A stretch of DNA of 64,000 nucleotides from Phycisphaerae bacterium (GTDB lineage: Bacteria; Planctomycetota; Phycisphaerae; Sedimentisphaerales; UBA12454): contig JBGOWI010000002.1 of NCBI GenBank assembly GCA_041478555.1, forward strand, positions 14,622 to 78,621, given 5' to 3'. This document shows positions 1 through 64,000 of this stretch, one piece after another. The position numbers and the translations under genes were made by a program. How positions within the stretch are numbered: the first letter of the stretch is position 1; each line of letters starts with the position of its first letter. The notes under the pieces are model-generated. The model was not told the origin of the DNA and did no database searches. It was given only the letters and a program-made list of their open reading frames with translations.

Positions 1-720
1 ATTGACCGCTATGCTCGAAAGTGGTGGATTAGTCAAATCGCAGACCATATCATCATTATCCACTCCCAGAACCGCTACGTCATAAGGTATGCGCAGGCCT
101 GCGATTTTACAGGCTTCCGTAATATCCTGACCGCGGTCATCATTGCATGCCATTACGGCCAACGGTTTCGGCAGCGATTTTAGCCACTCGGCGAGCAGCG
201 CTTGGTTGTCCGCCCTCGAAGATTTGCGCCGCGACCACAATTGACCGTATTGATAAAAATGTGTTTTGAAGCCTATTTTTTTAAGCCGTTTGGCAAAGCT
301 TTCTCCTCGCTCACGTGACCAGTACATACCCCCAAAACCACAATATGCGAAATTGCGGAATCCTCGGTCAAGGAAATATTCCGCTGCCATTTTGCCGAGG
401 GCGAGGTTATCAGTGATTAGATTTCGAAAATGGGGAAACTGCCGTATTGAATAAGGACTTACTATTGCCGGTATTCCCTCTGGTATGAATTGGCTGCCGT
501 TTCTTGTGTAAGGGATATGCGCGATAATACCGTCGGCTTTCTGGTCACCCAAATCAGGCAGCTTTTTTATCGTTCTCAACTTTCCATTGGTGACCATATA
601 GAACGGCGGCTCCCTGAAAAAAACCCATGGACCATGAAGGCTCGAATATCTTGCTATTCCCTGTATCGTCCTTCTTGAAGCTGCCCCCGAAGTGTCAAAC
701 AACAATATAACTTTCCACAT
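1..720 (-). CDS. XylR-type (AraC-family) sugar-responsive regulator, N-terminal periplasmic-binding-protein-like part; the 3' end lies outside the window
   Basis: Absent from the ORF track because it runs off the window. Manual minus-strand translation from the ATG (complement of 718-720) gives MWKVILLFDTSGAASRRTIQGIARYSSLHGPWVFFREPPFY...LAVMACNDDRGQDITEACKIAGLRIPYDVAVLGVDNDDMVCDL, open to position 1. The pattern matches N-terminal halves of XylR-like regulators. Plus-strand ORFs 266-454 and 490-678 are shadow ORFs. Confidence 0.65.
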   Translation of the reverse strand, partial: MWKVILLFDTSGAASRRTIQGIARYSSLHGPWVFFREPPFYMVTNGKLRTIKKLPDLGDQKADGIIAHIPYTRNGSQFIPEGIPAIVSPYSIRQFPHFRNLITDNLALGKMAAEYFLDRGFRNFAYCGFGGMYWSRERGESFAKRLKKIGFKTHFYQYGQLWSRRKSSRADNQALLAEWLKSLPKPLAVMACNDDRGQDITEACKIAGLRIPYDVAVLGVDNDDMVCDLTNPPLSSIAVN

Positions 721-1125
721 ATCAACTACCTTCCAAAATCTGCCTATATATTGACCTAATTCCAGAAATAACAAATAATTATCGTAACGTCCAATAATAC
801 GCTTCAGAGGTATTTAAAGTCAAGCTTATGTCGTAAAATGGTTAAAAATAAACGCAAAGTGGCGTTCTTTTGCTGATTGCAAAGTGGTACAATTCTAATT
901 GACGGTTACAAGTAAGTTCTTTTCTATTATATGCTGAGGAAGCGGGGTTTGGGTGTGTAGCCCAAAACCTGAGGCTAAAGCATATAGAAGAAATACGGGA
1001 TTTGTAAGGAGGAAAGAAAATAGATGACATGAAAAAGCATTGGGAAAGAGTAAAAAGTGCGGAAAATGAATGTTAAGGATGTAAGTTAAGAATGATGTAA
1101 AATTATTTTTTAGGAGAAGAGAAGA

Positions 1126-1740
1126 ATGAAAAAGTTATTTGTAATGTTAATAGTGTTGGCAGTGGTTGTTCCTGCGCAGATTGTTTTTGCCCCGGACAAT
1201 CTGCTGCAGAATCCTGGTTTCGAGACAGGGGACTTCACGGGCTGGTGGACATGGCTAACCGAGCCGACCGCTCAAAGCATCGGAGTTGTGCCTGTTCCTT
1301 ATGAGGGCGTTTATTCCGCGGAAATATATACTAGTGATGGTAATTCCGCTCAGCTCGGTCAGGATATTCCGTTCTCACCGGGTTTGCCGCTTACCGTGGG
1401 TGTGGTGTATAACGTACCTGCGGGCAGTTGGAATGGGGCAGGCATAACCGTTCAGTATAAGGATGCCAGTTGGACCTATCTCGACTATGCATGGGTGTTT
1501 CTGTTCAACTACACCGGTGGTGGTGGTGGTGGTGGTGGCTGGGTGCCGTTCACTGCCTCCTCAGGGGAGGGGACATGGACTTCTCCGGCAGGGACGGCGT
1601 ATGTTTCGTATAAAATAGAGCAATGGGGCTGGGAACCCAGCGCAAGTTATTATGACAATGCTGTGCTTACCCCAGAGCCGGCAACAATGGTTATGCTCGG
1701 TCTTGGCGGATTAGCTTTGATTCGTCGGAAAAGAGCGTAA
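1126..1740 (+). CDS. Secreted PEP-CTERM-anchored protein with a CBM4/9/22-like N-terminal module
   Basis: Signal peptide MKKLFVMLIVLAVVVPAQIVFA. NLLQNPGFETGDFTGWW is a typical CBM_4_9 start. The C terminus TPEPATMVMLGLGGLALIRRKRA is a PEP-CTERM sorting signal. RBS taggagaag lies upstream. Confidence 0.9.
   Translation: MKKLFVMLIVLAVVVPAQIVFAPDNLLQNPGFETGDFTGWWTWLTEPTAQSIGVVPVPYEGVYSAEIYTSDGNSAQLGQDIPFSPGLPLTVGVVYNVPAGSWNGAGITVQYKDASWTYLDYAWVFLFNYTGGGGGGGGWVPFTASSGEGTWTSPAGTAYVSYKIEQWGWEPSASYYDNAVLTPEPATMVMLGLGGLALIRRKRA
1516..1539 (+). repeat. (GGT)7GGC trinucleotide repeat encoding Gly8 inside the PEP-CTERM protein
   Basis: Read directly: ggtggtggtggtggtggtggtggc. Confidence 0.95.
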
Positions 1741-1759
1741 TAACAACAGAATCGTTGTG

Positions 1760-1795
1760 GGGGCCGCACAAAAAAGCGGCCCCTTGTTTGATTTG
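1760..1795 (+). terminator. Rho-independent terminator
   Basis: GGGGCCGC-acaaaaaa-GCGGCCCC stem-loop followed by ttgtttgattt, 20 nt after the stop at 1740. Confidence 0.7.
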
Positions 1796-1842
1796 ACAAG
1801 TAATTGGTCGTGCATAATATATGTATGCGGCGAGCGCATACA
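1793..1842 (+). promoter_or_regulatory. Sigma70-like promoter plus operator-like palindrome
   Basis: TTGACA (1793-1798), 16-nt spacer, TAATAT (1815-1820). Directly downstream is TGTATGCG-gcgag-CGCATACA (1822-1842), perfect 8-bp inverted arms. Confidence 0.5.
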
Positions 1843-1912
1843 ATTCGATATATATATGTGAGGTATTATGTATAACAAATCGACATTACATACTATCAGG
1901 AGGGCAAATGTT

Positions 1913-4900
1913 ATGTGTAGGAAATCGACATTATTTATAGTTATCTTTTTTGCCTTACAGGTGGTGCTGGTCTGCAATGCCTTCGCTGCAGATGTATGGT
2001 GGAGGGGCAAGGCCGGCACCGACAGCGGTGATTACCGGTGGAGTGCAGTGAATAACTGGTGGGGGGTTCTGGGCCAACCAGCGAGGGCGCCTGGGAGCGG
2101 TGATAATGCTTTTATGGATCAGCAGGAGGGGGGCGGTCCCTTGTACGGTACGGTCAATCCGAACTGTCTGAACGGGCCGGATGATTTAAACGCAGTCACA
2201 TGCACTAACCTTTATGTTGCCGACTGGTCACAAGACCCGTGTTCAGGAGACCGCAGAGTTACACTGGATGTCGATAACCGAACGCTTGACGTAACTGGTG
2301 ACCTGACTATCGGGGCGATGGACACGATTTGGTATTCAACGAAAGCTACCGGCGATGTCAACGTGCTTAATGGCGGCACTGTTAATGTCGGGGGTGATTT
2401 GTGGGTCGGCAGGGAAGGTATCGGCTATCTTAATGTGCGCAATGGTGACGTTGATATTGGAGGAACGCTGCGATGCCCCGGCGGGCCCCTGCCTTATTAT
2501 GGGGACCAGCGATACAGGTATGGCGAGGGCCATATAACGCTGTATAGTGGTGGAACTGTTGAGGCCGATGATATCTACAGTTACAGTGAATCCGGCGACA
2601 TAGGTCAGATGGATATTGCCGGCGGAACACTAATATTGAACGGCGATAGAGTCTCACAGATTGCTGACCTTATAAGTCAAGGCAGGCTTTATGCCTATGG
2701 CGGCGGTGGAAACATACAATGTGACTATGATGTCAGGAATGCCCTTAAGACTACGGTAACAGGGACGCCTGGCGACTCCAACTGTGCCTCGTCTCCCAGC
2801 CCGGGAAATTATGCTACAGGGGTCAGTCTTACCGCTCAACTTAGCTGGAAGAAGGCTGACGCTAACAATGCGGCATCGCACGATGTGTACTTCGGCACAA
2901 GTTTCAGCGATGTAAACAGCGCTAATCATACAACACCTGCCGGAATCTGGAAAGGCAACCAAACGCCGGATAGTAATACCACTTACAATCCCGGCAGTTT
3001 GATACCGAGCCAAACGTACTATTGGAGAATAGATGAGGTTAACAGCACTACATACAAGGGCAATGTGTGGCAATTTACCGTTATGAACCCCTATATTGCC
3101 TCGAATCCTAATCCGCTTAATAATGCGACAGCTATTCTTCCCGAGCGAATGCTTAGCTGGACCAAAGGGACATTAGCCAATAAGCACAAGGTATACCTTG
3201 AGACAAGTTTCAGCGATGCAAATACCGCCAATACGCCGACAGCCACCACGACAGAGCCCAATTATACTCCAGGACTCTCGTTCGACCAGACTTACTACTG
3301 GCGAGTGGATGAGGTTAATGAGGCTAATAATAATACCTGGAAAGGCCTCATCTGGAGGTTTACGACGGTTCCATATAAGACTATCAACAATTTCGATGCC
3401 TATTATCCAACAGGGGGCGGGAGTCATCCTTGGATAACCGACGAGTGGAAAGCTGGTGGCGGCGCTACCGTAGGTATGACGGCAAGTACGCCGGCTAATG
3501 ATGGTAATGCGATGGTGGTTAATTATAATAATACCTCACTCTACTATTCGGAGGTCAATTATGCTCTGCCTACCAGCGCCCAGCTCAACAAGCGAGATTG
3601 GAGTTCAGGCGGTGTTAAAATATTGAGCATTCCCTTCCACGGCGACCCGAACAACATCAACGCTGTTGAGCAGTTGTATGTTACCGTTATAGATGTCAGC
3701 AACAATAGTTTTACAGTGTCGTATTTTGATTCAAATGACATCGCACAGCAGCTGAACGAGACCTGGCACCGGTGGGTTATCGAACTCAAAAGATTCAGCG
3801 ACGGCGGCATAAACCTCACGGATGTCCGGCAGCTCATTATTGGTTTAGGTGACAAGGTATCGCCGGGCAGTAAGGGTACCGTTTATTTTGATAACATCAG
3901 GCTGTATCCATCTATTTGGAGCAATTCTAATAACAATATGGCCATTAGACTCTCCACGGGGACAAACCCCAACGCTGCAGACCTCGACAACGACGGTAGC
4001 GTCGATATGAATGATTTCGCGATATTTGCACGGGGTTGGCGCGACAGCAGCTATGATATCAACGCAACAGCACCACCCAGCTCAGACCCGAATTTTCTGG
4101 TACTCTGGTATATGTTTGATGCGAATGATGCGGCGTCCGTATATAGTGTCTACGATCATTCGGGCCATAATTATACTGGTAGCATAGGCGGTTATAACAT
4201 CTCGAGCCACTGGGATCCTTGCGGTCATGATGCCAATGGGACATATTCGTTTGACTTCAATGCTCCTGACCGTATATACCTTGTAGTTCCAATTGCCGCC
4301 GCTGCCGACGTTAATCTGGGAGGACATTCGACAGTTGCGTTCTGGATAAGAGATTATGGGCAGCCGGAAGGCAAGATGCTCTTCCAGATTGGTCCTTCGA
4401 CCGGGAATAGGGGAAATCTGCAGGTTTGGTCCGGATGGACAGGTGATTATACGTATATCTGCGGCGAGTATCCGGTCACCGGCTACCGAGATGAAGCCTT
4501 CTGGGGTCGGTATGGTTATACCAATCCAGGACACGTTCTGGGTCAGTGGATCCACTATGCGTTCACCAAGGACCATACCACAGGCATAATGAGAATCTAC
4601 CAGGATGGTTATGCAGTGGCTGAGTATAAAGAAGCTGACGCTAATTCCATGCCGGCATTGGTGCAGGACAGTGGTTTCTTCACAATCGGCGCATGGAGAT
4701 ACCCCGATGGCTGGGGTGGCTACTATACAGGCAAGATGGATGACTTCCGCTTATACAACCGGGCTCTTTCGCAGGGAGAGATTATGGCACTTGCCGGCGC
4801 AAGCTCGCTAACGCAACCGGTACTGTCATCGGCCAATTTAGTTGCAGACAATCAAGTGGACTTCAAGGACCTTCAACGTATGGTGGCTTCGTGGCTGAAA

Positions 4901-4921
4901 ATCCCGTTGTTGTGGCCATAA
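1913..4921 (+). CDS. Large secreted surface protein: beta-strand repeats, two tandem ~95-aa modules, CBM-like module, dockerin-like segment and LamG domain
   Basis: The track ORF starts at 1868. The ATG at 1913 has AGGAGGG 8 nt upstream and gives signal peptide MCRKSTLFIVIFFALQVVLVCNAFA. The module ..YFGTSFSDVNSAN..QTYYWRIDEVN.. occurs twice. ADLDNDGSVDMNDFAIFARGW is a dockerin/EF-hand-like repeat. DDFRLYNRALSQGEI is a LamG hallmark. Confidence 0.85.
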   Translation: MCRKSTLFIVIFFALQVVLVCNAFAADVWWRGKAGTDSGDYRWSAVNNWWGVLGQPARAPGSGDNAFMDQQEGGGPLYGTVNPNCLNGPDDLNAVTCTNLYVADWSQDPCSGDRRVTLDVDNRTLDVTGDLTIGAMDTIWYSTKATGDVNVLNGGTVNVGGDLWVGREGIGYLNVRNGDVDIGGTLRCPGGPLPYYGDQRYRYGEGHITLYSGGTVEADDIYSYSESGDIGQMDIAGGTLILNGDRVSQIADLISQGRLYAYGGGGNIQCDYDVRNALKTTVTGTPGDSNCASSPSPGNYATGVSLTAQLSWKKADANNAASHDVYFGTSFSDVNSANHTTPAGIWKGNQTPDSNTTYNPGSLIPSQTYYWRIDEVNSTTYKGNVWQFTVMNPYIASNPNPLNNATAILPERMLSWTKGTLANKHKVYLETSFSDANTANTPTATTTEPNYTPGLSFDQTYYWRVDEVNEANNNTWKGLIWRFTTVPYKTINNFDAYYPTGGGSHPWITDEWKAGGGATVGMTASTPANDGNAMVVNYNNTSLYYSEVNYALPTSAQLNKRDWSSGGVKILSIPFHGDPNNINAVEQLYVTVIDVSNNSFTVSYFDSNDIAQQLNETWHRWVIELKRFSDGGINLTDVRQLIIGLGDKVSPGSKGTVYFDNIRLYPSIWSNSNNNMAIRLSTGTNPNAADLDNDGSVDMNDFAIFARGWRDSSYDINATAPPSSDPNFLVLWYMFDANDAASVYSVYDHSGHNYTGSIGGYNISSHWDPCGHDANGTYSFDFNAPDRIYLVVPIAAAADVNLGGHSTVAFWIRDYGQPEGKMLFQIGPSTGNRGNLQVWSGWTGDYTYICGEYPVTGYRDEAFWGRYGYTNPGHVLGQWIHYAFTKDHTTGIMRIYQDGYAVAEYKEADANSMPALVQDSGFFTIGAWRYPDGWGGYYTGKMDDFRLYNRALSQGEIMALAGASSLTQPVLSSANLVADNQVDFKDLQRMVASWLKIPLLWP

Positions 4922-4942
4922 TGTAATCAGAGAAAAACCGAA

Positions 4943-4973
4943 GGGGCTGGTCGTTAGGAAACCAGCCCCTTTC
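4943..4973 (+). terminator. Rho-independent terminator (weak T tail)
   Basis: GGGGCTGGT-cgttaggaa-ACCAGCCCC followed by tttcagg. Confidence 0.55.
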
Positions 4974-5032
4974 AGGATTAATCGGGTTAACGGCCGAGGG
5001 ACGAGTGGCCGTGTAGAACGGAGGTTCAATTT

Positions 5033-5911
5033 ATGGCAAAGACCATTATGAAAAAGCAAATTGGTTTTACATTAGTTGAGCTTTTGGTGGTAATATCGAT
5101 TATCGCCATCCTGTTAGCTGTTCTGATACCTACACTGCAGAGGGCTCGGGGTCAGGCTAAAAATATAGTGTGCAGGAACAACCTCAAACAATGGGGTATG
5201 ATGTTCTCTATGTATGCAAATGCTAATGATGGACGCTTTTTTCCAGGTTATGGGACTCGCCCAGATGGGTATTCTACAAATTGGTGGGTCGCAGGGGAGA
5301 TGTGGATGGTAAAACTGCGTCCCTACTACGGCGGCGTATCTGGCACGGACAGTACGAAAGTTGTAACCGAAGGCCACAAAAGTGGTGATACCGACAAAAT
5401 ACGCCAGTGTCCGAAGGCCACAAAATTCTTGAGTTCCCTACCTGATTGGTTGGAGACTACCCCATTCACAGACTGGGGAATTTATGGCGAAGGAAGACGT
5501 CCGGTTCCTGGACATGGCGAGAAAGGTCTTTATGGCAGCTACGGTATAAATGACTGGGTTCACAACCCACCTCCAGGTAACCCAAACGGCGATGGAAATT
5601 ACTGGAGGACCATGATAAATGTAAAAACTCCGAGTACTGTACCGGTATTTGGTGATTCCGTGTGGGAAGGAACAGCTGCTCGTGACACAGACCAACCTTC
5701 CGGCACGCCGGGCAAGTCACCCAACCTAAGTGGTATGTGGAATTTCTGTATACCACGGCATGGATTAGCTGTGAATTGGGTTTTTTTTGACCTCACTGCC
5801 CGGAAAGTTCCTATCAAGGAACTGTGGAACCAAAAATGGTCGCCAAATTTTATAACATACCAGAGAATAGCAGAGTGGCCGAACTGGATGAACGATGATT
5901 GGGGCAACTGA
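5033..5911 (+). CDS. Prepilin-type N-terminal cleavage/methylation domain protein, DUF1559 (H-X9-DG-like) family
   Basis: MKKQIG|[22 protein letters not shown] is a class III signal. A C-terminal [13 protein letters not shown] motif (H-X9-D) is present. GGAGG lies 9 nt upstream. Confidence 0.85.
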
Positions 5912-6148
5912 GAAACTGAGAAAGGTCCGGGCCTCGATGTGGCTCGAAGGCACTATAGCAAGCTGCAAAGTGGCGCCGTTACCTGACGCATTAATAAGTA
6001 AATACTGTCATCCTGGTTTGTATTCAGGTTTGTGACAAATAACATAATAGCGGGTTGCCAAACCTCCTTATCGTGGCTAATGAAATAGACTGGACAACTG
6101 ATTCAGATATGTTTTTTTACAGAGCTGCTTTTTTTGAGTTGATTGCTT

Positions 6149-8728
6149 ATGCGTAAAAAAGGTTTGGCATGTCTGCTTTTTGTCTTGCTGCCGCTTCTGT
6201 GCAGCAGGGGTATATGTCTAAATTATCGCTACGGGCCAGCCGCCGATTTCAGCAACGACAAGGCGGTAAATTTCCAGGACTTCGCAGGATTGGCTGCCGT
6301 CTGGCTGAGCGACGCCAATCAGCCTGACTTCAATGATGTTTATGACCTGTATGACGATAATGCTGTTGATATGGCTGACCTTGGCGTTTTTGCACAGTAT
6401 TGGCTCTGGCAGCCTGCGGCGACTCACAGGGAAAAGATTAATTTCAATATCGGCTGGAAGTTTTACAGAGGCGCCATTTCAGGCGATGAAGCGAATAAAC
6501 CTGACTACAATGACAGTTCCTGGTATTATGTAACAACCCCCCATAATCCGCCACGGGATTCAAATATCCCTCCGGTCCCTGACCCTGCACGTCCCGTCTG
6601 GGGCAGTTACAGTTATGAGGGCGTCAGCTGGTATCGTAAACATTTTACTATAGACAGTTTCTATCAAACGCAGGGACGAAAGATATTCATAGAATTTGAG
6701 GCTGCGAATACCGTTGCAGACGTGTGGATAAATGGCACTAAACTGACAACCCACTATGGCGGTTATCTGCCTTTTACGGTTGACATCACCAACTATGCTA
6801 ATTTTGGCACAACCGAGAATGTTATAGCTGTAAAGGTTAATAACACATACAACGCCGATGTGCCTCCCGGCGAGTCCGGCTGGTTTAATTGGCCGGGTAT
6901 CTACAGAGATGTCTGGATGCATATCACCGATAAGCTGCATGTTACCGATGCGGTTGATGCAAATAAGATTGCAGGCGGCGGCATATTTGTCACGTATCCT
7001 GATGTAAATGTTTCACAGGCCCATGTCCAGATTAAAACAAACGTGAAAAATGAATATGGTGCAGCGAAGAACTGTACGGTAAAAACCTACCTTCTGGACG
7101 CTGACAACCAGATTGTTGATACAAATGCAATGTCAGACACGAACAGTATCGCTTCCGGTGCAAACTGTACTTTCACGCAAACGGCCAAAGTCAGCAACCC
7201 TTGTCTGTGGCACCCTGACCATCCTTATCTTTATACTGTTTCTACAGAGGTATATGACGACAATACTCTTGTCGATACTTATCCGACACGCATAGGTATC
7301 AGAAAAATAAACTTTACTAAGGCCGGCGGCTTTAAAATTAACGGCGAAACACTCAGGTTCATGGGCGCCAACAGAATGCAGGATTATCCATACGTGGGAT
7401 ACGCTATGTCCAATTACGAGCAGCGCCGCGACGCTGTGCAATTGAAAGAAGCAGGATTTCAGTGCATACGTACGGCGCACTATCCTCAGGACCCTGCTTT
7501 TATGGAGGCCTGCGACGAACTTGGCCTTATGGTTATGGATTCAATACCCGGTTTTCAGAATTGGGGCAACTCGACTTTTCAAAGTCGTTCTTATCAGAAT
7601 ATGAGGGATATGATTCGGCGGGACAGAAACCATCCCTGTGTAATTGTATGGGAACTTTCACTGAACGAAACATCTGGCATGACCTCCACTTATGCGAGTC
7701 AGGCAATGAGTATAGGCCATGCTGAGTATCCCGGCGACCAGTGTTTTGTAGCCGGCTGGAAATTTGGCTGGCCGTCAGAATCTGTAATCTATGATATCTT
7801 CATCGCCACGCCGAACGCCAATGCGAGAACCTACAACGGGGTACTGCCGCTTATAATCAGCGAATACGGCGATTATGAATATGGAGGCACAAGTAGTGTA
7901 CATCGTGCTACGTGGCTATCGGGCGGATATAGCGGCGAAGTAGCGATGCTTCAGCAGGCATGGAATCATCAGGAAGGACTGCATTTGAACCGCGGCTTAT
8001 CGAATATGTGCGGAGACGAGTTATGGGTCGGTTTTGATTATGGCCCTTATCCACAAGGAGTAATCGATAAGCTTCGTGTGCCGAAGTTTTCCCATTACTT
8101 TTTCCGGAGTCAGCGCGACCCGAACCTGATTATACCCGGTATTGATTCGGGTCCAATGGTGTATATAGCCAATTACTGGACTTCTACATCGCCGCATGAT
8201 GTAAACGTTTACAGCAATTGTGAGCAGGTGAAATTATATATCAATAACGTACTTCAGGGTACCCGCACCCCTAACACCGGATATCCTAATTCGAATTTGC
8301 TGCATCCGCCATTTTCATTTACAGGCCTGACCTGGGCGGCGGGCGAACTAAAGGCCGAAGGTTATATCGGCGGTAACCTGGTTGCAACACATATTGTCAG
8401 GACGCCCGGTACAGCCAGCTCTATTGTCGTCAGTTTCGATGCGAGTGAACTGGTTGCGGATGGTTCAGACATAATTTTCGCGTATGCCTCTATTGTTGAT
8501 GCTAACGGTACGGTTGTATCGAGCAATAGTAGTTATATTACGTTTAATGTTACTGGTCCGGCTACTTTGGTTAGTCCAAGTGTTATTCGTGCAGAGGCCG
8601 GTATTTCGACTGCTCTGCTACGGTCGTCAACTCGGCCTGGACAGATTACCGTGACTGCCACAGCAACCGGTTTGAGCAGCGGTACTGCCAATATAAACAG
8701 CATTATGGGTGAAAGGGTTCAGGATTGA
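6149..8728 (+). CDS. Secreted GH2 glycoside hydrolase (beta-galactosidase-like) with an N-terminal dockerin-like module
   Basis: The track ORF starts at TTG 6143; ATG 6149 gives MRKKGLACLLFVLLPLLC. DFSNDKAVNFQDFAGLAAVWL..DDNAVDMADLGVFAQYWLW are two dockerin-like repeats. GH2 motifs: GVSWYRKHF, HYGGYLPFTVDIT, IRTAHYPQDP, NHPCVIVWELSLNE. Confidence 0.85.
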   Translation: MRKKGLACLLFVLLPLLCSRGICLNYRYGPAADFSNDKAVNFQDFAGLAAVWLSDANQPDFNDVYDLYDDNAVDMADLGVFAQYWLWQPAATHREKINFNIGWKFYRGAISGDEANKPDYNDSSWYYVTTPHNPPRDSNIPPVPDPARPVWGSYSYEGVSWYRKHFTIDSFYQTQGRKIFIEFEAANTVADVWINGTKLTTHYGGYLPFTVDITNYANFGTTENVIAVKVNNTYNADVPPGESGWFNWPGIYRDVWMHITDKLHVTDAVDANKIAGGGIFVTYPDVNVSQAHVQIKTNVKNEYGAAKNCTVKTYLLDADNQIVDTNAMSDTNSIASGANCTFTQTAKVSNPCLWHPDHPYLYTVSTEVYDDNTLVDTYPTRIGIRKINFTKAGGFKINGETLRFMGANRMQDYPYVGYAMSNYEQRRDAVQLKEAGFQCIRTAHYPQDPAFMEACDELGLMVMDSIPGFQNWGNSTFQSRSYQNMRDMIRRDRNHPCVIVWELSLNETSGMTSTYASQAMSIGHAEYPGDQCFVAGWKFGWPSESVIYDIFIATPNANARTYNGVLPLIISEYGDYEYGGTSSVHRATWLSGGYSGEVAMLQQAWNHQEGLHLNRGLSNMCGDELWVGFDYGPYPQGVIDKLRVPKFSHYFFRSQRDPNLIIPGIDSGPMVYIANYWTSTSPHDVNVYSNCEQVKLYINNVLQGTRTPNTGYPNSNLLHPPFSFTGLTWAAGELKAEGYIGGNLVATHIVRTPGTASSIVVSFDASELVADGSDIIFAYASIVDANGTVVSSNSSYITFNVTGPATLVSPSVIRAEAGISTALLRSSTRPGQITVTATATGLSSGTANINSIMGERVQD

Positions 8729-11127
8729 AGAGCGGCACCGAGAAACGCAACACGACGGATCTCGTATTAAAAGCAATTGATACTTCCATAAAGATTTACT
8801 CTGGTCATCTGAAGATGGGTGGAACGAATCCTGATGGCTGCCAAATCGATGCGAATAATCTCTATTTTACCATTGCAGGAAAACCTATTTTGCCCGTAAT
8901 GGGTGAGTTTCATTTCTCGCGATACCCGCGGCAGTACTGGGAAGAAGAAATACTAAAAATGAAAGCTTGTGGCATAAATATTATCGCAACTTATATTTTC
9001 TGGATTTATCACGAGGAAATCCAGGGCCAGTGGAATTGGACCGGCGATAAGGACCTTCGGCATTTCGTCCAGTTATGTGCGAAACACAACCTGTATGTCT
9101 TCCCGCGAATAGGGCCTTTCGCTCATGGCGAATGCCGTAACGGCGGTTTTCCCGACTGGGTTTGGGAAATGCCGAATAAGCGAACCGATGACCCTGTTTA
9201 TCTGTCGTATGCGAGAAAACTCTACGCTGAAATATTTGATCAACTGAAAGGGCTTTTGTACAAAGACGGCGGCCCTGTAATCGGAATCCAGGTGGAAAAT
9301 GAGTATTGGTTGGGCAAGGCGGGCGAGAAGCACATGATGACGCTGAAGAATATGGCAATAGAAATCGGCTTTGATGTCCCGCTCTATACAATCACAGGAT
9401 GGAAAGATGCTTCGATTCCGCAGGACGAATTTATTCCTGTTTGGGGCGGCTATGCGGATTTACCGTGGGAGTTGCATACTGAAAAACTGCCGCCTATGCC
9501 TGAATACTTTTTCCATCATATTCGAAACAACGAGGTAATGGATGACAAATTGCGCCTAAAGATAAACGGCTACAATGTTGACTTTTCCCGCTATCCTTAC
9601 GCTACCTGTGAAATGGGCGCGGGAATTCAGATAACAGACCATCGCCGACCTGTTGTCAGCGCCGATGATGTTTGTAGTTTGTCAATGGTCAAGCTCGGCA
9701 ATGGCTCAAATCTGATGGGTTATTTTGTATTTCACGGCGGCACTCATCCAGACGGCATAAAAACCACTATGCAGGAAGTTTATGGCCGGCCATATAAGCT
9801 TGAATATCCCGTCAAATCTTACGATTTTCAGGCGCCTATTGGCGAGTATGGCCAGATTTCTGAATCATATAAAGGCTTCAAAATCATGCATCTGTTTTTG
9901 AATGATTTTGGGCAGCTTTTAGCTCCTATGATTAGTGTTTTGCCCGAGGAGCGGCCTGCGGATGTGAGCGACAAAAAGACCTTACGTTTTGCCGCCAGAG
10001 TGAAAGATGATGCCGGTTTTCTCTTTTTCAATAATTACCAGCGGCTTACCGAAATGAATAATTTCGAAAATCGCCGCATTGATTTAAAACTGAAAAAAGA
10101 GACGCTGCTGATGCCGAGAGAACCTTTTACTGTCAAAAAAGGAATGTATTTTATTTGGCCGTTCAATTTAGCTGTGAATGATGCGTTGCTGAAATATGCT
10201 ACTGCACAATTGCTTTGCAAAATTAATCATGATGCCGTGGATACGTACTTTTTCTTTGCTATCGACGATATTGATGTTGAATATGCTTTTGATTCGACGA
10301 CTATTAAAAGTGTCAAAGCTTATGGCGCGAAGATAAGTTCAGCTAACGGGCTAACTTATATTTCCGACCTGAAACCCGGTATAGATTGCATAATCCATAT
10401 AGTTACTGCATCTAGCGTTAAGGTAGATATTGTTACCCTGGCTGCTGAACAGGCAAAACACTGCTGGAAGGGCCAAGTCTGGGGCCGACAGAGAGTTTTT
10501 CTTACTAAGGCCAGCCTTCTCTTCGGGCGAAACGACCTTAGAGTTTACAGCACTGACCCAGCACAAATGTCCTTTTCGGTTTATCCGGCTGCAGAGGAAG
10601 AACTTTTTGACGGGTTCCATAGATTGCCAAGAGAAAATGACGGCTTATTTACTCGATATATTCTGACGAGACAGTACAAGAAGGTCCGGGTGACATTTAA
10701 TGACCGCAGTTCTGTCGGCAAATCAAAAAAACAGAAAAATGGTTATAGAGAATGGTCGATACATGTGCCGCAGGATGTACTGAATGGAACGAGCGATCAG
10801 TTTCTCCGCATACACTATGTTGGGGACACGGCTCGCGCTTATATTAACGGCAGACTTGTAGCTGATAATTTTTATAATGGTCTGCCGTGGGAAATCGGTT
10901 TAAAGCGATTCGCGCCCGAAGTTTTCCAGACGGGTCTTGTTGTTCAAATTACACCCATGCGGGATCAGTCACAAATATATCTGGAAGACTGGGCAAAAGT
11001 ATCTAAAGGTCAAGAACCCAATATACAAAAAATTGAGGTTTTGCCTGAATACTCCGCAAGCATTGTCCAGTCACAGTTGCCATCGGTAACTGTGAAAAGA
11101 ACTGCGTTGTCTTTAAGTAATGATTGA
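8725..11127 (+). CDS. GH35 beta-galactosidase, cytoplasmic (no signal peptide)
   Basis: GEFHFSRYPRQYWEEEILKMKACGINIIATYIFW and GGPVIGIQVENEY are GH35 hallmarks. The TTG start overlaps the GH2 stop (TTGA). An alternative start is ATG 8815. Confidence 0.8.
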   Translation: MKSGTEKRNTTDLVLKAIDTSIKIYSGHLKMGGTNPDGCQIDANNLYFTIAGKPILPVMGEFHFSRYPRQYWEEEILKMKACGINIIATYIFWIYHEEIQGQWNWTGDKDLRHFVQLCAKHNLYVFPRIGPFAHGECRNGGFPDWVWEMPNKRTDDPVYLSYARKLYAEIFDQLKGLLYKDGGPVIGIQVENEYWLGKAGEKHMMTLKNMAIEIGFDVPLYTITGWKDASIPQDEFIPVWGGYADLPWELHTEKLPPMPEYFFHHIRNNEVMDDKLRLKINGYNVDFSRYPYATCEMGAGIQITDHRRPVVSADDVCSLSMVKLGNGSNLMGYFVFHGGTHPDGIKTTMQEVYGRPYKLEYPVKSYDFQAPIGEYGQISESYKGFKIMHLFLNDFGQLLAPMISVLPEERPADVSDKKTLRFAARVKDDAGFLFFNNYQRLTEMNNFENRRIDLKLKKETLLMPREPFTVKKGMYFIWPFNLAVNDALLKYATAQLLCKINHDAVDTYFFFAIDDIDVEYAFDSTTIKSVKAYGAKISSANGLTYISDLKPGIDCIIHIVTASSVKVDIVTLAAEQAKHCWKGQVWGRQRVFLTKASLLFGRNDLRVYSTDPAQMSFSVYPAAEEELFDGFHRLPRENDGLFTRYILTRQYKKVRVTFNDRSSVGKSKKQKNGYREWSIHVPQDVLNGTSDQFLRIHYVGDTARAYINGRLVADNFYNGLPWEIGLKRFAPEVFQTGLVVQITPMRDQSQIYLEDWAKVSKGQEPNIQKIEVLPEYSASIVQSQLPSVTVKRTALSLSND

Positions 11128-11246
11128 ACTCGCTTTAAATTAAACCACGTCTTCGCTTATGGGGAAAGCGGCTGGATTTTGATGGCAATATTGTTAATCT
11201 ACAATTCTTGCGGGATAAAAATTATTTTGGTAACGAAAGGAATGTA

Positions 11247-13451
11247 ATGGGCGGCAGCAGCAACTTAATCGGTCATTTTACTCTTCCAGTCCAAAAGGGA
11301 ATGGATGAAGAAGTACAGATGTTATGTAAGAAATGGGGTGCTGATGCTATCCGTGACAGCGACGGAACCACTTTATCACCGGAAATACTCAATATGGGAC
11401 ATGAGGTCTATTCTACTATTTGTCTTATCAGAGCTGACCAGCAATGGGCTAAAGCTCATCCGGACCAGTGTCAGCAAAAGTATCTTATATCCTTTCCTGT
11501 AAGCTGCCAAAGTGGCGAAGAATTAAGGATTAAAATCCAAAAAGGCTATAGCCATGAGCAGTTCAGGATAGACAGCAAACATGACCCTAAAAAGTATTGG
11601 GAAGTTATCGATAGAACTACCGGCCAAGTCGTAAGCACAAATGATTGGCGATATTTGGAGGCGAGCCAGGAAGTTATTATCCGAAATGCAAAAAGATGGC
11701 ATATTTATACAGTTAATTTTCTCGTCTATCAGATTTGGGAAACCACATCTATGTACAATTATATTACCAATAATTGGACGGGAGAACATCAAATGGGGCT
11801 GGACCCTCGCCAACCACAAACCTGTAAGCACCTGTTGGAGTACCTTGACCAGTGGCTTCAAACCCATCCGAAAACTGATGTTGTTCGCTTTACATCCATG
11901 ATGTATCAGTTTCCCCTGATTAAAAATGAAAACAGGGAAACTGTGTATTTGGAATGGACAGGCTATCTGGACGCTATGAGCGCACTGGCAATGGACGAAT
12001 TTGAAAAAGAAAAAGGCTATCGCTTGCGCAGCGAAGATATTGTAGATGAAGGTTACTTTAATAACTCCTCCAGAGTTCCGAAAAAGGAATTCCTTGACTG
12101 GATAGATTTCGTAAAAAAGTTCGTAAGAGCCTACACAAAGCAATGCGTGGACATGGTTCATAAGTATGGCAAGAAAGCGGTACTGTTCTTCTGCGACCAT
12201 TGGATTGGAACAGAGCCTTATATGGAAGGATTTGCAGGACTCGGATTCGATGGAATAATTGGGCCTTGCTTGAGCGGTGTTGAACTCAGAAGAATTACAG
12301 ATGTACCCGGAAATATGATTAAGGAAGTCAGATTATATCCCTACTTCTTTGCGGTTAATCTTCAGAATGAACCGGTTTTTCAGGAAGGCGGCGACCCAGT
12401 TAAGGAGTGCAGGAAGTGGTGGAAAGGGATTCGAAGGGCTTTGCTGAGGCGCTGTGCGGACCGAATCGGTTTTGGCGGCTATTTGGACCTGGTTGTGAAG
12501 CACCCTGATTTCCTGGACTATGTGGAACAATTGGCTGACGAATTTAGAACTGTACTGTACAGGACACAGAAGACACTTGCCTACAGTATTGGTAAGAAAG
12601 TAGCAATGCTCGATGTTTGGGGAAAAACCCGCTCATGGATGCACAATGACAATTGGCCCGAAGGTCACATCCCGGAGTGTTTGAGCGGCCTGCCGGCAGA
12701 AGTGGAGTTCATCAGCTTTGATGACATACGCAAGAACGGTATCAGTGATGATATCGGCGTAATTATTAATTGGGGCAGGGCCAATAGCGCCTGGAGCGGC
12801 GGCAAGAATTGGATATATCCTGACGTTGTTGAAAAAATCCGACAGTGGGTTTACCAGGGCGGAGGCTTCATAGGTGTCGAAGACCCCACTGCCTGCGAAT
12901 ACCAAGGCAGATTTTTCCAGCTTGCCGATGTCTTAGGTGTTCAAAAGGAAGTTGGAAATACTCTCGGCTGGGGCAGGAACATAAGACCGGCAGTAAATAA
13001 GACGCACTTTATCCTCGAAGATTCTGCAGGTGACCTCGAAGTTGGCGTAAGTAATTCCGCAGTTTACCTTAGTAGTGAAAAAGCAGAATTATTGGCTGGA
13101 ACCCCCGATAAAGTCCTCTTGTCAACTCATACCTTTGGTAAAGGAAGGGCAGTTTACCTGGCGGATTACAAACACAATCCGGAAAATATCCGCATAGTGT
13201 ATCGGGCAATCCTGTGGGCGGCAGGCCTTGAAAATAAACTAAAAATATGGTTTAGTTCCAACTATAATACAGATTGTGCCTATTATCCGCAGGTTAGGGA
13301 ATTTGTCGTTATGAACAACACGGATGTCTCCCAGAAAACAACTGTTTATAATGCAGATGGTAAATCTGCAGATATTTCTTTAAAACCAATGGAAATGAAA
13401 TGGTTTACGTTGGATGAGATAAATCAACGTTGTAATATACGCAAGAGATAG
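11247..13451 (+). CDS. gnpA: GH112 1,3-beta-galactosyl-N-acetylhexosamine phosphorylase (galacto-N-biose/lacto-N-biose phosphorylase)
   Basis: N terminus ..GHFTLPVQKGMDEEVQMLCKKWGADAIRDSDGT.. and a length of ~735 aa match LNBP/GNBP-type enzymes. The track ORF starts at TTG 11208; ATG 11247 has AAAGGA upstream. Confidence 0.75.
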   Translation: MGGSSNLIGHFTLPVQKGMDEEVQMLCKKWGADAIRDSDGTTLSPEILNMGHEVYSTICLIRADQQWAKAHPDQCQQKYLISFPVSCQSGEELRIKIQKGYSHEQFRIDSKHDPKKYWEVIDRTTGQVVSTNDWRYLEASQEVIIRNAKRWHIYTVNFLVYQIWETTSMYNYITNNWTGEHQMGLDPRQPQTCKHLLEYLDQWLQTHPKTDVVRFTSMMYQFPLIKNENRETVYLEWTGYLDAMSALAMDEFEKEKGYRLRSEDIVDEGYFNNSSRVPKKEFLDWIDFVKKFVRAYTKQCVDMVHKYGKKAVLFFCDHWIGTEPYMEGFAGLGFDGIIGPCLSGVELRRITDVPGNMIKEVRLYPYFFAVNLQNEPVFQEGGDPVKECRKWWKGIRRALLRRCADRIGFGGYLDLVVKHPDFLDYVEQLADEFRTVLYRTQKTLAYSIGKKVAMLDVWGKTRSWMHNDNWPEGHIPECLSGLPAEVEFISFDDIRKNGISDDIGVIINWGRANSAWSGGKNWIYPDVVEKIRQWVYQGGGFIGVEDPTACEYQGRFFQLADVLGVQKEVGNTLGWGRNIRPAVNKTHFILEDSAGDLEVGVSNSAVYLSSEKAELLAGTPDKVLLSTHTFGKGRAVYLADYKHNPENIRIVYRAILWAAGLENKLKIWFSSNYNTDCAYYPQVREFVVMNNTDVSQKTTVYNADGKSADISLKPMEMKWFTLDEINQRCNIRKR

Positions 13452-13457
13452 GTCTGA

Positions 13458-15536
13458 ATGATAACGCCTAAAGTTCCAAAGATTATATTTGGCGGAGATT
13501 ACTTTCCTGAACAGTGGCCCCAGGAAATCTGGAAGGAAGATATCCGCCTGATGAAGCAGTCCAATGTAAATATGGTCAGCATTGCCATTTTTACCTGGGC
13601 ACTTCTTCAGCCTGATGAAGATACTTATACCTTTGACTGGCTGGATAAAGTGATGGATCTTATAGCAGAAAATAATATTTATGCCTGTTTAGCCACTTCA
13701 ACGGCAGCTCCTCCTGTCTGGCTGGCCTGTAAGTACAGTGATGTTCTGCCGGTCACAGAATCGGGGCAGAGAATCGATTATGGTTCCCGGCAGGCGTACT
13801 GTATCAACAGCCCTACTTACAGAAAATTCATCCGCAAATTAGCTGAAAAAATGGCCGTCCGTTATAAGGACCACAAGGCATTGGCCTTGTGGCATATCAA
13901 TAATGAGTACGCAAACAAAAACCAAATGTGTTTCTGTGGAAACTGCGAAAAACTTTTTCGAGAGTGGTTAAAGGGAAAATATGAAACCATTGACAGGCTG
14001 AATGAAATCTGGGGTACTGTTTTCTGGGGAGAAAGATACGCTTGCTGGGAGCAGATAAATACGCCCAAGGCCAGTAGCGGCTCAAGGAATTCCACAAAGT
14101 TGCTTGATTATAAAAGGTTCTTAAGTGAAAGCTTTTTTACTCTGTATCTGGAGGAATACAATATCCTCAGACAAATTACGCCGAGTATACCTATTACTAC
14201 TAATTTTGAAGGGGACTGGCGTAAATTTGACCACTCGTTATTCAAAAACCATTTAGATGTGGTCTCGTGGAACTGTTATCCGGACCCGGCCAATCCTGAT
14301 TCGCGCAAATGGGCGGCGCTGCGACATTCTATGATGCGTTCTTTACTGGGCAGGCCATTTATGCTTATGGAACAAGCCCCTTCACAGGTGGACTGGTATC
14401 CGGTGAATATTAATAAACCTCCCGGACTGATGCGTCTGTGGAGTTATCAGGCTCTGGCTCATGGCTCCGATTCGATAATGTATTATCAGTGGCGGGCTTC
14501 CAGAAAGGGCGCTGAGAGATACCACAGTGGTGTAATTCCACATTTCGGTGAAGATTCGAGGGTATTTAAAGAGATATGCAGCTTAGGCAATGAATTGGAA
14601 AAGGCAAAAGATATTGTCGGTTCCGACATAGATTCAAAAGTGGCAATTGTTATGGATAACGATTCATGGTGGGCGATCGATAATCCATACGGTCCTGCCG
14701 GCAGTAAATCCCTTGATAATGAGGTTTTCTGGACCGCCAATGCTCAGCCCTTCCCAACAGTGCTGGTCAGTTATTTTGGCGAGCTGGAATACTATTTTAA
14801 TGCTCTGTATGACCTGAACGTTCCGGTTGATGTTATTCCCGTTCATTATGATTTCTCGAAGTATAAAATCGTTATCGCTCCGCTTCTACATATGATTAAA
14901 CCGGCCTTTAAGGAAGCCGTAGAGAGTTTTGTGAAAAAGGGCGGTATCTTTGTTACGACTTATTTTACAGGGCTGATTGACGAATCTGTAGGCGTATATC
15001 TGGGCGGCTACCCCGGACCGCTGAAAGATGTTATGGGTATCAAGGTTGAAGAATACAACCCATTACCGCCTGGCAGCAGGAACACAATGAAAATGACTGC
15101 GACGCTCAACGGTTTTAAAAAAGATTACGGCTGTTCAGTATGGTGCGATGTCATCCATACGACAGGTGCGAAGGTGTTGGCAGCATTTGCAAATGATTAT
15201 TATGCCGGCAGTCCGTGTTTTACTGAAAATCAGTTTGGAAATGGAAAAGCCTACTATGTAGGTACCAGGCCGGATGAAGATTTTATGAGAGATTTCTTTA
15301 CGAAAATTTTAAAGGAGCAGGAGATTGACTTGCCCGATTTGCCCCAGGAAGTCGAGTTGATGACCAGGTCCAAAAAAGGCAAGTCCTATTGTTTTTACCT
15401 GAATTATGGAGAAAATGAAAAGACAATAAAGCTACCCTCAGGCAGATACGAAGATATACTAACAGGAACTATCTGTGAGCGAACGCTGACTTTGGCTAAA
15501 TATGGTGTATCCATTTTAAGGAGCAAATGGCGTTGA
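13458..15536 (+). CDS. GH42 beta-galactosidase, cytoplasmic
   Basis: GGDYFPEQWPQEIWKEDIRLMKQSNVNMVSIAIFTWALLQP and WHINNEY are GH42 hallmarks; length 692 aa. Confidence 0.88.
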   Translation: MITPKVPKIIFGGDYFPEQWPQEIWKEDIRLMKQSNVNMVSIAIFTWALLQPDEDTYTFDWLDKVMDLIAENNIYACLATSTAAPPVWLACKYSDVLPVTESGQRIDYGSRQAYCINSPTYRKFIRKLAEKMAVRYKDHKALALWHINNEYANKNQMCFCGNCEKLFREWLKGKYETIDRLNEIWGTVFWGERYACWEQINTPKASSGSRNSTKLLDYKRFLSESFFTLYLEEYNILRQITPSIPITTNFEGDWRKFDHSLFKNHLDVVSWNCYPDPANPDSRKWAALRHSMMRSLLGRPFMLMEQAPSQVDWYPVNINKPPGLMRLWSYQALAHGSDSIMYYQWRASRKGAERYHSGVIPHFGEDSRVFKEICSLGNELEKAKDIVGSDIDSKVAIVMDNDSWWAIDNPYGPAGSKSLDNEVFWTANAQPFPTVLVSYFGELEYYFNALYDLNVPVDVIPVHYDFSKYKIVIAPLLHMIKPAFKEAVESFVKKGGIFVTTYFTGLIDESVGVYLGGYPGPLKDVMGIKVEEYNPLPPGSRNTMKMTATLNGFKKDYGCSVWCDVIHTTGAKVLAAFANDYYAGSPCFTENQFGNGKAYYVGTRPDEDFMRDFFTKILKEQEIDLPDLPQEVELMTRSKKGKSYCFYLNYGENEKTIKLPSGRYEDILTGTICERTLTLAKYGVSILRSKWR

Positions 15537-16663
15537 TTGGCCAAGTGAAGAAGATTATGAAATCAAAACAATACTTTTTTTTGACGATTATGATTTTATG
15601 CATTACTCAAACTGTTGCTGCGAAAGATTTTCTCATCGGTGCGGATATATCGGCGTTGACGGTGCTTGAGGAAACTGGTGCGGTGTATCGCGAGAACGGC
15701 GGGCCGAATGACCTTATTGCTATTTTAAAGAATAACGGGTTTAACACTGTACGGCTGCGTCTGTTCGTAAACCCGGACAAAAAAGGTGTTGTTACAAATG
15801 ACTTGCCTTATACCCTGAACCTTGCAAAGAGGGCCAAAGCTCACGGCATGAAATTGTTGTTGGATTTTCATTATTCAGACACATGGGCAGACCCCCAGAA
15901 ACAGAGCAAACCTGCGGCTTGGGAAAACATGTCCTTTGAAGAACTGAAACAAACAGTGCAAAGCTATACTGCCTCTGTCATAAAAGCCTTCAAAAATGAA
16001 AATGTACTTCCGAACATTGTGCAAATTGGTAACGAAATTACCCCAGGTATGCTTTGGCCCGATGGGAAAGTCAGTGAAAAATATGACAATGAACTTCAAT
16101 GGGAGAAATTCAGCTCTTTGCTTAAGGCTGGCATTGCCGGCGTCCGGGCAGCAGCCCCCGATGCCGACCTGAAAATTATGCTTCACATCGATCAGGGTGG
16201 CAAAAAAAGCGTTAGTCAATGGTTTTTTAGCAACATTAATAAGCATAAGGTTCCTTACGATATTATTGGTATAAGTTACTATCCCTGGTGGCACGGGACA
16301 ATTGAAGACCTCAAGGAAAACCTGAACTACATTGCCATGGAACTCAAGAAAGACGTAGTGATTGTGGAAACAGCCTACCCGCATACCACGGATAAATGGT
16401 ATGAACACCCTGAGGAACTGCCATATCCAATGACGCCCCAGGGACAATATGATATGCTTCACATAATTACAAAGACGGTACTCGAAACCCCTGATAAACG
16501 CGGTTGCGGAGTATGCTACTGGTTTCCGGAGTCAGTGCCGGTTGCAAAGCATAATTGGCTGGGAGGTTCTGCCGCTCTGTTTGACTCTGACGGAAATTCG
16601 CTGGCTGGTATCCATGCTTTTGCCGATGCGGCCGGTTCAAGGCAATTCAAAAAAAAGCGGTGA
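15527..16663 (+). CDS. Secreted GH53 arabinogalactan endo-beta-1,4-galactanase
   Basis: Signal peptide ..MKSKQYFFLTIMILCITQTVAA. GADISALTVLEETGAVYRENG, VRLRLFVNP, VQIGNEI and VETAYP are GH53 motifs. AGGAG lies upstream of 15527; an alternative start is 15557. Confidence 0.85.
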   Translation: MALIGQVKKIMKSKQYFFLTIMILCITQTVAAKDFLIGADISALTVLEETGAVYRENGGPNDLIAILKNNGFNTVRLRLFVNPDKKGVVTNDLPYTLNLAKRAKAHGMKLLLDFHYSDTWADPQKQSKPAAWENMSFEELKQTVQSYTASVIKAFKNENVLPNIVQIGNEITPGMLWPDGKVSEKYDNELQWEKFSSLLKAGIAGVRAAAPDADLKIMLHIDQGGKKSVSQWFFSNINKHKVPYDIIGISYYPWWHGTIEDLKENLNYIAMELKKDVVIVETAYPHTTDKWYEHPEELPYPMTPQGQYDMLHIITKTVLETPDKRGCGVCYWFPESVPVAKHNWLGGSAALFDSDGNSLAGIHAFADAAGSRQFKKKR

Positions 16664-16724
16664 GTAGAAGACCGTATCCCGGAAACAAACTGTTAACAAA
16701 TTAAAATCTCGAATTGATGGGTAA

Positions 16725-17678
16725 ATGCTTACTATGAAAAAAACTCTCGTTGTTATGGCTGCAGGAATAGGAAGCAGATATAAGGGATTTAAACAAATAG
16801 ATTCAGTTGGTCCTGATGGTGAATTTATTATTGATTATTCAGTATATGATGCTATTAGAGCCGGATTCAATAAAGTTATTTTTATTATCCGGCGTGATAT
16901 CGAACTGGAATTCAAAGCCACAATTGGCAAACGTATCGCAGGCAATATCGAGATTGTTTATAGCTTTCAGGAACTTAATGATTTGCCAAAGCAAATAGAA
17001 ATTAATCCGGAACGAACAAAACCCTGGGGAACGGTACAGGCGATTTTAACGTGCAGCAAACTTATAGATAGTCCTTTTGCGGTTATTAATGCGGATGATT
17101 TTTATGGTAAAGACTCATATAGAAAATTGTCACAGTTTTTGGATACTGCTTTGTTGGACAAAAGTATTTATTGTATGGTAGGATTTAAGCTTAGTAGTAC
17201 TTTATCTGAATACGGCGGTGTGACGCGAGGTATATGTAAGTCAGGAGAAAATAATATGTTAGAAAGTATTGTGGAAACTTCAGGGATTAGTTATAAGGAG
17301 GGTCAAATCTATTTTGAAGATTTGGCTGGAAATAAGAGAGAATTAAGCGGAGATACTTTAGTGTCAATGAATATGTGGGGGTTTACTCCAACAATATTTG
17401 GATTATTAGACGAAGAATTTCAAATTTTTTTACAATCTTATGCAAAAGACTTAAAACAAGAGCTGGTTATACCAACAACAGTGAATAGCTTGATTACTAA
17501 AGGTAAGGCTTTAGTTAAAGTATTAAGTACTTCAAGTGATTGGTTTGGGATTACATATCGCAGCGATAGAGATGAAGTTAAAACGAGAATTCATCAATTA
17601 ATACAAGCCGGGGAATATCCAAATAATCTTTGGAAAGGATGTCCGTTGCTCTGTCCAGCTGAGCTACGAGCGCAATAA
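16725..17678 (+). CDS. Sugar-1-phosphate nucleotidyltransferase family protein; last 12 codons derive from a tRNA fragment
   Basis: VVMAAGIGSRYKGFKQID is an NTP-transferase G-loop. The C-terminal ..GCPLLCPAELRAQ is encoded by the 34-nt tRNA-derived repeat. Confidence 0.7.
   Translation: MLTMKKTLVVMAAGIGSRYKGFKQIDSVGPDGEFIIDYSVYDAIRAGFNKVIFIIRRDIELEFKATIGKRIAGNIEIVYSFQELNDLPKQIEINPERTKPWGTVQAILTCSKLIDSPFAVINADDFYGKDSYRKLSQFLDTALLDKSIYCMVGFKLSSTLSEYGGVTRGICKSGENNMLESIVETSGISYKEGQIYFEDLAGNKRELSGDTLVSMNMWGFTPTIFGLLDEEFQIFLQSYAKDLKQELVIPTTVNSLITKGKALVKVLSTSSDWFGITYRSDRDEVKTRIHQLIQAGEYPNNLWKGCPLLCPAELRAQ
17643..17676 (-). repeat. 34-nt direct repeat, left copy: 5' part (acceptor, D-arm and anticodon-stem start) of a tRNA-Arg gene
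   Basis: tccgttgctctgtccagctgagctacgagcgcaa is identical base for base to 28962-28995. The reverse complement reads GCGCTCGTAGCTCAGCTGGACAGAGCAACGGA. Confidence 0.9.
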
Positions 17679-17753
17679 CTTTTAAGTGCTTGTAATATAA
17701 ACAGTTTTCGCTCATTTTGTCAACTTTTGAAATGTCCGGAAAATCCAAAAAGT

Positions 17754-17962
17754 GTCAAAAAAGCGTCGGTCGCCACCGGTAAACCACTCCAGTTTCTAAC
17801 TTGTTACTCACTTGTCAACCACTTGTAAGTCTCATTTTTGACCAAAAAACGCGATATTTTTTCCCGTCTGCCAAAGCACACATCATCAGGAGTTACATTG
17901 CCGATGGCTTCATGGTATTGCCGGCTGTTGTACCACTTTACGAACCCGGCAATTTCTGTGTC
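17754..17962 (-). mobile_element. IS remnant: the last ~50 codons of a DDE (rve) transposase plus the element end
   Basis: Minus-strand translation reads ..[52 protein letters not shown], a typical rve C-terminal tail. No upstream catalytic part is present. 17754-17857 is repeated at 28823-28915. Confidence 0.75.
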
Positions 17963-18355
17963 AGAGACATAACTACTGCCGCCTATCCGGACTGCCGGGT
18001 CAGTTTCGAGGCTGCTCGCGGCCAGATACTTGGTTTTGCCGGTCTGGTTGGTGCGGGTCGAGGCGAAATGGCTCGTGCTGTCTTTGGTGTTGATCAGGTA
18101 CTGTCCGGTTCGATTACCTTAGTCGGTCGTGAACTGCAAATTTGCTTTGCTAAAGATGCTATTAAAAACGGAATCTATCTTGTGCCGGAAAACCGTAGAA
18201 AACCAGGTCTTGTTGTTGAAATGTCTTTCCGAGAAAACATAACGCTTTCCGATTTTGAAAGCCATGCTGCGATTGGCTTGATAAAAGGCCGGCTGGAAAC
18301 CATCACAGCTCGGTCCCAATCTGAAGCGCTAAGTATTAAAGTGCCGTCTGTTGAA
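17963..18355 (+). pseudogene. Internal fragment of a sugar ABC importer ATPase (RbsA/MglA-type second NBD)
   Basis: ..[55 protein letters not shown].. lacks an N-terminal NBD, and an LSGGNQQK signature is missing after ~18355. Track ORF 17801-18472 is a chimera of this fragment and the antisense IS tail. Confidence 0.7.
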
Positions 18356-18468
18356 ACTTTGTTTTTGGATATGGCGAAAATAGTGTTTAGCGAAACAGGT
18401 GCACTACCAGATTATTCCGGTGCAGTAGAAATTCTCACTCGGCTGAACAAAGTTGACCGGCATTATGA

Positions 18469-18864
18469 TTAGGGCAACGGGGGTGTTACCCAGCCTGTTT
18501 TGACGCTGTAAATAAAACTGCCTCTCGAACGAGTGCTGATATAAACGCAGTGGTTATGGACAGCGAAAGTGGCTTCGATTTTGTTGCTGTCTGGCGTTTT
18601 AATCTGCACCGCACCGTATTGTGCCAGACTGTTTCGCATCTCAGTTCCAAGCTGCAATATTTGTTCGTCAGAAAAACCTGCCCGCCGCATTATTTGCACA
18701 ATATCTTCGGCATTCAAGGCTATAATGTCCCGATTGCTTAAAGGCATAAGCCTAAGCCCGGTATTTGATAACCTTGTGGACTCGCAACTGACCAAAATGA
18801 CTACACCTGTCAACAAAATCAAAATGAAAACAACATTTGTCAACTTATGCCTAATCGGTTTCAT
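18469..18864 (-). CDS. Small lipoprotein, last gene of the secretin operon (pilotin candidate)
   Basis: The signal ends in lipobox ..VVILVS|C (Cys27). It starts 20 nt after the secretin stop on the same strand. No recognisable family. Confidence 0.7.
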   Translation of the reverse strand: MKPIRHKLTNVVFILILLTGVVILVSCESTRLSNTGLRLMPLSNRDIIALNAEDIVQIMRRAGFSDEQILQLGTEMRNSLAQYGAVQIKTPDSNKIEATFAVHNHCVYISTRSRGSFIYSVKTGWVTPPLP

Positions 18865-18884
18865 AGCTGCCTGATTTTCTATTG

Positions 18885-21800
18885 TTATTTATTTAATTGT
18901 TCCTCAAGCTTCTGCTTGAATTCATCTCCAACAGACTCTATTGGCTTTTGTTCTTCGGTTGGCAACCCTGACAGTCGTGACCTCACCTCAGGATCCGGTA
19001 TCAAATGTGCTGTAACAAATATAGCCACTTGTTGAGAAGCTTCCCGATTGGTCTCATTGCGGAACAGCCCTCCCAGTCCTGGCACACGGGAAAGACCCGG
19101 TACGTTCTGTTTGGTTGAGTAGGTCTCGCTCTTTTTAAGGCCTGCTACAGTAACTGTTCCACCATCCTGGATTCGCATGGTATTTTTGACCGTGCGTCTG
19201 CTGACAACCGGGTAATTATCAGTACTACGCATTACAATGTCACTAACCTCAATAGCCAGGTCAAGCGTGATATCGCCGTTTTCTCCGATATGAGGAGTGA
19301 TATTTAATATAGTTCCATATTCAATCTTTTCCAATTCTGCAGGGTTGTAGTAGTAAGGAGCACCTTCCATAGCCTTTGGCAGCAAAGAATAGTATTCCTC
19401 GGTAGTAATTTTAATTTCAGCCTGTTTACCGTCCTGCGCAAGGACCTGAGGACTTGACACTATTGTTGCTTCACCATTTTGCTCAAGAAGGTTCAGAGTT
19501 AATTCCAGCGAATTCGTAAATTCCTGATTCGTTGCATATCCGATCTGGATACCCCATGGCCACTTGGAGCCGACGCCAGCACCGCCTCCATGTATATACG
19601 AACTGGAGAAAATACCGGCCTTAATCTTTGGCCAGCCCCATTCAATACCGAGGTCCAGCAGGTCACTGTTTTGCATTACGACAATTCGGGCATCAAGCAT
19701 AATATGACTTGGTGCTTTGTCAATTTCTTTGAGGTCCGTTTCTATACGCTCTATCAAAGCAGACGGCGCCGTAACACAAATGGTTCCAGTATCAGGATAA
19801 GCCTGGACGTAATTGGCAAAGACAGGTGATAGAAGTTTTACAGCTATATCAGCCTTGAGATAATTTAACTTTATGGACTTTGTCCGGCTTGAAGCCGGAA
19901 AAGCAGCGTCTTTCGGATTAGGTGAGCTGACCAGGTAGTAATCTGGTGTCTTCTTCAGTACATAGCCAGTACCAGCCAGAACTATCTCAAGGGCTTTATC
20001 AAGCGGTACCTCCTTAAGCTCGCAGGTAATCAGGCCAGAAATAGTCTGGTCGGGAATGATTATAATTCCCGCCTGCGAGGCAATGTCCTGCAGAACCTGA
20101 CGCAACTCAGTATCAACAAACACGTTGCTTATGAGAGGTTGCTGAGGTGCCGGCTTTTCAGGAATTTCTGTTGTTTTTTCCTGCTGTTTTTGCGGTTCTG
20201 TAGCTGTTTCAGTTGTTAAATTTGTCGGGGCACCTTCCTCGCTCTTAAGTTGCTCTGGCTGTGATTCTTCAACTTTCGGTTCGGCAGCGGGCTCAGTAAT
20301 GGGTTCAGTTTCTGGTTCCATTACTTGCTCAGTTTGTGAATTAACTTCGGGTACAGCTTCCGGTTCCGCTGTCGCTTTGCTAACTTCCGAGCCCTTAGTT
20401 TTCTCAGGCAGAGGCTTCTGCTCTTCAGTAATTACCTCTTCTTTTTTCTGCTGCTCTGCAGTTTCCTGCTGTTGAGGAAGCTTTGGTGTTTCTTCTTCCT
20501 TTTCGACGATATTTGAAGTAACATTGATATATCTCTTGCTGGGCGGTGAGAACATATAACCTGCTTTTGTTGGCGTAACTGTTCCGGACCAGCCATAGTC
20601 GACGGTTAAATGATATTCACCATTGGCATTAGTCGTATCGGAGCTTCCGCCATTGTCGGCTGATACCAACACTCCTTCAGTAGGCACGCCGTCAAAGATA
20701 ATTTTACCTGAGATGGTACAGATAATTAAGGTGGCGTTGTAGTTTTGATTGCTCAGATTCTCTATCACTTTGCGATATTCTTGCTTTGGAGCTTCGAAGG
20801 TATAACCGTCCTTGATGGGTGTAATCGTGCCGCTCCAGCCATGCTTAACCAGAAGCTCATACTGACCGTTCGCATTGGTTTTTGCCGAACCTCCCGCATT
20901 GCTTGCGTTTATTGAAACATCCTCAACGGGTTTTTGACCGCGGGTAACCGCGCCGGCAATGGCATAGGTCAGTATCTGAGCCTGATAGTTCTGCGGCTGG
21001 TCTTCCGCAACTTTTGGGTATATTTTTTTGGCTGGTTCGAAAATGCAGCCTTCTTTTACAGGTGTAACTGAACCGCTCCATCCATAATCGACAATAGCGC
21101 TGTAATAGCCTTCTTCATTGGTAATCGGCTCTCCCGGCAAACCCTTCATGACAACGCTGCTTATCGGCGTATCAGCGGCTATTTTGCCGGATATGATAAA
21201 GCTCATCAGCTCCGGAGTATGGTTCCGCACCTGATTTTCTGTTACAGACTCATATATTCTATTGGCAGGATTGAAGCGATAGCCTTCCTTTGTCGGCGTA
21301 ACGGTGCCGCTCCAGCCATAGCCGACCGTTGCAGCGTACTGGCCGTTAGCGTCAGATGTTGGATTACCTGGCAGACCTTCCATTACCACGCCGTCAATAC
21401 CGACCGAGCCGGAAACAGTATAAGTAAGCAGCTTTGCGGTATAGTTCTGAGTCTGATGCGTGGTAACGGGCTCGTATTTTTTGTTAACCGGTTCAAAGTT
21501 ATAACCCTTCTTTGTTGGCGTAATGACACTGCTCCAGCCGTAGTTGACGGTCGAGCTGTAATAGCCATTCTCATTGGTAACCGGATCGCCCGGCAGCCCA
21601 TACATAACTACGCCGCCTAAAGGTGAGTCGCCGATTGTAATTGTACCGGAGACAGTGCACGTTAATATTTCTGCGGTATAGTTCTGATTGTCTATGCTTG
21701 TTGTAACCTCAGTATATTTGCGGCTTGAGAGGTCAAAAGTATAACCTTCTCTTTTCAGAGTAACTTCGCCGCTCCAGCCGTAATTAATTGAAATAGTATA

Positions 21801-22454
21801 CCGTCCTTTTTCATTGGTTGTGGCTGAACCGCCGCTGTTGTTGGCCGAAACAGATACGCCTTCCATCGGAACACCGCCTATGGTTACTATCCCGGAAATA
21901 GCAAAGCTCAACAGTGAGCTGGTGTAGTTTTGGTTGGCCTCCGGACGGGTTATGTTTGCATAAGTGCGGTTGGCCGGCTTGAACACATATCCTTCTTTTA
22001 TCGGCATAACCGTGCCACTCCAGCCGTGTCCGACAAGGGTATTATAGTTGCCGTCTTTGTCGGTTACCGGCTCGCCCGGCAGCCCACTCATTACCACACC
22101 GCTGGTGCCCACTGAACCGGAAATCTGGTAATTAATCAGCGAAGCTGTGTAGTTCTGGGCGGTTTGGTCGGCAGTAACAGGTTCATACTTTTTGCTGCTT
22201 GGCTCGAAGTTATAACCTTCTTTTGCCGGCGTTACCGTGCCGGACCAGCCATATTCGATTGTGACGCTGTAATTGCCTTTGTCATCGGTAACAGGATTAC
22301 CGGGGAGGCCTTTCATTACGACGCCATCCAGACCTGCTGTGCCTGAAATAGTGTAGGTTATTTTTGTCGCTTTGTATCCGAAACACAAAGTGCTATTGAG
22401 AAGGACACAAAGGACCAATCCGACGCTTAAAATTTTAACTGTATTTTTTGGCAT
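18885..22454 (-). CDS. Atypical secretin: signal peptide, 8 beta-sandwich repeats, acidic P/E/T/Q linker, N0/STN-like domain, secretin N-domain and C-terminal secretin domain
   Basis: The C-terminal ..GGTVTVAGLKKSETYSTKQNVPGLSRVPGLGGLFRNETNREASQQVAIFVTAHLI is a secretin hallmark. RQVLQDIASQAGIIIIPDQTISGLITCELKEVPLDKALEIVLAGTGYVLKK is STN/N0-like. IKLNYLKADIAVKLL..ICVTAPSALIERIETDLKEIDKAP is Secretin_N-like. Confidence 0.88.
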   Translation of the reverse strand: MPKNTVKILSVGLVLCVLLNSTLCFGYKATKITYTISGTAGLDGVVMKGLPGNPVTDDKGNYSVTIEYGWSGTVTPAKEGYNFEPSSKKYEPVTADQTAQNYTASLINYQISGSVGTSGVVMSGLPGEPVTDKDGNYNTLVGHGWSGTVMPIKEGYVFKPANRTYANITRPEANQNYTSSLLSFAISGIVTIGGVPMEGVSVSANNSGGSATTNEKGRYTISINYGWSGEVTLKREGYTFDLSSRKYTEVTTSIDNQNYTAEILTCTVSGTITIGDSPLGGVVMYGLPGDPVTNENGYYSSTVNYGWSSVITPTKKGYNFEPVNKKYEPVTTHQTQNYTAKLLTYTVSGSVGIDGVVMEGLPGNPTSDANGQYAATVGYGWSGTVTPTKEGYRFNPANRIYESVTENQVRNHTPELMSFIISGKIAADTPISSVVMKGLPGEPITNEEGYYSAIVDYGWSGSVTPVKEGCIFEPAKKIYPKVAEDQPQNYQAQILTYAIAGAVTRGQKPVEDVSINASNAGGSAKTNANGQYELLVKHGWSGTITPIKDGYTFEAPKQEYRKVIENLSNQNYNATLIICTISGKIIFDGVPTEGVLVSADNGGSSDTTNANGEYHLTVDYGWSGTVTPTKAGYMFSPPSKRYINVTSNIVEKEEETPKLPQQQETAEQQKKEEVITEEQKPLPEKTKGSEVSKATAEPEAVPEVNSQTEQVMEPETEPITEPAAEPKVEESQPEQLKSEEGAPTNLTTETATEPQKQQEKTTEIPEKPAPQQPLISNVFVDTELRQVLQDIASQAGIIIIPDQTISGLITCELKEVPLDKALEIVLAGTGYVLKKTPDYYLVSSPNPKDAAFPASSRTKSIKLNYLKADIAVKLLSPVFANYVQAYPDTGTICVTAPSALIERIETDLKEIDKAPSHIMLDARIVVMQNSDLLDLGIEWGWPKIKAGIFSSSYIHGGGAGVGSKWPWGIQIGYATNQEFTNSLELTLNLLEQNGEATIVSSPQVLAQDGKQAEIKITTEEYYSLLPKAMEGAPYYYNPAELEKIEYGTILNITPHIGENGDITLDLAIEVSDIVMRSTDNYPVVSRRTVKNTMRIQDGGTVTVAGLKKSETYSTKQNVPGLSRVPGLGGLFRNETNREASQQVAIFVTAHLIPDPEVRSRLSGLPTEEQKPIESVGDEFKQKLEEQLNK
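20505..22364 (-). repeat. Eight tandem ~78-aa coding repeats (CarboxypepD_reg/prealbumin-like beta-sandwich) in the secretin N-terminal region
   Basis: Signature [IL]xYx[IV]SG....GVxMxGLPGxPVTxxxGxYxxxVxYGWSGTVTPxKEGYxFxPxxxxYxxVxxxQxNQNYTA is seen 8 times (aa ~31-650). Confidence 0.85.
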
Positions 22455-22456
22455 AT

Positions 22457-24127
22457 TTAGCCCCCTTTAATAATAGGCTCAATAACTTCAACAATTCTCT
22501 GGCCACCTCTGCCAGAGACTTGTATGGGTACTATTTTGGTTGCTTTTCCGCCGCCGCCATGCTGCATAATTGCCTCGAGACGATATACGCCGGCAGCGAT
22601 TCCGGAAAAATCAAGTATTCCGGAGAAGTTTCTGATTTCAAGCGGCAGCATAAGACCTGTCTCGCCGGTCAGTAATATGCTTTTCACCATCGTGCCTTGA
22701 GGCGTTGTGAGTTCGGCTGTGCATCGTGGGCTCAGATGTATCGTTCCTATATTGCCGAATCTGCCGATGATTGCATAGCGGGAATTTCCTTCATCAGCAA
22801 CCGTTACCTTCATTGCCTGAGCAATAGGCTGAGCTTTCTGCTGTTTGTTCTCAAGGCACAGTATCGCATTTGTCAGGCCGGCGTTCTGACCGTCAGTGCT
22901 GTATTTGGCTGACAGTGTAATATCCGAATAATAATTGCTTTTCATTGATTCTGCCCTGGGCATATTTGTAACAATGCGAACGCCCTGCGAAGCACCAGGC
23001 CTGAGCGTGAATTTGTCGGGAACAACCTTGACCCATTCGGAACAAACCAGCTCCTCACCCTGCAGCTCGCCGAAGGCAACGCCCTTCAAAACGGCCGGCG
23101 TTGTCGCAGCAGCCACAATATCAATGGTGCTGTCCGAGGCATTTCGAACCTTTAGTACCGCCGACCGTGTTGCCCCGGGTGCGATGCTTATGAACAGCTC
23201 CGGCGGTTCCAAATCGAGCGCCGCATCAGCAGCAGCTTTCTTAATAGCCGGGTCGCCAACAAAGTCTATCTCTTTCTCAATAGGTTTTGCTCGTCTTCCA
23301 TCTATGTAAAGTTTGCCGTTTAATTTGTATTTCCCCGACGGCAGCGACCGGCCTATATCACTTTTTAAATCCAAGGTTATGCCGGGAATAATTCCGACTT
23401 CCTTGATTTTTGCGGTAGTGATGTTGCGCCAATGGCCGCCGGAGAATACCTGAGCGGTTATACCGCCGGTAAGACGTGAAAATTTTTTGCCGTTGTTTTC
23501 TACCTTCATTGACAGAAGGGTTGTTGCGGCTGATTGTTCGGCTGGCATTTTAAACTGCATATCGACATCGGTCAGCTCCACCTTCTGGAGCATTGTGCGG
23601 CCCTGTATCTCGACAAGAATTGGGATTAAAAACCGTATGATTATAGCGCTGCCGTTTGCATCCGGTTTTGGTCTGGTCTGGATAGTTATACCAGCGATGT
23701 AAAATCCCTGGGCGCGAGAAGGCACTCTAACGGCAAATTCGACTGCTCCTCCGGAAAGAGGTGCAAGTTTTATGCTGTCATTTTTAAGTTTTATCCATTC
23801 TCGACAGGAAGGAACTTCGGACGTGTTAACATCAGAACCCTGTTCGATAACTCTCGGACTGCCGTCTTCAGATTGAGTTATATCGACTACGCCTATGTCC
23901 ATTGTCATTACCTTGTTAGGCTCTTCATTTAGGACATGTATAACTTGTGTGATTTTATTGCCGGCATACGGTTCAAGTTCTATCTTCATAGGCCTGACAC
24001 GAAACTTGTCGGCCCAGGTCAATGGTGCCAAGTAGAGAACAACGGCAAGAGCACACAGCCTCCACAGTGTGTAGTAGTTATAAATCGTCAGAACCTCATT
24101 TTTCTTCTGAGCTTTCATATCACCCAA
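22457..24127 (-). CDS. Secreted 556-aa protein made of an internally duplicated two-domain beta-rich unit (Ig-like; PapD-chaperone/DUF916-like by pattern)
   Basis: Signal ..LCALAVVLYLAPLTWA|DKF. Unit 1 is aa ~45-290 and unit 2 aa ~300-556. The units share ..C[RS]EW[IV]K...D.[IF].L.P......V...V..P.. and a second domain ending in G.Y.L.. . Its stop lies 2 nt before the secretin start. Confidence 0.8.
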   Translation of the reverse strand: MGDMKAQKKNEVLTIYNYYTLWRLCALAVVLYLAPLTWADKFRVRPMKIELEPYAGNKITQVIHVLNEEPNKVMTMDIGVVDITQSEDGSPRVIEQGSDVNTSEVPSCREWIKLKNDSIKLAPLSGGAVEFAVRVPSRAQGFYIAGITIQTRPKPDANGSAIIIRFLIPILVEIQGRTMLQKVELTDVDMQFKMPAEQSAATTLLSMKVENNGKKFSRLTGGITAQVFSGGHWRNITTAKIKEVGIIPGITLDLKSDIGRSLPSGKYKLNGKLYIDGRRAKPIEKEIDFVGDPAIKKAAADAALDLEPPELFISIAPGATRSAVLKVRNASDSTIDIVAAATTPAVLKGVAFGELQGEELVCSEWVKVVPDKFTLRPGASQGVRIVTNMPRAESMKSNYYSDITLSAKYSTDGQNAGLTNAILCLENKQQKAQPIAQAMKVTVADEGNSRYAIIGRFGNIGTIHLSPRCTAELTTPQGTMVKSILLTGETGLMLPLEIRNFSGILDFSGIAAGVYRLEAIMQHGGGGKATKIVPIQVSGRGGQRIVEVIEPIIKGG

Positions 24128-24170
24128 TTGACTTTTTTAACACTTTTTCTCTATATTATCTGTCTTGCCT

Positions 24171-24199
24171 ATATTACCATTTTTGTTAAAAAAAGTCAA
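24171..24199 (-). promoter_or_regulatory. Sigma70-like promoter of the 556-aa/secretin/lipoprotein operon
   Basis: The minus strand reads TTGACT-17 nt-TAATAT, about 45 nt upstream of the ATG at 24127. Confidence 0.5.
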
Positions 24200-24378
24200 T
24201 TTTAAGGCCATACTCTCTGTTTATTTTGCCTGTTTTACCAAGATAGGATTAGTTTCAGACTAATAAAAGCGTTTTTTTAGGACTTTGATTCAGGTATTGT
24301 CACTATTTTTCCGGTACCCCTCTCTCCGAGCCTGAATTTAAAAGTAGGTATGACGATTTTTTTTGACTGCTGGGTTTT

Positions 24379-24485
24379 TATACCGCACCTATTTAAAAAG
24401 TATATCTTTGGTAAAACGTAAGTATCTTTTTAATAAGTTCTTGAATACAATGATTGGGGCGCCGAAATTAAATAGGTGCGGTATA
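24379..24485. repeat. Perfect 18-bp inverted repeat with a 71-nt spacer
   Basis: TATACCGCACCTATTTAA (24379-24396) and TTAAATAGGTGCGGTATA (24468-24485). Confidence 0.9.
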
Positions 24486-24490
24486 ATCTA

Positions 24491-24531
24491 TAAAAAAACA
24501 GGAAGGGCTTTCAGTTAATCAACCCTTCCTG
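24491..24531 (-). terminator. Rho-independent terminator after the 169-aa subunit gene
   Basis: The minus strand reads CAGGAAGGG-loop-CCCTTCCTG followed by TTTTTTTA. Confidence 0.8.
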
Positions 24532-24555
24532 CTTGAACTTTTTCAGACCTGCTTT

Positions 24556-25065
24556 TTACAGATTGTCATTCACAGTCAGCAATACTGTTGCGACCCGCTG
24601 AACGTGAGGACTTGAAGGTATGTAAGTAATGTCCACGTTGTTCACTGCTGCGCCGACATAAAATATCCTGCCGACCGGTGGCGGGGCGGGAATATCAAAT
24701 GCCATCTCATCAGTATCATCTTCCAGTATCCACTCAGCTCTGTTCTGAGGCAAATTCTGCGGATAGTCGGCAAGAGCAACCAGATACTTTGCAGTTGGTC
24801 CCAGTGATGGACCGAAGGGGACTATCATAACTGTAACCAGAACCGGAAAGTTATGCGTCATAGTTACGGCAGTATAGCCACGGTAAAGCGGATGAACACC
24901 AGATGGGTCGCCGAGTGTAAGTAGTATTTCTGCCGGGTCAATTGTAAGGATTACTGTTTTGTCAATCAGCATCACAACAGGAATTTGCGCTTGAGCCAAT
25001 ATCCCACCAGCAAATGCCGGAGCTGCTGTCAAAGCAATTGCTGCTAATGTCAGTATTTTTTTCAT
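24556..25065 (-). CDS. Small secreted beta-rich protein, putative fibre subunit (paralog of 25982-26488)
   Basis: Signal MKKILTLAAIALTAAPAFA|GG. The mature protein begins with an alternating hydrophobic stretch (IPVVMLIDKTVILTIDP) and ends VATVLLTVNDNL. It is collinear with its 168-aa paralog. Confidence 0.8.
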   Translation of the reverse strand: MKKILTLAAIALTAAPAFAGGILAQAQIPVVMLIDKTVILTIDPAEILLTLGDPSGVHPLYRGYTAVTMTHNFPVLVTVMIVPFGPSLGPTAKYLVALADYPQNLPQNRAEWILEDDTDEMAFDIPAPPPVGRIFYVGAAVNNVDITYIPSSPHVQRVATVLLTVNDNL

Positions 25066-25164
25066 TGTTTCTCGACTCCTTTCTTAGATTAAGTTTTGCT
25101 CCAAAAGACCGAATAATTAACCTGATGAGGCTGGCCATAATTTCTTTGTTCTAACCTCCGATTT

Positions 25165-25374
25165 TTAACCTCCCTTCTCCCCTGTTTTTCGTGAGTTAAT
25201 AACACCTTTATAGTAAGAATCAGATGTCTGCTCTCCGTAGTGAGAAATACTGCCAAGTTTGATTTCATCAGATACAGAAATGCTGGCGAATGGTTCAAGA
25301 GGGTATGGCTGTGCCTGCAACACTGCTCCACCCCAGAGGCGGAACATCAAAGTTACTGACAACCTCCGTGCCAT
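25165..25374 (-). pseudogene. Truncated copy of the 145-aa subunit gene (first ~50 codons retained)
   Basis: MARRLSV...LEPFASISVSDEIKLGSISHYGEQT aligns with EPFASISVPDKIDLGSASQYGQQT of 26842-27264 and then diverges to a stop. The flanks show that a few hundred bp present in cassette 2 (the rest of the subunit gene plus part of the long leader) are missing here. Confidence 0.6.
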
Positions 25375-25405
25375 CTTCGCTCCTTCCCTAATTTATCCTA
25401 TTCCT

Positions 25406-25435
25406 TTACTATGCCAGCCTTTTTGAAATTGTCAA
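25406..25435 (-). promoter_or_regulatory. Sigma70-like promoter of subunit cassette 1
   Basis: The minus strand reads GGGTATTGACAATTTCAAAAAGGCTGGCATAGTAA. The same -35 context is repeated at 27410-27420. Confidence 0.4.
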
Positions 25436-25746
25436 TACCCAAACCTCCTGTTTTTTCTATTTTATATAAGTTCCCTATTTATAATTATTAAGGATAAAAA
25501 CAGATAGCATAAATTTAATCATCGAGTGTCCGCCGTTCGTTTAGCACCTCAAAGAGGTAGGGGATCGCGTCAAACTGTTGCGGTTGCGAGGCTCGTTTCG
25601 TATTACGTTGTACGATTGCGTCTTAAATGACATTTCACGATAAACGCAGCCGTAACGGGCATCGCAACCAATTAGTTAAATTTCCCCTGTATCTTTACTT
25701 CTCTAAAAATCGGCGTAATCTGTTTAATCAGTGATTGATAAACACA

Positions 25747-25786
25747 ATAAAAAAGCAGGAAGGACTAATTACTTAGCCCTTCCTGC
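25747..25786 (-). terminator. Rho-independent terminator after the 168-aa subunit gene
   Basis: The minus strand reads GCAGGAAGG-loop-CCTTCCTGC followed by TTTTTTA. Confidence 0.8.
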
Positions 25787-25981
25787 TTAAACTTTTTCAG
25801 ATTGCAGGATTTTTTAAAATCCTACCCTCTTTGCCGCATCATTGCAGCCGCTTACTGTTCATACTGCAGAGTACTTATTTCCTGCAGATGAAACAACGTT
25901 GTTACATCCGTTACGAACTTTACATTTTACCCTTGTATCCTCCGAAGCTTTAGCGAAGGAGGGTAACAATACTCCTGCTCT

Positions 25982-26488
25982 TTACAGATTGTCACTTACT
26001 GTCAGCAATACTGTTGCAACCTGCTGAGCAGCAGGACTTGAAGGTATAAAGCCAATGTCCACATTAGCTACTGCTGCACCGACATAAAATAGCCTACCGG
26101 CTGGCGGGGCGGGAGTCGTGAAGTCCATGTCGTCGGTATTGCCTGCTGCTTGCCACCCAACGTACGTTTGAGGCAAATTAATCGGGAAGTCGGCAAGAGC
26201 GACATGATATGTGGCAGCTGCTCCCAGTGATGGACCGAAGGAGTTTATCAATGCTGTAACTGTAACTGGGAAGTTATGCGTCATAGTTACGCCAGTATAG
26301 CCACGATAAAGCGGATTACCTAAATTCGGGTCGCCTATCGTAAGTAATATTTCTGGCGGGTCGACTGTAAGGTTTACGGTCTTGTCAATCACCATCATAA
26401 CAGGAATCTGCGTTTGGGCTAATATCCCGCCGGCGAATGCCGGAGCTGCTATCAAAGCAATTGTTACTAATATCAGTAATTTTTTCAT
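25982..26488 (-). CDS. Small secreted beta-rich protein, putative fibre subunit (paralog of 24556-25065)
   Basis: Signal MKKLLILVTIALIAAPAFA|GG. THNFPVTVTALI and a C-terminal VATVLLTVSDNL are shared with the paralog. Confidence 0.8.
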   Translation of the reverse strand: MKKLLILVTIALIAAPAFAGGILAQTQIPVMMVIDKTVNLTVDPPEILLTIGDPNLGNPLYRGYTGVTMTHNFPVTVTALINSFGPSLGAAATYHVALADFPINLPQTYVGWQAAGNTDDMDFTTPAPPAGRLFYVGAAVANVDIGFIPSSPAAQQVATVLLTVSDNL

Positions 26489-26841
26489 TGTCTTAACTCC
26501 TTTCTTAAGTTAAGCTTTGCCCTTGTAAGGCCGATAAACAGCCTGACAGGACTAACCATAATTAGGTGTTCGGGACTCTCTTTTGGGTCTCGAACTCTAC
26601 TGCAGCGGGCATATCCGCTTGGGCGACTGGGTGGGTTGCCCGCTCTTTCTAACTCCACCTGAGCCGCAGCCTGCATCTTGTTTACAGCCTAAAGACCAGG
26701 CCGGTTTCTTTGGGCTGTTGCATCGCCTCTCGTTTTTTGTCCTACCCTCCTTTCTCCCCTTGCGAGTTTTTTCTTCTATAGGTTAATAACATTTTTTAAA
26801 TGAGCTTTATTTACACGCAACTACGCTGTTGCGTCTGTTTT

Positions 26842-27264
26842 TCAGGGTTCAGCCATTATGGTAATGACCAGAGTGCCTGTATATTCTCCTGCCGAGTCGC
26901 TGGATTTGATATCAATAGTGAACTTTAGATTTATATCCACATCGACGCCTTCAGGAGGAGTGCCTGACGAGACTAATGGCGGCACCATTTCAACATTGGT
27001 TCTTTCCTTCGGAATAAAACCTCCGGCAGGACTTGCAAACGCTCCTCCGATTGATGCGATGATACGATGAGGACAATTAGCGGTTATATGTACTTTTATG
27101 GTGGAATTAAATGTTTGCTGACCATACTGGCTGGCACTGCCGAGGTCGATTTTGTCGGGTACGGAGATGCTGGCGAACGGTTCTGCCTGTAGAGTAGTTC
27201 CTCTCCCCAGGCAGAATACTAAAATTACTGCCACAAATAGTATTATGTATCCACTCCGTGCCAT
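26842..27264 (-). CDS. Small secreted protein with SCPU/fimbrial-subunit-like features
   Basis: The track ORF starts at 27279; ATG 27264 has GGAGGAGCGAAGG upstream and matches the paralog start. Signal ..ILVFCLGRGTTLQA|EP. IKVHITANCPHRIIASIGG and the C-terminal SAGEYTGTLVITIMAEP resemble spore-coat-U/Csu-type and type-1 pilin ends. Confidence 0.75.
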   Translation of the reverse strand: MARSGYIILFVAVILVFCLGRGTTLQAEPFASISVPDKIDLGSASQYGQQTFNSTIKVHITANCPHRIIASIGGAFASPAGGFIPKERTNVEMVPPLVSSGTPPEGVDVDINLKFTIDIKSSDSAGEYTGTLVITIMAEP

Positions 27265-27387
27265 CCTTCGCTCCTCCATATATTTATCCTGTTTTTTCCT
27301 TTCTTTAGTTGAAACGTTACATTTTCAAGGTTGAAATTGCCGATAATACAAAAACTTATGCTCGTTAAACCATTTCTTATAGGACTT

Positions 27388-27415
27388 ATTTTACCAGCCT
27401 TCTTTAAATTGTCAA
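27388..27415 (-). promoter_or_regulatory. Sigma70-like promoter of subunit cassette 2
   Basis: The minus strand reads TTGACA-16 nt-TAAAAT, within a block conserved with 25406-25440. Confidence 0.45.
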
Positions 27416-27723
27416 TACCCAAACTTCCTAAATTGCCCATTTTTCACCATTTTTCCATTTTGCCATAAAAGGACAAAAAAAAACAGTTTTTATTTCAAAA
27501 AATTTGGTTAACTGCTTTAGCTAAAAGTGGTTATATTAATTTGGTGGTATCGGATAAAAACTACTTCTTAATGTAGACTATCTTGTTATTTTAGAATGAG
27601 GTGTTTCTTGAGCAGTATTATTATGTGAATATAGGCAGAAAATATAACCTGTGTTAAGCAACGTGTGATTACAAAACACTTTCTTTTAGGCGAAGAGCGG
27701 TAAAACTTAAAGACAAGCAGCCG

Positions 27724-28410
27724 TCAAGAATTAGAGTTGTTAGCATCATCCACAAAAAACTCGTTTTGGCTCAACCTCTCGAAAAAATCATTTTCTTGGG
27801 ACAGAGTCTCGTTTTGCTCCGTAAGCATCGTGTTCTCATCGGCCAGATGAGTAGTTTTCTCCGCAAGAGATGCATTTTCCGCTGTGAGCCTGTTATTTTC
27901 TGCGCTTAGCTGCTCTATCCTGATACAGTACTCTCTTGCAGCCTTTCTGATTTGGTCGTTCAGTATTTCGATTCTCTCTGTAAGTTTTTGATTTTCCTCG
28001 GTAATTGTTTGATTGCCGGCTGCCAGTGTTTCTGTCTGGCCGATGAGTGTTTCGAGCTGATTTTCGAGTGTTTCAATTTGGCTAACAAGTTCCTGATTTT
28101 CACTTAAAAGCTCGGCATTCTGGCTGGAGAGGGTATGACTCTGGGTTTCAAATTCCTCAGCAAGCATCCGGGCTTTCTTCTGTTCGAGGCTCAGGTGTTC
28201 ACTTAACTTTTGTTTTTCCATCTGTAGATGGCTGATGGTCTGAATCATTGTCTGTCTTTCTTTGAACAGCAATGCGGCAGCGCCGGTTAAAGCAAGCAAA
28301 ATTACCGTCAGCAAAGATACCACAATAACTCTGCGCCCCAGGCCTGATTTGTGCATTCTTTTGCCGTCTTCGTTAGACGATGTATCAAATGTATTTTCAC
28401 TGAAATCCAT
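27724..28410 (-). CDS. Bitopic membrane protein with a ~170-aa coiled-coil ectodomain
   Basis: One TM segment (VIVVSLLTVILLALTGAAALLF) is followed by heptad-rich Q/E/N/L sequence (..ENQELVSQIETLENQLETLIGQTETL..). Confidence 0.7.
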   Translation of the reverse strand: MDFSENTFDTSSNEDGKRMHKSGLGRRVIVVSLLTVILLALTGAAALLFKERQTMIQTISHLQMEKQKLSEHLSLEQKKARMLAEEFETQSHTLSSQNAELLSENQELVSQIETLENQLETLIGQTETLAAGNQTITEENQKLTERIEILNDQIRKAAREYCIRIEQLSAENNRLTAENASLAEKTTHLADENTMLTEQNETLSQENDFFERLSQNEFFVDDANNSNS

Positions 28411-28470
28411 TTTTATCCTCTTTTATGTAATCAGATAACATTTATAGAACCTTCCCCATTTCTGTTATGA

Positions 28471-28499
28471 ATTTTAACACAAAAAACGCTTTGGTTCAA
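28471..28499 (-). promoter_or_regulatory. Sigma70-like promoter of the coiled-coil gene
   Basis: The minus strand reads TTGAAC-17 nt-TAAAAT. Confidence 0.4.
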
Positions 28500-28822
28500 C
28501 AGTAAAACGCGTTTGGGGCCTTTGGCGGGCGGGTTGTGTTTATTCAGCGAGTAGGCAGGCGGTTTTTATGGGTCATTGAGAAAAAATTTACTTAAGTGCA
28601 CAATACTGTCTACGATAAAAACCGGACTATCGCCGGTTGTGAGCCGGGTTGTTTCTGCGCAACTGAATCCTTGACAGGGACATCTCTGAATAACTTGTAA
28701 TTTCGTTGCCATGAGAGTGTTATCTATGAGCGGTTTTTTGAAATCGTATCGAAGGACTATTCAAATCCAGTCAGTCATATCAACTGACCAATTCGGTCTT
28801 ACCACAGAAAAAGCTCAATATT

Positions 28823-28915
28823 GTCAAAAAAGTGTCAGTTGCCACCGGTAAATCACTTCAGTTTCTACTTGTTACTCACTTGTCAACCTCATTTTCGGCC
28901 AAAAAACGCAATATA
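28823..28915 (-). mobile_element. Second remnant of the same IS end (about 90 nt, with an 11-nt deletion)
   Basis: gtcaaaaaagtgtcagttgccaccggtaaatcacttcagtttctacttgttactcacttgtcaacc..ggccaaaaaacgcaatata aligns with 17754-17857 in the same orientation. Confidence 0.75.
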
Positions 28916-28940
28916 ACCATTCGGTGACACTTGAGTTATA

Positions 28941-28993
28941 AACCCCTTATCGGATTAGAAATCCGTTGCTCTGTCCAGCTGAGCTACGAGCGC
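28941..28993 (-). pseudogene. Truncated tRNA-Arg(UCU): acceptor 5' strand, D-arm, anticodon arm and variable loop; the T-arm and 3' acceptor are missing
   Basis: The reverse complement reads GCGCTCG TA GCTC AGCTGGACA GAGC A ACGGA TTTCTAA TCCGA TAAGG GGTT, then unrelated sequence. There is no TTCGAAT T-loop and no CGAGCGC 3' strand. Confidence 0.75.
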
Positions 28994-29107
28994 AAGGGTT
29001 TTTCCTGAGACATACTTTATATTCCGGCCGGCAGTATTGTAAGAAGATTAAGCGCAACGTGTAGATATAGCGGTGCTTTCCTGTCCTGCGGCAGATTTGA
29101 AGAGGAG

Positions 29108-29135
29108 TTGCTTTTTTAAATCCTTGTGATACAAT
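29108..29135 (+). promoter_or_regulatory. Sigma70-like promoter upstream of the ATPase gene
   Basis: TTGCTT-16 nt-TACAAT. Confidence 0.35.
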
Positions 29136-29219
29136 CACAGTTACCGTATTTTGAGCTGTTCCATAATGGCGCTATTGGCTGTAAATTATAACTCGAAACT
29201 AATCTGTTAAGGTGATGCC

Positions 29220-30329
29220 ATGGCACAGGTATTGCTTAAGGATGTTAAAAAAATCTATGATAATAGCTTTGTGGCGGTCAGGGATATTAATCTCAATGTC
29301 AATGACAAGGAATTTATAGTAATAGTAGGACCTTCCGGCTGCGGCAAGACCACAATACTTAGGATGATAGCAGGGCTGGAGGAGATAACAGAGGGAACTG
29401 TTGTCATAAGCGACCGGGTTGTTAACGACATTCCTCCCAAAGACCGTAACATAGCCATGGTCTTTCAGAACTACGCGCTCTATCCCCATATGACGGTATT
29501 TCAAAATATGGCCTTTAGTCTGAAACTTCGTAAATACCCAAAAGCCGAGATAAAAAAACGTGTCAAAGAAGCAGCAGAAATGCTCAGTATCAGTGACCAG
29601 CTTAATAAAAAGCCCAAGGCTCTGTCCGGCGGTCAGCGCCAGCGAGTTGCGCTGGGTCGAGCAATTGTTCGCAATCCGGCGGCGTTTTTATTTGATGAGC
29701 CTTTAAGCAACCTTGATGCAAAGCTTCGTGTAACAACCCGCGCAGAATTAAAAGCGCTGCATCACAGGCTTAAAACAACCTCAATTTATGTAACGCATGA
29801 CCAGGCCGAGGCAATGACGCTCGGGGACAGGATATGTGTTATGTATAACGGAGTAATCCAGCAGGTAGCGCCACCTATGGAAGTTTATGACAAACCTGTG
29901 AACCGCTTTGTGGCGGGATTTTTAGGCACTCCCCCGATGAATTTCTTTGAAGGCAGGCTGCGACTCAAAGATAATAAAATTGCGTTTGTATTGAGTGACG
30001 GCACTGCAATTGTGCTGAAAGCCGCAAACAATCTCAAACCTTATATCGACAAGGAGATGGCATTGGGTGTCAGGCCTGAGCATTTGACTGTCGAACAACT
30101 GGCGGGTCAGGCTGATAATGGCATCAGGTCGACGGTTAATATTGTCGAGCCGCTGGGCGACAGGAAGGATGTATATCTGACCAGCTCGTCAGGCCTTAAG
30201 TTCATCGCCAATCTCGACCCTCATACCGCGGTTGATGTTGACCAGCGGGTTACTATGTACGTAGACATATCCAAGGCACATGTTTTTGAGCCCGGTGAGA
30301 CTGGGAAAAATGCAACTTTGGCCGGATAG
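29220..30329 (+). CDS. msmX: Sugar ABC transporter ATP-binding protein, MsmX/MalK/UgpC type (no permease genes nearby)
   Basis: Walker A GPSGCGKTT, signature LSGGQRQRVALGRA and Walker B FLFDEPLSNLD, plus a C-terminal TOBE-like regulatory domain. Confidence 0.88.
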   Translation: MAQVLLKDVKKIYDNSFVAVRDINLNVNDKEFIVIVGPSGCGKTTILRMIAGLEEITEGTVVISDRVVNDIPPKDRNIAMVFQNYALYPHMTVFQNMAFSLKLRKYPKAEIKKRVKEAAEMLSISDQLNKKPKALSGGQRQRVALGRAIVRNPAAFLFDEPLSNLDAKLRVTTRAELKALHHRLKTTSIYVTHDQAEAMTLGDRICVMYNGVIQQVAPPMEVYDKPVNRFVAGFLGTPPMNFFEGRLRLKDNKIAFVLSDGTAIVLKAANNLKPYIDKEMALGVRPEHLTVEQLAGQADNGIRSTVNIVEPLGDRKDVYLTSSSGLKFIANLDPHTAVDVDQRVTMYVDISKAHVFEPGETGKNATLAG

Positions 30330-30365
30330 GCATAATGAATAATATTTGACGGGGAATGAAACATA

Positions 30366-32018
30366 TTGAAAGGTAATTTGTTCAAAAAGTCCGCACTTAT
30401 AGTGTATATCACGTCGATTCTGGGGATTGTGCGGGCTTGCTTCTCCAAGGAATCGCCGACAGACATTCCCCATCTTGGAAAACACCGAGACGCTACGCAG
30501 CTCATTGTGGACGGCGAACCATTTCTGATACTTGGAGGCCAACTGGGAAACTCAAGTGCATCCAGTCTCAATTATATAAGGCCGATATGGCGCAAGCTGG
30601 TCCAGATGAATCTCAACACAGTCCTGACACCTGTTTACTGGGATTTGATAGAACCCCGCCAAGGCAAGTTTGACTTTACGCTGGTCGATGGTCTTATAGC
30701 CGGTGCCAGACGGCACAATCTGCGTCTAATTCTTCTATGGTTTGGAAGCTGGAAAAACAGCATGTCCTGCTATGCACCGCAGTGGGTTAAAACCAATCAA
30801 CAGCGTTTCCCGCGAGCCAGACTTCGAACCGGACAGGCTATGGAGATTCTTTCAGCCTTTGATAAGGCAAATCTCGATGCCGATGCGTCCGCTTTCGCGG
30901 CTCTTATGCGACACATTCGTAAAATAGACGGCAGAAAACACACAGTCATTATGGTTCAGGTAGAGAATGAAGTAGGGATGCTGGAAGATGCGCGAGACTA
31001 CAGCGATGAGGCCAATCTTGCTTTTAAACAGCAGGTGCCGAAGGAGCTGATAGATTACCTTAAAGAAAACAAGGATATACTTGTGCCTGAGTTCCGCCAG
31101 GTTTGGCAGGCCGCCGGTTTCAAAACAGGCGGCGGGTGGGAAGAAGTCTTCGGCAAAGGTCTTTGGACGGATGAAATCTTCATGGCCTGGCACTACGCGC
31201 GCTACATTAATCAGGTAGCCCAGGCAGGCAAAGCTGAGTATCCTCTGCCGATGTTTGCCAACGCAGCGCTGAACCGTCCGAACCACAGACCCGGCCAATA
31301 TCCCAGTGCCGGGCCGCTGCCACATTTGTTCGACATCTGGCGAGCTGCTTCTCAGGAGATTGATTTTTTTTCGCCTGATATTTACTTTCCTGATTTTGGG
31401 CAGTGGTGCCGGAAATACCATCGGGCCGCGAATCCGTTGTTCATACCTGAGACGGGCAGGGATTTGCATAGTGAGATTAACGTGTTTTATGCCGTCGGAC
31501 AACACGATGCGATTGGGTTTAGTCCATTTTCGATTGAATCAATCCCGCCGGAAAACTCGCCGATTTCCAGAAGCTACGAAATCCTTTCTCAGTTATCGCC
31601 CTTGATTCTGGAAAAACAGGGCAGCGGTGCAATGGCAGGTGTATTGCTGGACAAGGAAAATCAGACTCAGGAAATAAAATTGGGCAAATACACTCTGAAG
31701 GTTTCTCACGATTACACGTTTGAGTGGACGCCGAGGCCTCGCGAGGCCCAGTTTTGGCCGCCTGCAGGGGGTATTATCATTTTGACAGGGCCTGACGAAT
31801 ATGTGATTGCCGGTGCCGGCTTGATTGTTACATTTGCTCCGAATCCGCCATCAGGCCAGATTGCAGGAATAGCCGGCATTCAGGAAGGAACGTATGTGAA
31901 TGGCCGCTGGGTTGGCGGACGCTGGTTGAACGGCGACCAGAGTCACCAGGGCAGACATCTGAATTTGCCTTCCGGCAGTTTCGGCATACAGCGCATCAAA
32001 CTGTACCGTTACCGCTGA
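30366..32018 (+). CDS. Clan GH-A beta-galactosidase-like glycoside hydrolase (GH35/42-related, DUF4978/DUF5597-type architecture)
   Basis: LIVDGEPFLILGGQLGNSSAS..IWRKLVQMNLNTVLTPVYWDLIEPRQGKFDF and VQVENEVG are present. The start is TTG. The exact family is uncertain. Confidence 0.6.
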   Translation: MKGNLFKKSALIVYITSILGIVRACFSKESPTDIPHLGKHRDATQLIVDGEPFLILGGQLGNSSASSLNYIRPIWRKLVQMNLNTVLTPVYWDLIEPRQGKFDFTLVDGLIAGARRHNLRLILLWFGSWKNSMSCYAPQWVKTNQQRFPRARLRTGQAMEILSAFDKANLDADASAFAALMRHIRKIDGRKHTVIMVQVENEVGMLEDARDYSDEANLAFKQQVPKELIDYLKENKDILVPEFRQVWQAAGFKTGGGWEEVFGKGLWTDEIFMAWHYARYINQVAQAGKAEYPLPMFANAALNRPNHRPGQYPSAGPLPHLFDIWRAASQEIDFFSPDIYFPDFGQWCRKYHRAANPLFIPETGRDLHSEINVFYAVGQHDAIGFSPFSIESIPPENSPISRSYEILSQLSPLILEKQGSGAMAGVLLDKENQTQEIKLGKYTLKVSHDYTFEWTPRPREAQFWPPAGGIIILTGPDEYVIAGAGLIVTFAPNPPSGQIAGIAGIQEGTYVNGRWVGGRWLNGDQSHQGRHLNLPSGSFGIQRIKLYRYR

Positions 32019-32167
32019 GTTCTGAATACCGCAGTTAATTAACAGAAAGTTCTTGAAACCTGCCTGGTCAAATGCAGGACGAATCAGAAATTATTTCTTT
32101 GTGTTTTCCATGTCTTTATTTTGGAGTTTTTGTTTTTTGTCTAAAGGGAAAACAGGTACAAAACGGT

Positions 32168-34423
32168 TCACCGAGTCTCGATGTAAGGTTTGCCAGCCTT
32201 ATACAAAACCAGCCGGCTTTTAATCTCCTTTTTGAGCGTTTCTTGTTCGGAAGATTGGCATAACTCCAAAGCCTTTTCTGCTGTCTCTACGGCCTTACCG
32301 AAGGCACCCGTCGCAGCATAGGTCGCAGCCAGCGTATCCAATAATCCGGGTTTTTTGTATTTAGTAAGTTCGCAGGCGTGCTGCGCAAGTTTGAGCGCCC
32401 TATCGGGATTGTGGACCGTAGTTTTCTTACTTGTAGCCAGTAACCAGGCCAGGTCATTCATAGGCTCAACCCAGTCAGGTTTGAGTCGCAGCGCCTCCTC
32501 GAAATGTACAATGGCCTCATTGATTTTACCCCTTTGCGCCAGAACCTGCCCAAGATAGTAATGCGCCTCCGCATGGTTAGGGTCCAACTGCAGTGCTTCA
32601 GTAAAATGTACGGCAGCATCATTGTGGTTGCCTTGGAGGACTAAGGCATAGCCTAAATCGGTATGAGCATCGGCAAAATCAGGCTTTATCCGCAGGGCTT
32701 CGGTAAAGTATTTAATGGCTTCATCGAGTTTGCCCTGCCGGCCAAGTGCAAGACCAAGAGCGTTGAGTACATTCGGGTCATCCGGCTCCGTCTGAAGAGA
32801 TTTTCGATATTCCTCGGCGGCCTGGTCAAATTTTTCCTGCCGGTAGAGTACTGCACCAAGGTTATTGCGGGCAATAGCATTTTGGGGCTGAGTGAGCAGG
32901 ATTTTTTCATACTCTTTCACCGCTTCTTCGAGTTTGCCACTGTTGGTCAATGCGTATCCGAGATTGATACGGAAGTTGACAAAATTAGGTGCGATTTGAA
33001 GGGCTTTATTGAAGGGCGAAATGGCCTCAGCGAATTTGCCCTGCTTCATAAACGTATCCGCTATGTTGGCGTAAGCTATGTAGTTATCATTGGTTACTTC
33101 GAGTGCGTGCTGAAAAAGTGTTATGCTGTCTTTCCAATATCGCTGCTGGAGGTGTGCCTGTGTGGCGAGTGCGAATAAAACTATCAGTGCGGACGCCCAG
33201 AGTGCGATTTTTCGATGCGGCCATTTTCCGAGCAGTTCGGGTAAGCCCCAGGCAATAATAATAAATAAACCCGTCAGGGTGATGTAGCTGTAGCGGTCGG
33301 CCATAGCCTGGTCACCAACCTGGACAAGACCAATAACAGGCACGAGTGTTCCAAGAAACCAAAACCAGCCTGTGACAAGGTATCGACGGTTTTTGGAGAA
33401 TCGAAGTATAAGGATTGTTACGACTATCAGAACACCGGCAGACATCGCGGCATGTGAAAACGACACGCCCTGGACGGGGTGTGGATAAAACACGGCCAAT
33501 CGGCTCGGCCATATCATTTTCCTTATGTATTCCATGTAAGAGACAAGGGCGTTGGAGATGCGAAACTTTAGAGGAACCAGAGTAATCGGCACCACTATTC
33601 CGCCGCTTCGCTGTGCAAAGAAGGTAACGACACTTGAAACTGCCGAGAGGGCAAAGAAAGGGGTTTTTTCCCAGATCAGGTGATAGAGTATCAGTTTGTG
33701 AAAGTGGATATCCATATGTTTTTCATTCTGTTTGCCAGTTTTGACGACGGCCTGTCCGGACGGGATGCGAGCAAGGGGCCAATAGTCCAGCAGCAGTAAT
33801 ACAAACGGTAAAGTTACGAGCATGGACTTTGCCATGATGCCCAGAGCGAAGGTCAACAATGTTAACAGATAGCGAGCAGTGCCCGGATGTTTGACATATC
33901 GCAGATACGCAGCCATCGTAAGTATCCAGAAAAAAGTGCTCAAGACATCTTTACGCTCGGTGACCCAGGCAACAGATTCGACATGGAGCGGGTGAAGAGC
34001 GAATAAAGCCGCCACAAATGCGCTCGGCCAGAGCGAACCTGTCATCTGTTTTAGAACAACAAAGAGGAGCAGGGTATTCGCAATATGAAAAACCAGATTG
34101 ATAAGATGATGGCCTCCGGCGTTATGGCCGAAGAGCTGCCAGCCCAGCATATGTGAAAGCCAGGTTAAGGGATGCCAGATACTGGTGTGAGTGGTAGTGA
34201 AGGCCCACTTGATGGCTTTAAAAGTGATACCAGCCTGAATGTCCGGATTTTGGTAGACATAGACGTTGTCATCATAATTAACAAAATCATATGTCCAGAC
34301 CTGATAATAAACTGCTATGGTAGCAAACACCAAAGCCGCGCAAATCCAAAATGTGTGAAAATAATTGGGGTTATAATGGTTTTTGTTCACGTGTCCCTCG
34401 ATTATGTAAAGAGTTTTAGCCAT
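32168..34423 (-). CDS. TMTC-like membrane protein: GT-C-type (DUF1736) multi-TM N-terminal domain plus C-terminal TPR repeats
   Basis: YDDNVYVYQNPDIQ..IWHPLTWLSHMLGWQLFG..HHLINLVFH is followed by ~10 TM segments and ~8 TPR units (..A..Y..AL...P....A...LG..). Confidence 0.75.
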   Translation of the reverse strand: MAKTLYIIEGHVNKNHYNPNYFHTFWICAALVFATIAVYYQVWTYDFVNYDDNVYVYQNPDIQAGITFKAIKWAFTTTHTSIWHPLTWLSHMLGWQLFGHNAGGHHLINLVFHIANTLLLFVVLKQMTGSLWPSAFVAALFALHPLHVESVAWVTERKDVLSTFFWILTMAAYLRYVKHPGTARYLLTLLTFALGIMAKSMLVTLPFVLLLLDYWPLARIPSGQAVVKTGKQNEKHMDIHFHKLILYHLIWEKTPFFALSAVSSVVTFFAQRSGGIVVPITLVPLKFRISNALVSYMEYIRKMIWPSRLAVFYPHPVQGVSFSHAAMSAGVLIVVTILILRFSKNRRYLVTGWFWFLGTLVPVIGLVQVGDQAMADRYSYITLTGLFIIIAWGLPELLGKWPHRKIALWASALIVLFALATQAHLQQRYWKDSITLFQHALEVTNDNYIAYANIADTFMKQGKFAEAISPFNKALQIAPNFVNFRINLGYALTNSGKLEEAVKEYEKILLTQPQNAIARNNLGAVLYRQEKFDQAAEEYRKSLQTEPDDPNVLNALGLALGRQGKLDEAIKYFTEALRIKPDFADAHTDLGYALVLQGNHNDAAVHFTEALQLDPNHAEAHYYLGQVLAQRGKINEAIVHFEEALRLKPDWVEPMNDLAWLLATSKKTTVHNPDRALKLAQHACELTKYKKPGLLDTLAATYAATGAFGKAVETAEKALELCQSSEQETLKKEIKSRLVLYKAGKPYIETR

Positions 34424-34730
34424 AGTGATAATTCTATAACTTAGGTCTATATTTTAAACAATACAGAAATCAAAGATTTACCCACAGTGAACCTCACTGG
34501 CGGGAAAACCGCGATGTCTACAAAAAAATCATCAATGCAAGAGAAAAGCCGATTCGCCGCAGTATGCCCTTCACTATGGCCTTTAAAACCGACTAAATTA
34601 ACTATTAAGGATTTAAAGCCTCCTGTTATCGTTAATTTTGTATATCTTTGGCGATTATCGCTTTATGGGGTGAAACGCAGGATTTTTTATAATTATTTGC
34701 CACGAAAATTAAAAAAGCGCAAAAAAAGTC

Positions 34731-34777
34731 TTGACGTGCTTAAACAAAACTGGTACTATCCAGTAAACGTTTACTTG
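34731..34777 (+). promoter_or_regulatory. Promoter plus LacI-type operator, copy A
   Basis: TTGACG-17 nt-TACTAT, then the palindrome AGTAAACGTTTACT (34762-34775). Confidence 0.65.
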
Positions 34778-35016
34778 TTCTTTAATCATTTAGAACGTGT
34801 AATTATCGGGTGTTGACAAGTCCCCCATAGGGAGGAGGACGAAATCAATCTCCCAAAGAGTGTAAAAGATATGCTCCGAATGCAGTCAGAGTTTGGAGGT
34901 GTGTCTTGTAAAATTTATTTATAGTGTTTGGTATTCGAATGTTAAACTTTTAAAGTGTCGTATTTGTAACCCGAAATGAAGAAGTGTTCCTTAATTTTTT
35001 TAAGGAGGAGTAGATT
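34778..35016 (+). promoter_or_regulatory. Conserved ~240-nt 5' leader, copy A (candidate cis-regulatory RNA)
   Basis: Near-identical to 38205-38439; the core is shared with 36003-36125. It contains a CTCCGAA-11 nt-TTTGGAG hairpin, C-rich/G-rich alternative pairing segments and the SD-covering hairpin TCCTTAA-ttttt-TTAAGGA (34988-35006). Confidence 0.5.
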
Positions 35017-35760
35017 ATGAAGAAACTAATTGTTTGTTGTTTTATGTTGGTTGTGTTAAGCATGCCAGCATATGCGGATTTCACTGTGACGACAATTGCC
35101 GACCTGTCTGCATGGCCGGATTCGCCGCAGGTTAAATGCACAGTGAATCCTGGCACTGACACCACACCCGCCAACGGCCAACCCTATTCGCCAGAGCAGA
35201 ACTGGGGTGGTGGCGCTCTGCAGCAGCTTGGTCAGGTTTTTATGGTTCCCAGCTCGTACATCGGAACTCCAACATTGGACAAGGTTGCCGTTAAACTCAG
35301 CGGTACTGCTGGCACCTTGAGCGTCAAGTTGTATGACCTTTGGCCGGGAGACTTCAATGATAATTTCCACGGATGGGGCAATGGCAACCAGGGGACCTTG
35401 AGTCCTGTTAACCTTACGACCAACGCGACTCTCTTGATTAACGACACGTGGGCTTATCCAGGCAGTGCCACCGCGAAGGTGTATCTGTTGGATTTCACTG
35501 GCAGTCAAGAGGTAGCACTTGCGTATGCTGAAAAGTATATGTTCGTACTGGATCATGATAATACTTTTCAGGTGTCGTGGTACCGCAATGGCCTCTATAG
35601 CTACACCGATGGTGATGTGTATAGAGACACCGGCGCGGGTACTACTATGCAGTATGTCAATGGTGCTGGCCGCGAGGCCGGTATGGCTGTCTATATTCCC
35701 GAGCCGGCGACTATCGCTCTGTTAGGTCTTGGACTGGCTTTGCTCAGGAAGCGCAGCTAA
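35017..35760 (+). CDS. Secreted PEP-CTERM-anchored protein (unassigned beta-rich ectodomain)
   Basis: Signal MKKLIVCCFMLVVLSMPAYA and C terminus IPEPATIALLGLGLALLRKRS. A strong RBS taaggaggag is present. Confidence 0.9.
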   Translation: MKKLIVCCFMLVVLSMPAYADFTVTTIADLSAWPDSPQVKCTVNPGTDTTPANGQPYSPEQNWGGGALQQLGQVFMVPSSYIGTPTLDKVAVKLSGTAGTLSVKLYDLWPGDFNDNFHGWGNGNQGTLSPVNLTTNATLLINDTWAYPGSATAKVYLLDFTGSQEVALAYAEKYMFVLDHDNTFQVSWYRNGLYSYTDGDVYRDTGAGTTMQYVNGAGREAGMAVYIPEPATIALLGLGLALLRKRS

Positions 35761-35797
35761 TTTGTAACTGACTATTTATTTAGTTAAGTTAATAAAG

Positions 35798-35847
35798 CGC
35801 CAACGTAGCCTGCACTGAAATGTGCAGGAGACGGAGGCGTTTTTTTT
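35798..35847 (+). terminator. Rho-independent terminator
   Basis: CCTGCAC-tgaaat-GTGCAGG lies within a longer GC stem, followed by T8. Confidence 0.75.
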
Positions 35848-35955
35848 GCGCAGATTTGCCAAAATTTCAGGGTACTTATATCTTCTATCTTTCTGATTGT
35901 GCTTTTTGACGGACCAAAAAACGGAAAAAGAACAAAAGTAAAGAACAAAAAAACC

Positions 35956-36002
35956 TTGACAAGCCCAAACGAGGATGATAATATCAAGTAAACGTTTACT
36001 TG
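35956..36002 (+). promoter_or_regulatory. Promoter plus LacI-type operator, copy B
   Basis: TTGACA-17 nt-TAATAT, then the perfect 18-bp palindrome CAAGTAAACGTTTACTTG (35985-36002). Confidence 0.7.
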
Positions 36003-36208
36003 TTCTTTAGTTATTAGAATGTGCAATTATCGGGTGTTGACAAGTCCCCCCATAAGGGAGGAGGACGAAATTAATTTCCCAAAGAGTGTAACGACATGCT
36101 CCGAATGCAGGCAGAGTTTGGATGTGTGTATCGGGTTTGTATAGAAATGTTTGAAAAAAACATTAAGGAAATAACAGGTAAAAATTATTATAATTAGGAG
36201 AGGGTGCT
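36003..36208 (+). promoter_or_regulatory. Conserved 5' leader, copy B (shared core, different 3' part)
   Basis: The core 36003-36125 matches copies A and C. The 3' part carries an AATGTTT-gaaaaa-AAACATT hairpin that is also found at 63785-63803. Confidence 0.45.
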
Positions 36209-37975
36209 ATGAAATATAAAATTGAATTATTAATTGTGGCTTCGGTGTTTTTTTGCCTGTTACTGGCGCAGGCTGCCCCGGCCGGCAACACGATGAAAAC
36301 TCTCTATATAGATGGAGTGAAGGTCAATGAGACTAATGACAACACCAGTGGTCTTACTTGGCCTGAGCCGCCGAAGGACCGTATAACGATTGGAGCTGAG
36401 AACGACCGCTGGTACCTCTATAACGAATATATTGGAAAAATTGATGATTTCGCGGTTTACGCAGGTGTTCTGAGCGCTACCCGCATAAAGGCGCATTACG
36501 ATGCTAACGCGGACTATACTGCTTATAAAAATGCAGTGCAGGCGGATGCACCGTTACTATGGCTGAGGTTTGATGATGCCAGCGTGGCTAACGAAGCTGC
36601 TGCTGAAAATTCAGGCAGCATAGGGATAGACGGCAATTACGTTCAAACAGGCGGCAGCCCTTTTACTCAGGTACCCGGTTTCAATGCCGACAGTAATGCT
36701 TTAAACTTCCCTGATACTGTTGCTGATGCTGCCGGCCACTGTGTGGACATGTGGGACGGCAACGGGGACTTCGGCGAGGACCTCGATGGTGATGTAACAG
36801 TCGAGCTATGGGTCAACTTTACCGACATTGGTAACCCATTGGAGCCTGAAAACGACTGGCCGAGATTTTACCAGCACGGAGGCGGTTATGGTCTTATGGT
36901 TAGCGGCCCCAACGAATTAGGTATTCAAGGCGGCGATGCTACAAATTATATAGGTTTTCCAGATGAAAATGACATTAATGACGGTCAGTGGCACCACATT
37001 GTCGTTACCTATGACTCAACTTACGGGGCGCCAAATCTACCGCCTGCCGCCACGTATGTCGAGGAGGTGAACAAGGATAATCCCGTCCTGTGGCTGCGGT
37101 TTGAGGATACTCAACCGAAAGACTACTCTGTCGCCGACGGCAACCATTGGGTTGGTTATGGTACTGCGTTGAGCATTGTAGATAAAGTTGGCGGAATCGG
37201 AAAGTCCGCTTACTTAAATGGTCCAGATGATGGAGCCGTCTATTGTGCTGCAGCGACGAATAACCCGAACGCACCTCCCTTAGTTAGCGAGAGCTATGAA
37301 GTTTTTGATAACAATTATGCCTTTGCCCCCAACGACATAACTTTTGAGATGTGGTACAAGACCCTTCCGACCGGCCAGCCGCAGCCGGGAGACTACGGTA
37401 TATTCTTCCAGCAGTTAGGGAGTGATGAGCCAAGGGCTCCGGGTGTGAGTAATTCCGGCGGCACAATACGTGTTTTCTGCGGCAGTGACACTTGGTATAG
37501 CGGCGTGAGCTCATATTTCGACCAGAAGTGGCATCAATTAGTCGTTACTTATGATGAAGAATACGAAGGCGACCCTTGTTCAATGCACGTACAATTGTAT
37601 TTGGATGGTATTAAAAAGGGCGATGCGAATTTCACCGGCACTGGAGCAAAACTTGGGCCTGAATTGTCTCACGTTATGGTCGGCGCTGAAAGGGACATTG
37701 GGTATACCTGGAATCCATTTCGCGGGTATGTCGATGAGTTTGCTATCTACGCGGGCATCCTGGACCCAAACCGTGTCCTGACTCATTACTCGGCCTGGCA
37801 GCCCCACAATTGTGCGGAGATGTGGGATAGAGGGTTTGGATTGGCTGGCGACTTAAACCACGACTGCAAGGTGAACTTTGCTGATTTTGCCGAGCTTGCG
37901 TTAGACTGGGCAAGCTGCAACGAGCCAAATGCTCCAGGGCAGCCGCCTATCCCGGGTTGCACCCCAAACTGGTAA
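36209..37975 (+). CDS. Secreted multi-LamG (concanavalin-A-like lectin) protein with a C-terminal Cys-containing dockerin-like tail
   Basis: A signal peptide is present. IDDFAVYAGVLSATRIKAHY and VDEFAIYAGILDPNRVLTHY are LamG ends. The tail reads GDLNHDCKVNFADFAELALDWASCNEPNAPGQPPIPGCTPNW. Confidence 0.85.
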   Translation: MKYKIELLIVASVFFCLLLAQAAPAGNTMKTLYIDGVKVNETNDNTSGLTWPEPPKDRITIGAENDRWYLYNEYIGKIDDFAVYAGVLSATRIKAHYDANADYTAYKNAVQADAPLLWLRFDDASVANEAAAENSGSIGIDGNYVQTGGSPFTQVPGFNADSNALNFPDTVADAAGHCVDMWDGNGDFGEDLDGDVTVELWVNFTDIGNPLEPENDWPRFYQHGGGYGLMVSGPNELGIQGGDATNYIGFPDENDINDGQWHHIVVTYDSTYGAPNLPPAATYVEEVNKDNPVLWLRFEDTQPKDYSVADGNHWVGYGTALSIVDKVGGIGKSAYLNGPDDGAVYCAAATNNPNAPPLVSESYEVFDNNYAFAPNDITFEMWYKTLPTGQPQPGDYGIFFQQLGSDEPRAPGVSNSGGTIRVFCGSDTWYSGVSSYFDQKWHQLVVTYDEEYEGDPCSMHVQLYLDGIKKGDANFTGTGAKLGPELSHVMVGAERDIGYTWNPFRGYVDEFAIYAGILDPNRVLTHYSAWQPHNCAEMWDRGFGLAGDLNHDCKVNFADFAELALDWASCNEPNAPGQPPIPGCTPNW

Positions 37976-37999
37976 TAAAAGCTTAATCGTTAATAAAAC

Positions 38000-38041
38000 G
38001 TCAACGTAGCCTCCTTGGGAGGAGACCGAGGCGTTTTTTTT
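38000..38041 (+). terminator. Rho-independent terminator
   Basis: A CCTCC-ttg-GGAGG core stem within a longer pairing, followed by T8. Confidence 0.6.
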
Positions 38042-38157
38042 GCGCAGATATGGCCAAAATTTCAGAGTGCTTATGTCTTCTATCTTCCTGATTGTCTGAT
38101 TGTGCTTTTTGACGGACCAAAAAACGGAAAAAGAACAAAAGAAAGAACAAAAAAACC

Positions 38158-38204
38158 TTGACAAGCCCAAACGAGAATGATACTATTAAGTAAACGTTTA
38201 CTTG
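38158..38204 (+). promoter_or_regulatory. Promoter plus LacI-type operator, copy C
   Basis: TTGACA-17 nt-TACTAT, then AAGTAAACGTTTACTT (38188-38203). Confidence 0.7.
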
Positions 38205-38439
38205 TTCTTTAGTCATTAGGATGTGTCGTTATCGGGTGTTGACAAGTCCCCCATAGGGAGGAGGACGAAATCAATTTCCCAAAGAGTGTAAAAGATATGC
38301 TCCGAATGCAGTCAGAGTTTGGAAGTGTGTCTTGTAAAATTTATTTGTAGTGTTTGGTATTCGAATGTTAAACTTTTAAAGTGTCGTATTTGTAACCCGA
38401 AAGAAGAAGTTTCCTTAATTTTTTTAAGGAGGAGCAGAA
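38205..38439 (+). promoter_or_regulatory. Conserved ~240-nt 5' leader, copy C
   Basis: Near-identical to copy A, including the SD-covering hairpin at 38412-38430. Confidence 0.5.
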
Positions 38440-39192
38440 ATGAGAAAATTATTTGTTTTGTTAGTTGTAGCAGCTTTGAGCATGTCGGCCTATGCAGATA
38501 AGGTTATAGGCACCTGGGAGGTTGGAGAGGTTAACGGCGGTGGATGGAGTGATTGGTCCAGCCAAGCCCGCATTGGTCCGTTCCCTCAAACTATAAATGG
38601 CAACACGTATAACCAAAGCACAATTGGTGTTTCTAATGGGAACAACTCCCTGTCGGTGGCCGCAAAATCAGGTTGGCAGCAGTGCTTGACTATTCGTAAC
38701 TATCAGAGCACATTAGGTTTTTACATGTCGGATTTCCTCAATAACAACAAATTCCAGATTGACGTTACCTATGATAGCGGTAGCTGGCCCTCAAATACGA
38801 GTTATGCTCAGGTGTACCAGTTAGCTATGCAGACCTCAGGCTATGGAATGCATGATGTAGGTGGAACAGCTGCCCCAACCGGCGCCAATGGCGTAGTGTT
38901 TACTGATACGCTCAACCCGGGTTATCCGGGAGGTTTACCCCTTGTGAATCAGGGTACGCCGGGAACCGTCCTATCGGGAACATGGACGTGGGATTACTCC
39001 GCAATATTACCCGGAGGGTCCTATACCGGTAACAAAGTTTCGGCTTCCGATTCGTATGTGAATATTATGTTCGCATTGAATTCCAATGCGGCCGGGACTT
39101 ACTACTTCGACAATGCCCGGCTTACTCCCGAGCCGACGACAATCGCTCTGCTGGGTCTTGGATTGGCTCTGCTCAGGAAGAAAAGAAGCTAA
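38440..39192 (+). CDS. Secreted PEP-CTERM-anchored protein (unassigned beta-rich ectodomain)
   Basis: Signal MRKLFVLLVVAALSMSAYA and C terminus LTPEPTTIALLGLGLALLRKKRS. Confidence 0.9.
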   Translation: MRKLFVLLVVAALSMSAYADKVIGTWEVGEVNGGGWSDWSSQARIGPFPQTINGNTYNQSTIGVSNGNNSLSVAAKSGWQQCLTIRNYQSTLGFYMSDFLNNNKFQIDVTYDSGSWPSNTSYAQVYQLAMQTSGYGMHDVGGTAAPTGANGVVFTDTLNPGYPGGLPLVNQGTPGTVLSGTWTWDYSAILPGGSYTGNKVSASDSYVNIMFALNSNAAGTYYFDNARLTPEPTTIALLGLGLALLRKKRS

Positions 39193-39228
39193 GAAGCTGA
39201 TTCACAACTAAGTATTATTAGCAATTAA

Positions 39229-39279
39229 GCGCCACCTGTTCCTACAGTAATCATTGTGGGAAACAGGGGCGCTTTTTTT
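39229..39279 (+). terminator. Rho-independent terminator
   Basis: GCGCCACCTGTTCC-loop-GGAAACAGGGGCGC followed by T7. Confidence 0.8.
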
Positions 39280-39423
39280 ATAACTTTCAAAAAATTATCA
39301 CATCGTTTCTCCTAAGAAATTCTGAAAGGTTAAAATAACGTTTGACAAGATTCGGCAAACGATATAAATAGGAAAACCTTGTTGGGAACTGTTCAACCTG
39401 TTTATAAAAAGGATTAAAGGCTT

Positions 39424-40584
39424 ATGGACAAAGTTCGTATCGGACTTATTGGTTATGGAGCGATGGGTAAGAACCATGCCAAATATCTTATTGGCGGTGA
39501 AGTGCCTGATGCTGAATTAACCGCCATCTGCGATATTTCTGCTGAAAATCTCAATCGGGCAAAAAACGACCTTGCAGGTATCAGGATTGGGTTTTTTGAC
39601 GATTCGAAAAAACTTATGGAGTCCGGCCTGGCAGATGCGGTCTTTATCGCGGTGCCGCATTATGACCATCCTGACCTGATTATCGCGGCCCTGGAGCATA
39701 ATCTGCACGTCCTGACTGAAAAGCCTGTGGGCGTCTATACAAAGAATGTTCGAAAGGTAAATGCTATTGCTGCCAAAAGTAAAAAAGTTTTCGGAATAAT
39801 GTTTAATCAGCGCACCAATCCGGTCCATCAGAAGCTGCATCAGATGATTGCCTCAGGCGAGCTTGGCGAAATCAAACGCACCAACTGGATTATAACGATT
39901 TGGTATCGCTCGCAGAGTTATTACGATGCGGGCGGCTGGCGTGCAACGTGGGCCGGCGAAGGCGGGGGAGTTCTGCTGAATCAATGTCCGCACCAGCTGG
40001 ACCTGTGGCAGTGGATTTGCGGAATGCCCAAGCGTGTTCGGGCTTTCTGCAGTTTCGGCAAATACCACAACATTGAAGTCGAAGATGATGTTACTGCCTA
40101 TGTGGAGTATGAAAACGGCGCTACAGGTGTCTTTATCGCCACTACAGGCGAGACGCCCGGCTCAAACCGTTTTGAGATAGCCGGCGACAACGGTAAAATA
40201 ATCCTTGGGGACGAAGGAATCACATTCTGGAAAAACGCTGTTCCTGAGCGGCAGTTTAATCGCGAATTTAAGGGAGGTTTTGGTGCGCCGGAAAATAAAA
40301 AAATCGAGATTACTGTCGAAGGCAGGGGCGAGGAACACAAAGGTATTGTAAAAGACTGGGTCAAGGCGATTTTGACCGGCTCGCCTCTTCTTGCTGGCGG
40401 CATAGAAGGAATAAACAGCCTCCAGTTATCTAATGCAATGCTGCTGTCAACCTGGCTGGATGACTGGGTCCGGCTGCCTATTGATGATGAGCTTTTTTTT
40501 CAAAAGCTTCAGGAGAAAATCAAAAGTTCAAGGTTCAGGAAGGTAACAAGGAAAGTAGAAATGGACGCTACAGGAACGTATTAA
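39424..40584 (+). CDS. Gfo/Idh/MocA family NAD(P)-dependent oxidoreductase
   Basis: VRIGLIGYGAMGKNHAKYL is a Rossmann N terminus; EKPV and the C-terminal alpha/beta domain are typical. Confidence 0.85.
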   Translation: MDKVRIGLIGYGAMGKNHAKYLIGGEVPDAELTAICDISAENLNRAKNDLAGIRIGFFDDSKKLMESGLADAVFIAVPHYDHPDLIIAALEHNLHVLTEKPVGVYTKNVRKVNAIAAKSKKVFGIMFNQRTNPVHQKLHQMIASGELGEIKRTNWIITIWYRSQSYYDAGGWRATWAGEGGGVLLNQCPHQLDLWQWICGMPKRVRAFCSFGKYHNIEVEDDVTAYVEYENGATGVFIATTGETPGSNRFEIAGDNGKIILGDEGITFWKNAVPERQFNREFKGGFGAPENKKIEITVEGRGEEHKGIVKDWVKAILTGSPLLAGGIEGINSLQLSNAMLLSTWLDDWVRLPIDDELFFQKLQEKIKSSRFRKVTRKVEMDATGTY

Positions 40585-40611
40585 CATCAATTTTTTAAAA
40601 GGAAGGCAGGA

Positions 40612-41484
40612 ATGTACCTGACAGGTTTTGCTGATGAAGCGGCTGCGGATATTGACGGCCAGATTAGAGCGACGAAAGAACTCGGCTGGAAAAACATAGA
40701 AAGCAGGAATGTAAACGGCAAAAATATCCACGACATTTCCGACAGAGAGTTTGATATTGTCTGCGGCAAACTTGCCGATGCCGGGATAAAAATCAACTGT
40801 TTCGGCTCGACGATAGCCAACTGGGGCAAAAAAATCACAGAGCCCTTTGATTCTTCGCTTGCAGAGGCCAAAAGAGCGGTCCCGCGAATGCAGAAATCAG
40901 GCTGCAAATTAATACGCATAATGAGTTTTGCCGTTCTTGAAGACCGCGAATCGAACGACCAGATGGAGCAGGAGCGGTTTCGCCGCGTCCGCCAGTTGCA
41001 TAAAATGTTTGCCGATGCCGGCCTTACCGCCGTTCACGAAAATTGCATGAACTACGGCGGTATGGGCTGGACTTATACTCTCAAACTCATCGAAAACGTT
41101 CCGGGTCTCAAACTTGTATTCGATACCGGCAATCCGGTCTTTACAGACGACCGCACAAAGTCAAAACCTTACCCCAAGCAGTCGTCGTGGGAATTTTACA
41201 GCCATGTTAAAGAACATATAGAATATGTGCATATTAAAGACTGTGTCTGGGATTGGGCTGCCGGCAAACCTAAATTTACTTTTGCGGGCGAAGGCAATGG
41301 CGACGTAAAACGAATCGTCGAGGACCTGCTCAAAAGCGGATATGACGGCGGTATATCAATGGAACCGCATCTGGCTGTTGTATTTCACGACAAAACCGTC
41401 AAGAGCGAAGATGCGGTCAAATATGCAAATTATGTGGAATACGGCCGACGCTTTATGGCTATGCTGAAAGAACTGAAAAACTGA
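40612..41484 (+). CDS. Sugar phosphate isomerase/epimerase (xylose-isomerase-like TIM barrel)
   Basis: Length and motifs (..HENC.., ..DTGN.., ..VHIKD.., ..SMEPH..) fit the AP_endonuc_2 family. Confidence 0.8.
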   Translation: MYLTGFADEAAADIDGQIRATKELGWKNIESRNVNGKNIHDISDREFDIVCGKLADAGIKINCFGSTIANWGKKITEPFDSSLAEAKRAVPRMQKSGCKLIRIMSFAVLEDRESNDQMEQERFRRVRQLHKMFADAGLTAVHENCMNYGGMGWTYTLKLIENVPGLKLVFDTGNPVFTDDRTKSKPYPKQSSWEFYSHVKEHIEYVHIKDCVWDWAAGKPKFTFAGEGNGDVKRIVEDLLKSGYDGGISMEPHLAVVFHDKTVKSEDAVKYANYVEYGRRFMAMLKELKN

Positions 41485-41592
41485 TAACCGTTCAGTGCGG
41501 TGTTCTATTGATTGAAGATGTAAAACTTAAAGCTAAAAACCGAAGCTTAAAGCACAAAACCACAACGAACATTCCAAAATCTGCAGTTGTTA

Positions 41593-43329
41593 TCAATTTT
41601 GTTGCGAATTTGTCTTAGCTTTTGGCGGTTCCGGCATCTTGCCTTGTTTGGCCAGCACTAACGCAAGGTTGTTGCGGGCTGGTTCATAATCCGGTTTTAG
41701 CGCCAGCGCCTTTCTGTAGTTTACCTCCGCCAGGGTGAGGTTGCCTTTTTGGGCGTATGCCGAACCCAGATTGTTGTACATCTTGTGCATATCCGGCCAG
41801 TCATTTCTTTCCTGCAGTGCCTCGGTAAGACAGGTGATGGCTTCATCGAGTTTCTTCTGTTCCAGTAGCGTTGTGCAGAGATTCCCGCGGGCCTCCGGAT
41901 AACCGGGGCAGATACGGAGAGCCTCCTTAAAGTGCTGGGTTGCTTCTTCGTATCGTCCCTGCTCGAAGAGATACAGACCATAGTTGTCGTGCATAACGAA
42001 GTTGTTCCTGGTGACGGCAATAGCTCGTTGATAAAGCGTAGGGCTGTCCCGCCAGTAACCCACCTGAATCCGCGTCAACAGCACCATAGCAATCAACACC
42101 GCAGTGGCTGCGGCTGCTGCCAGTGGCTTTGGATGCGGCAGTTTCGCAAAAATTTCAGTTGTGCCCCATGCTATTATGATAAAGATGCCTATTGAAGGCA
42201 GATAGGTGTACCGGTCGGCCATAATCTGGCTGCCCACCTGTACCAGCCCAATCACCGGTACCAGCGTTCCGAGATACCACAGAAGGCCAACGACCAGCCA
42301 GCGCCTGCCTCGCCCCCATACCTTCAGCAGCACTATTACTCCAACAACCGCCAGCACTACAGCGTCTATTGTTGGCTTGTCCGAAAGCGGATACAAAGCC
42401 GCCAAACCTTTCGGATAAAGCATTTTCATAATGTAATTAAAATAACATCCCAGTGCGTTTATTACGCGGGTAGGCAAAGGCCAAGCCTTTAAGCTCCACA
42501 CTACCTCGCCGTGTTGCTGTGCGACGAAGGTAACGACACTCAGAACTGCCGACAGCGCAAACAGGGGGACTTTCTCCGTCACTAACCATCCCACCGCTGT
42601 TTTTTGGGGAGACGGTCCGTTTGGTGTGGCTTCGGACAGATTTGTATTTTCAATTTGGCATCCCCATTTGACTCTGTCAAGGGGCCAATAGTCGAGAAGC
42701 AGCAATACGAATGGCAGAGTGACCACCACCGGCTTGGTCATAATGCACAGGGCGTATGTCCCACAAAGCAATATGTATCGTCTAATGGCTGGTTGCTTAG
42801 TGTACCAAACATACACGGCCATTGTGAGAAACCAGAAAAGACCGCTCAGCACCGTTTTTCGTTCTGCAACCCAGGCAACCGACTCCACCTGGAGCGGGTG
42901 CATCGCAAAGACCCCGGCCACGAATGCACTTGCCCATATTGTCCCGGTCATTTCTTTGAGAATCCAGAAAAGCAGCAGCGAGTTCACAGTATGAAATAGC
43001 ACACTGATGAGGTGATGTCCACGCGGGTTCAGTCCGAAAAGCTGGCAATCCAATATATGACTTAGTGTGGTTAAGGGATGCCACATATGGGCATGTGGCT
43101 CGGTGAATGCCCAGATAATTGACTGGCGAGTTATCCCGCCGGTTACGTTGGGATTTTCTGTCACATATATGTGGTCGTCGTATCGGACGAAGTCGTTGTG
43201 CCGTACCGGCTCATAGGCAATAAAAGTGCTCACTGCCAGAGCCAAGTAAATCAGGAAAACATACAACTTGCTACGTACTTGCTTTGCCATCAGGTCTATT
43301 CCTGCAAATGAACCAAGTCTGCTTGGCAT
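41593..43329 (-). CDS. TMTC-like GT-C (DUF1736) membrane protein with a short TPR tail; paralog of 32168-34423
   Basis: YDDHIYVTENPNV..MWHPLTTLSHILDCQLFG..HHLISVLFH. An alternative start is ATG 43290 (MAKQVRSKLYVF). Confidence 0.75.
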   Translation of the reverse strand: MPSRLGSFAGIDLMAKQVRSKLYVFLIYLALAVSTFIAYEPVRHNDFVRYDDHIYVTENPNVTGGITRQSIIWAFTEPHAHMWHPLTTLSHILDCQLFGLNPRGHHLISVLFHTVNSLLLFWILKEMTGTIWASAFVAGVFAMHPLQVESVAWVAERKTVLSGLFWFLTMAVYVWYTKQPAIRRYILLCGTYALCIMTKPVVVTLPFVLLLLDYWPLDRVKWGCQIENTNLSEATPNGPSPQKTAVGWLVTEKVPLFALSAVLSVVTFVAQQHGEVVWSLKAWPLPTRVINALGCYFNYIMKMLYPKGLAALYPLSDKPTIDAVVLAVVGVIVLLKVWGRGRRWLVVGLLWYLGTLVPVIGLVQVGSQIMADRYTYLPSIGIFIIIAWGTTEIFAKLPHPKPLAAAAATAVLIAMVLLTRIQVGYWRDSPTLYQRAIAVTRNNFVMHDNYGLYLFEQGRYEEATQHFKEALRICPGYPEARGNLCTTLLEQKKLDEAITCLTEALQERNDWPDMHKMYNNLGSAYAQKGNLTLAEVNYRKALALKPDYEPARNNLALVLAKQGKMPEPPKAKTNSQQN

Positions 43330-43331
43330 TT

Positions 43332-44312
43332 TTAGTGTTGGCGTTTCCCTTTGTCAAGAAACTCCTGACAGGCGATGTCCTGCCATTTCGGCTCAAGTCC
43401 GATTGCAACATTGTCGCCGTAGTATCCGGCGATAAAGCCTCCTCTGCCTTTCCACAATTTATCGAGCATTTCTCTTGCCTTGTTGCGGATGACTTTTTCA
43501 TTACGTGTCTGAAGAGTCTTTTGAATATCCACAGGGCACCAGAACGTAATCCTGCTTTGTTTCTGATATTCTGCAAGCTGGTCGATGCCGTGAAGGTCGG
43601 GCTGGTCGAACTGGAGAACCTCAATGCCGGCCTTTATCAGCCCCGGCACAATCGCACTGATTTTGCCGCAGGAATGCATAAAGACCTTTATGCCGCATTG
43701 ATGAGCGATTCCGCAGAGTTTAACAAATCTTGGGGAAAATTCCTCGTGCCACAGATTAGGGCTGATAAACAACTGGCTCTGGGTTCCCCAGTCTTCGGGA
43801 AACATTACACAGTCTGCTCCTGCTTTGGCATGGTTGCGAATCATATACTCCAGGAGCACATCAATTTTGTCATGTAAAATTCTTATCTTCTCTCTTTCCA
43901 GCATAATAGCCATCAGGTAATTTTCCAGTTTGAAAATCTTGTTTGCTATATTAAAGGTAAAGCCCGGCATTCCGCCTATCAGCCATTTATCCTTATTTTT
44001 GGCTCTTGCATCGACAACGGTTTGGTAATCCTCAAATCTGGAATAATCCGGCAGCTCATAGCCGGCTATCTGGGATACGTCGGACAAAACTCCCTTTACC
44101 ACTTCGCCTTTTGAAGTGGCATCCAGTCTTTGCCATATATTGCCGTACTCATCGGTTCTTTCCCATTTGCCGGGAGCGATTTGGACCCAGTCAGTAGCGC
44201 CAGTCTTTACCTTATCGTTAACCCAGATGAAATCCGAATCACCGAACGAGCGTGCTACTCGCGGGGGATTGCGGAAACTCAAGGTTCTTTCAACGATTTC
44301 TTTCGATGTCAT
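43332..44312 (-). CDS. Uroporphyrinogen-decarboxylase (URO-D/MtaA-like) family protein
   Basis: 326 aa; ..FPEDWGTQ.. and ..HSCGKISAIVPGLIKAGIEVLQFDQP.. are typical of URO-D-like TIM barrels. Confidence 0.65.
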   Translation of the reverse strand: MTSKEIVERTLSFRNPPRVARSFGDSDFIWVNDKVKTGATDWVQIAPGKWERTDEYGNIWQRLDATSKGEVVKGVLSDVSQIAGYELPDYSRFEDYQTVVDARAKNKDKWLIGGMPGFTFNIANKIFKLENYLMAIMLEREKIRILHDKIDVLLEYMIRNHAKAGADCVMFPEDWGTQSQLFISPNLWHEEFSPRFVKLCGIAHQCGIKVFMHSCGKISAIVPGLIKAGIEVLQFDQPDLHGIDQLAEYQKQSRITFWCPVDIQKTLQTRNEKVIRNKAREMLDKLWKGRGGFIAGYYGDNVAIGLEPKWQDIACQEFLDKGKRQH

Positions 44313-44337
44313 TGCCGTTTAATCGTCTGCCTTTCTG

Positions 44338-46161
44338 CTAAAATGCATAGACACTGTGCATATTGTAGTATACACCTTTTTTGTCCAGCAGTTCCTGGTG
44401 GGTGCCTATCTCAGCGATTTTTTTATTTTCAAGAACGATTATTCTATCGCATTTTTGTATAGTGCTCAGCCGATGCGCAATAATAAAAGCCATCCGGTTT
44501 TTGAGCATATTATCGGTACTCTGCTGAATAAGCTTTTCCGTAACCGAGTCCAGCGAACTTGTCGCCTCATCCAGTATCACTATGGCCGGGTCTTTCAGAA
44601 TTACCCTGGCGATGGCGATTCTTTGCTTCTGGCCGCCGCTGAGCTTGACTCCTCTTTCACCGACGACAGTCTCGAACTTATCCGGAAATTGCATGATTGT
44701 GTCGTAGATATTGGCCATGATGCATGCATTTTTTATTTCCTCCTCGCTTTTGCCCGGGTCGGCAAACAAAAGATTATCTCTGATTGTTCCATAAAAAAGG
44801 AATGTTTCCTGGAAGACGATTCCGATATTTTGTCTTAGCGAAGTCTGCGTAAAATCTCTGATGTCTCTGCCGTCTATTTCTACTGAGCCGTTCTGGGGGT
44901 CGTAAAACCTCGGCAGAAGCGACAGCAGCGTGGTTTTACCGCTTCCGGTAGGACCTACGACGGCGATTTTTTCGCCGGCCCTGACCTCCAGGTTTACACC
45001 GTCAAGCACCTGCTCTCTGCCGTATGAGAATTTTACATCCCTGAACCTCACCTCGCCTTTAAGCGTCTGTTTTTCAAGTCTGAGCGCACCGGGTTTATCT
45101 TTGATATCCGGAACCGTCTTGATAAAATCAACTATTCTTTCCAGTGCTACTATTCCATCCTGAATAAGATTGGATACATTTATTATGGCGCCTATCGAGC
45201 TGTATAAATAATTCGAGAGCATCAGAAACAGTGTTATTGTTCCAACAGTTACTCCTCCGAATCGATAGAACATACAGATTCCGCCTATCACCGCTATCTG
45301 CATTCTTCCCCAGTCCATAGTCCCGTAGCTGAGCTGGTGATTGAAGCTGAATATCCTCATTATCTCATTTTGGACGTCAAAAAACTGCCGGTTTACATTA
45401 CGATATATTTCGCTGGAATAGTCTTCCAGGCTGAAAGCCTTGATTTCTTTTATGCCGCTGATGGTTTCCTGTATCTGTGAAGTTATTTGAGACAGGTGTG
45501 TCCGCTGTCTTCGATATAGCGGTTGCAATTTTGTCTTGATTGAGTAAAAAGCGTAAACGAGCACCGGCATAGGCAGCATTGCAGCAACAAAAAGCACAGG
45601 CGAAAGCACAAGCATTACCACCGGAACGAGCAGAAAATGAATGGCAGCATAAACCAGATGAAAACTGTTTCTCAGCATCACACTCAGGTTGTTTACATCA
45701 CCTACAGTCTTTGTCATTACATCTCCGACCCGCTCTGAATTGAAGTAAGCCAGCGATAGTTTATTGATATGGTCCTGAAGCTTCAGTTTGATTGAATATA
45801 TCACTAATTCCACGCTGCGGGTCGCCTGTCTGTGCATTACAACGCCGACACAGTTGGCCAGAAATATGACTATAGCCATCAGTGCGATGAATACGATGGA
45901 GAAAATGGTTTTTTCAAGAGCCGTTGAGCCGGCCTTGAGCCACAGGATATTGGCGTCATTTGCCAATAGTACATGGTCGATATAGTATTTTATGCTTATT
46001 GCCGGCAGCAGATTAAGTGCAGAGTTAAGAAAGAAAAGGAAGTAAACAGTGCGCAAAGGTTTTCTGTATGGCTTTATAAACAGCCAGAAATGTTTTATGT
46101 ATTCGGAAGTTTTATATTTCGGCCCGACGTTTTGTTCGCTTTGGCCTTTTATATTTTTCAT
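44338..46161 (-). CDS. ABC exporter, fused permease/ATPase (MsbA-like)
   Basis: Six-TM ABC_membrane region followed by GPTGSGKTT, LSGGQKQRIAIARV and ILDEATSSLD. Confidence 0.9.
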   Translation of the reverse strand: MKNIKGQSEQNVGPKYKTSEYIKHFWLFIKPYRKPLRTVYFLFFLNSALNLLPAISIKYYIDHVLLANDANILWLKAGSTALEKTIFSIVFIALMAIVIFLANCVGVVMHRQATRSVELVIYSIKLKLQDHINKLSLAYFNSERVGDVMTKTVGDVNNLSVMLRNSFHLVYAAIHFLLVPVVMLVLSPVLFVAAMLPMPVLVYAFYSIKTKLQPLYRRQRTHLSQITSQIQETISGIKEIKAFSLEDYSSEIYRNVNRQFFDVQNEIMRIFSFNHQLSYGTMDWGRMQIAVIGGICMFYRFGGVTVGTITLFLMLSNYLYSSIGAIINVSNLIQDGIVALERIVDFIKTVPDIKDKPGALRLEKQTLKGEVRFRDVKFSYGREQVLDGVNLEVRAGEKIAVVGPTGSGKTTLLSLLPRFYDPQNGSVEIDGRDIRDFTQTSLRQNIGIVFQETFLFYGTIRDNLLFADPGKSEEEIKNACIMANIYDTIMQFPDKFETVVGERGVKLSGGQKQRIAIARVILKDPAIVILDEATSSLDSVTEKLIQQSTDNMLKNRMAFIIAHRLSTIQKCDRIIVLENKKIAEIGTHQELLDKKGVYYNMHSVYAF

Positions 46162-46274
46162 TGTTTTGTTTACTTTGCCTGCAACTCGTTCGTTCAGTGC
46201 TCGTCCTTAAACATAAAATATTAAGATATAATCTTACATCTTACAAGTTCTGCAGGCAATATTGTTTTGATGGT

Positions 46275-48101
46275 TTACAGTTTTGGGGAAACCAGCGTTC
46301 CTGTTAGTATAACGGTTGTGATTGAATTTTTGGGCAAAATCAAGGGCGTATTTTCCTCGAATTTGCCTGTAAGTACACAATTTTCTGTCTGGCTTGTTCG
46401 ATAAACTTTGCTGGCTCTAATTTTAAAATTGCCGGTCGAAAGTTCAAGTGCAATATCGGTGGCGGCGGAAGTGTTTATTATTACAATTGATATTTGCCGG
46501 TTATCAGGGCTGATAAAGGCTGTTGTTCTCAAAGCAGGAGAATTTGTTGAGGCTTCAATACGCTGCCACTCTGCATCTATGAAAGCTGAAAATTGCTTGA
46601 ATGCGTAATAAGGGGGGTTGATGGTATAGCCGCCACTGCCCTTAGGAGCGTCAAGTGTCACAAGGCCGCCGCCAGTGGTGGCTTTCCGGAACAGGCTCCA
46701 GTAGCAATATGAGGTTACACCTTCATAAACAAGGCAGTTGTGGATATGCCGGGCTGTGTACAACGCGTCAGTAAAATCAGAGTTTCGTGAATACTCCGTC
46801 TGAAAAAGGGGCTTATAGCCGTATTTAGCAGCGTATTTTTTTATTGCCGCGACATAACCCTCAGGGTTGTCATAACTGCCGCTGCCGTCGCTGTAAAGGT
46901 GATGGACCCAACCGTAAACGTGGTTGGTATCGATAATCGCGTCAATATATGCCCGAGACCTTCCGAAGCCCATTGTTTCGGGGGCAAGCATCTTCGGCAT
47001 ATTTTTTCCCATTCGGGAATATAGTTTCTGATAGACTGCCTCGAAAGCGAGGTTATAGCCTGCCCAGTTTGAATCTTCTTTAGGCAGGAATTTGCAGGAA
47101 GCATAATTTGTCTCGATGTCACACTCATTTTGAATGCTTATATAATCGGCCTCTATGCCGTGATTGGAAAGGTCGGCCAGACTGTCCGCCCACCATTGCG
47201 CAAAATCATTATACATATAATTGCCATTAGCGTCTTTTTTAAGCGTTCCGCCGACCGGATTGTTATTGTTCTTGAGCCAAGCCGGCGGTGACCACGAGGC
47301 AATCATAATCTTTATTGGATGACTCAATGCCGTTTTGGCGTCGGCGATAATTTGTGCCGTGTCGTCTATATAGTTGCTGTCGATGCCATAGAGGTTTCGG
47401 AATCTGTAAATATCAGACCCCAGCTCTTTGAACAGAAGAATGTAAAGCTCGGTTTTCCTGGGGTGTGCTGTCAGCCAGTCTATGTCATAGCCGCCGGAGG
47501 CCCCAAAGCCTTCGAATTGCTGATAACGTATTGTTGCATCAACCCTGCCCGCAGCATTAGGGTCGATAGGCTTGGGTGGGCCGGCAGGCGGGCCGAATAC
47601 ATTCACATCATCGACATAGAAATTTACTCCTGCGGCAGGACCTTCAAAGTAGACATCAAGAGTTCCCAGCTCGCCGGTGAAATTCAGTGTGAAATTCCCT
47701 GAGAGCGGCACCCAGTTGCTGTCGTTGCCGACGCCGCCGGCTACGTGAATATAGTTGGTGTCGGCGCTGTCAGCCTGAGCAACGGTTAAAGAGACATTGG
47801 CACTGGCTGCGTTTTCGAGTTTGACCCAGCCGGATATCTGGTAAGTTTTCCCATTTTCCATCTTTCCCAAAAGGGACTGTTTGATTCCCTGCCAGGTATC
47901 AGTTCTGCTGTATGCTCTGCCGCTTTGGGAGCCGCTGTGTTTTTCGCTTGTGGATGTTGAGAACGGGCAGTTGCGCCCGGCCCAGCCGGTAGCGCCGTCT
48001 TCAAACCCCGGATTAGTAAGCAGGTTGGTATCACCGTAGCAGGGCGATAATGATAGAGCCACAGCGAAGAACAAACACATATAAAAATGCTTAACAGGCA
48101 T
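46275..48101 (-). CDS. Secreted CBM4/9/22-like plus GH30 glycoside hydrolase (no dockerin-like tail)
   Basis: The track ORF starts at 48125; ATG 48101 (MPVKHFYMCLFF) has AAAGGA upstream. NLLTNPGFEDGATGW is a CBM start. FEGFGASGG, ISIQNECD and FQTEYS are the GH30 acid/base and nucleophile regions. Confidence 0.82.
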   Translation of the reverse strand: MPVKHFYMCLFFAVALSLSPCYGDTNLLTNPGFEDGATGWAGRNCPFSTSTSEKHSGSQSGRAYSRTDTWQGIKQSLLGKMENGKTYQISGWVKLENAASANVSLTVAQADSADTNYIHVAGGVGNDSNWVPLSGNFTLNFTGELGTLDVYFEGPAAGVNFYVDDVNVFGPPAGPPKPIDPNAAGRVDATIRYQQFEGFGASGGYDIDWLTAHPRKTELYILLFKELGSDIYRFRNLYGIDSNYIDDTAQIIADAKTALSHPIKIMIASWSPPAWLKNNNNPVGGTLKKDANGNYMYNDFAQWWADSLADLSNHGIEADYISIQNECDIETNYASCKFLPKEDSNWAGYNLAFEAVYQKLYSRMGKNMPKMLAPETMGFGRSRAYIDAIIDTNHVYGWVHHLYSDGSGSYDNPEGYVAAIKKYAAKYGYKPLFQTEYSRNSDFTDALYTARHIHNCLVYEGVTSYCYWSLFRKATTGGGLVTLDAPKGSGGYTINPPYYAFKQFSAFIDAEWQRIEASTNSPALRTTAFISPDNRQISIVIINTSAATDIALELSTGNFKIRASKVYRTSQTENCVLTGKFEENTPLILPKNSITTVILTGTLVSPKL

Positions 48102-48161
48102 TTTGTCCTTTTCTACCGGTAGCAATTGCCGTTCAAATCTGCTTCAAGGGTCAATCCTGAA

Positions 48162-49445
48162 TCATTGACTTGCTGGTAAGTGGGTCGGTTCGCCAATGTT
48201 GGTCAGCTCAATGGTGAAGTCGTTGGGACCGCCGACAGTAACGTCAATAATTGCAACAGTAGGTTTCGCTTTCGCAGACGTAAGCGTAATGCTGTATTTT
48301 CCATAAAAGCCTCTGAAATCTGCATTTCCGTTATTATCAGTGATTGATGAATCGTTTTTTGTAGTCCATTCGTCCATCAGTGCTTCGTACCTTCTTCCAG
48401 CTTCGTTCAGGGTCCAGTCGTTATTAACAATGAACCAGTTAGGATACCAACGTGAGCCCTCCCAGAAGCCCCACATTAATATGCCCTCAACAGCGGGATG
48501 GCTGAAAGCTATGCGGTAAAAGTCCTCCATATCATTAGCACGTAAATTTATATCGGCCTGGTTGACGTCAAACTCGGTAATCCAGATAGGCAGGCCAAGC
48601 TGTGCCAGACTGTCGAGAACCTTCAATGCATTGGTACGGTTAAAGTTCACTTCTATGTGGCCCTGAACGCCGATAGCGTGAATCGGTGCGCCATTGTTAC
48701 GTAGATTAGTGATGAGATTTTTGTATGGCGTCGTATCGTAACGTCCGAATGAAAGCACATCATACTCATTGACAAAGAGCCTGCAGTTCGGGTCTATCTG
48801 GTTAGCCGCCTGGAACATCCAGTACCATATCGCTTCGCCGAGGTGGTCTTTGTAGAATGAGCCGGCCAGCATTTCATTATCGACGTCCCAGTGGACGAAT
48901 TTCCCTTTGAAGTGATTCACGACACTGTTCATTCGGCTCTCAACCGCGCTGCGCAGCGGACTGGCGGCCGGCAGCGGGGCATAAGCCAGATTCCTTAACC
49001 ATTGCTGTGCGTATTTTTCCTTTTCCCAATAAATACAATGGCCTCGCATAATGATTCCATTCGCCGCGCACCAGTTGTAGATATTGTCCGCAGTTTTATA
49101 GTCCACCTTGCCCTGCATCAGTTCGTTCCTGTACCACTTTGATTCATTTTCCATCACCGCCCACTCAAAATGGTTTTTGAAGAAGTTGGCATAGTTAGTA
49201 TTAGTCATAACGTTATTATTGATGCACGAGCCGAAGGCGAAGTGATGCTTTATCTGGCTGATTTTGACCTCGATACCTGGCACCGGCAGCTTGGAGCCGT
49301 ATGGCGAGATAGCAGTGATTCGGAAGTTGCCTTTACGGATTTGCTCTGTTCTCTTGTTCGCATCGGTTTTCCAGTCGCCGTAAGAGGATGATAACAATAG
49401 AGCCGCCATAAAAAACAAGCACGTATAAAAATACTTAACAGGCAT
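48162..49445 (-). CDS. Secreted GH10 endo-beta-xylanase-like enzyme with a C-terminal beta-sandwich
   Basis: The track ORF extends to 49577 and overlaps the upstream gene. ATG 49445 (MPVKYFYTCLFFMAALLL) has AAAGGA upstream. FAFGSCIN, WAVMENESKW, HWDVDNEM and WITEFDV are GH10 motifs. Confidence 0.85.
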   Translation of the reverse strand: MPVKYFYTCLFFMAALLLSSSYGDWKTDANKRTEQIRKGNFRITAISPYGSKLPVPGIEVKISQIKHHFAFGSCINNNVMTNTNYANFFKNHFEWAVMENESKWYRNELMQGKVDYKTADNIYNWCAANGIIMRGHCIYWEKEKYAQQWLRNLAYAPLPAASPLRSAVESRMNSVVNHFKGKFVHWDVDNEMLAGSFYKDHLGEAIWYWMFQAANQIDPNCRLFVNEYDVLSFGRYDTTPYKNLITNLRNNGAPIHAIGVQGHIEVNFNRTNALKVLDSLAQLGLPIWITEFDVNQADINLRANDMEDFYRIAFSHPAVEGILMWGFWEGSRWYPNWFIVNNDWTLNEAGRRYEALMDEWTTKNDSSITDNNGNADFRGFYGKYSITLTSAKAKPTVAIIDVTVGGPNDFTIELTNIGEPTHLPASQ

Positions 49446-49455
49446 CTGTCCTTTT

Positions 49456-52400
49456 CTACCAGTTATGTACACACGCCTGATCATTCGGGTCATTGCACTG
49501 CATCCACTGCACGGCAAAATCGCCGAAGTCGAGGAAATTGACGATGCCGTCCGTCGGCTCAAAATCCGCACCATCACAGTTGTTGGAATCGCCGCATTCA
49601 GGATTCAGCCAGTAATAGGATATAACATCGAGGTCCTGGTTGTCAACATAACAATCGCCGTTGAGGTCTGAATCGAGCTGGTGGCCAGCAGCCCGCACCT
49701 GCGAGCAGTCCTGGTAATCGGGCGTAGCGGAAGCTTCGTTCGAATAGCCGGATTCGTTGTTGGCGTCATCAACCGCTGTTACGACATAGAAATAAGGTAT
49801 GCCGTTGGTGGCGCTGTTGTCGATATAATTCGAGTCGCTCACAAGAGTAGAGCCGTTCAACTTGCTGTAGCCGCTGCCCGAAGTCATCGAACGATACACA
49901 TTATAGCCGGCCAAATCGACTTCGTTGTTATCGTTCCAGTCGAGCGAAACCATTCCGTTGCCTGCCGTTGCCGTCAGATTCGTCGGTGCCGCCGGTGGCA
50001 GGTTCATTGCCCCAGCCTTGACTACGAAGCCGATAATCACCTGACGGTTCATAGTGCCGGAAAAAGTTGCGCTTGGTGTTTCACTTGAGCCTGTCGGGGT
50101 TTTTTTGTAGCCGGTTACACCAGTGGATGAAGAGAATGATTGGTCGTTGGCTTCGGTAAAGCCATTGTTCAGTGTATATGAGCCCGCCTGACCGCAAGTA
50201 GCGGCGAGAATAACCATATCGCCATCGGAGGTAGCCAGTGCAGAAGAAGTTGTTATCGTATTGCCGCTCGTTGTACCGTTACTTGCAGAAGCTCCGGTAA
50301 GAGTCGTTTGATTGACATTCTGAAGGAATACGCTGGAGAATACGTTGGTATCGGGTGTCTGGTTCCACGAGAGGGTAAAGGTGTTCCCGCTTGCGGCAGC
50401 GATGTTGGGCTCGTTTAGGATAAATGCCACAACGTATGCTCTGGTCAATGGGCTCCCACTGCTGACCACTTTTTCGATGACCTTGGTCATCGATTGCCCG
50501 CCATAGGTCACAGAAGATAGATTTATATTGGGGTCATCATCATCCTCAGAGTGCGCAATGAAGACAAGTGCACGGTTAGTGCCTGATACTTTTGTATGTG
50601 TTGTGCCTGTTGCCCACGAGCCGATAATATTCACATCTGTGCTGGGCGCTGTGGTTGTAGCGGACTGTGTGCTCGACCAGCCTGTCTCATTCGGAGTCAG
50701 ATAGCTGTCGCGTGCCTTAACCCTAAACGAATACTGTGTACTCGGAGTAAGACCGCTGGCTATATAAGTTGGGCTTGTTTGCCAGGTGCTATTGGCTTCG
50801 CCGTGGTTGGTGCATTCGAAGTAGTACTGCACAGGCGGACTGTTGGCATCAGTGGCGGTCGTTGCGGTCATTGTGATTGTGCTTGGCCCTGTTGCTGTCG
50901 GTACCGTTGCCCAGACAAGCGGATTCGGCGTCGGCGGCGTAGTGTCCGGCGGATTGGCTTCAAAGTTGGCAACCACTGTATAATTCGCATCCATCAAAAC
51001 GGTGGTGCTGGCAGCATTGGGGTCGGCCACCTTGCCGGCATCTGCCGCCGTTCCCGTCCAGTTGACGAAGTGATAGTGCAAATCAGCCGTGGCAACGATG
51101 GTTGCATTGGAATCCTGGGCGTATTGGAAGCTGCCCTCGCCCGGCGTTGTTACTGAGCCGCCATTCGTAGAAGAGCAGACAAGCGTCTGCTGGGGACCTA
51201 TGGTAACAGAAAATGAGATAGTGGTAATTGACTGCGCCGGCAGGGACAGTGGTTGTGTGAATGCGCCGATGTATAACCAGTGCTCTGACTGGCTGCTTCG
51301 GTAAACCTCTGAGTCGTCCGGTGAACAGCCGTTCAGTGTAAGCGTTATGTTTTCGCTGCTGGTGGATTTGTTGAGTATTACAACCGTCAGTTCGTCATTG
51401 CCGGGATTCTTAAAGGCGGTCATTCGCAGGTTGCTCGAATCGGTCGATGCCCCGATAAGATACCAGTTGGGGTCGGTAAAGTATGAATAATGCTTGAAAA
51501 AATAGTAAAGGTCCCGAATTGAATAAGCACTCGAGGAGTCAATATGGATAAAACCGCCGGTAGATGATGACCTAAACAAGCTCCAGTGGTAATATGATGT
51601 TACACCCTCGTAAACCAGACAGTTGTAAATATGCTGGGCCAGCAATACGGCATGAGCAAATGTGGGAGTGCCGTTCGCACCATACTCCGTCATGAAAAGG
51701 GGCTTATTATAGTAGTCGCCGTAATTAGCAGCGAAAGTCTGCATCGCTGGGATTTTATCATCTGGAATATCGTAGTTACCGGTGCCGTCGGAATAAAGAT
51801 GGTTCGAGAAACCATAGACGTTGTTTATCTGGCCTCTATTGACAAGTGCGTCGATATATGGCCCAGCGCCGCCGACGGAGCCGCCGGTAATTCCCATAGT
51901 TTCCGGGGCGAGCATCTTCGGCATACTCGAACCCAGCCGGGAATAAATTTCGTTGTAAACCGCTTCGAAGGCCTGGTCGTAGCCTGCGAAGCTTGTTGTT
52001 TCGTTGGGTAAGAATTTGCAGGAATCATAGCTGGTCTCAATATCCGGCTCATTCTGAATAGAGATATAGTCCGGAACCAGGCCGTTAGGATTAGTGGCCC
52101 ATGTTTCCAAGCTGTCTGCCCACCAGTCTGCATACGCGGCATAAACGTAAAGGCCGCCGCTTTTGGCAAGTGTTCCGCCAGTAGAGCTTCCGGTGCTTTT
52201 GTAGGCACCAGGAGGCGACCACGGGACCAGCTCAAGCTTTAAAGCTGGGTTACGCGTCGTTTGCCTCGCCGCGGCAACGATTGTCTTAGTGGCGGTTACG
52301 GCGGAATCATCGTAACCGACGCAGTTTCGTATCCTTAAAACGTCAAGCCCAAGGTCTTTGAACAGAAGGTCGTAAATTGCTTCTCTCTGCGAGTGGCTTG

Positions 52401-52638
52401 TCAGGCTGGTTGGATCATAGACAGCGGCTCCGCCAAAACCTTCAAGCTGCTGATAAACGGTGTTATAATTTACTGTGCCTGTCGCAGCCATCCCTGCCTG
52501 GACAAAGAACAGGCATAAGGTCAGAATTGCTGCCCCCACTCTTGCTTCGCAAGAAGCAGTGGGGGTGATTGTTTTTCGGGGGAAATAACGGCCTCCAGCG
52601 GTTTTAGCCGCTGGGTCAGATATTCGCTTCTTCATCAT
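49456..52638 (-). CDS. Multidomain secreted GH30 enzyme: GH30, InlB-B-repeat-like, Fn3, unassigned ~210-aa module, Fn3 and Cys-containing dockerin-like tail
   Basis: LEGFGGAAV, ISIQNEPD and FMTEYG indicate GH30. YHFVNWTG..VVANFE is B-repeat-like. Fn3 blocks are present. The tail reads DLNGDCYVDNQDLDVISYYWL..NFLDFGDFAVQWMQCNDPNDQACVHNW. Confidence 0.85.
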   Translation of the reverse strand: MMKKRISDPAAKTAGGRYFPRKTITPTASCEARVGAAILTLCLFFVQAGMAATGTVNYNTVYQQLEGFGGAAVYDPTSLTSHSQREAIYDLLFKDLGLDVLRIRNCVGYDDSAVTATKTIVAAARQTTRNPALKLELVPWSPPGAYKSTGSSTGGTLAKSGGLYVYAAYADWWADSLETWATNPNGLVPDYISIQNEPDIETSYDSCKFLPNETTSFAGYDQAFEAVYNEIYSRLGSSMPKMLAPETMGITGGSVGGAGPYIDALVNRGQINNVYGFSNHLYSDGTGNYDIPDDKIPAMQTFAANYGDYYNKPLFMTEYGANGTPTFAHAVLLAQHIYNCLVYEGVTSYYHWSLFRSSSTGGFIHIDSSSAYSIRDLYYFFKHYSYFTDPNWYLIGASTDSSNLRMTAFKNPGNDELTVVILNKSTSSENITLTLNGCSPDDSEVYRSSQSEHWLYIGAFTQPLSLPAQSITTISFSVTIGPQQTLVCSSTNGGSVTTPGEGSFQYAQDSNATIVATADLHYHFVNWTGTAADAGKVADPNAASTTVLMDANYTVVANFEANPPDTTPPTPNPLVWATVPTATGPSTITMTATTATDANSPPVQYYFECTNHGEANSTWQTSPTYIASGLTPSTQYSFRVKARDSYLTPNETGWSSTQSATTTAPSTDVNIIGSWATGTTHTKVSGTNRALVFIAHSEDDDDPNINLSSVTYGGQSMTKVIEKVVSSGSPLTRAYVVAFILNEPNIAAASGNTFTLSWNQTPDTNVFSSVFLQNVNQTTLTGASASNGTTSGNTITTSSALATSDGDMVILAATCGQAGSYTLNNGFTEANDQSFSSSTGVTGYKKTPTGSSETPSATFSGTMNRQVIIGFVVKAGAMNLPPAAPTNLTATAGNGMVSLDWNDNNEVDLAGYNVYRSMTSGSGYSKLNGSTLVSDSNYIDNSATNGIPYFYVVTAVDDANNESGYSNEASATPDYQDCSQVRAAGHQLDSDLNGDCYVDNQDLDVISYYWLNPECGDSNNCDGADFEPTDGIVNFLDFGDFAVQWMQCNDPNDQACVHNW

Positions 52639-52821
52639 TCCTCACTCCTAAAAAAGATGAGCCAGCGAGTTTAGCTACAAAGTTTAACTACAAAATAGTA
52701 TACTTGGTTTGTCCCCTAAAATCAAGGTTTTTTGCCATTTTGCGGAGTTTTTTGCGGGCAGAATAGGCAGAAATCAGCTAAAAAAGAAGATTATGCCTTC
52801 TTTATTTCACTTCATTTGATT

Positions 52822-55800
52822 TTACCAGTTATGTCCGCAGTTCGGGTCATTCGGGTCGTTGCACTGTGTCCACTGCACGGCAAAATCGCCGAAGTCGAGG
52901 AAGTTGACGATGCCGTCCACCGGCTCAAAATCCGCACCATCACAGTTGTTGGAATCGCCGCATTCAGGATTCAGCCAGTAATAGGATATAACATCGAGGT
53001 CCTGGTTGTCAACATAACAATCGCCGTTGAGGTCTGACAGGAGGCCGTGGCCAGTAGCCCGCACCTGCGAGCAGTCCTGGTAATCGGGCGTAGCTGAAGC
53101 TTCGTTCGAATAGCCGGATTCGTTGTTGGCGTCATCAACCGCTGTTACGACGTAATAATAGGGTATGCCGTTGGTGGCGCTGTTGTCGATATAATTCGAG
53201 TCGCTCACAAGAGTAGAGCCGTTCAACTTGCTGTAGCCGCTGCCCGAAGTTGTTGAGCGATATACATTGTAACCTGCCAGGTCAACTTCATTGTTATCAT
53301 CCCAGTCAAGCGTAACTATTCCATTGCCTGCCGTTGCTGCCAGTCCTGTCGGCGCCGCTGGAGGCATATCTATTGCTGCAGCCTTGACTACGAAGCCGAT
53401 AATTACCTGACGATTCACATTTGTGTGTCTTACGTTTGGCTCTTCGACAACCCCTATTGCGGATTTGTATCCAGTTGTGCCGGTGGACGAAGCCATATCT
53501 TGTTCAATAGCTTCGGTGAATCCGTTATTTACAGTATAGTCACCCGTATTGCCGCACGTAGCAGCATCGATAACCATATCCCCGTCGTTTGTGGCGAGAG
53601 CGGCGGTCGTGATTGGATTTGGAGTGCTGCTTGCCGTGCCGTTACTGGCGGATGCTCCGATAGAAGTAGTCTGGTCAACGTTGGAAAGGAATACACTTGC
53701 GTATCCAACCTCCGTCGGCGTTGTGTTCCAAGTGGGAGCAAACGTGCCGCTGGTTGCAGCAGCAATGTTTGGCTCTTTGAGGATATATGCCACAACGTAT
53801 GCATAGGTGGTTGGTGTTCCACTGCTGACTGCTCTTTCGATGACCTTGGTCATTGATTGTCCGCCGTAGGTTACAGAGACCAGATTCATATCGCCGGCAC
53901 GCTCGCCATGTGCAATAAAAATCAAAGCACGGTTAATTCCGTTTGCTTCTTTGGCGTGGCTGGTTCCGGAGACCCATGAGCCGATGATGTTCACGTCTGT
54001 CGGGGGTGCTTGGGTGGTTGCGGACTGTGTGCTCGACCAGCCCGTCTGGTTTGGGGCAGGGGCGCTATCGCGAGCCTTGACCCTGAACATATATAAAGTT
54101 GAAGGAGTAAGACCTTGTGCTACGTATGTCGGGCTTGTTTGCCAGGTGCTGTTGGCCTCGCCGTGATTGGTGCATTCGAAATAATACTGCACAGGCGGAC
54201 TCGTAGCGTCGGTAGCGGTTGTTGCGGTCATTGTAATTGTGCTTGCGCCGGTAGCTGTCGGAACCGTTGCCCAGACAAGCGGATTTGGCGTCGGCGGCGT
54301 GGTATCCGGTGCGTTAGTGGTTGCCGATTCTGTGCTCGACCAGCCCGTCTGGTTTTGGGCAGGGGCGCTGTCGCGTGCCTTGACCCTGAATGTATATAAT
54401 GTTGAAGGATTGAGGCCGCTGGCTGCATAAGTCGGGCTTGTTTGCCAGGTACTATTGGCCTCACCGTGATTGGTGCATTCGAAGTAGTACCGCACGGGTG
54501 TACTAATGTCCGTTGCGGTCGTTGCGGTCATTGTGATTGTGTATGGCCCCGTTGCGGTTGGCGTCGAAGCCCAGGTCATCGGGTTCGGTGTTGGGGCATT
54601 GGTGTCAGGCGGACCGCTATAGAAACCAGTTTCGAGCTCAAATGCCTCGGTTCCCGTTCCCGGTTCCAGCTCTATAGTGTGTATTTCTGTATTGGGTTCG
54701 CCGGCCTTGCTGAGCGTTATCTCGTAAGTGCCGTGAATTCCCCTGAAATTCACCTCGCCTGACGTATTGGTGTAATTGGCATCTTTTGTTGTCCATTCGT
54801 TCATCAGGGCTTCGTATTTTTGGCCGGCTGCGTTTAAAACGCCGCTGGTGCTTACAAGCCCCCAGGCGCTGTTGGCCCGCCAGGTATAGCCTACCATAAA
54901 GCCCCACATTATTATGCCCTCAACATTTGGGTCGCTGAACATTATTCGGTAGTAGTTCTCCACGTCAGTTGCTCGCGCAGAATCACTTGTGGTATCGGAA
55001 TCGAACTCGGTGGCCCAGATGGGCAGACCCAGTTGATTGCCCAGAGGTTTGAGGACGTTGTTCCAGTAACTTTCGGGGTCAAAGGGCGAATTAATGTGGC
55101 CCTGAATGCCGATGGCGTGGATTGGCGCTCCTTTGCCGCGCAGATTATTGACGAGACTTATATAATTGGTAGCGGTGTAACTGCCGAATGAATTGCCGGA
55201 GTATTCATTGACAAACAGTTTGCAGTTGGGGTCTAACTGGTTGGCCCTTTGGTGCATCCAGACTCTTGAATTTACATCTGTTGAACCCGGCCCACCTACC
55301 TCGAGGCGGTCGAAGAATGGGTCGGTCAGTTGTTCATTATCGACATCCCAGTGGACAAATTTATTCTGAAAATGAGGCACCACGCTATTCAGCCGGTTCT
55401 GACAGGCAGTGTACAAAGCGGAAATCTGCGGCCAGGGTGCATAGGTCAGATTCGTTACCCACGATGGGAGACTGCTGCTCTGTTCCCAGAAGATACAATG
55501 GCCTCGCATCGTGATTCCGTTGCTGTTACACCAGTTGTAGATATTATCCGCATCCGTATAGGAAACACTGCCTTGTGTCTTCTCGTTGGAGGTCCACTTT
55601 GTCTCATTTTCACACGCCGCCCATTCGAAATGGTTCTTGAAAAAGTTGGCATAAGTGGTATTGCTGTTGACTCTATAGTTGATGCACGAGCCGAATGCGA
55701 AGCGATGCTTAACCTGTTTTATTTGCACATTAACGTCGGCGACAGGCTCCCCATTAGAGCCGAGGACCGTAATTTCGGCATTCCTCTTGCGCATCGACTC

Positions 55801-55899
55801 AATTCTTGCGTTGGCGTCGCTTTTCCAGTCGGCGTAAGAGGATGATGTTAATAAAACAACCGTTAAAAACAAACGGGCATAAGAATATTTAACAGACAT
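52822..55899 (-). CDS. Multidomain secreted GH10 enzyme: GH10, beta-sandwich, 2x Fn3, unassigned ~210-aa module, Fn3 and Cys-containing dockerin-like tail
   Basis: FAFGSCIN, WAACENETKW, HWDVDNEQ and WATEFDS indicate GH10. Two tandem ..PTPNP..YYFECTNHGEANSTWQTSPTY..FRVKARD Fn3 units are present. The tail is near-identical to that of 49456-52638. Confidence 0.85.
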   Translation of the reverse strand: MSVKYSYARLFLTVVLLTSSSYADWKSDANARIESMRKRNAEITVLGSNGEPVADVNVQIKQVKHRFAFGSCINYRVNSNTTYANFFKNHFEWAACENETKWTSNEKTQGSVSYTDADNIYNWCNSNGITMRGHCIFWEQSSSLPSWVTNLTYAPWPQISALYTACQNRLNSVVPHFQNKFVHWDVDNEQLTDPFFDRLEVGGPGSTDVNSRVWMHQRANQLDPNCKLFVNEYSGNSFGSYTATNYISLVNNLRGKGAPIHAIGIQGHINSPFDPESYWNNVLKPLGNQLGLPIWATEFDSDTTSDSARATDVENYYRIMFSDPNVEGIIMWGFMVGYTWRANSAWGLVSTSGVLNAAGQKYEALMNEWTTKDANYTNTSGEVNFRGIHGTYEITLSKAGEPNTEIHTIELEPGTGTEAFELETGFYSGPPDTNAPTPNPMTWASTPTATGPYTITMTATTATDISTPVRYYFECTNHGEANSTWQTSPTYAASGLNPSTLYTFRVKARDSAPAQNQTGWSSTESATTNAPDTTPPTPNPLVWATVPTATGASTITMTATTATDATSPPVQYYFECTNHGEANSTWQTSPTYVAQGLTPSTLYMFRVKARDSAPAPNQTGWSSTQSATTQAPPTDVNIIGSWVSGTSHAKEANGINRALIFIAHGERAGDMNLVSVTYGGQSMTKVIERAVSSGTPTTYAYVVAYILKEPNIAAATSGTFAPTWNTTPTEVGYASVFLSNVDQTTSIGASASNGTASSTPNPITTAALATNDGDMVIDAATCGNTGDYTVNNGFTEAIEQDMASSTGTTGYKSAIGVVEEPNVRHTNVNRQVIIGFVVKAAAIDMPPAAPTGLAATAGNGIVTLDWDDNNEVDLAGYNVYRSTTSGSGYSKLNGSTLVSDSNYIDNSATNGIPYYYVVTAVDDANNESGYSNEASATPDYQDCSQVRATGHGLLSDLNGDCYVDNQDLDVISYYWLNPECGDSNNCDGADFEPVDGIVNFLDFGDFAVQWTQCNDPNDPNCGHNW

Positions 55900-56545
55900 T
55901 TTCTTCTTCCTTAATTATGTTTTGGCTAAAATGCACGTTATAAAATATGGTTTTAGAATGGCTGAGTTGGTGATTCATTGATGTATCAGCCTTGCCTGCG
56001 GCATTAGGCTCGATTGGCTTGGGCGGGGCGGCAGGCGGGCCGAATACGTTTACGTCATCGACGTAGAAATTTACGTCTGCGGCAGGACCTTCAAAGTAAA
56101 CATCGAGAGTTGTCAACGTGCCGACGGCATTCAGGGTGAAACTTCCTGAGAGCTGGACCCAATTACTGTCGTTGGCGGTTCCCTTGGCTATGTTAATATA
56201 TCTGGTGCCTTTATCATCCTTTTGCTCAATGGATACAACGACATCAGCGCCGGCTGCGTTTTCGAGTCTGACCCAGCCGGAAATTTGATAAGTGTTTCCA
56301 TCCTGTACTCTGCCCAGGATAGACTGTTTGATTCCCTGCCAGTTTTGGGTTCTGCCGGATGCCTTTCCACTGTAAGTGCCGCTGTGCTTTTGTTCAGTTG
56401 TTGTTGTGAACGTGCAACCGCGAGCAGCCCAGCCATTGCTATCCTCGAACCCTGGATTTGCAAGTATGTTGGTATCGCCGTAACAGGGCGACAATGCCAA
56501 ACAGCCGGCCAAAAACAAGACCATACCAAAATACTTAATGGACAT
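55889..56545 (-). pseudogene. CBM-only remnant of a CBM-GH30 gene (truncated at ~55980)
   Basis: MSIKYFGMVLFLAGCLALSPCYG..NILANPGFEDSNGW.. is collinear with the N termini of 56562-58724 and 46275-48101 up to ..PKPIEPNAAGKADTS. It then reads into the leader of the GH10 gene and stops. Confidence 0.6.
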
Positions 56546-56561
56546 TTTTGTTCCCCTTAAA

Positions 56562-58724
56562 TTAATTTTCCCAGTTAGATATACAGCCTGGTCCACCTGG
56601 GTCATTGCAAGTCAGCCATTGGGCTGCTAAATCGGCAAAGTCGAGCAGGTTCACTATATTATCAGAATCAGTATGAATGTCAGGCGAATGTTCCGGCGGA
56701 AATACCGTTATCGGGGATGTTTCAAGCCAATGCTCTGTCATAACCAGCAGGTCCTTGAAGTTGATGTAGCAATCGCTGTTCAAGTCCGCGAGTAATCTGT
56801 AATGAAAGTCTTGTACTTCCTGACAGTTCGTAGGAATCAGCGTTCCCATTAGTGCAACGGTTGTGATTGAGTTTTTAGGCAGGGTTAAAGGCGTGTTCGC
56901 GTCGAATACTCCGACAAAGGCACACTTTTGTGTCAGGCTCGAATTGGTTCGATATACATTACCGTCTTGGACTTCGAAATTTCCGAGAGAATTAAAGTCC
57001 AGCGCAATGTTGGTGTCGGTGGAGGTATTTATTATTACAATTGACATTTGATTGTTATCAGGGCTGATGTAGGCTGAGATTCTCAATGCGGGAGAATTTG
57101 TTGATGCCTCGATGCGCTGCCAATTAGGGTCTGTAAAAGCGGCATAGTGCTTAAAGGCATAATAGACTGGATTAATGGTATAGCTTGATGCCGTGATACT
57201 CACCAGACCCGTTCCAGATGTTCCCCAGAACAAGTCCCAATGCATATATGCTGCCACCTCCTCAACAGTCAGAGAGTTGTGCATCAACTTCGCCAGATTT
57301 ATTGCGTCAGTGAAATTACTCTCGTTATGGGAATATTCTGTCTGCAGCAATGGTTTATAGCCATATTGTGCTGCGAAGCTTGCCATCGTGGAAATGTAAC
57401 CGTCAGGGTTGTCGCCATCTCCGCCGCCATTATAAAGATGATGAGCGTAACCATAAACTGGTGACCTGTCAAAAAGGGCATCTATATAACTGGTCAATTG
57501 ATTAAAGCCTGCTGTTTCCGGTGCGAGCAGCTTGGGAGGATTTGGCAAAGCGGCTACTTTGGTGGAGAGGGCCTGGAAGGCTGAATTGTAACCCGCATAG
57601 CTTGAGTTCTCATTTGGGTCAAATCTGCAGGAGTCCCACGTGGCTAAATAGTCAGGTTCGTTCTGCATATTGATATATTCGGCGCGTATGCCGTGATTGT
57701 TAAAATCGATTATGCTGTTATACCACCATTGTGCAAACCTTTGGTAAACGTATCCGGAAGAGCCGTTATTGGGGTCGTTAAAATCTTTTGCAAGCGTTCC
57801 GCCGACAGTACTGTTATTGCTCTTGAGAGAGTACGGCGGAGAATTCGGCGGAGACCACGAAGAAATCATAATCTTTATGGGATGTCCTAACGAAGATGCT
57901 GCACGGGCGACGATTGTGGCTGAGTTATCTATGTAGCTGCTGCCGCCTGACTGGCCATAAGCGTTTCGCAACCTGTAAATATCAAGGCCTAATTGGCCGA
58001 AGAGAACTTTATAGATGTTCGGGTCGGATTGGCCAAGGCTGACAAGCGTTCCTTCATACCAGGCGCCGGCGGCTCCGAAGCCTTCGAGGACCTGATGACG
58101 TATTGATGTATTGATTTGACCTGTGGCATTAGGGTCGGTGGGAGTAGGGGGTGGGCCAAATACATTCGCGTCATCGACAAAGAAGTTTACGTCTGCGGCA
58201 GGACCCTCAAAGTAAACATCAAGAGTTCCTAATATGCCGTTGACGTCTAATGTGAAACTCCCTGAGAGCTGGATCCAACTACTTTTGTTGGCGGTCTTAC
58301 TATTTATAGTATAGTATCTGGTGCCGCCATTGCTATCAGTTTGCTCAACGGATACCTTGACAATATTGCTGTCCGAGTTTTCGAGTTTGACCCAGCCGGA
58401 TATCGCGTAGGTGTTTCCATCCTGTACTTTGCCTAAAAGTGACTGTTTTATTCCCTGCCATGTAGCAGTTCTCTTGGATGCCTTTCCACTGTAAGTGCCG
58501 CTGTGCTTTTGTGCAGTTGTGTACGTGAACGTGCAACCGCGAGCAGCCCAGCCATTGCTATCCTCGAACCCGGGATTTGTAAGTATGTTGATATCGCCGT
58601 AACAGGGCGACAATGTCAAAACACCGGCCAAAAACAAGACCATACCAAAATACTTAATGGACGTTTTTGTTCTCCTTAAATTAATTTTCCCAGTTAGATA
58701 TACAGCCTGGTCCACCCGGGTCAT
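56562..58724 (-). CDS. Secreted CBM4/9/22-like plus GH30 enzyme with a Cys-containing dockerin-like tail
   Basis: NILTNPGFEDSNGW (CBM); LEGFGAAGAW, INMQNEPD and LQTEYS (GH30); tail ADLNSDCYINFKDLLVMTEHWL..NLLDFADLAAQWLTCNDPGGPGCISNWEN. The start is uncertain (ATG 58724 lies inside the upstream gene; ATG 58643 is the alternative). Confidence 0.82.
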   Translation of the reverse strand: MTRVDQAVYLTGKINLRRTKTSIKYFGMVLFLAGVLTLSPCYGDINILTNPGFEDSNGWAARGCTFTYTTAQKHSGTYSGKASKRTATWQGIKQSLLGKVQDGNTYAISGWVKLENSDSNIVKVSVEQTDSNGGTRYYTINSKTANKSSWIQLSGSFTLDVNGILGTLDVYFEGPAADVNFFVDDANVFGPPPTPTDPNATGQINTSIRHQVLEGFGAAGAWYEGTLVSLGQSDPNIYKVLFGQLGLDIYRLRNAYGQSGGSSYIDNSATIVARAASSLGHPIKIMISSWSPPNSPPYSLKSNNSTVGGTLAKDFNDPNNGSSGYVYQRFAQWWYNSIIDFNNHGIRAEYINMQNEPDYLATWDSCRFDPNENSSYAGYNSAFQALSTKVAALPNPPKLLAPETAGFNQLTSYIDALFDRSPVYGYAHHLYNGGGDGDNPDGYISTMASFAAQYGYKPLLQTEYSHNESNFTDAINLAKLMHNSLTVEEVAAYMHWDLFWGTSGTGLVSITASSYTINPVYYAFKHYAAFTDPNWQRIEASTNSPALRISAYISPDNNQMSIVIINTSTDTNIALDFNSLGNFEVQDGNVYRTNSSLTQKCAFVGVFDANTPLTLPKNSITTVALMGTLIPTNCQEVQDFHYRLLADLNSDCYINFKDLLVMTEHWLETSPITVFPPEHSPDIHTDSDNIVNLLDFADLAAQWLTCNDPGGPGCISNWEN

Positions 58725-60798
58725 TGCAAGTCAGCCATTGAGCCGCTAAATCGGCAAAGTCGAGCAGGTTTACTATGTTACCGGAATCAGTATGGATGTC
58801 AGGCGAATGTTCCGGCGGAAATACCGTTATCGGGGATGTTTCAAGCCAATGCTCTGTCATAACCAGCAGGTCCTTGAAGTTGACATAGCAGTCGCCGGTT
58901 AAGTCCGCAGGTAATCTGTAACCAAAGTTTTGTACTTCCTGACAGCTTGTGGGAAGCAGCGTTCCAGTTAGTGCAATGGTTGCGATTGACCTTGCAGGCA
59001 AAGACAAAGGCATAGTGTCCCCAAACTTTCCTATGAGTGCACAGTTTTCCATTATGCTTGTTCGATAAACATTGCCATCTGCGACTTCAAAATTACCGAG
59101 AGAATTAAAGTCGAGAAAGATGTCGGCGCCGGTAGAGGTGTTTATTATTACAATGGACATTTGATTGTTATCAGGGCTGATGTAGGCTGAGATTCGCAGG
59201 GCGTTCGGTTCGTTGTTCGGTTCGTCTGTTGAGGCTTCAAGACGCTGCCAATTGGGGTCCGTAAAGGCTGAATAGTGCTTGAAGGCATAATAGACCGGAT
59301 TGATGGTATAGCTTGTTGATGAAATACTTACCAGTCCTTTGGGGGCTCCCCAGAACAACTCCCAGTACAGATATGCGGAGGCGTTCTCGACAGTCAGAGA
59401 GTTGTGCATCAAAAGCGCCAGATTCATTGCGTCGGTAAAGGTAAGGGCGTTCGAGTCCCCCCTTGAGAATTCTGTCTGCAGTCGCGGCTTGTCACTATAA
59501 TTTGCCGCTAACCAGGTCATTGCGGAGATATAGCCGTCAGGGTTGTCCGCGCTACCGCCGCCGCCATAAAGATGATGGGCATAGCCGTAAACATTGGATT
59601 TGTCAGTTGTGTCTAGTGCATTTATATAATACCAGGTGTCGTATATACTCGCACCTTCCGGTGCCAGAAGTTTTGGACGATTTGGCATCGTGTTCAACTT
59701 ATTGTACAAGGCTCGAAAGGCCTGCGTGTAACCTGCGTAATCTGATGTCTCATCGTTGTAGAATACGCACGAATCCCAGGTGGCCCAAAAGTCGGGTTCA
59801 TTTTGCATATTCACGTATTCGGCATTTATGCCATGATTGGAAAAATCGGTCAGGCTGTCCCGCCACCATTGTGCAAACCTTTGGTATACGTATCCGTAAG
59901 GGACATTATTGGGGTCGTTATAATCTTTGGCAAGCGTTCCGCCGTTGTTAGTGGTGCCGTTGCTTTTTAGCGTAGCCGGCGGAGACCACGAGGAAATCAT
60001 AATCTTTATTTTCGGGTTACGAGCCTTCGCGGCTGCGACGATTTGAGCAGTGTTGTCTATATAGCCGGCGTCATATCCGTGGGTATTTCGTACCCTGTAA
60101 ATATCAAGGCCTAATTGACTGAAGAGTGTGTCATAGATGTCTGGGTGGGATCCGCCGAGGCTGACAAGCGTTCCATCACTCCAGGCGCCGGCGGCCCCGA
60201 AGCCTTCTATCTTCTGGCGGCGTATTGTTGTATCAACACTGGCATAAAGAGGAGGAGGGGACGGACCAAATACACTTACATCATCGAGGTAGAGATATAC
60301 TCCTGCGGCAGGGCCTGAGAAGTAAACGTCCAGGACAGTCAATGTGCCGGTAACACTCAGTGTGAAACTCCCTGAGAGCCGGACCCAATAAGTATTATAG
60401 CCGGTGTCGCTGTTTACGTCAATTAATCTGTTGCCCAGACCATCAGTTTGCTCGATGGTTACCTTGATATTATCACTGGCCACGCTTGAAAGTTTGACCC
60501 ACCCGGATATCTGGTAGGTACCTCCGGGCTGCATTTTGCCTAAAAGGGACTGTTTGATTCCCTGTGACGTCGCGGTTCTGCCGACTGCTAATCCGCTGCG
60601 AGACCCGCTGTGCTTGTCTGACGTTGTTGATGTAAATCCACAACCGCCGCGGGCGGCCCAGCCGGTTGTACCGCTTTCAAACCCCGGATTTGTCAGAATA
60701 TTTACATTTGCGGCTTTAGTGCCGGAAATCGCAGCAAAAAACACTATCAGTGTTGTCAAAAGGTTAGTCCATCCAAAGTTATGGATGTCTTTTTCCAT
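58681..60798 (-). CDS. Secreted CBM4/9/22-like plus GH30 enzyme with a Cys-containing dockerin-like tail (first gene of the array)
   Basis: The track ORF starts at TTG 60837; ATG 60798 (MEKDIHNFGWTNLLTTLIVFFAAISGTKA) has GGAGG 11 nt upstream. Domain motifs are as in 56562-58724. Confidence 0.82.
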   Translation of the reverse strand: MEKDIHNFGWTNLLTTLIVFFAAISGTKAANVNILTNPGFESGTTGWAARGGCGFTSTTSDKHSGSRSGLAVGRTATSQGIKQSLLGKMQPGGTYQISGWVKLSSVASDNIKVTIEQTDGLGNRLIDVNSDTGYNTYWVRLSGSFTLSVTGTLTVLDVYFSGPAAGVYLYLDDVSVFGPSPPPLYASVDTTIRRQKIEGFGAAGAWSDGTLVSLGGSHPDIYDTLFSQLGLDIYRVRNTHGYDAGYIDNTAQIVAAAKARNPKIKIMISSWSPPATLKSNGTTNNGGTLAKDYNDPNNVPYGYVYQRFAQWWRDSLTDFSNHGINAEYVNMQNEPDFWATWDSCVFYNDETSDYAGYTQAFRALYNKLNTMPNRPKLLAPEGASIYDTWYYINALDTTDKSNVYGYAHHLYGGGGSADNPDGYISAMTWLAANYSDKPRLQTEFSRGDSNALTFTDAMNLALLMHNSLTVENASAYLYWELFWGAPKGLVSISSTSYTINPVYYAFKHYSAFTDPNWQRLEASTDEPNNEPNALRISAYISPDNNQMSIVIINTSTGADIFLDFNSLGNFEVADGNVYRTSIMENCALIGKFGDTMPLSLPARSIATIALTGTLLPTSCQEVQNFGYRLPADLTGDCYVNFKDLLVMTEHWLETSPITVFPPEHSPDIHTDSGNIVNLLDFADLAAQWLTCNDPGGPGCISNWEN

Positions 60799-60906
60799 TT
60801 TCAACCCATCCTCCGTAGATTGCCAAATTGTTGGCAAGACCCTCCGCCGGTCTTTTTGAAAACACCACCGCAGGTCGACTAATTTGACCCTTGTTCTTTT
60901 TCAAAC

Positions 60907-60961
60907 AGTAAACGATTACCGAACTTCTTATATCATAGCCTATCCTATACTGGTACGTCAA
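60907..60961 (-). promoter_or_regulatory. Promoter of the GH30/GH10 array with a near-consensus LacI-type operator (copy E)
   Basis: The minus strand reads TTGACG-18 nt-TATGAT, then GGTAATCGTTTACT. On the plus strand this is AGTAAACGATTACC at 60907-60920, a 12/14 match to the palindrome. Confidence 0.5.
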
Positions 60962-61105
60962 GAACATTTGAAGGAATATGGGATTGTTTTATTTTTTTGC
61001 GTTATTTTTCATGCTAAAAAAGACACATATTATCTGCATTTATCGACTTCTGGTGGGTCTGAAAACAGGATTGTCCAAAAAAAGAAAAAATGTATATAAA
61101 AAACC

Positions 61106-61155
61106 TTGACATTCTTCCAGGACAGTGATAATTTATACAAGTAAACGTTTACTTG
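61106..61155 (+). promoter_or_regulatory. Promoter plus LacI-type operator, copy D (autoregulatory)
   Basis: TTGACA-17 nt-TAATTT, then CAAGTAAACGTTTACTTG (61138-61155), 18-32 nt upstream of the regulator start. Confidence 0.65.
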
Positions 61156-61172
61156 TTTTTTAAGCTGTAAAC

Positions 61173-62213
61173 TTGACGGAGATTAAGGTGGCTGAAACTA
61201 ACTCAGTGCCTACAGTTAAAAAGGTGGCAGCTCATTGCGGGGTCAGCGAAGCTACAGTCAGCCGAGTGTTGAACAGTAATTACAAGCATGGTTTTTCTGT
61301 AAGAGAGGAAGTCCGCCAGCGGATTACTGAAGTTGCAGATGCTTTGGGTTATCGTCCCAACCTTGCGGCAAAAAACCTTGTCAAGCAGCAGACCAAGATG
61401 GTGGCAATTCTTGGTAGTGATATTGCTCTGGGCTGGCCCGGCAATATATATCAGGCAATTATTAATGCGCTTGTCCAGACTCTTCATGTTTGTGGTTATG
61501 ATGTTTGTATTACTGTGCCGAATTTAGAGAAGAGCGAGACAGATCTGCCGTCCTGGAGAGTGGATGGGGTGATTGTGCTTCAGGAATGTTCCGCCAAGAC
61601 GATTGAGCTTATGGAAAGGACCGGTCTGGCTTATGTGGTTATCAATGGAGTTGGCGGCCCGAGTTGTTCTTCAGTTATTCCTGATGACATTGAAGCCACT
61701 CGGCGGGCGATAGGTTATCTGGTGGACCTTGGGCATCGTTGCATAGCTTATGCAGGTCCGATGTCTGACCACAAGAAACACAGGAGTATTGAAGACCGTC
61801 ATAATACATATCTTTCCGCGTTATCAGAGCATGGGATTGAGCCGATTCCCGGCCATGATACCGTCTTTCGCTCAGCCCCTGCCTTTCTGGCTTCGGCGGT
61901 GCTGAAAAATCACGCAACGGCTATCCTTGCATATGACCACATAGAGGCGCTGAAAATTCTTCACGGTGCTCAAGTGCTTGATATCCAGATTCCAAGACAG
62001 GTCAGCCTGATGTGCTTTAATGATGAATATCTATGCAATATTGTTACGCCGGCGCTTACCACCATTGGTGTGCCGCTGCGGCAAATGGGCAGAATAGCGG
62101 CTGAGAGGCTGCTCAAGCAGCTCGAATCGCCTCAGGACCATCTCCCTGAGTGTATAAAGCTCTTGCAGGATTTGAAAATACGAGCCTCTACAGTGCCGCC
62201 TTTAAAAAAGTAA
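61173..62213 (+). CDS. LacI/GalR-family transcriptional regulator
   Basis: VKKVAAHCGVSEATVSRVLN is a LacI HTH, with YRPNLAAKNL as the hinge and a type I periplasmic-binding fold after it. The start is TTG 61173 or GTG 61187. Confidence 0.9.
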   Translation: MTEIKVAETNSVPTVKKVAAHCGVSEATVSRVLNSNYKHGFSVREEVRQRITEVADALGYRPNLAAKNLVKQQTKMVAILGSDIALGWPGNIYQAIINALVQTLHVCGYDVCITVPNLEKSETDLPSWRVDGVIVLQECSAKTIELMERTGLAYVVINGVGGPSCSSVIPDDIEATRRAIGYLVDLGHRCIAYAGPMSDHKKHRSIEDRHNTYLSALSEHGIEPIPGHDTVFRSAPAFLASAVLKNHATAILAYDHIEALKILHGAQVLDIQIPRQVSLMCFNDEYLCNIVTPALTTIGVPLRQMGRIAAERLLKQLESPQDHLPECIKLLQDLKIRASTVPPLKK

Positions 62214-62360
62214 AAAGTCGTGATGGTTGAACATCAGCAGTTTTTTGTCTTTGCTAAGATAGTGAATGTATATGGCCGGTAGGACTGGTCAAAACTTGGA
62301 TATACAGGATGTGAAAAAAATAACAGATGAAAAAAAGAAAATAATTTAGGAGGCGTCAAG

Positions 62361-63761
62361 ATGAAAAAGAAATTACTAATGGCTATTTTAATTTGTCTCG
62401 GCATTGCCGGAGCAGCGTCGGCGATAGAGGTTATCAACATAGACCTCAATGTCGATGGTGATGCCAATGCTTACACCGGCACGGCGGCGGTACAGTCAGA
62501 GCCGGGTTATGACTTCCCGGATATATGGTGGGCATACTACGGAGGATGGGGGAAAGCGATGGGTTCGCCCAGAAGCGCCGACCTTCGTGGTTCTAATGAA
62601 CCGTGTCTTCCAAGCACGTATGCTGCGCAGGTATGGATTGGTAACGGTGACGGCGACAATGGTAATCACGAGACCTATAGGGATGTTAATATATCGAATC
62701 TGCTGATGCGGGATGGGTTCAGAAAGAAAGACGCCGCGACGGCAGACCCGAACATTTGCCTCTTTGGTTGGGATGCATATACGGGTAAGTTTGATATCTA
62801 CGTTTATGGAACCGAGGCGGGAGACTTTAACCTGGCAATATGTGATGTTAATATATGGTGGGAACCTAATAATGTCGGTGCTCCCGATGCTAATATTCAT
62901 CCCGCTGATGGCAATACCTATAAACTTCATAATGAATCAAAGTGGACTTCTACTAAAAAATCTGTAAGCGGAGGTTTTACCGGGACTTTTACAGAAAACA
63001 CAAACTATGTAAAGTTCACGGATGTTAATGTCAATCCTTCATATCGAGGAACGATAGTCGCCACCGACGCCAACACCGATGCCAACACTGTCCCCCTCAC
63101 CGGCCACAGGGTGTACATCGTTTATACGAAGAGGATTAACGGTCTTCAGCTTGTCAGCACCAAACGGCCCGTGGCAGTATATAATGCAAAGAAAATCGAG
63201 GCAAGGGCGTATGATGTTGCATTTGAAACGAATGCCAGAAGTGGTGAAGGGCAGCATTTTGGCCCGGATATAGCTCCGGCGGATGTTTACAGTACTTACG
63301 GATATGTTGTTTATCTCGATGGCGGCGAATATATGGAATATGACATTACAGTGAATGATGTGAATGAGGGTGAATATAATATTTTCGCCTATGTTCGTAC
63401 GTCTCTATATGATGCGAATTATTTGACATTTTATCTCGACGATATGCCGTTGGGTGCTCCGATTGCTGATTATACGGGAGAGCTATATCTTGTGCCGACC
63501 ACTAAGGTCAGCGTCAACATCTTTGAAGGAAGCCATGTCTTTAAGTGGTTCCTGTCGAGGACGTATTACTTTGACATCGCTGCGTTTGAGTTTGAGCGTA
63601 TTGGTGATATTAGTATGCCCGACTGCAACGCTGTATACAAGTATGGCTTTAACTACACAGGTGATTTAAACCATGATTGCAGTGTCGACTATAAAGACCT
63701 TGATGTTATAACAGACCAGTGGCTCAATTGCTACGACCCGGATCCGAATATTTGTCCGTGA
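62361..63761 (+). CDS. Secreted protein with a CBM6/35-like module (inferred) and a short Cys-containing dockerin-like tail
   Basis: Signal MKKKLLMAILICLGIAGAASA. YMEYDITVNDVNEGEYNIFAYVRT resembles CBM6-type sequence. The tail reads GDLNHDCSVDYKDLDVITDQWLNCYDPDPNICP. Confidence 0.8.
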   Translation: MKKKLLMAILICLGIAGAASAIEVINIDLNVDGDANAYTGTAAVQSEPGYDFPDIWWAYYGGWGKAMGSPRSADLRGSNEPCLPSTYAAQVWIGNGDGDNGNHETYRDVNISNLLMRDGFRKKDAATADPNICLFGWDAYTGKFDIYVYGTEAGDFNLAICDVNIWWEPNNVGAPDANIHPADGNTYKLHNESKWTSTKKSVSGGFTGTFTENTNYVKFTDVNVNPSYRGTIVATDANTDANTVPLTGHRVYIVYTKRINGLQLVSTKRPVAVYNAKKIEARAYDVAFETNARSGEGQHFGPDIAPADVYSTYGYVVYLDGGEYMEYDITVNDVNEGEYNIFAYVRTSLYDANYLTFYLDDMPLGAPIADYTGELYLVPTTKVSVNIFEGSHVFKWFLSRTYYFDIAAFEFERIGDISMPDCNAVYKYGFNYTGDLNHDCSVDYKDLDVITDQWLNCYDPDPNICP

Positions 63762-63839
63762 TGCTTTGGCTTTATGTGTAAAAATGTTTGAAAAGAACAT
63801 TAAGAAAATAACAGGTAAAAAATAATAGGAGAAGGTGCT

Positions 63840-64000
63840 ATGAAATATAAAATTGGATTATTAATTGTGGCTTCGGTACTTTTTTGCCTGTCGTTTGCGC
63901 AGGTTGCCGGGGCCGCTGAGCAAGTTGTGAAGACTCTTTATATCGATGGAGTCAAGATAGACCAGGCGATTGCTGACCAGGGGCTTACCTGGCCCTATAT
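63840..64000 (+). CDS. 5' end of a LamG-protein paralog of 36209-37975 (continues beyond the window)
   Basis: Absent from the ORF track. ATG 63840 gives MKYKIGLLIVASVLFCLSFAQVAGAAEQVVKTLYIDGVKIDQ.., matching MKYKIELLIVASVFFCLLLAQAAPAGNTMKTLYIDGVKVNE. The upstream leader is also conserved. Confidence 0.8.
   Translation, partial: MKYKIGLLIVASVLFCLSFAQVAGAAEQVVKTLYIDGVKIDQAIADQGLTWPY

Follow-up and report, generated by a model that had tools for sequence, protein, structure and literature searches.

A candidate LacI-type operator regulon joining xylanase and surface-protein genes in a Sedimentisphaerales planctomycete

Repressors of the LacI/GalR family, such as LacI, GalR and PurR of E. coli and CcpA of Bacillus, combine a LacI helix-turn-helix with an effector domain of the periplasmic-binding-protein (PBP) type. 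Their operators are palindromes of 14-16 bp with a central CG and a AAACGTTT core, lie over the transcription start, and often serve autoregulation; the GalR operator OE, GTGTAAACGATTCCAC, for example, has the GTAAACGATT variant in common with the sites described here. We analysed a 64,000-nucleotide stretch of DNA (the window) from an uncultured anaerobic planctomycete of the order Sedimentisphaerales (Phycisphaerae), in which a locus with the same protein architecture, operator type and operator placement is found. It differs from the described systems in its host, in a regulator that is at best ~25-30% identical to any characterised member, and in having no evident C-terminal tetramerisation segment.

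The LacI-family regulator XylR, which governs xylan/xylose regulons in Xanthomonas and Caulobacter, uses a 14-bp palindromic box before xylanase genes and genes for surface uptake or binding, and responds to xylose or xylo-oligosaccharides. Its box is TGGTAGCGCTAACA-like, unlike the palindrome described here, and its surface components are TonB-dependent transporters, whereas here they are PEP-CTERM proteins of predicted CBM-like type. The latter recall the SusE/F-type proteins of Bacteroidota PULs, which are small, non-catalytic, surface-anchored beta-sandwich CBMs co-regulated with the glycoside hydrolases of one polysaccharide. However, anchoring here would be by PEP-CTERM/exosortase and not by lipidation, the regulator would be a LacI-type repressor instead of a hybrid two-component or ECF-type system, and there is no SusC/D pair at the locus. 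The enzymes carry terminal DLNxDxxVDxxD...W segments reminiscent of cellulosomal dockerin-cohesin assemblies, but their Dockerin_1 matches are sub-threshold, the putatively co-regulated small protein is predicted to be CBM-like, and no scaffoldin was identified at the locus. Finally, the mRNAs of the surface-protein genes resemble the transcript-stabilising leaders of S-layer mRNAs in their long untranslated leader (210-280 nt), conserved 5'-proximal structure, very strong ribosome-binding site and secreted surface-protein products; the two leaders have no sequence relation, and the role of the one here is putative.

Promoters and operators in the window

Scanning the window revealed four perfect copies of the 14-mer AGTAAACGTTTACT, at 34762, 35987, 38189 and 61140, each beginning 1-5 nt past a TTGAC-17-TAnnnT promoter. 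Extended to the 16-mer AAGTAAACGTTTACTT, the palindrome has no mismatch at 35986-36001 (O2), 38188-38203 (O3) and 61139-61154 (O5) and a single one at 34761-34776 (O1, cAGTAAACGTTTACTT). The promoter of the first PEP-CTERM gene (34731-34759, plus strand, TTGACG-17-TACTAT) has TG ahead of its second hexamer, and O1 begins 2 nt past that hexamer. O2 and O3 follow the plus-strand promoters of a LamG gene (35956-35984, TTGACA-17-TAATAT) and of a second PEP-CTERM gene (38158-38186, TTGACA-17-TACTAT), and O5, the putative autoregulatory site, that of the lacI gene (61106-61134, plus strand, TTGACA-17-TAATTT, its second hexamer preceded at two bases' distance by TG). The fifth site, O4 (AGTAAACGaTTACc, 60907-60920), matches at 12 of 14 positions and lies behind the minus-strand promoter, 11 nt past its second hexamer, of a glycoside hydrolase (GH) array (60932-60961, TTGACG-18-TATGAT). 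The initial annotation had placed palindromes behind four promoters and a 12/14 version before the array, and all of these are recovered, including the promoters themselves; four were returned by the promoter scan, and that of lacI, whose second hexamer falls under the scan threshold, was read directly. Since every operator begins 1-11 nt past the second hexamer, the transcription start is covered in all five cases, and a bound repressor would be expected to block RNA polymerase.

These matches exceed chance: shuffled windows yield on average 0.37 matches to the 16-mer at up to 3 mismatches, none of 100 shuffles attains 5, and the perfect 14-mer is absent from 200 shuffles. A site with two mismatches such as O4 is nevertheless expected ~0.28 times per window, so what speaks for O4 is where it lies and that it is conserved. 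The claim of a five-site regulon, made in the earlier reading, stands in that all five sites are real, but O1-O3 all lie inside one repeated cassette and amount to a single piece of within-window evidence. A sixth match, TGTAAACGTTTACA at 8200, is located inside an 861-aa GH2 ORF and has no associated promoter.

The regulator and its putative operator in other genomes

The LacI-family gene occupies 61188-62213 on the plus strand, with a probable GTG start at 61188. Its product has a DNA-binding domain at residues 14-63 (LacI-type helix-turn-helix, PF00356, 46.2 bits; cut-off 27) and a periplasmic-binding-protein-like effector domain (PF13377, 93.2 bits; PF00532, 31.7 bits), and aligns over its full length with the structures of CcpA, PurR and LacI, the best solved-structure match being CcpA (E 4e-23). 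All 17 NCBIfam matches, covering curated equivalogs such as RbsR, CcpA, GalR, PurR and CytR, are sub-cut-off, with lactose_RbsR scoring best (147 bits against 382); the inducer therefore cannot be read from homology. The sites are central-CG palindromes within the 14-20 bp range, at or just past target promoters including that of lacI, as is characteristic of LacI/GalR-type operators, and they fit the cre pattern TGWAANCGNTNWCA except at the two outer bases. A gene at 62361-63761 (plus strand), whose 466-aa secreted product ends in a dockerin-like tail, is probably co-transcribed with lacI. This order is kept in relatives, where the lacI operon contains counterparts of both the 466-aa and the LamG genes, and a homologue of the 466-aa gene at locus L082 has a promoter-operator of its own.

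Across all loci, the 14-mer is invariant between diverged flanks in 24 distinct lacI-gene promoters, mostly of Sedimentisphaerales orthologues and in a few cases of another LacI subfamily. Within the genome collection, the palindrome directly follows a TTGAC promoter in 9 of the 13 lacI-orthologue loci. No upstream site is recognisable for the orthologues L006, L007 and L013 (64-66% identity) or for the paralogue L012, which shares chromosome OY775912.1 with a second regulator paralogue, L008. L133, L049 and L004 repeat the arrangement in which a GH array is followed by a divergent lacI, a 420-aa gene and a LamG gene, and at L128 and L003, which are cut at the lacI end, the array-lacI divergence is all that is visible.

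The weak array site is likewise kept before the divergent CBM4_9/GH array of relatives. At L004 it is identical over a 17-mer (AGTAAACGATTACCGAA), L133 and L049 have a one-mismatch site 222 nt away, and one-mismatch sites lie at the divergent array promoters of L147 and L150. In these last two loci, both the array and the lacI sites carry the T-to-A variant AGTAAACGATTACT, which is also found at the PEP-CTERM site of L150, while that of L147 reads AGTAAGCGTTTACT. The common variant suggests, from the sites' sequences, co-evolution of the operators with the regulator.

Predicted target genes and their leaders

The gene content given in the initial annotation, namely two PEP-CTERM genes, one Laminin_G_3 gene, seven minus-strand array genes and one LacI-family gene, was found again in full. 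The array (46275-60837, minus strand) encodes CBM4_9, GH30-like (XynC-like) and GH10 proteins, and its transcription unit may continue into an ABC transporter (44338-46161) and a URO-D-like gene (43332-44312), as at L154. Its GH30-like genes match the model of the glucuronoarabinoxylan endo-xylanase XynC at sub-cut-off scores, and of the two substrates proposed earlier, xylan or galactan, the enzyme set points to xylan. Neighbouring GH115/GH8 genes of relatives have no operator site, and the regulon is thus smaller than the whole xylan gene set. Several array enzymes end in one or two segments that, by eye, resemble dockerin calcium-binding repeats; they had been called dockerin-tailed, a description that does not hold at the Pfam gathering cut-off for Dockerin_1 (22.9 bits), as the tails score 16.6, 16.8 and 12.2 bits and one gives no match.

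On the plus strand, the first surface-protein gene encodes a 247-aa secreted PEP-CTERM protein (35017-35760) from a family of 8 proteins, and is followed by a terminator read from the sequence at ~35797-35848. The second (36209-37975), with a terminator returned by the scan at 38013-38040, encodes a secreted Laminin_G_3 protein of 588 aa whose C-terminal tail is dockerin-like. The third, also monocistronic, encodes a 250-aa PEP-CTERM protein (38440-39192; terminator at ~39229-39280) from a large Sedimentisphaerales family of more than 370 proteins, all in contigs of Sedimentisphaerales type. Both PEP-CTERM proteins have an N-terminal signal peptide and a C-terminal PEP motif, hydrophobic helix and basic cluster (tails ..PEPATIALLGLGLALLRKRS and ..PEPTTIALLGLGLALLRKKRS), scoring 19.5 and 21.4 bits with TIGR02595 (cut-off 16) and 22.7 and 21.9 bits with PF07589 (cut-off 20.7). 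No exosortase of the EpsH/XrtA type was found among the window ORFs scanned.

Modelled with AlphaFold (pLDDT 91.7), the 250-aa protein forms a predicted beta-jelly-roll, the top Foldseek matches of which are CBM22, CBM27, CBM4-2, CBM11 and CBM30 (E ~6e-4, target-normalised TM-score ~0.5); the protein has no Pfam CBM match. Its predicted fold resembles that of xylan-binding CBMs and not that of a cohesin, with no cohesin among the top 50 Foldseek matches. Beyond the window, the operator is present at 17 distinct small PEP-CTERM gene promoters from other genomes, among GH115/GH8, GH43, GH10, GH116/GH3 and CBM4_9 genes. At L147-L152, small PEP-CTERM genes lie within 5 kb of a lacI orthologue, and a second genome (L160/L162) has the same layout, with a separate operator and leader for a homologue of the 247-aa protein and for a LamG gene.

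The three surface-protein genes are preceded by a promoter-operator-leader cassette of ~300 nt, ~95% identical across its copies, in front of unrelated coding sequences; the two PEP-CTERM proteins, too, have bodies with no relation to each other. The copies resemble one another in a mosaic fashion, 2 and 3 in the upstream part, 1 and 3 along the leader to the ATG. The leaders, 210-240 nt long, contain a hairpin with an invariant 11-nt loop, UGCNGUCAGAG, that is conserved across genomes. In copy 1 (34777-35016, plus strand), the hairpin spans 34871-34902 with loop UGCAGUCAGAG, and a strong ribosome-binding site, AAGGAGGAG, precedes the ATG. Copy 2 (36002-36208, plus strand; hairpin 36096-36127) has the loop variant UGCAGGCAGAG and diverges from the others after ~135 nt, and copy 3 (38204-38439, plus strand; hairpin 38297-38328) is 96% identical to copy 1 up to the ATG. 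Cassette and hairpin had gone unnoticed in the first reading, and the mRNA leader is undescribed: Rfam 15 gives no gathering-level match in the window, and chance-level matches only in the leaders (E up to 1-5).

Alternative readings and the proposed circuit

The near-identity and mosaic structure of the three cassettes would also be expected if a strong promoter cassette had recently been duplicated or spread by gene conversion and the plus-strand operators were passive leftovers of this, with only the lacI and array sites functional. This is highly improbable, as the operator is exact in at least 14 other PEP-CTERM contexts, orthologous and non-orthologous, where promoter spacers and leaders have diverged, and as the L150 PEP-CTERM site shares the variant of the array and lacI sites. 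It is also unlikely, though somewhat less so, that another regulator (a paralogous LacI, a CcpA-like global catabolite regulator or a TetR-type protein) binds the palindrome and that the adjacent lacI is merely a target. In metagenome contigs the 14-mer does stand before genes of the TetR family, and of a second LacI subfamily, so that by itself it is not LacI-specific and does not name its regulator; the closeness to CcpA and the two paralogues on OY775912.1 point the same way. Yet the TetR-linked contigs are very different in G+C and gene content, none of the five window sites has a TetR gene as a neighbour, and the site tracks this orthologue group through the 24 lacI promoters, the few of the other subfamily aside, together with the adjoining divergent array promoter. 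Such a locally autoregulated, divergent layout is typical of pathway-specific LacI repressors.

More room must be left for the idea that the conserved leader is the main control, as an RNA switch that responds to a ligand or a protein, and the LacI site only a basal gate, although we consider this doubtful. The invariant-loop hairpin occurs in at least 20 distinct leaders and nowhere else within the 1.27 Mb searched, it has no Rfam counterpart, and at L109 (1087-1145) a leader stands behind a promoter whose operator is degenerate; the leader can thus exist without the operator. Conversely, a 247-aa orthologue at L163 retains the operator without the hairpin, covariation gives only modest support, with double changes at 3 pairs and pairing in 93.8% of cells where shuffles reach 90.8%, and neither a terminator nor a clear alternative sequestering the ribosome-binding site is conserved across both leader types. 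Such a switch would in any case complement LacI control and not exclude it.

Taken together, the lacI-promoter footprint, the conserved array site and the PEP-CTERM operators elsewhere bear out the earlier reading of a LacI-type operator regulon, as far as comparative sequence evidence reaches. We consider it most likely that a LacI-type repressor switches off its own gene, the xylanase array and three surface sugar-binding protein genes through one palindrome, and assign a probability of about 0.8 to its binding as a dimer at all five promoters with steric repression of five xylan-linked units. In the proposed circuit, the dimer would bind the 14-16-bp palindrome (A)AGTAAACGTTTACT(T) over the transcription start and exclude RNA polymerase from the autoregulated lacI/466-aa unit, the divergent array of at least seven genes, and the monocistronic 247-aa, LamG and 250-aa genes, the last with its predicted CBM22/CBM4-like module. 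The likeliest inducer would be a xylan-derived oligosaccharide. Secreted xylan-cleaving enzymes would thereby be coupled with exosortase-anchored, sugar-binding surface proteins. The leaders of the three surface-protein genes may add a second control layer, with the hairpin followed by the very strong ribosome-binding site; it would most likely work after initiation, via mRNA stability or translation, and its invariant loop hints at a specific partner more than at protection of a generic kind.

A repressor and operator working in this way are of a textbook, ordinary kind. The regulon provides a candidate operator-regulator pair for the plant-polymer-degrading, uncultured Phycisphaerae of peat and sediment. 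More speculatively, and with less than even odds, the cassette could be a portable two-layer Sedimentisphaerales module, in which a LacI gate is combined with a UGCNGUCAGAG-loop cis-regulatory RNA or a dock for a protein or small RNA, and the PEP-CTERM proteins could be exosortase-anchored xylan-binding modules forming, with the dockerin-like-tailed enzymes, a new planctomycete surface polysaccharide-capture apparatus. If so, this apparatus would be the functional counterpart of PULs in Bacteroidota and of cellulosomes in clostridia, and the hairpin, a candidate new RNA element, would tune how stable the mRNAs of surface proteins are or how they are translated. Environmental bacteria have PEP-CTERM proteins in abundance, and a role is known for almost none. 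Common operators, a conserved neighbourhood and the CBM-like predicted fold now link the large 250-aa family to xylan degradation, with cell-surface xylan capture as its proposed function.

Operators, promoters and genes of the putative LacI regulon

Searching the window for AAGTAAACGTTTACTT with up to three mismatches gave five matches against 0.37 expected from shuffled sequence, with zero mismatches at 35986, 38188 and 61139 and one mismatch at 34761. All four of these main sites carry the inner 14-mer AGTAAACGTTTACT without a mismatch, in agreement with the four palindrome copies reported in the initial annotation; none of 200 shuffles contains a perfect copy. The fifth site proposed there, at 60907-60920, is present as AGTAAACGaTTACc and is weak when taken alone, matches with two mismatches being expected about 0.28 times per window in the shuffles. 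The promoters assigned to these sites are borne out by direct sequence reading and a promoter scan: TTGACG-17-TACTAT (34731), TTGACA-17-TAATAT (35956) and TTGACA-17-TACTAT (38158) on the plus strand, and TTGACG-18-TATGAT (60961-60932, minus strand) ahead of an array of glycoside hydrolase (GH) genes. The plus-strand lacI promoter, TTGACA-17-TAATTT (61106), was read directly and lies under the scan threshold. At each site the palindrome begins 1-11 nt past the second hexamer and thus overlaps the expected transcription start. Directly 5' of the first hexamer, an A-tract (CAAAAAA) is kept in the small surface-protein promoters (e.g. 35944-35955 and 38146-38157); it resembles an UP element, as would suit very strong promoters.

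According to Pfam and NCBIfam searches, the genes concerned encode two secreted PEP-CTERM proteins of 247 and 250 aa (35017-35760 and 38440-39192), a Laminin_G_3 (LamG) protein (36209-37975), seven minus-strand array proteins in which CBM4_9 is combined with GH30-like domains and with GH10 (46275-60837), a full-length LacI-family protein of 341 aa (61188-62213), and a secreted 466-aa protein of no known family (62361-63761). The three plus-strand surface-protein genes are each monocistronic with their own terminator. The GH30-like domains give weak NCBIfam matches to the glucuronoarabinoxylan xylanase XynC, and the LacI protein falls under every curated NCBIfam equivalog cut-off, its best solved relative being CcpA (E 4e-23). 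Tails of the form DLNxDCxVDxxD...W..CNDP end several of the array proteins as well as the LamG and 466-aa proteins; the enzymes, previously described as dockerin-tailed, do carry dockerin-like tails, but their Dockerin_1 matches are sub-threshold (12-17 bits versus 22.9).

The array consists of several diverged duplications (repeat families D1-D6, D8, D10 and D13-D18). Within it, a 238-aa ORF (55889-56605), whose sole module is CBM4_9, runs into the beginning of the next GH10 gene and resembles a truncated version of the CBM4_9/GH30-like genes. A 471-aa GH10 ORF (48162-49577) has an N-terminal extension that overlaps the preceding gene, so that the true start probably lies deeper within the ORF. 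Directly after the array lies a pair encoding a fused-domain ABC transporter (membrane and ATPase) and a URO-D-like protein (43332-46161); as the pair also directly follows a CBM4_9/GH array in an unrelated contig (L154/L155, 7468-10289), it may share the transcription unit of the array.

Elsewhere in the window, the plus strand carries a separate galactan/galactoside cluster (6143-16663; GH2, GH35, lacto-N-biose phosphorylase, GH42 and GH53), ahead of which are genes for a 1017-aa LamG protein and a prepilin-like protein. The match TGTAAACGTTTACA at 8199-8214, a perfect 14-bp palindrome, falls in this cluster and was rejected as a regulon site because it is not promoter-associated and lies inside a GH2 ORF (3' part of 6143-8728, about 525 nt ahead of the GH35 gene). 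It may have arisen by chance, or may serve a different LacI-type regulator of the galactan cluster as an internal site. On the minus strand, a 1189-aa secretin (18885-22454) contains diverged internal repeats, about 222-246 nt in length and arrayed at 20.7-22.3 kb (families D11 and D12).

Operator conservation and the proposed assignment to LacI

Thirteen loci from Sedimentisphaerales and other Phycisphaerae MAGs encode LacI orthologues (57-79% identity), and in nine of them the same palindrome lies just past a TTGAC promoter 5' of lacI; some orthologues have no recognisable autoregulatory site. When matches from a metagenome scan for TTGAC-N(24-34)-AGTAAACGTTTACT, whose counts are lower bounds, are added, at least 24 distinct lacI promoters (mostly of orthologues, with a few of another LacI subfamily) share an invariant 14-mer amid diverged spacers and flanks. 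The array site is conserved in relatives as well: locus L004 has an identical AGTAAACGATTACCGAA 185 nt 5' of the main site, in L133 and L049 a one-mismatch second site lies 222 nt upstream, and in L128, L008, L055 and L132 the second site is 270-315 nt upstream. In contigs L147 and L150, both the array operator and the lacI operator have a T-to-A variant; the PEP-CTERM gene has this variant in L150 and AGTAAGCGTTTACT in L147. In L133, L049, L004, L128 and L003, lacI faces a CBM4_9/GH30-like or GH10 array whose products carry the same tails. Three of these loci (L133, L049 and L004) continue beyond lacI, and there orthologues of the 466-aa (40% identity) and LamG (41%) genes come next. The LamG gene of the window, 25 kb from lacI and with its own operator, has moved away from the lacI-adjacent position seen in relatives.

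In one group of lacI orthologues (L005, L009, L010, L011, L014, L022, L024, L078 and L131), the gene is preceded by two perfect operators separated by 79-94 bp, of which one lies at the promoter and the other within the leader, whereas the second site in the window is at the divergent promoter. Looping between the array and lacI sites was considered and dropped: their spacing is 233 bp in the window and 185-363 bp in relatives, with no consistent helical phase.

Taken together, these observations favour, with a probability of roughly 0.8, a repressor-operator regulon in which a pathway-specific LacI protein would act via five operators overlapping transcription starts and would control its own operon, the xylanase array and the three surface-protein genes. 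The regulon would be relieved by an inducer, to which we give even odds of being xylan-derived. The palindrome could also answer to other regulators, since the 14-mer AGTAAACGTTTACT also lies right after promoters of TetR-family genes, and after those of a second LacI subfamily, on unrelated contigs of very different G+C content (L026, L030, L034, L036, L045, L065, L072 and many further loci), and has been recruited by unrelated regulators. Its assignment to the LacI protein of the window therefore rests on co-occurrence and synteny. In relatives, nearby GH115/GH8 genes carry no operator. The three plus-strand sites (34761, 35986 and 38188) do not count as independent evidence for the LacI regulon, because they are parts of one repeated cassette.

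A repeated promoter-operator-leader cassette and its hairpin

In this cassette, promoter and operator are followed by a conserved 5' leader (copies 1 to 3: 34777-35016, 36002-36208 and 38204-38439). The cassettes show mosaic near-identity of about 95%: copies 2 and 3 are alike from the preceding terminator to the hairpin (35850-36130 versus 38050-38332), including about 150 nt 5' of the first promoter hexamer, and copies 1 and 3 share 96% identity from operator to ATG (34790-34976 versus 38216-38402). Paralogy of the two PEP-CTERM proteins was rejected as the cause of the identical leaders, as the alignment of the 247-aa and 250-aa proteins is limited to the signal peptide and PEP-CTERM tail and their bodies do not align. 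Such near-identical cassettes before unrelated proteins imply that the regulatory module was copied or converted ahead of unrelated coding sequences, and suggest gene conversion or cassette transfer between promoters.

The leader and its hairpin (34871-34902, 36096-36127 and 38297-38328) had escaped the initial annotation. An alignment of 17 distinct leaders reveals two 5' architectures and one common hairpin with a variable stem and an invariant loop, A-UGCNGUCAGAG-U; hairpins with this loop occur in at least 20 distinct leaders from other genomes. Pairing is found in 93.8% of cells versus 90.8% in shuffles (observed value reached by 2 of 500) and falls to 14-58% when partner columns are slid; the covariation score is 0.287 versus 0.236 (3 of 500 shuffles), and three pairs show double changes. 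The support from pair counts is modest. No Rfam family was matched, either by the whole window at gathering level or by the leaders in E-value searches.

A covariance model of the hairpin, run over 1.27 Mb, matched these leaders only, plus one new copy (1087-1145) in the closest relative, L109; by blastn and nhmmer, none of the loci identified by their lacI orthologue had shown a leader. In this region of L109 (940-1225), the leader copy (33.6 bits with the hairpin model), whose upstream flank resembles that of copy 1, follows a TTGACG-17-TATTAT promoter and precedes a secreted protein that is LamG-like by eye at its N-terminus. Its operator position is degenerate (AAATCGACGGTTACGT), so the leader can exist without an operator.

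An upstream ORF at the invariant AUGCNGUCAGAG was rejected: there is no ribosome-binding site, no synonymous variation is seen at the UCA/GAG codons among diverged leaders, the base that varies falls at a second codon position, and copy a of L160/L162 reads ACACGGUCAGAG, without AUG. A sigma-54 or second promoter within the leader was also discarded, the internal TTGACA being confined to window-type leaders and having no matching second hexamer. We consider the hairpin a candidate for a new cis-regulatory RNA element, for which mRNA stabilisation or translational control would be the most plausible role.

Small PEP-CTERM proteins and a proposed link to xylan use

Among the metagenome-scan matches listed, the promoter-operator with a leader of 220-275 nt precedes small secreted PEP-CTERM genes in L037/L135, L050, L068, L089, L108 (twice) and L110. 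A profile search with the 250-aa protein returned more than 370 family members, named solely as Sedimentisphaerales PEP-CTERM proteins. All seven members examined in contigs carry promoter, operator and leader and lie amid xylan-type enzymes (a GH115+GH8 fusion, GH43, GH10, GH116/GH3 and CBM4_9 proteins), together with the same ABC and URO-D-like pair that follows the array in the window. In L147-L152, a lacI orthologue lies 5 kb from the PEP-CTERM gene, and operators are present at the PEP-CTERM gene, the array and lacI. The family of the 247-aa protein comprises eight proteins: L159 keeps promoter, operator and leader, L163 keeps the operator and has no hairpin, and in L160/L162 the homologue and a LamG gene are each preceded by a cassette of their own, adjoining a TPR/PMT_2 gene as in the window.

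The AlphaFold model of the 250-aa protein (48 sequences, pLDDT 91.7) displays a beta-sandwich flanked by the signal peptide and the PEP-CTERM helix. Its best Foldseek match in the PDB is a xylan-binding CBM22, followed by CBM27, CBM4-2, CBM11 and CBM30 (best matches with E of about 6e-4 and a target-normalised TM-score of about 0.5). A cohesin identity was rejected, since the best 50 matches are CBMs and lectins with no cohesin among them. The best reading of this predicted fold is an exosortase-anchored carbohydrate-binding protein, which fits co-regulation with xylanases.

In a literature search, no paper was found that ties PEP-CTERM proteins to dockerin or dockerin-like enzymes or to Sedimentisphaerales. 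The type of circuit is itself well known; what would be new is its content, in which CBM-like PEP-CTERM proteins are linked to xylan utilisation in uncultured Phycisphaerae, along with the portable promoter-operator-leader cassette and a previously undescribed leader hairpin.

Follow-up and report, generated by a model that had tools for sequence, protein, structure and literature searches.

Why would an uncultivated bacterium of the Phycisphaerae keep nearly the same long untranslated sequence in front of three genes for secreted proteins? The question is raised by a stretch of 64,000 nucleotides (hereafter the window), in which the genes 35017, 36209 and 38440 (A, B and C; Table 1) each follow an untranslated leader of 210–250 nt. 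Since 2006, most PEP-CTERM genes have been known to stand behind unexplained long non-coding regions, with a regulator proposed in proteobacteria only (PMC1569441). Indeed, more than 65% of these genes stand alone in their operon and have over 200 nt of non-coding DNA upstream (PMC1569441), the upstream regions outside Proteobacteria being stated to be unexplained and the PrsR/sigma-54 site being restricted to Proteobacteria (Haft et al., PMC1569441). Note that a fourth gene of the window, at 1126, follows the same single-gene/long-upstream pattern. Our analysis leads us to consider, with slightly more confidence than doubt, that three mRNAs carry this segment as their untranslated 5′ leader and that it represents an undescribed family of modular structured leaders setting mRNA fate and translation, in which the hairpin P2 would be the putative docking site of a factor.

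Three leaders behind one promoter and operator module

The regions upstream of the three genes can be aligned over ~340 columns with a mean identity of 85%, and a ~125-nt core, preceded each time by a promoter and a LacI-type operator, is 89–93% identical among the copies (A-B 111/125, A-C 114/123 and B-C 110/124). The pattern GGGTGTTGACAAGTCCCCC occurs exactly three times in the window (34808, 36032 and 38234), where shuffled sequences lead one to expect 0. An earlier note on this DNA had claimed both the threefold repetition of this core and a near-identical continuation of A and C beyond it, and both observations held: past the core, A and C agree at 110/117 positions, vs just ~50% for the comparison with B, and an identity of 94% is kept between the two leaders up to the start codon. 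The coding sequences of A and C are identical at the random level only (481/868), and BLASTP found the signal peptide and the PEP-CTERM tail as the only common parts of the two proteins.

Table 1. Coordinates of the features of the three leaders, their promoters and their genes in the window.
Feature	Position	Strand	Remarks
Copy A promoter, sigma-70-type	34731..34759	+	TTGACG, 17 nt, TACTAT, TG extension
LacI-family operator palindrome, copy A	34762..34775	.	AGTAAACGTTTACT; overlaps the inferred transcription start
P0 hairpin, copy A	34777..34796	+	GUUCU...AGAAC, predicted fold; 5′ arm GTTCTTTAAT resembles boxA
P1 long hairpin, copy A	34808..34854	+	GGG-u-GUUGA-caa-GUCC-c-CC [AUAGGGA] GG-a-GGAC-gaaa-UCAAU-cu-CCC
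P2 hairpin, copy A	34868..34905	+	fold and comparison
Purine (ARN)n tract, copy A	34978..34984	+	GAAGAAG, just 5′ of the SD hairpin
SD-occluding hairpin, copy A	34987..35007	+	UUCCUUAA-uuuuu-UUAAGGAG; arms 34987-34994 and 35000-35007; start codon 35017
Shine-Dalgarno (SD) sequence, copy A	35002-35010	+	AAGGAGGAG
Gene A	35017..35760	+	secreted protein with PEP-CTERM sorting signal
Copy B promoter and operator	35956..36000	+	promoter 35956-35984, operator 35987-36000
P1, copy B	36032..36080	+	sequence pattern, alignment, fold
P2, copy B	36093..36130	+	apical loop 36109-36113 = AGGCA; covariance-model match 36086-36139, 53 bits
Gene B	36209..37975	+	secreted LamG (Laminin_G_3) protein; SD not occluded
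Copy C promoter and operator	38158..38202	+	promoter 38158-38186, operator 38189-38202
P1, copy C	38234..38280	+	sequence pattern, alignment
P2, copy C	38294..38331	+	apical loop 38310-38314; covariance-model match 38287-38340, 66.9 bits
SD-occluding hairpin, copy C	38410..38432	+	arms 38410-38418 and 38424-38432; start codon 38440
Gene C	38440..39192	+	secreted PEP-CTERM protein, unrelated to A save signal peptide and sorting tail
Operator, short leader and LacI-family repressor gene	61140..62213	+	operator 61140-61153, gene 61173-62213

The promoters follow the consensus TTGAC(R)-17-TA(N)TAT, and the same architecture was found in copies A, B and C and at all related loci. The operator, of which the window holds exact copies at 34762, 35987, 38189 and 61140, lies 2–3 nt past the -10 box in all three copies, as would be expected of a palindrome with central CG in the promoters of a LacI-family regulon, and the promoter consensus would place the transcription start at this operator. 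Since its last copy precedes a LacI-family gene, the product of that gene (61173) is likely the regulator of all three promoters, and the gene would itself be autoregulated, given its own copy of the operator. Promoter and leader do not always travel together: in L104 the same leader stands behind a different operator, and one L108 gene has the same operator followed by a 45-nt leader. The PEP-CTERM element of proteobacteria is a DNA site, made of a PrsR enhancer and a sigma-54 promoter, whereas here a sigma-70-like promoter and a LacI operator are found and the conserved part is transcribed and folded as RNA; of the -24 GG/-12 GC signature of a sigma-54 promoter, no GG-N10-GC element was seen in the leader when it was read by eye. 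A terminator scan found no intrinsic terminator on the + strand of 34776-35016, 36001-36208 and 38203-38439, real terminators being present only after genes A and B.

The P2 hairpin and its family of leaders

The element conserved family-wide is the stretch that the earlier note had written as ctccgaa-tgcagtcagag-tttggag; it corresponds to the second hairpin, P2, and to neither the first hairpin nor the one at the SD. Its outer helix is variable, its inner helix reads CCGAAU/GUUUGG, and at its apex a U.G, a G.A and a C-G close the pentaloop AGUCA (34884-34888), the apex UGC-NGUCA-GAG being near-invariant across the family. Over 15 pairs, 84.1% of the alignment cells are paired vs 25–47% in slid controls, 7 pairs are altered on both sides, and the covariation score was reached by 0/500 shuffles, in an alignment of ~20 sequences from related organisms for which the slid and shuffled controls are indicative and do not amount to a formal test such as R-scape. 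In addition, the alignment contains 60 G.U cells, and the sense strand is 84% paired vs 65% for the antisense strand; this G.U-dependent, sense-only pairing argues for an element acting at the RNA level. Covariation and strand specificity, both read from the aligned sequences, establish P2 as a hairpin, and its fold z-score is -3.8. Searched over 705 kb, the P2 covariance model found leaders only, and it also recovered members on which it had not been trained, namely L108 (E=5e-12) and L111 (E=5e-7). A weak match in L051 (E=0.36) falls within coding DNA and was attributed to chance, and an alternative hairpin within P2 (CUCCGA/UCAGAG) was discarded, as it is seen on the opposite strand and is not conserved in other members. 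The position of P2 is 123–156 nt from the operator (sd 11) and 88–238 nt from the ATG (sd 40).

Related leaders were found at ~20 other loci, where the encoded proteins are 30–70% identical, and the family probably belongs to Sedimentisphaerales-like Phycisphaerae (Planctomycetota, order Sedimentisphaerales). Seventeen further distinct leaders came from other metagenomes and MAGs; 14 of them carry a canonical P2 and one (L104) a divergent P2, and all 17 precede genes for signal-peptide proteins (PEP-CTERM or LamG). The type I′ leaders L003, L089 and L105 lack a canonical P2. The claim of a cis-regulatory RNA leader was thus upheld as regards an RNA-level element that recurs at other loci with compensatory changes, and shifted as regards its conserved centre, which is P2. 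The claim that the leader is conserved beyond the coding regions was likewise kept in part. Between species, the leader of the B orthologue is 85% identical in nucleotides (93–98% in its 3′ half), vs 71% of amino acids for the protein and 40–58% for the upstream spacer. Within the genome, the identity of the leaders partly reflects recent homogenisation, because the non-functional spacer that runs from stop codon to -35 box ahead of B and C matches about as well as the leader does, and the orthologous spacer at the L005 locus is unrelated. All 24 leaders are poor in C (11–17% vs 23% in the coding sequences).

P1, the SD hairpin and the search for known RNA classes

The first hairpin, P1, is predicted to fold alike in all type I members and carries the SD-like GGAGGAC in its 3′ arm, but comparative support is weaker for it than for P2. 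Indeed, its stems are invariant in sequence within type I and are therefore uninformative on pairing, either way. Across subtypes, one base pair of P1 switches between U-A and C-G, and in L108 the lower helix UUGA/UCAA is replaced by UUUUG/CAAAA; the architecture of P1 varies by subtype, while P2 stays constant. The internal loop CAA/GAAA is conserved in type I, and the apical loop is identical among copies of one genome and different between genomes. It had been proposed that GGGAG pairs alternatively with the upstream CCCCC or the downstream CTCCC, and this switch found no backing in the comparison. GGGAG and CTCCC are complementary in copy A, the partner is TTCCC in B and C, giving a G.U pair, CCCCC-ata-GGGAG would allow just 3 contiguous pairs around a 3-nt loop, the close relative L005 reads CGGCGGCGG at this place, and throughout type I the partner of the downstream CCC is the GGG from which P1 rises. 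A structured DNA pattern of P1 returned two chance matches only from the GTDB genome collection. The superficial likeness of UUGACAA-[GUCC..GGAC]-GAAA to a hammerhead ribozyme core was rejected, since no stem III follows GAAA, UUGA pairs with UCAA and Rfam gives no match.

The AU-rich hairpin that had been described as burying the SD of A and C is well borne out by the fold, with -8.9 kcal/mol for A, -7.8 kcal/mol for C and a predicted pairing probability of 0.7–1.0 for the SD bases in the full-leader ensemble. It recurs in six lineages at -7 to -9 kcal/mol, with compensating changes from CCUUAA/UUAAGG to CCUAA/UUAGG and CCUAAA/UUUAGG, and its alignment has 91% of cells paired and 3 pairs altered on both sides, a comparative support that is weaker than that of P2. 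Leader B and the majority of type II leaders do without this hairpin, and in many members the SD is free, so that SD occlusion is not the universal function of the family. The SD itself matches the anti-SD very strongly. Furthermore, a purine tract lies ~15–35 nt upstream of the start codon in nearly all members of all subtypes; L030 lacks it, and in winB and L005b it is degenerate.

The earlier note had recognised no known class in this leader, and the covariance-model check agrees: Rfam 15 gave nothing at the gathering thresholds over the whole window and nothing inside the P1-P2-SD part of the leaders at E<=10. Sub-threshold chance matches touch the promoter/operator edge (SNORA12 at 34644-34788 and Plastid-psbA-2 at 35933-36011), and ten related loci returned only tRNA and sub-threshold terminator-like matches. 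A full-text literature search for PEP-CTERM with riboswitch, RNA motif or UTR found nothing relevant. Likenesses to K-turn, T-loop, anticodon arm, TGT, PyrR and RAT sites were set aside, as their defining features are lacking and Rfam lends no support, and the identity of AGAGUUUG(A) to the 5′ end of 16S rRNA was treated as a coincidence. Altogether, the leader is folded, recurs with compensating changes and falls into none of the RNA families described so far; it is probably a novel element by which proteins of the cell surface are controlled after transcription.

Competing readings and meaning of the leader

In the scheme that we favour, transcription would begin at the sigma-70-type promoter, whose +1 region is the LacI operator, with a sugar-responsive on/off control by the 61173 repressor. 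The C-poor transcript of 210–250 nt would then fold into P0, P1 with its SD-like 3′ arm, and P2, the apex of which would dock a putative factor acting in trans (most likely a protein that binds RNA), and this factor would set the stability and/or translation of the mRNAs for exosortase-sorted surface proteins; the invariant apex could alternatively serve processing or a tertiary contact. In A, C and their relatives, the strong SD AAGGAGGAG would be occluded by a weak hairpin (-8 to -9 kcal/mol), and we propose that translation is thereby throttled and tunable independently of LacI, the single-stranded (ARN)n tract before the hairpin being a possible ribosome standby or chaperone site. Finally, low C content may help the long untranslated RNA to escape Rho. 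Within this scheme, the docking factor, the direction of regulation and the avoidance of Rho are what we infer. A bolder version, which we hold only tentatively and regard as possible but short of probable, makes P2 and its leader the cis element of a dedicated post-transcriptional regulator (an RNA-binding protein or small RNA reading UGC-NGUCA-GAG) through which anaerobic Phycisphaerae coordinate the synthesis of their PEP-CTERM and LamG surface proteins, with an orphan riboswitch as a variant.

Other families of leaders offer partial parallels. Target leaders of CsrA/RsmA occur in genomes with a csrA gene and have two or more A(N)GGA motifs, of which at least one sits in a hairpin loop and another coincides with the SD; most members of the present family have GGA in the loop or 3′ arm of P1 (AUAGGGAGGAGGAC, ACAGGAGGAGGAC) and at the SD, whereas the P1 GGA is missing in L101 and L035 and the conserved P2 apex has no GGA. 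EAR RNA and the RfaH/ops, LoaP and UpxY leaders serve processive antitermination of polysaccharide operons, and resemble the present leaders in that cell-surface or exopolysaccharide genes are preceded by a long leader with a short conserved element. However, they act on long operons, while the present genes are single and 0.7–1.8 kb long, and the leaders show no Rfam EAR match and no ops-like sequence.

The leader might instead be a pure 5′ stabiliser for high expression, with hairpins that block 5′ decay and a purine tract and strong SD that maximise translation, and neither a sensor nor a factor of its own. Outer-membrane and S-layer genes are known for long 5′ UTRs that stabilise the mRNA, as in ompA of E. 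coli and slpA of Lactobacillus and of Thermus, and these UTRs share with our leaders the 100–250 untranslated nucleotides, the several hairpins, the single-gene operon, the abundant exported protein and the strong SD. The present leaders are also C-poor, their operator palindrome yields a hairpin at the extreme 5′ end, P2 is placed relative to that end and not to the ribosome binding site, the SD-anti-SD match is very strong, and the encoded proteins are secreted and probably abundant. We nevertheless judge this reading unlikely, as a stabiliser needs no near-invariant 12-nt apex across lineages with altered stems, and the SD-occluding hairpin of A and C opposes maximal translation; moreover, there is no homology of sequence or structure to the ompA and slpA leaders, and the near-invariant apex, the SD hairpin of some members and the LacI operator set the present family apart. 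Rather improbable is an orphan riboswitch in which the aptamer for a small molecule (e.g., a sugar or an envelope/polysaccharide signal) consists of P1 and P2 and the SD hairpin is the expression platform. Conserved unpaired nucleotides between variable stems in P2, the conserved CAA/GAAA loop of type I P1, the SD hairpin of some members and the lack of a known-family match would fit it, but P1 depends on the subtype while P2 is constant, no multi-helix junction was found for the P2 apex and no complementary pseudoknot partner was seen by eye in several leaders, P2 stands at a distance of 88–238 nt from the ribosome binding site, the SD is free in many members, and a sugar-sensing LacI repressor already controls the genes. 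An RNA thermometer, in which the SD hairpin melts with temperature, has very little to recommend it. The hairpin is indeed weak, U-rich (-7 to -9 kcal/mol) and conserved in several lineages, and in A and C it recalls FourU and ROSE elements, in which four U or U(U/C)GCU, respectively, pair with the SD in a hairpin of a short 5′ UTR; yet Rfam gives no FourU or ROSE match, the SD is faced by the CCUU-based UUCCUUAA and not by UUUU, the hairpin makes up a single, optional module within a much longer leader and is absent in B and most type II leaders, P1 and P2 are left unexplained, and the sources (sediments and digesters) would offer no obvious thermal cue.

The 5′ end of the transcript suggests yet another role, namely boxA antitermination, in which NusB/NusE would be recruited by the GYUCUUUA that follows the operator, in the manner of rRNA leaders and suhB, and would let polymerase cross the leader without Rho termination. 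With respect to the boxA consensus GYTCTTTAANA (PMC5725501), which is gamma-proteobacterial and may not be that of the host, GTTCTTTAAT at 34777-34786 matches 10/11 positions and B and C match 9/11; as in the known cases, no more than ~25 nt separate GYUCUUUA(A) from the beginning of a long untranslated RNA, type I′ leaders have GCTCTTTA(A) at the same place, and long untranslated leaders are natural Rho targets, the present ones being C-poor. This role is nonetheless decidedly improbable: the motif is short (the window contains GYTCTTTA 7 times, vs 4.9 expected), is partly paired within P0, is confined to type I and I′, being missing from type II and degraded in L005, and the similar GTTTTTTAA of the short LacI leader suggests a shared ancestry of the promoter cassette. 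At the P0 position, relatives read by eye have hairpins of other sequence, e.g., CAUGUAA/UUACAUG (L005), UUUAG/CUAAA (L097) and UCUUU/AAAGA (L039). That a leader peptide or DNA-level sites (a second promoter or operator) account for the conservation is extremely improbable. ATG CNG TCA GAG TTT GG could encode M-x-S-E-F-G, a third frame of the core reads A-P-N/D-A-V-R-V-W with much variation at third positions, and the hexamer TTGACA lies inside P1; still, L005a lacks the ATG, and changes in the frame of that ATG are non-synonymous. In most members the third frame is without a start codon or an SD, in L081 and L005a it is interrupted by stops where the W codon stands, and the phase bias falls short of significance (an estimate, p about 0.26). 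When all three frames were examined, both around P2 and downstream of the SD-like block in P1, no start, SD or stop proved consistent across members. Similarly, no -10 box follows TTGACA at 16–18 nt, type II leaders lack TTGACA, and the G.U-dependent, sense-only pairing points to RNA. Lastly, the leader could have no function beyond promoter and operator, its conservation resulting from recent duplication or gene conversion of an intergenic cassette. The near-identical stop-to--35 spacer of B and C, unrelated at the orthologous L005 locus, and the P1 apical loop, the same within a genome and different between genomes, agree with this, and the earlier note had itself considered a duplicated segment with neither copies elsewhere nor covariation. 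We regard this reading as very improbable and largely refuted already by the related loci (~20, with proteins 30–70% identical), the covariation with its compensatory changes, the covariance model and the between-species conservation of the leader, which exceeds that of the coding sequence and far exceeds that of the spacer; the leader behind a different operator in L104 also speaks against it.

Returning to the leader as a modular control element, P2 provides a hairpin for mutation, a bait for its partner or a covariance model for genome mining. Promoter/operator and leader appear as exchangeable modules, homogenised among unrelated genes of one genome, a caution to anyone who would read 'conservation' out of paralogous copies only. 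PEP-CTERM/exosortase proteins have a wide distribution among environmental bacteria, and the leader family offers a concrete, testable RNA element in Planctomycetota, a poorly studied phylum; if the proposed role is true, the P2 leader would be a non-proteobacterial, RNA-acting counterpart of the PrsR/sigma-54 control of PEP-CTERM genes.

Leader-bearing genes and their LacI-type operator

The regions 5' of the three genes starting at 35017, 36209 and 38440 (genes and leaders A, B and C) can be aligned over ~340 columns, and the window contains exactly three instances of GGGTGTTGACAAGTCCCCC, which was never obtained in shuffles, so that the thrice-repeated leader described in an earlier note is real. 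The ~125-nt core is 89–93% identical between any two copies, and the near-identity of A and C beyond this core, also claimed there, holds as far as the start codon (94%), with leader B diverging to ~50% identity to A/C. Genes A and C both encode proteins with a PEP-CTERM sorting domain (gene B encodes a LamG protein), which have only the signal peptide and the PEP-CTERM tail in common and are otherwise unrelated, and the identity of their aligned coding sequences is at the random level.

A sigma-70-type promoter, TTGAC(R)-17-TA(N)TAT, opens each copy and is followed 2–3 bases later by the perfect palindrome AGTAAACGTTTACT; this promoter and operator recur in front of a LacI-family gene, there with a short leader only. 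From this shared arrangement, we infer that genes A, B and C are members of a LacI-type regulon, that transcription starts at the operator, and that the 210–250 nt from operator to ATG form an untranslated leader. The operator in front of the LacI-family gene suggests autoregulation via the short leader.

The genes lie in a glycoside hydrolase locus of galactan/xylan type (GH2, GH35, GH42, GH53, GH10, GH30, lacto-N-biose phosphorylase and CBM4_9). One beta-galactosidase encoded in the window shares at least 90% identity with proteins labeled 'Sedimentisphaerales bacterium' and 'Phycisphaerae bacterium' at NCBI, which places the host among the uncultivated Phycisphaerae (Planctomycetota), probably in the Sedimentisphaerales. 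Next to the leader-bearing genes, both here and in a related contig, is a large protein that combines TPR repeats with a PMT_2 (glycosyltransferase-39-like) domain and has sub-threshold likeness to PrsT-type TPR proteins of PEP-CTERM systems. Note that a fourth PEP-CTERM gene is preceded by ~200 nt of purine-rich, C-poor DNA that is unrelated in sequence to leaders A, B and C and does not contain the P2 hairpin.

Coordinates of the leader features and of related elements (window positions unless a locus, L, of another genome or metagenome is named)
Feature	Position	Sequence or remark
Leader A	34762-35016	
Shared motif, A, B, C	34808, 36032, 38234	GGGTGTTGACAAGTCCCCC
P0 hairpin, A	34777-34796	
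boxA-like motif, A	34777-34786	GTTCTTTAAT
boxA-like motif, B, C	36002-36009, 38204-38211	
P1 hairpin, A	34808-34854	GGG-u-GUUGA-caa-GUCC-c-CC[loop]GG-a-GGAC-gaaa-UCAAU-cu-CCC
P1 apical loop, A, B, C	34824-34836, 36048-36062, 38250-38262	CCCAUAGGGAGG
P1 apical loops, L005	4485-4497, 5637-5649	CGGCGGCGG
P2 hairpin, A	34868-34905	
Third frame of P2 core, A	34873-34896	A-P-N/D-A-V-R-V-W
SD hairpin, A	34987-34994 with 35000-35007	UUCCUUAA with UUAAGGAG, -8.9 kcal/mol
SD hairpin, C	38410-38418 with 38424-38432	-7.8 kcal/mol
Spacers 5' of B, C	35761-35955, 37976-38157	stop codon to -35, including terminator
LacI-family gene	61173-62213	operator 61140-61153
Operator copy, two mismatches	60907-60920	after minus-strand sigma-70-like promoter; divergent operon starts at 60837
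Operator-like site	8200-8213	TGTAAACGTTTACA, within GH2 coding sequence
TPR/PMT_2 protein	32168-34423 (minus strand)	in L007, 3510-5498
Fourth PEP-CTERM gene	1126-1740	
Its upstream region	within 880-1125	hairpin GGGTTTGGG...CCCAAAACC, SD-like GTAAGGAGGAAAG
L104 leader (GCA_040961035.1)	2540-2859	operator CTCTAC-N4-GTAGAG
L108 operator with short leader	19620-19703	
Type I' domain	L003 400-470; L089, L105 2820-2890	hairpin CGUUUGG-UGCRUUG-CCAAACG
L113 region 5' of PEP-CTERM gene (CP070678.1)	9537-9636	run of N; leader with hairpin CUCGGCC...GGCCGAG around GGAGGAGG

Relatives in other genomes and the measure of constraint

Relatives were found through homologues of proteins A and C, followed by inspection of the upstream regions of their contigs, and through a metagenome scan with the promoter-operator pattern, which is independent of the leader sequence and returned 90 loci, mostly LacI-type promoters with short leaders, 12 of them carrying long leaders of the A/B/C family. 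The family amounts to 24 leaders, of which the window contributes 3, L005 2 and 19 further distinct loci 1 each, all followed by a signal-peptide protein of the PEP-CTERM family or with LamG. By sequence, the other loci fall into type I (window-like; L005, L030, L097, L039, L091, L108, L104), type I' (L003, L089, L105), type IIa (L002, L011, L051, L111) and type IIb (L072, L081, L085, L016, L101, L035). Since L104 carries a leader of the same type behind another palindromic operator, present twice, and in L108 the LacI operator of a PEP-CTERM gene is followed by a leader of only 45 nt, promoter/operator and leader are separable, exchangeable modules. In type I', a larger conserved domain stands in place of the canonical P2, and its hairpin looks like P2 with the arms swapped (UUUGG...CCAAA in place of CCAAA...UUUGG). 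The more distant L113 (Phycisphaerales bacterium) has a shorter leader of ~130 nt without P2; masked sequence (a stretch of N) is found directly 5' of the promoter region of its PEP-CTERM gene.

The earlier note had also stated that the leaders are better conserved than the coding regions. Within the genome, this partly reflects recent homogenization, since the spacers 5' of B and C are about as similar as the leader, the orthologous spacer of L005 is unrelated to them, and the P1 apical loop is constant among the copies of one genome and different between genomes. The loop pattern speaks either for copies that evolve in concert or for co-evolution with a partner, and, as read from these alignments, the evidence points to recent duplication or homogenization (gene conversion) of the whole intergenic cassette. 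Paralogue identity by itself thus overstates the constraint on the leader, and the fair measure is the comparison of B orthologues between species, in which the claim stands: the upstream spacer is 40–58% identical, promoter and leader 73–98%, and P2 to signal peptide 93–98%, versus mostly 62–93% for the coding sequence (protein, 71% aa).

Hairpins of the leader

P2 is the hallmark throughout the family, with a variable outer helix, an inner helix CCRAAU/GUUUGG and an apex in which U.G, G.A and C-G close the pentaloop NGUCA; single-sequence folding recovers it in nearly all members, and copy A has a fold z-score of -3.8. In an 18-sequence alignment of 15 pairs, the pairs were formed in 84.1% of cells (25–47% with partners slid by 1–3 columns), 7 pairs were changed on both sides, and none of 500 shuffles attained the observed covariation score. 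P2 belongs to the sense transcript, because 60 paired cells are G.U and the opposite-strand helix is only 64.8% paired. Over 705 kb, the P2 covariance model matched leaders only, save one hit within a coding sequence (E=0.36), which was rejected, and it recovered two untrained members (L108, E=5e-12; L111, E=5e-7). Both the occurrence of the 24 leaders, including other loci, and the two-sided changes in P2 favor a conserved element at the RNA level, in line with the earlier note, over a mere duplicate.

Folding predicts P1 for every type I member, with stems that do not vary, so that the type I comparison is evidence neither for nor against the pairing. From subtype to subtype, the corresponding hairpin is built from other paired sequences (UCUUCC/GGAAGA, GCCUUCC/GGAGGGC, GGCCUU/AAGGCC), one pair is U-A in 10 sequences and C-G in 5, the lower helix of L108 is UUUUG/CAAAA instead of UUGA/UCAA, and the 3' arm is in every case an SD-like purine block. 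The alternative pairing of GGGAG with CCCCC or CTCCC proposed earlier is not conserved: CGGCGGCGG occupies this site in L005, and the CCC farther downstream is paired to the GGG at the base of P1.

The Shine-Dalgarno (SD)-sequestering hairpin was found where it had been proposed, with an SD pairing probability of 0.7–1.0 in the whole-leader ensemble. It occurs in A/C-like leaders of six lineages (-7 to -9 kcal/mol), with 91% of cells paired, 3 pairs changed on both sides, and compensating changes from CCUUAA/UUAAGG to CCUAA/UUAGG (L039) and CCUAAA/UUUAGG (L104); the SD is free in leader B and in most type II leaders. Other common traits are a very strong SD, a P0 hairpin immediately past the operator whose sequence differs by lineage, and a purine tract GAAGAAG 15–35 nt 5' of the ATG, shared by nearly all members but missing from L030 and degenerate in leader B and in one L005 leader, L005b. 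All 24 leaders contain 11–17% C and 20–30% G on the sense strand, compared with ~23% C in adjacent coding sequences, a deficit that fits RNA-level selection, e.g., for G.U-rich helices or few Rho loading sites.

Candidate mechanism and alternatives

An apex that stays invariant while its stem covaries is typical of a specific recognition site, and we propose that P2 serves as a docking hairpin for a factor acting in trans, most probably a protein. LacI would provide on/off control at the promoter, and the leader would add a second, RNA-level layer, confined within the regulon to the genes for secreted PEP-CTERM and LamG proteins. P2 is tied in position to the 5' end (123–156 nt from the operator, sd 11) and not to the ribosome binding site (88–238 nt from the ATG, sd 40). 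This suggests that it acts on the fate of the mRNA, e.g., on stability, processing or co-transcriptional loading, rather than by direct pairing with that site. In leaders A and C, the weak SD hairpin may further throttle translation, the single-stranded (ARN)n tract ahead of it being a possible standby or chaperone site, and a long untranslated RNA poor in C would fit Rho avoidance.

A simpler reading, in which the leader is a stabilizer only, appears rather unlikely, and an orphan riboswitch more doubtful still. As in the earlier note, no known class is recognized: Rfam 15 gave nothing at gathering thresholds in the whole window, nothing within the structured part of the leaders at E<=10 (two sub-threshold chance matches lie at the promoter/operator edge), and no relevant match in ten related loci. 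Slightly less probable again is boxA/Nus antitermination at the leader start. The boxA-like motif of copy A, ~16 nt into the transcript, agrees with 10/11 of GYTCTTTAANA, a gamma-proteobacterial consensus that may not be the host's, and two type I' leaders (L089, L105) carry GCTCTTTA(A) at the corresponding position; however, the window contains the 8-mer 7 times versus 4.9 expected, so that it is not a rare motif.

A terminator scan found no sense-strand terminator in any of the three leaders, and a second promoter at the TTGACA of P1 was rejected as no -10 box follows it. No upstream open reading frame is conserved among family members: in the frame ATG-CNG-TCA-GAG, variation is non-synonymous and the ATG is missing in one L005 leader (L005a), and in the third frame of the P2 core, where most variation falls at third codon positions, most members do not have an in-frame start codon or SD, and stops occur at the W codon in L081 and L005a. 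We judged this frame to be a by-product of hairpin constraints.

Altogether, the 5' leader is real, conserved and structured and represents a new family of a known kind of element, for which docking of a factor at P2 would be a plausible mechanism. The proposed action is similar to that of ompA, S-layer gene and SD-occluding leaders; the leader belongs to none of the tested families. According to Haft et al. (PMC1569441), single-gene operons preceded by >200 nt of non-coding DNA make up more than 65% of PEP-CTERM genes, and these authors accounted for the proteobacterial cases only, via sigma-54 and PrsR. In contrast to that control, the leader family would be a different solution, in another phylum and presumably at the RNA level. 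It lends itself well to description as an RNA family and to the search for the regulator of PEP-CTERM protein production that is still missing outside Proteobacteria.

Follow-up and report, generated by a model that had tools for sequence, protein, structure and literature searches.

Glycoside hydrolases (GHs) abound in the Planctomycetota, above all in the order Sedimentisphaerales. To our knowledge these bacteria are without the Sus-type machinery of the Bacteroidota and, because this machinery is absent, the way in which they hold polysaccharides at the cell surface is poorly understood. In the Bacteroidota, SusE/SusF and the SGBPs are non-catalytic, CBM-like beta-sandwich proteins on a diderm surface, which carry an N-terminal lipid, belong with a SusC/SusD pair, stand under hybrid two-component or ECF sigma control, and are encoded beside, and regulated together with, the glycoside hydrolases for one glycan. 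Carbohydrate-binding modules (CBMs) with a beta-sandwich fold are classified in CAZy as parts of enzymes, and type I dockerins (PF00404) have cohesins (PF00963) as their conventional partners. A further class of surface proteins carries a C-terminal PEP-CTERM signal, and floc-forming members of this class are known in Zoogloea and Aquincola. PEP-CTERM proteins are generally linked to exopolysaccharide (EPS) production and the extracellular matrix (PMC1569441; PMC9850573), and Haft et al. 2006 (PMC1569441) described their typical cargo as combining a signal peptide with a Ser/Thr/Asn-rich ectodomain of low homology and an end built from a PEP motif, a helix and basic residues, with several paralogues per genome.

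The locus that is compared here with these systems, a gene cluster for xylan degradation, lies in a 64-kb stretch of DNA from a bacterium of the Sedimentisphaerales (the window, meaning the whole stretch that was analysed). As the earlier note had proposed, two open reading frames (ORFs) for PEP-CTERM proteins of about 250 aa begin at 35017 and 38440. The first protein, P1 (35017-35760, + strand, 247 aa), consists of a signal peptide (aa 1-20, 35017-35076), an ectodomain modelled as a beta-sandwich (aa 21-226, 35077-35694) and the PEP-CTERM (aa 227-247, 35695-35757). The second, P2 (38440-39192, + strand, 250 aa), has the same layout, with a signal peptide (aa 1-19, 38440-38496), an ectodomain modelled as a CBM-like beta-sandwich (aa 20-228, 38497-39123) and the PEP-CTERM (aa 229-250, 39124-39189). 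Both pass the C-terminal PEP-CTERM models PF07589 (22.7 bits for P1 and 21.9 for P2, cut-off 20.7) and TIGR02595 (19.5 and 21.4 bits, cut-off 16), and their C-terminal ends, IPEPATIALLGLGLALLRKRS in P1 and TPEPTTIALLGLGLALLRKKRS in P2, show the Pro-Glu-Pro motif, the hydrophobic helix and the basic cluster. The Sec-type signal peptides both end in AYA before a D, and the ectodomains, of about 205 aa each, contain 23% (P1) and 30% (P2) Ser+Thr+Asn, a composition typical of PEP-CTERM proteins (PMC1569441). Apart from PEP-CTERM, no Pfam or NCBIfam family is matched by either protein at a threshold as loose as E<=10. In a third PEP-CTERM protein (1126-1740, + strand, 204 aa), which adjoins a LamG/dockerin-like protein (1868-4921), the ectodomain is similar to CBM_4_9 but, at 23.6 bits, falls slightly short of the cut-off of 25.9; there is no gene for an exosortase (EpsH/Xrt family) among the ORFs scanned in the 64-kb window. 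While P1 and P2 thus look like ordinary PEP-CTERM cargo, they differ from it in belonging to a LacI-controlled glycan-degradation regulon rather than to an EPS locus, and in having ectodomains that appear, from the models, assignable to a CBM-like role. On the evidence set out below, P1 and P2 are probably non-catalytic, CBM-like surface glycan binders, sorted by an exosortase and co-regulated with an array of GH10 and GH30 enzymes.

The genes for P1, for a LamG protein and for P2 form three separate cassettes on the + strand, each with a sigma-70-like promoter, an operator, a leader and a terminator. In the P1 cassette, the promoter (34731-34759; TTGACG, 17-nt spacer, TACTAT, extended TG) is followed directly 3′ of the -10 hexamer by an operator of LacI type with the 14-bp sequence AGTAAACGTTTACT, a perfect palindrome (34762-34775), by a conserved 5′ leader (34776-35016) with the hairpin core GCTCCGAATGCAGTCAGAGTTTGGA at 34873-34897 and, behind the gene, by an intrinsic terminator (35797-35847) in which a GC-rich hairpin precedes T8. 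This terminator is homologous to that of the LamG cassette (38013-38041), whose promoter and operator lie at 35956-35984 and 35987-36000. For P2 the corresponding features are the promoter (38158-38186), the operator (38189-38202), the conserved 5′ leader (38203-38439), which over 187 nt (38216-38402) shares 96% identity with the region upstream of P1, and an intrinsic terminator (39229-39279; GC-rich hairpin, then T7). Exact copies of the palindrome begin at 34762, 35987, 38189 and 61140 and a copy with two mismatches at 60907, and in total 6 matches are found in the window where 0.19 would be expected by chance. The exact copy at 61140-61153 stands before the gene of a LacI-family regulator (61173-62213, + strand), and this regulator probably represses the divergent enzyme operon as well as all three cassettes. 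The same promoter and operator layout is present upstream of P1 homologues in four other loci (L013-L016), and the operator itself is conserved upstream of homologues in L002 and L013-L016. The leader forms a hairpin in RNAalifold with little covariation and belongs to no family in an Rfam search, so no RNA element is claimed.

The enzyme operon occupies 46275-60920 on the - strand and encodes three GH30 proteins with CBM_4_9 (58681-60837, 56562-58724 and 46275-48125), two GH10 proteins (52822-55899 and 48162-49577) and a further GH30 (49456-52638); four of these six enzymes carry two-segment dockerin-like tails. Co-regulation of the array, and with it presumably co-expression, is indicated by the two-mismatch operator at 60907-60920. 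The upstream region of this operon has that operator and a short leader only, the long leader being confined to the P1, LamG and P2 cassettes (three copies of the leader core in the window). An operator and leader common to P1, P2 and the enzymes had been claimed before; this stands for the operator, in degenerate form at the enzymes, and fails for the long leader. The occurrence of the P1/P2 operator at the lacI gene and, degenerate, at the GH30/GH10 operon points to a regulon shared with the GH30s. Between P1 and P2 lies the secreted Laminin_G_3 protein (36209-37975, + strand, 588 aa), whose dockerin-like tail (aa ~536-588) has a single segment and contains Cys, and the P1/P2 cassettes are flanked by genes for putative glycosyltransferases of PMT_2 type. 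Similar surroundings are found elsewhere, as P1 homologues adjoin GH115 and GH116 genes in L016, and a GH35-like gene together with an orthologue of the LamG protein in L013-L015.

The fold of P2 had been described as unassigned, a description overturned by a confident AlphaFold2 model of a beta-sandwich (pLDDT 92.5, pTM 0.88), for which the best Foldseek matches in the PDB are CBM22 (4xup, E 1.8e-4) and CBM27 (1oh4, 1pmj, 1of3), followed among the top matches by CBM16, CBM28, CBM11 and CBM4, with probabilities of 0.97-1.0 across the top CBM matches. The modelled jelly-roll is thus that of the CAZy beta-sandwich CBMs (CBM22, CBM27, CBM16, CBM28, CBM11, CBM4/9), and the terminal strand of the P2 family (YYFDNARL) resembles the YVDDV strand which ends the CBM_4_9 domains of the window. 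P2 differs from these CBMs in sequence: it is 9-17% identical to solved CBMs, the P2-family profile gives only insignificant matches to PDB sequences, Pfam CBM families are absent from P1, P2 and the 47 P2-family members, and hhalign finds no relationship of P2 to the window's own CBM_4_9 domains (probability below 4%) or of P1 to P2. A second difference is that P1 and P2 stand alone with a PEP-CTERM anchor and are not part of an enzyme; a PEP-CTERM end is present in 46 of the 47 P2-family members in the protein database. In other genomes both domains are appended N-terminally to glycoside hydrolases. A genome scan with a subset of closer P2 relatives found relatives with 43-50% identity in Sedimentisphaerales metagenome-assembled genomes, where the P2 domain stands at the N-terminus of GH5 proteins (L005, L004) and of LamG proteins of 826-1074 aa (L006-L009, L011) that bear dockerin-like segments in the same chain.

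For P1 the picture is less clear. Its model is moderately confident (pLDDT 66, pTM 0.71) and best matches generic beta-sandwiches, namely the lectin-like domain of Cwp84 (E 1.9e-3) and PHR domains, while the P1-family profile has only insignificant matches to PDB sequences and hhalign shows no relationship to the window's CBM_4_9 domains (probability below 4%). A search with the ectodomain profile yielded 169 cluster representatives. Among the best 150 of these, 115 are short, at least 95 of them with a PEP-CTERM end, and the remaining 35 are long proteins that carry one, two or three copies of the domain at their N-terminus. The GH30-type motif xDGFGx is present in at least 16 of these long relatives, seven match GH30/GH59 Pfam models of clan GH-A, and two match Pfam Dockerin_1; GH30-type fusions include P0063, P0082, P0087 and P0096, and some P1-domain proteins combine a dockerin-type EF-hand motif with a PEP-CTERM end. 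Partners of other kinds also follow the domain (autotransporter passengers, a subtilase, a GDSL lipase, Ig-rich proteins), so that it is not restricted to glycoside hydrolases. This breadth, the generic structural matches of a moderate model and the lack of any sequence link to a CBM would suit an N-terminal module with a general task in structure or protein interaction (a stalk, a spacer or an export-related part), with P2 as the only CBM. Such a role is unlikely for P1, since GH30 is by far the commonest type of catalytic partner, the repetition of the domain in tandem before a GH, as in P0063 with its three copies, is a typical CBM arrangement, the standalone homologues adjoin the GH115, GH116 and GH35-like genes mentioned above, and P1 itself shares a regulon with four GH30 genes. 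Counted against glycan binding are the missing sequence match of P1 and P2 to any known CBM family, the lower certainty of the modelled P1 fold and the use of beta-sandwich folds in protein-protein binding as well. Since both ectodomains lack a Pfam or NCBIfam model and turn up repeatedly on GH5 and GH30 enzymes, each is a candidate for a new CBM family with predicted carbohydrate binding.

A different ligand is also conceivable, in that P1 and P2 might be matrix or adhesion proteins which bind the cell's own exopolysaccharide or glue cells to particles, and which do not capture substrate. The general tie of PEP-CTERM proteins to exopolysaccharide and matrix (PMC1569441; PMC9850573) and the Ser/Thr/Asn-rich composition speak for such a function, and P1 has a weak match to the model of the flocculation protein PepA (16.4 bits, E 0.006). 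This score is far under the cut-off of 80 bits, and the identification of P1 as PepA was rejected. Moreover, the operator common to P1, P2 and the GH10/GH30 enzymes is of the LacI type known from sugar catabolism, no EPS synthesis genes are adjacent, and elsewhere each of the two domains is found joined to degradative glycoside hydrolases, which makes a matrix function quite unlikely.

Capture of the enzymes rather than of the substrate was the proposal of the earlier note, and it depends on the nature of the dockerin-like tails. The motif D-L-N-x-D-C-x-V-x(2,3)-D-L is present in seven proteins (1868-4921, 36209-37975, 49456-52638, 52822-55899, 56562-58724, 58681-60837 and 62361-63761), and a hidden Markov model (HMM) of the tails adds an N-terminal segment pair in a GH2 protein (6143-8728), in agreement with the at least eight dockerin-repeat proteins counted previously. 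The tails have the D-x-N-x-D calcium loop followed by a helix, as in type I dockerins, and bona fide type I dockerins (1daq, 2y3n, 2mte; E ~4e-4) are the only top matches of the tail profile in the PDB; going by sequence, the dockerin-like tails are real. They depart from type I dockerins in that the loop Gly is replaced by Cys, with four invariant Cys in all tails, and in their scores, as Pfam Dockerin_1 (PF00404) gives 15.8 bits on the GH10 and GH30 tails, below its cut-off of 22.9, and has no match on the tails of the LamG protein and the 62361 protein. Type I dockerins have two calcium-binding F-hand segments of about 22 residues; two segments are present in the GH10 and GH30 tails and one in those of the LamG and 62361 proteins, and in some proteins the two segments flank a LamG domain. 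In a collection of 5.8 billion proteins, the tail profile found only 13 short fragments, too few for gauging the spread of the tail against that of the P1 and P2 families.

The PEP-CTERM ectodomains, or glycans on them, could be taken for the cell-surface receptors of these Cys-containing tails in a cohesin-free, cellulosome-like assembly. The window has eight proteins with dockerin-like segments that resemble solved dockerins, and no ORF in its 64 kb matches Pfam Cohesin, which bears out the statement that no cohesin scaffoldin is recognisable; the tail-bearing enzymes have an operator in common with P1 and P2, and PMT_2-type putative glycosyltransferases flank the cassettes. PEP-CTERM genes repeatedly stand beside LamG/dockerin-like genes (1126/1868 and 35017/36209, as well as L015, where the LamG orthologue adjoins the P1 counterpart), and the P2-domain/LamG fusions could, on Rosetta-stone reasoning, hint that the partners associate physically; adjacency and fusion are compatible with a physical link. 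Cohesins are, like P1 and P2, beta-sandwiches, P1 and P2 could be surface-anchored, and the genome is rich in dockerin-like modules. Unlike cohesins, however, P1 and P2 show no match to Cohesin (PF00963) in Pfam at E<=10, their family profiles retrieve no cohesin chain from the PDB at E<=10, and for each of the two models the 50 best structural matches are free of cohesins. The Foldseek comparison suggested in the earlier note turned out against its proposal, with P2 matching the well-known but unrelated beta-sandwich class of CBMs, a result which the note itself had listed as refuting. The fold class of P2 and the accessory-module fusions of both domains are indirect evidence against docking: being joined to catalytic domains of GH5 and GH30 type is classic CBM behaviour, the contexts with GH5, GH30 and LamG are of CBM type, and both domains occur in cis with dockerin-like segments (P2-domain/LamG proteins and P1-domain proteins). 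Furthermore, the counterpart at the P1 position in a related genome is 33% identical, where the flanking genes reach 69-74% and the tail-bearing LamG protein and its tail 69% between the same two genomes. Since true cohesins have been reported in the order Sedimentisphaerales, in Limihaloglobus sulfuriphilus (PMC11557425), a conventional partner may be encoded outside the 64-kb window. Docking of the tails by P1 and P2 is therefore unsupported and disfavoured, and such a receptor role is very unlikely. That the PEP-CTERM proteins, or glycans added to them by the flanking PMT_2-type transferases, are the partners of the Cys-stabilised tails in a cohesin-free, exosortase-anchored display in Planctomycetota is highly improbable.

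If P1 and P2 are surface glycan binders, the locus could work as follows. Both proteins are predicted from their sequences to be exported by Sec; an exosortase encoded elsewhere in the genome would process the PEP-CTERM signal, and the proteins would be displayed on the cell surface or in a cell-associated polysaccharide layer. With a LacI-type operator overlapping each promoter, the product of 61173-62213 probably represses P1, P2, the LamG gene and the GH10/GH30 operon, and a hemicellulose-derived sugar would lift this repression. Once induced, P1 and P2 may hold xylan-type or related polysaccharides of plants, or fragments of these, on the cell surface, and may thus keep substrate and products near the cell while the secreted enzymes are cutting. 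This would be the role of SusE/F-type proteins of Bacteroidota, filled from different parts. The earlier note had named SusE/F-like glycan binders as its alternative, and in function this is now the favoured reading; P1 and P2 resemble SusE/SusF and the SGBPs as putative non-catalytic, CBM-like beta-sandwich proteins on a diderm surface, with genes that lie beside those of the glycoside hydrolases for one glycan and apparently share their control. Membership of the family does not hold, as the signal peptides have no lipobox Cys at +1 and as neither a TonB-dependent transporter nor a SusD family, the SusC/SusD pair, is found among the ORFs scanned in the window. P1 and P2 also have no sequence relationship with SusE/SusF, are anchored by PEP-CTERM and exosortase and not by an N-terminal lipid, and are under a LacI repressor and not a hybrid two-component system or an ECF sigma factor.

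As new CBMs, the P1 and P2 families could improve the annotation of carbohydrate-active enzymes in PVC genomes. If P1 and P2 are exosortase-sorted glycan binders, they would provide a concrete substrate-capture component for the Planctomycetota, and PEP-CTERM cargo would gain a defined physiological role besides the formation of biofilm matrix.

Between 34.7 and 39.3 kb the forward strand of the window, whose G+C content is 46%, carries three genes, encoding the PEP-CTERM protein P1 (35017-35760, 247 aa), a Laminin_G_3 (LamG) protein (36209-37975, 588 aa) and a second PEP-CTERM protein, P2 (38440-39192, 250 aa). The closest relatives of the proteins studied come from MAGs labelled Sedimentisphaerales (class Phycisphaerae, Planctomycetota). 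The reading favoured here, from sequence comparison and structural models, is that P1 and P2 are surface glycan binders in which an exosortase anchor is joined to members of two unannotated CBM-like domain families. The presence of two PEP-CTERM genes, as recognised in the earlier note, is confirmed: both proteins have a Sec-type signal peptide ending in AYA (with D following), an ectodomain of ~205 residues and a PEP-CTERM signal (IPEPATIALLGLGLALLRKRS in P1, TPEPTTIALLGLGLALLRKKRS in P2) that passes the cut-offs of PF07589 (22.7 bits for P1 and 21.9 for P2, cut-off 20.7) and TIGR02595 (19.5 and 21.4 bits, cut-off 16). By these matches the anchor is standard PEP-CTERM. Beyond it, Pfam and NCBIfam searches extended to E<=10 assign neither protein to a family. 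Ser, Thr and Asn together make up 23% of the P1 ectodomain and 30% of that of P2, a composition described for PEP-CTERM cargo by Haft et al. (PMC1569441).

The fold of P2, previously listed as unassigned, can now be placed. An AlphaFold2 model built from the P2-family alignment is confident (pLDDT 92.5, pTM 0.88), and its Foldseek matches in the PDB are mainly beta-sandwich CBMs, including a xylanase CBM22 (4xup, E 1.8e-4) and mannanase CBM27 (1oh4, 1pmj, 1of3), as well as CBM16, CBM28, CBM11 and CBM4, at a probability of 0.97-1.0 and a sequence identity of 9-17%. The top ten also contain a few beta-sandwiches that are not CBMs (one from an astacin zymogen with a MAM domain, another from a flagellar sheath protein). 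The family comprises 54 relatives in a collection of 5.8 billion proteins, with a PEP-CTERM end in 46 of 47 aligned members, and keeps invariant aromatic residues and the terminal strand YYFDNARL. Candidate binding-site residues in P2 are W26, W36, Y111, W116, Y126, W182, W184 and Y186 (counted from the initiator Met). Across 11 loci from Sedimentisphaerales-type MAGs, in which the domain is 43-50% identical, it sits N-terminally on GH5 proteins (L005 and L004, in the latter split over two overlapping ORFs) and on LamG proteins of 826-1074 aa (L006-L009, L011). The standalone PEP-CTERM form occurs in only one of these loci, L002, where it adjoins an orthologue of the TPR protein 41593-43329, the same as in the window. 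Judged by these contexts, the domain follows the pattern expected of a CBM, since it occurs in fusion with glycoside hydrolases or by itself on an anchor.

For P1, a word-indexed search returned only 8 relatives, and a profile of the ectodomain (without signal peptide and anchor) collected 169 cluster representatives among 1.84 billion proteins. Among the best 150 of these 169, 115 are short, at least 95 of them ending in PEP-CTERM and most of the others appearing truncated, and 35 are long, with one to three N-terminal copies of the P1 domain. The P1 domain alignment comprises 138 sequences. A GH30-type xDGFGx motif is present in at least 16 of the 35; Pfam recognises GH30/GH59-type catalytic domains in P0063, P0082, P0087, P0096 and others, and a few carry autotransporter, subtilase or GDSL domains instead. 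Two long relatives also have a Pfam Dockerin_1 match, and several P1 relatives unite the P1 domain, a dockerin-type EF-hand motif and a PEP-CTERM end in one chain. In their domain arrangements, both the P1 and the P2 domain behave as accessory modules. The P1 model is moderate (pLDDT 66, pTM 0.71); its best PDB matches are the Cwp84 lectin-like domain (E 1.9e-3) and PHR beta-sandwiches, and a profile built from more sequences likewise gives a weak match to a PHR domain (E 0.34). Standalone P1 homologues are flanked by GH115 and GH116 genes (L016) or by a GH35-like gene on one side and the LamG orthologue on the other (L013-L015), and in the window the P1 operator is common to a regulon with four GH30 genes.

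Among known systems, the closest analogues in function are the SusE/F-type surface glycan-binding proteins, which the earlier note had put forward as an alternative. As a function glycan binding is favoured, but membership of that family fails because P1 and P2 have no lipobox and there is no SusC/D in the window. In structure, the CAZy beta-sandwich CBMs come closest, with agreement in fold (for P2) and modular context (for both) and binding as a prediction; by sequence neither protein belongs to an existing CBM family.

The main proposal of the earlier note was that P1 and P2, or glycans on them, serve as docks for the dockerin-like tails of the window's enzymes. The tails themselves are genuine features. 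The motif D-L-N-x-D-C-x-V-x(2,3)-D-L was found in seven window proteins and a tail HMM adds an N-terminal segment pair in the GH2 protein 6143-8728, in agreement with the claim of at least eight. C-terminal tails lie at 37790-37975, 49456-49720, 52822-53090, 56562-56830, 58681-58950 and 63640-63761. Pfam Dockerin_1 scores the tails at 15.8 bits, under its cut-off of 22.9, and the top PDB matches of a tail profile are genuine type I dockerins only (1daq, 2y3n, 2mte; E ~4e-4). Unlike classical dockerins, the tails have Cys in place of the loop Gly and four invariant Cys, the tails of the LamG and 62361 proteins consist of a single F-hand segment (those of 52822-55899, aa ~940-1025, and 56562-58724 have two), and in the protein 1868-4921 and in proteins of L006-L008 and L011 two segments lie on either side of the LamG domain. 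Of the invariant Cys, the first lies upstream, the second belongs to the calcium loop (DLNxDC), and the other two form a C-N-D/E-P...C pair towards the end; N-W closes most C-terminal tails, and this Cys-stabilised module has no NCBIfam model. In 1868-4921 the segments occupy aa ~705-730 and 990-1013 and the LamG domain aa 816-972; in this and the other large secreted proteins of this kind (L006:9983-12484, L007:4530-7094, L008:9980-12484, L011:9989-12478) it is as if LamG had been inserted into a dockerin, or were clamped by its two halves.

That P1 and P2 receive these tails is very improbable. Some physical link is favoured by the recurrent position of PEP-CTERM genes beside LamG/dockerin-like genes and by fusions of the P2 domain to proteins of that kind, but the fold class matched by P2 is a well-known and unrelated one, an outcome named beforehand as refuting docking, and no cohesin appears among the top 50 Foldseek matches of P2 or the best PDB matches of P1. 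Both domains moreover occur in cis with dockerin-like segments and catalytic domains, which is most simply explained by a substrate-binding module. In a comparison of the window with the genome of L013-L015, identity is 74% for the GH35-like gene and 69% for the LamG protein, tail included, against only 33% for the P1-position protein (35017-35760 versus L015:525-1199); a receptor specific to a tail that is itself conserved would not be expected to diverge in this way, and on this comparison the protein would be either fast-evolving or replaced by a distant paralogue. Finally, a third PEP-CTERM protein (1126-1740) has a CBM_4_9-like ectodomain (23.6 bits, cut-off 25.9), so that the combination of a PEP-CTERM signal with a CBM is a recurrent one in this genome. 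As previously noted, a cohesin is missing: no ORF of the window matches Pfam Cohesin, an absence that refers to these 64 kb only. For Limihaloglobus sulfuriphilus (Sedimentisphaerales), a scaffoldin with two cohesins is reported in a genomic survey (PMC11557425), and cohesin/dockerin pairs have been proposed in other planctomycetes (PMC6461901).

Several neighbouring features deserve mention. The gene 1126-1740 lies directly upstream of the LamG/dockerin-like gene 1868-4921, the same pairing as P1 and LamG, where a galactan-type cluster begins, with GH2 (6143-8728), GH35 (8725-11127), lacto-N-biose phosphorylase (11208-13451), GH42 (13458-15536) and GH53 (15527-16663). A second perfect 14-bp palindrome, TGTAAACGTTTACA (8200-8213), in the 3' part of GH2 and ~500 bases before GH35, may be a candidate operator for another LacI-type regulator of this cluster. 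The 238-aa ORF 55889-56605 stops after a signal peptide and a complete CBM_4_9 domain (107.9 bits). It shares 44 bases (56562-56605) with the end of the GH30 gene 56562-58724, the N-terminal sequences of the two are almost the same, and the ORF is probably what is left of a GH30 gene duplicate. On the reverse strand, the cluster 18885-27279 encodes a 1189-aa secretin, a 556-aa protein with sub-threshold Pfam matches only and three small secreted proteins without a Pfam family (paralogues of 168/169 aa at 24556-25065 and 25982-26488, and one of 145 aa), and may specify an apparatus for secretion or a pilus-like structure; 5033-5911 encodes a pseudopilin-like N_methyl protein. Large TPR-rich membrane proteins flank the PEP-CTERM cassettes (32168-34423 and 41593-43329, both reverse strand), as in related genomes (L002:10967-12043, L015:3510-5498); of these, 32168-34423 and its L015 counterpart begin with a domain of PMT_2 type (protein mannosyltransferase-like), which was not detected in 41593-43329.

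P1, LamG and P2 each form a cassette of their own on the forward strand, with an extended-TG promoter near the sigma-70 consensus (34731-34759, 35956-35984, 38158-38186), the perfect palindrome AGTAAACGTTTACT immediately 3' of the -10 hexamer (34762, 35987, 38189), a leader (34776-35016, 36001-36208, 38203-38439) and an intrinsic terminator (35797-35847, 38013-38041, 39229-39279). The palindrome has 6 matches in the window against 0.19 expected. The shared operator proposed earlier holds, because copies are found at all three cassettes, exactly at 61140, just upstream of a LacI-family regulator gene (61173-62213; LacI HTH and Peripla_BP_3 domains), and with two mismatches at 60907, in front of the divergently oriented GH30/GH10 operon. 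The claim of a shared leader does not hold for that operon. The promoter-operator-leader design is kept 5' of P1, LamG and P2 homologues elsewhere (L002, L013-L016), with homologous leaders at L015:322-524, L015:1474-1683, L016:2169-2419 and L002:9722-9994. The leaders measure 210-240 nt in the three window cassettes and ~210-270 nt with the homologous ones included; they have strongly conserved blocks, and a hairpin core, GCTCCGAATGCAGTCAGAGTTTGGA, common to all three survives in distant homologues. An Rfam match was not found, and RNAalifold detected little covariation in 7 sequences; the conserved leader may be a cis-regulatory RNA, or merely reflect recent duplication.

As surface glycan binders, P1 and P2 would be processed by an exosortase encoded elsewhere and would stay on the cell surface or in a cell-bound polysaccharide layer. 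The LacI protein would keep the cassettes repressed as long as no hemicellulose-derived sugar is present. Once induced, P1 and P2 would bind polysaccharide of the xylan type, or fragments of it, close to the cell during its degradation by the GH10/GH30 enzymes. The GH10, GH30 and, beside a homologue, GH115 genes suggest a hemicellulose such as glucuronoxylan as candidate target; the GH30 enzymes show weak similarity to XynC-type glucuronoxylanases. Multi-modular xylanases with CBMs are known from Sedimentisphaerales (PMC11131199), and a full-text literature search of incomplete coverage found nothing on PEP-CTERM-anchored CBM-like proteins. The value of the finding is modest and lies mainly in CAZyme annotation and planctomycete physiology.
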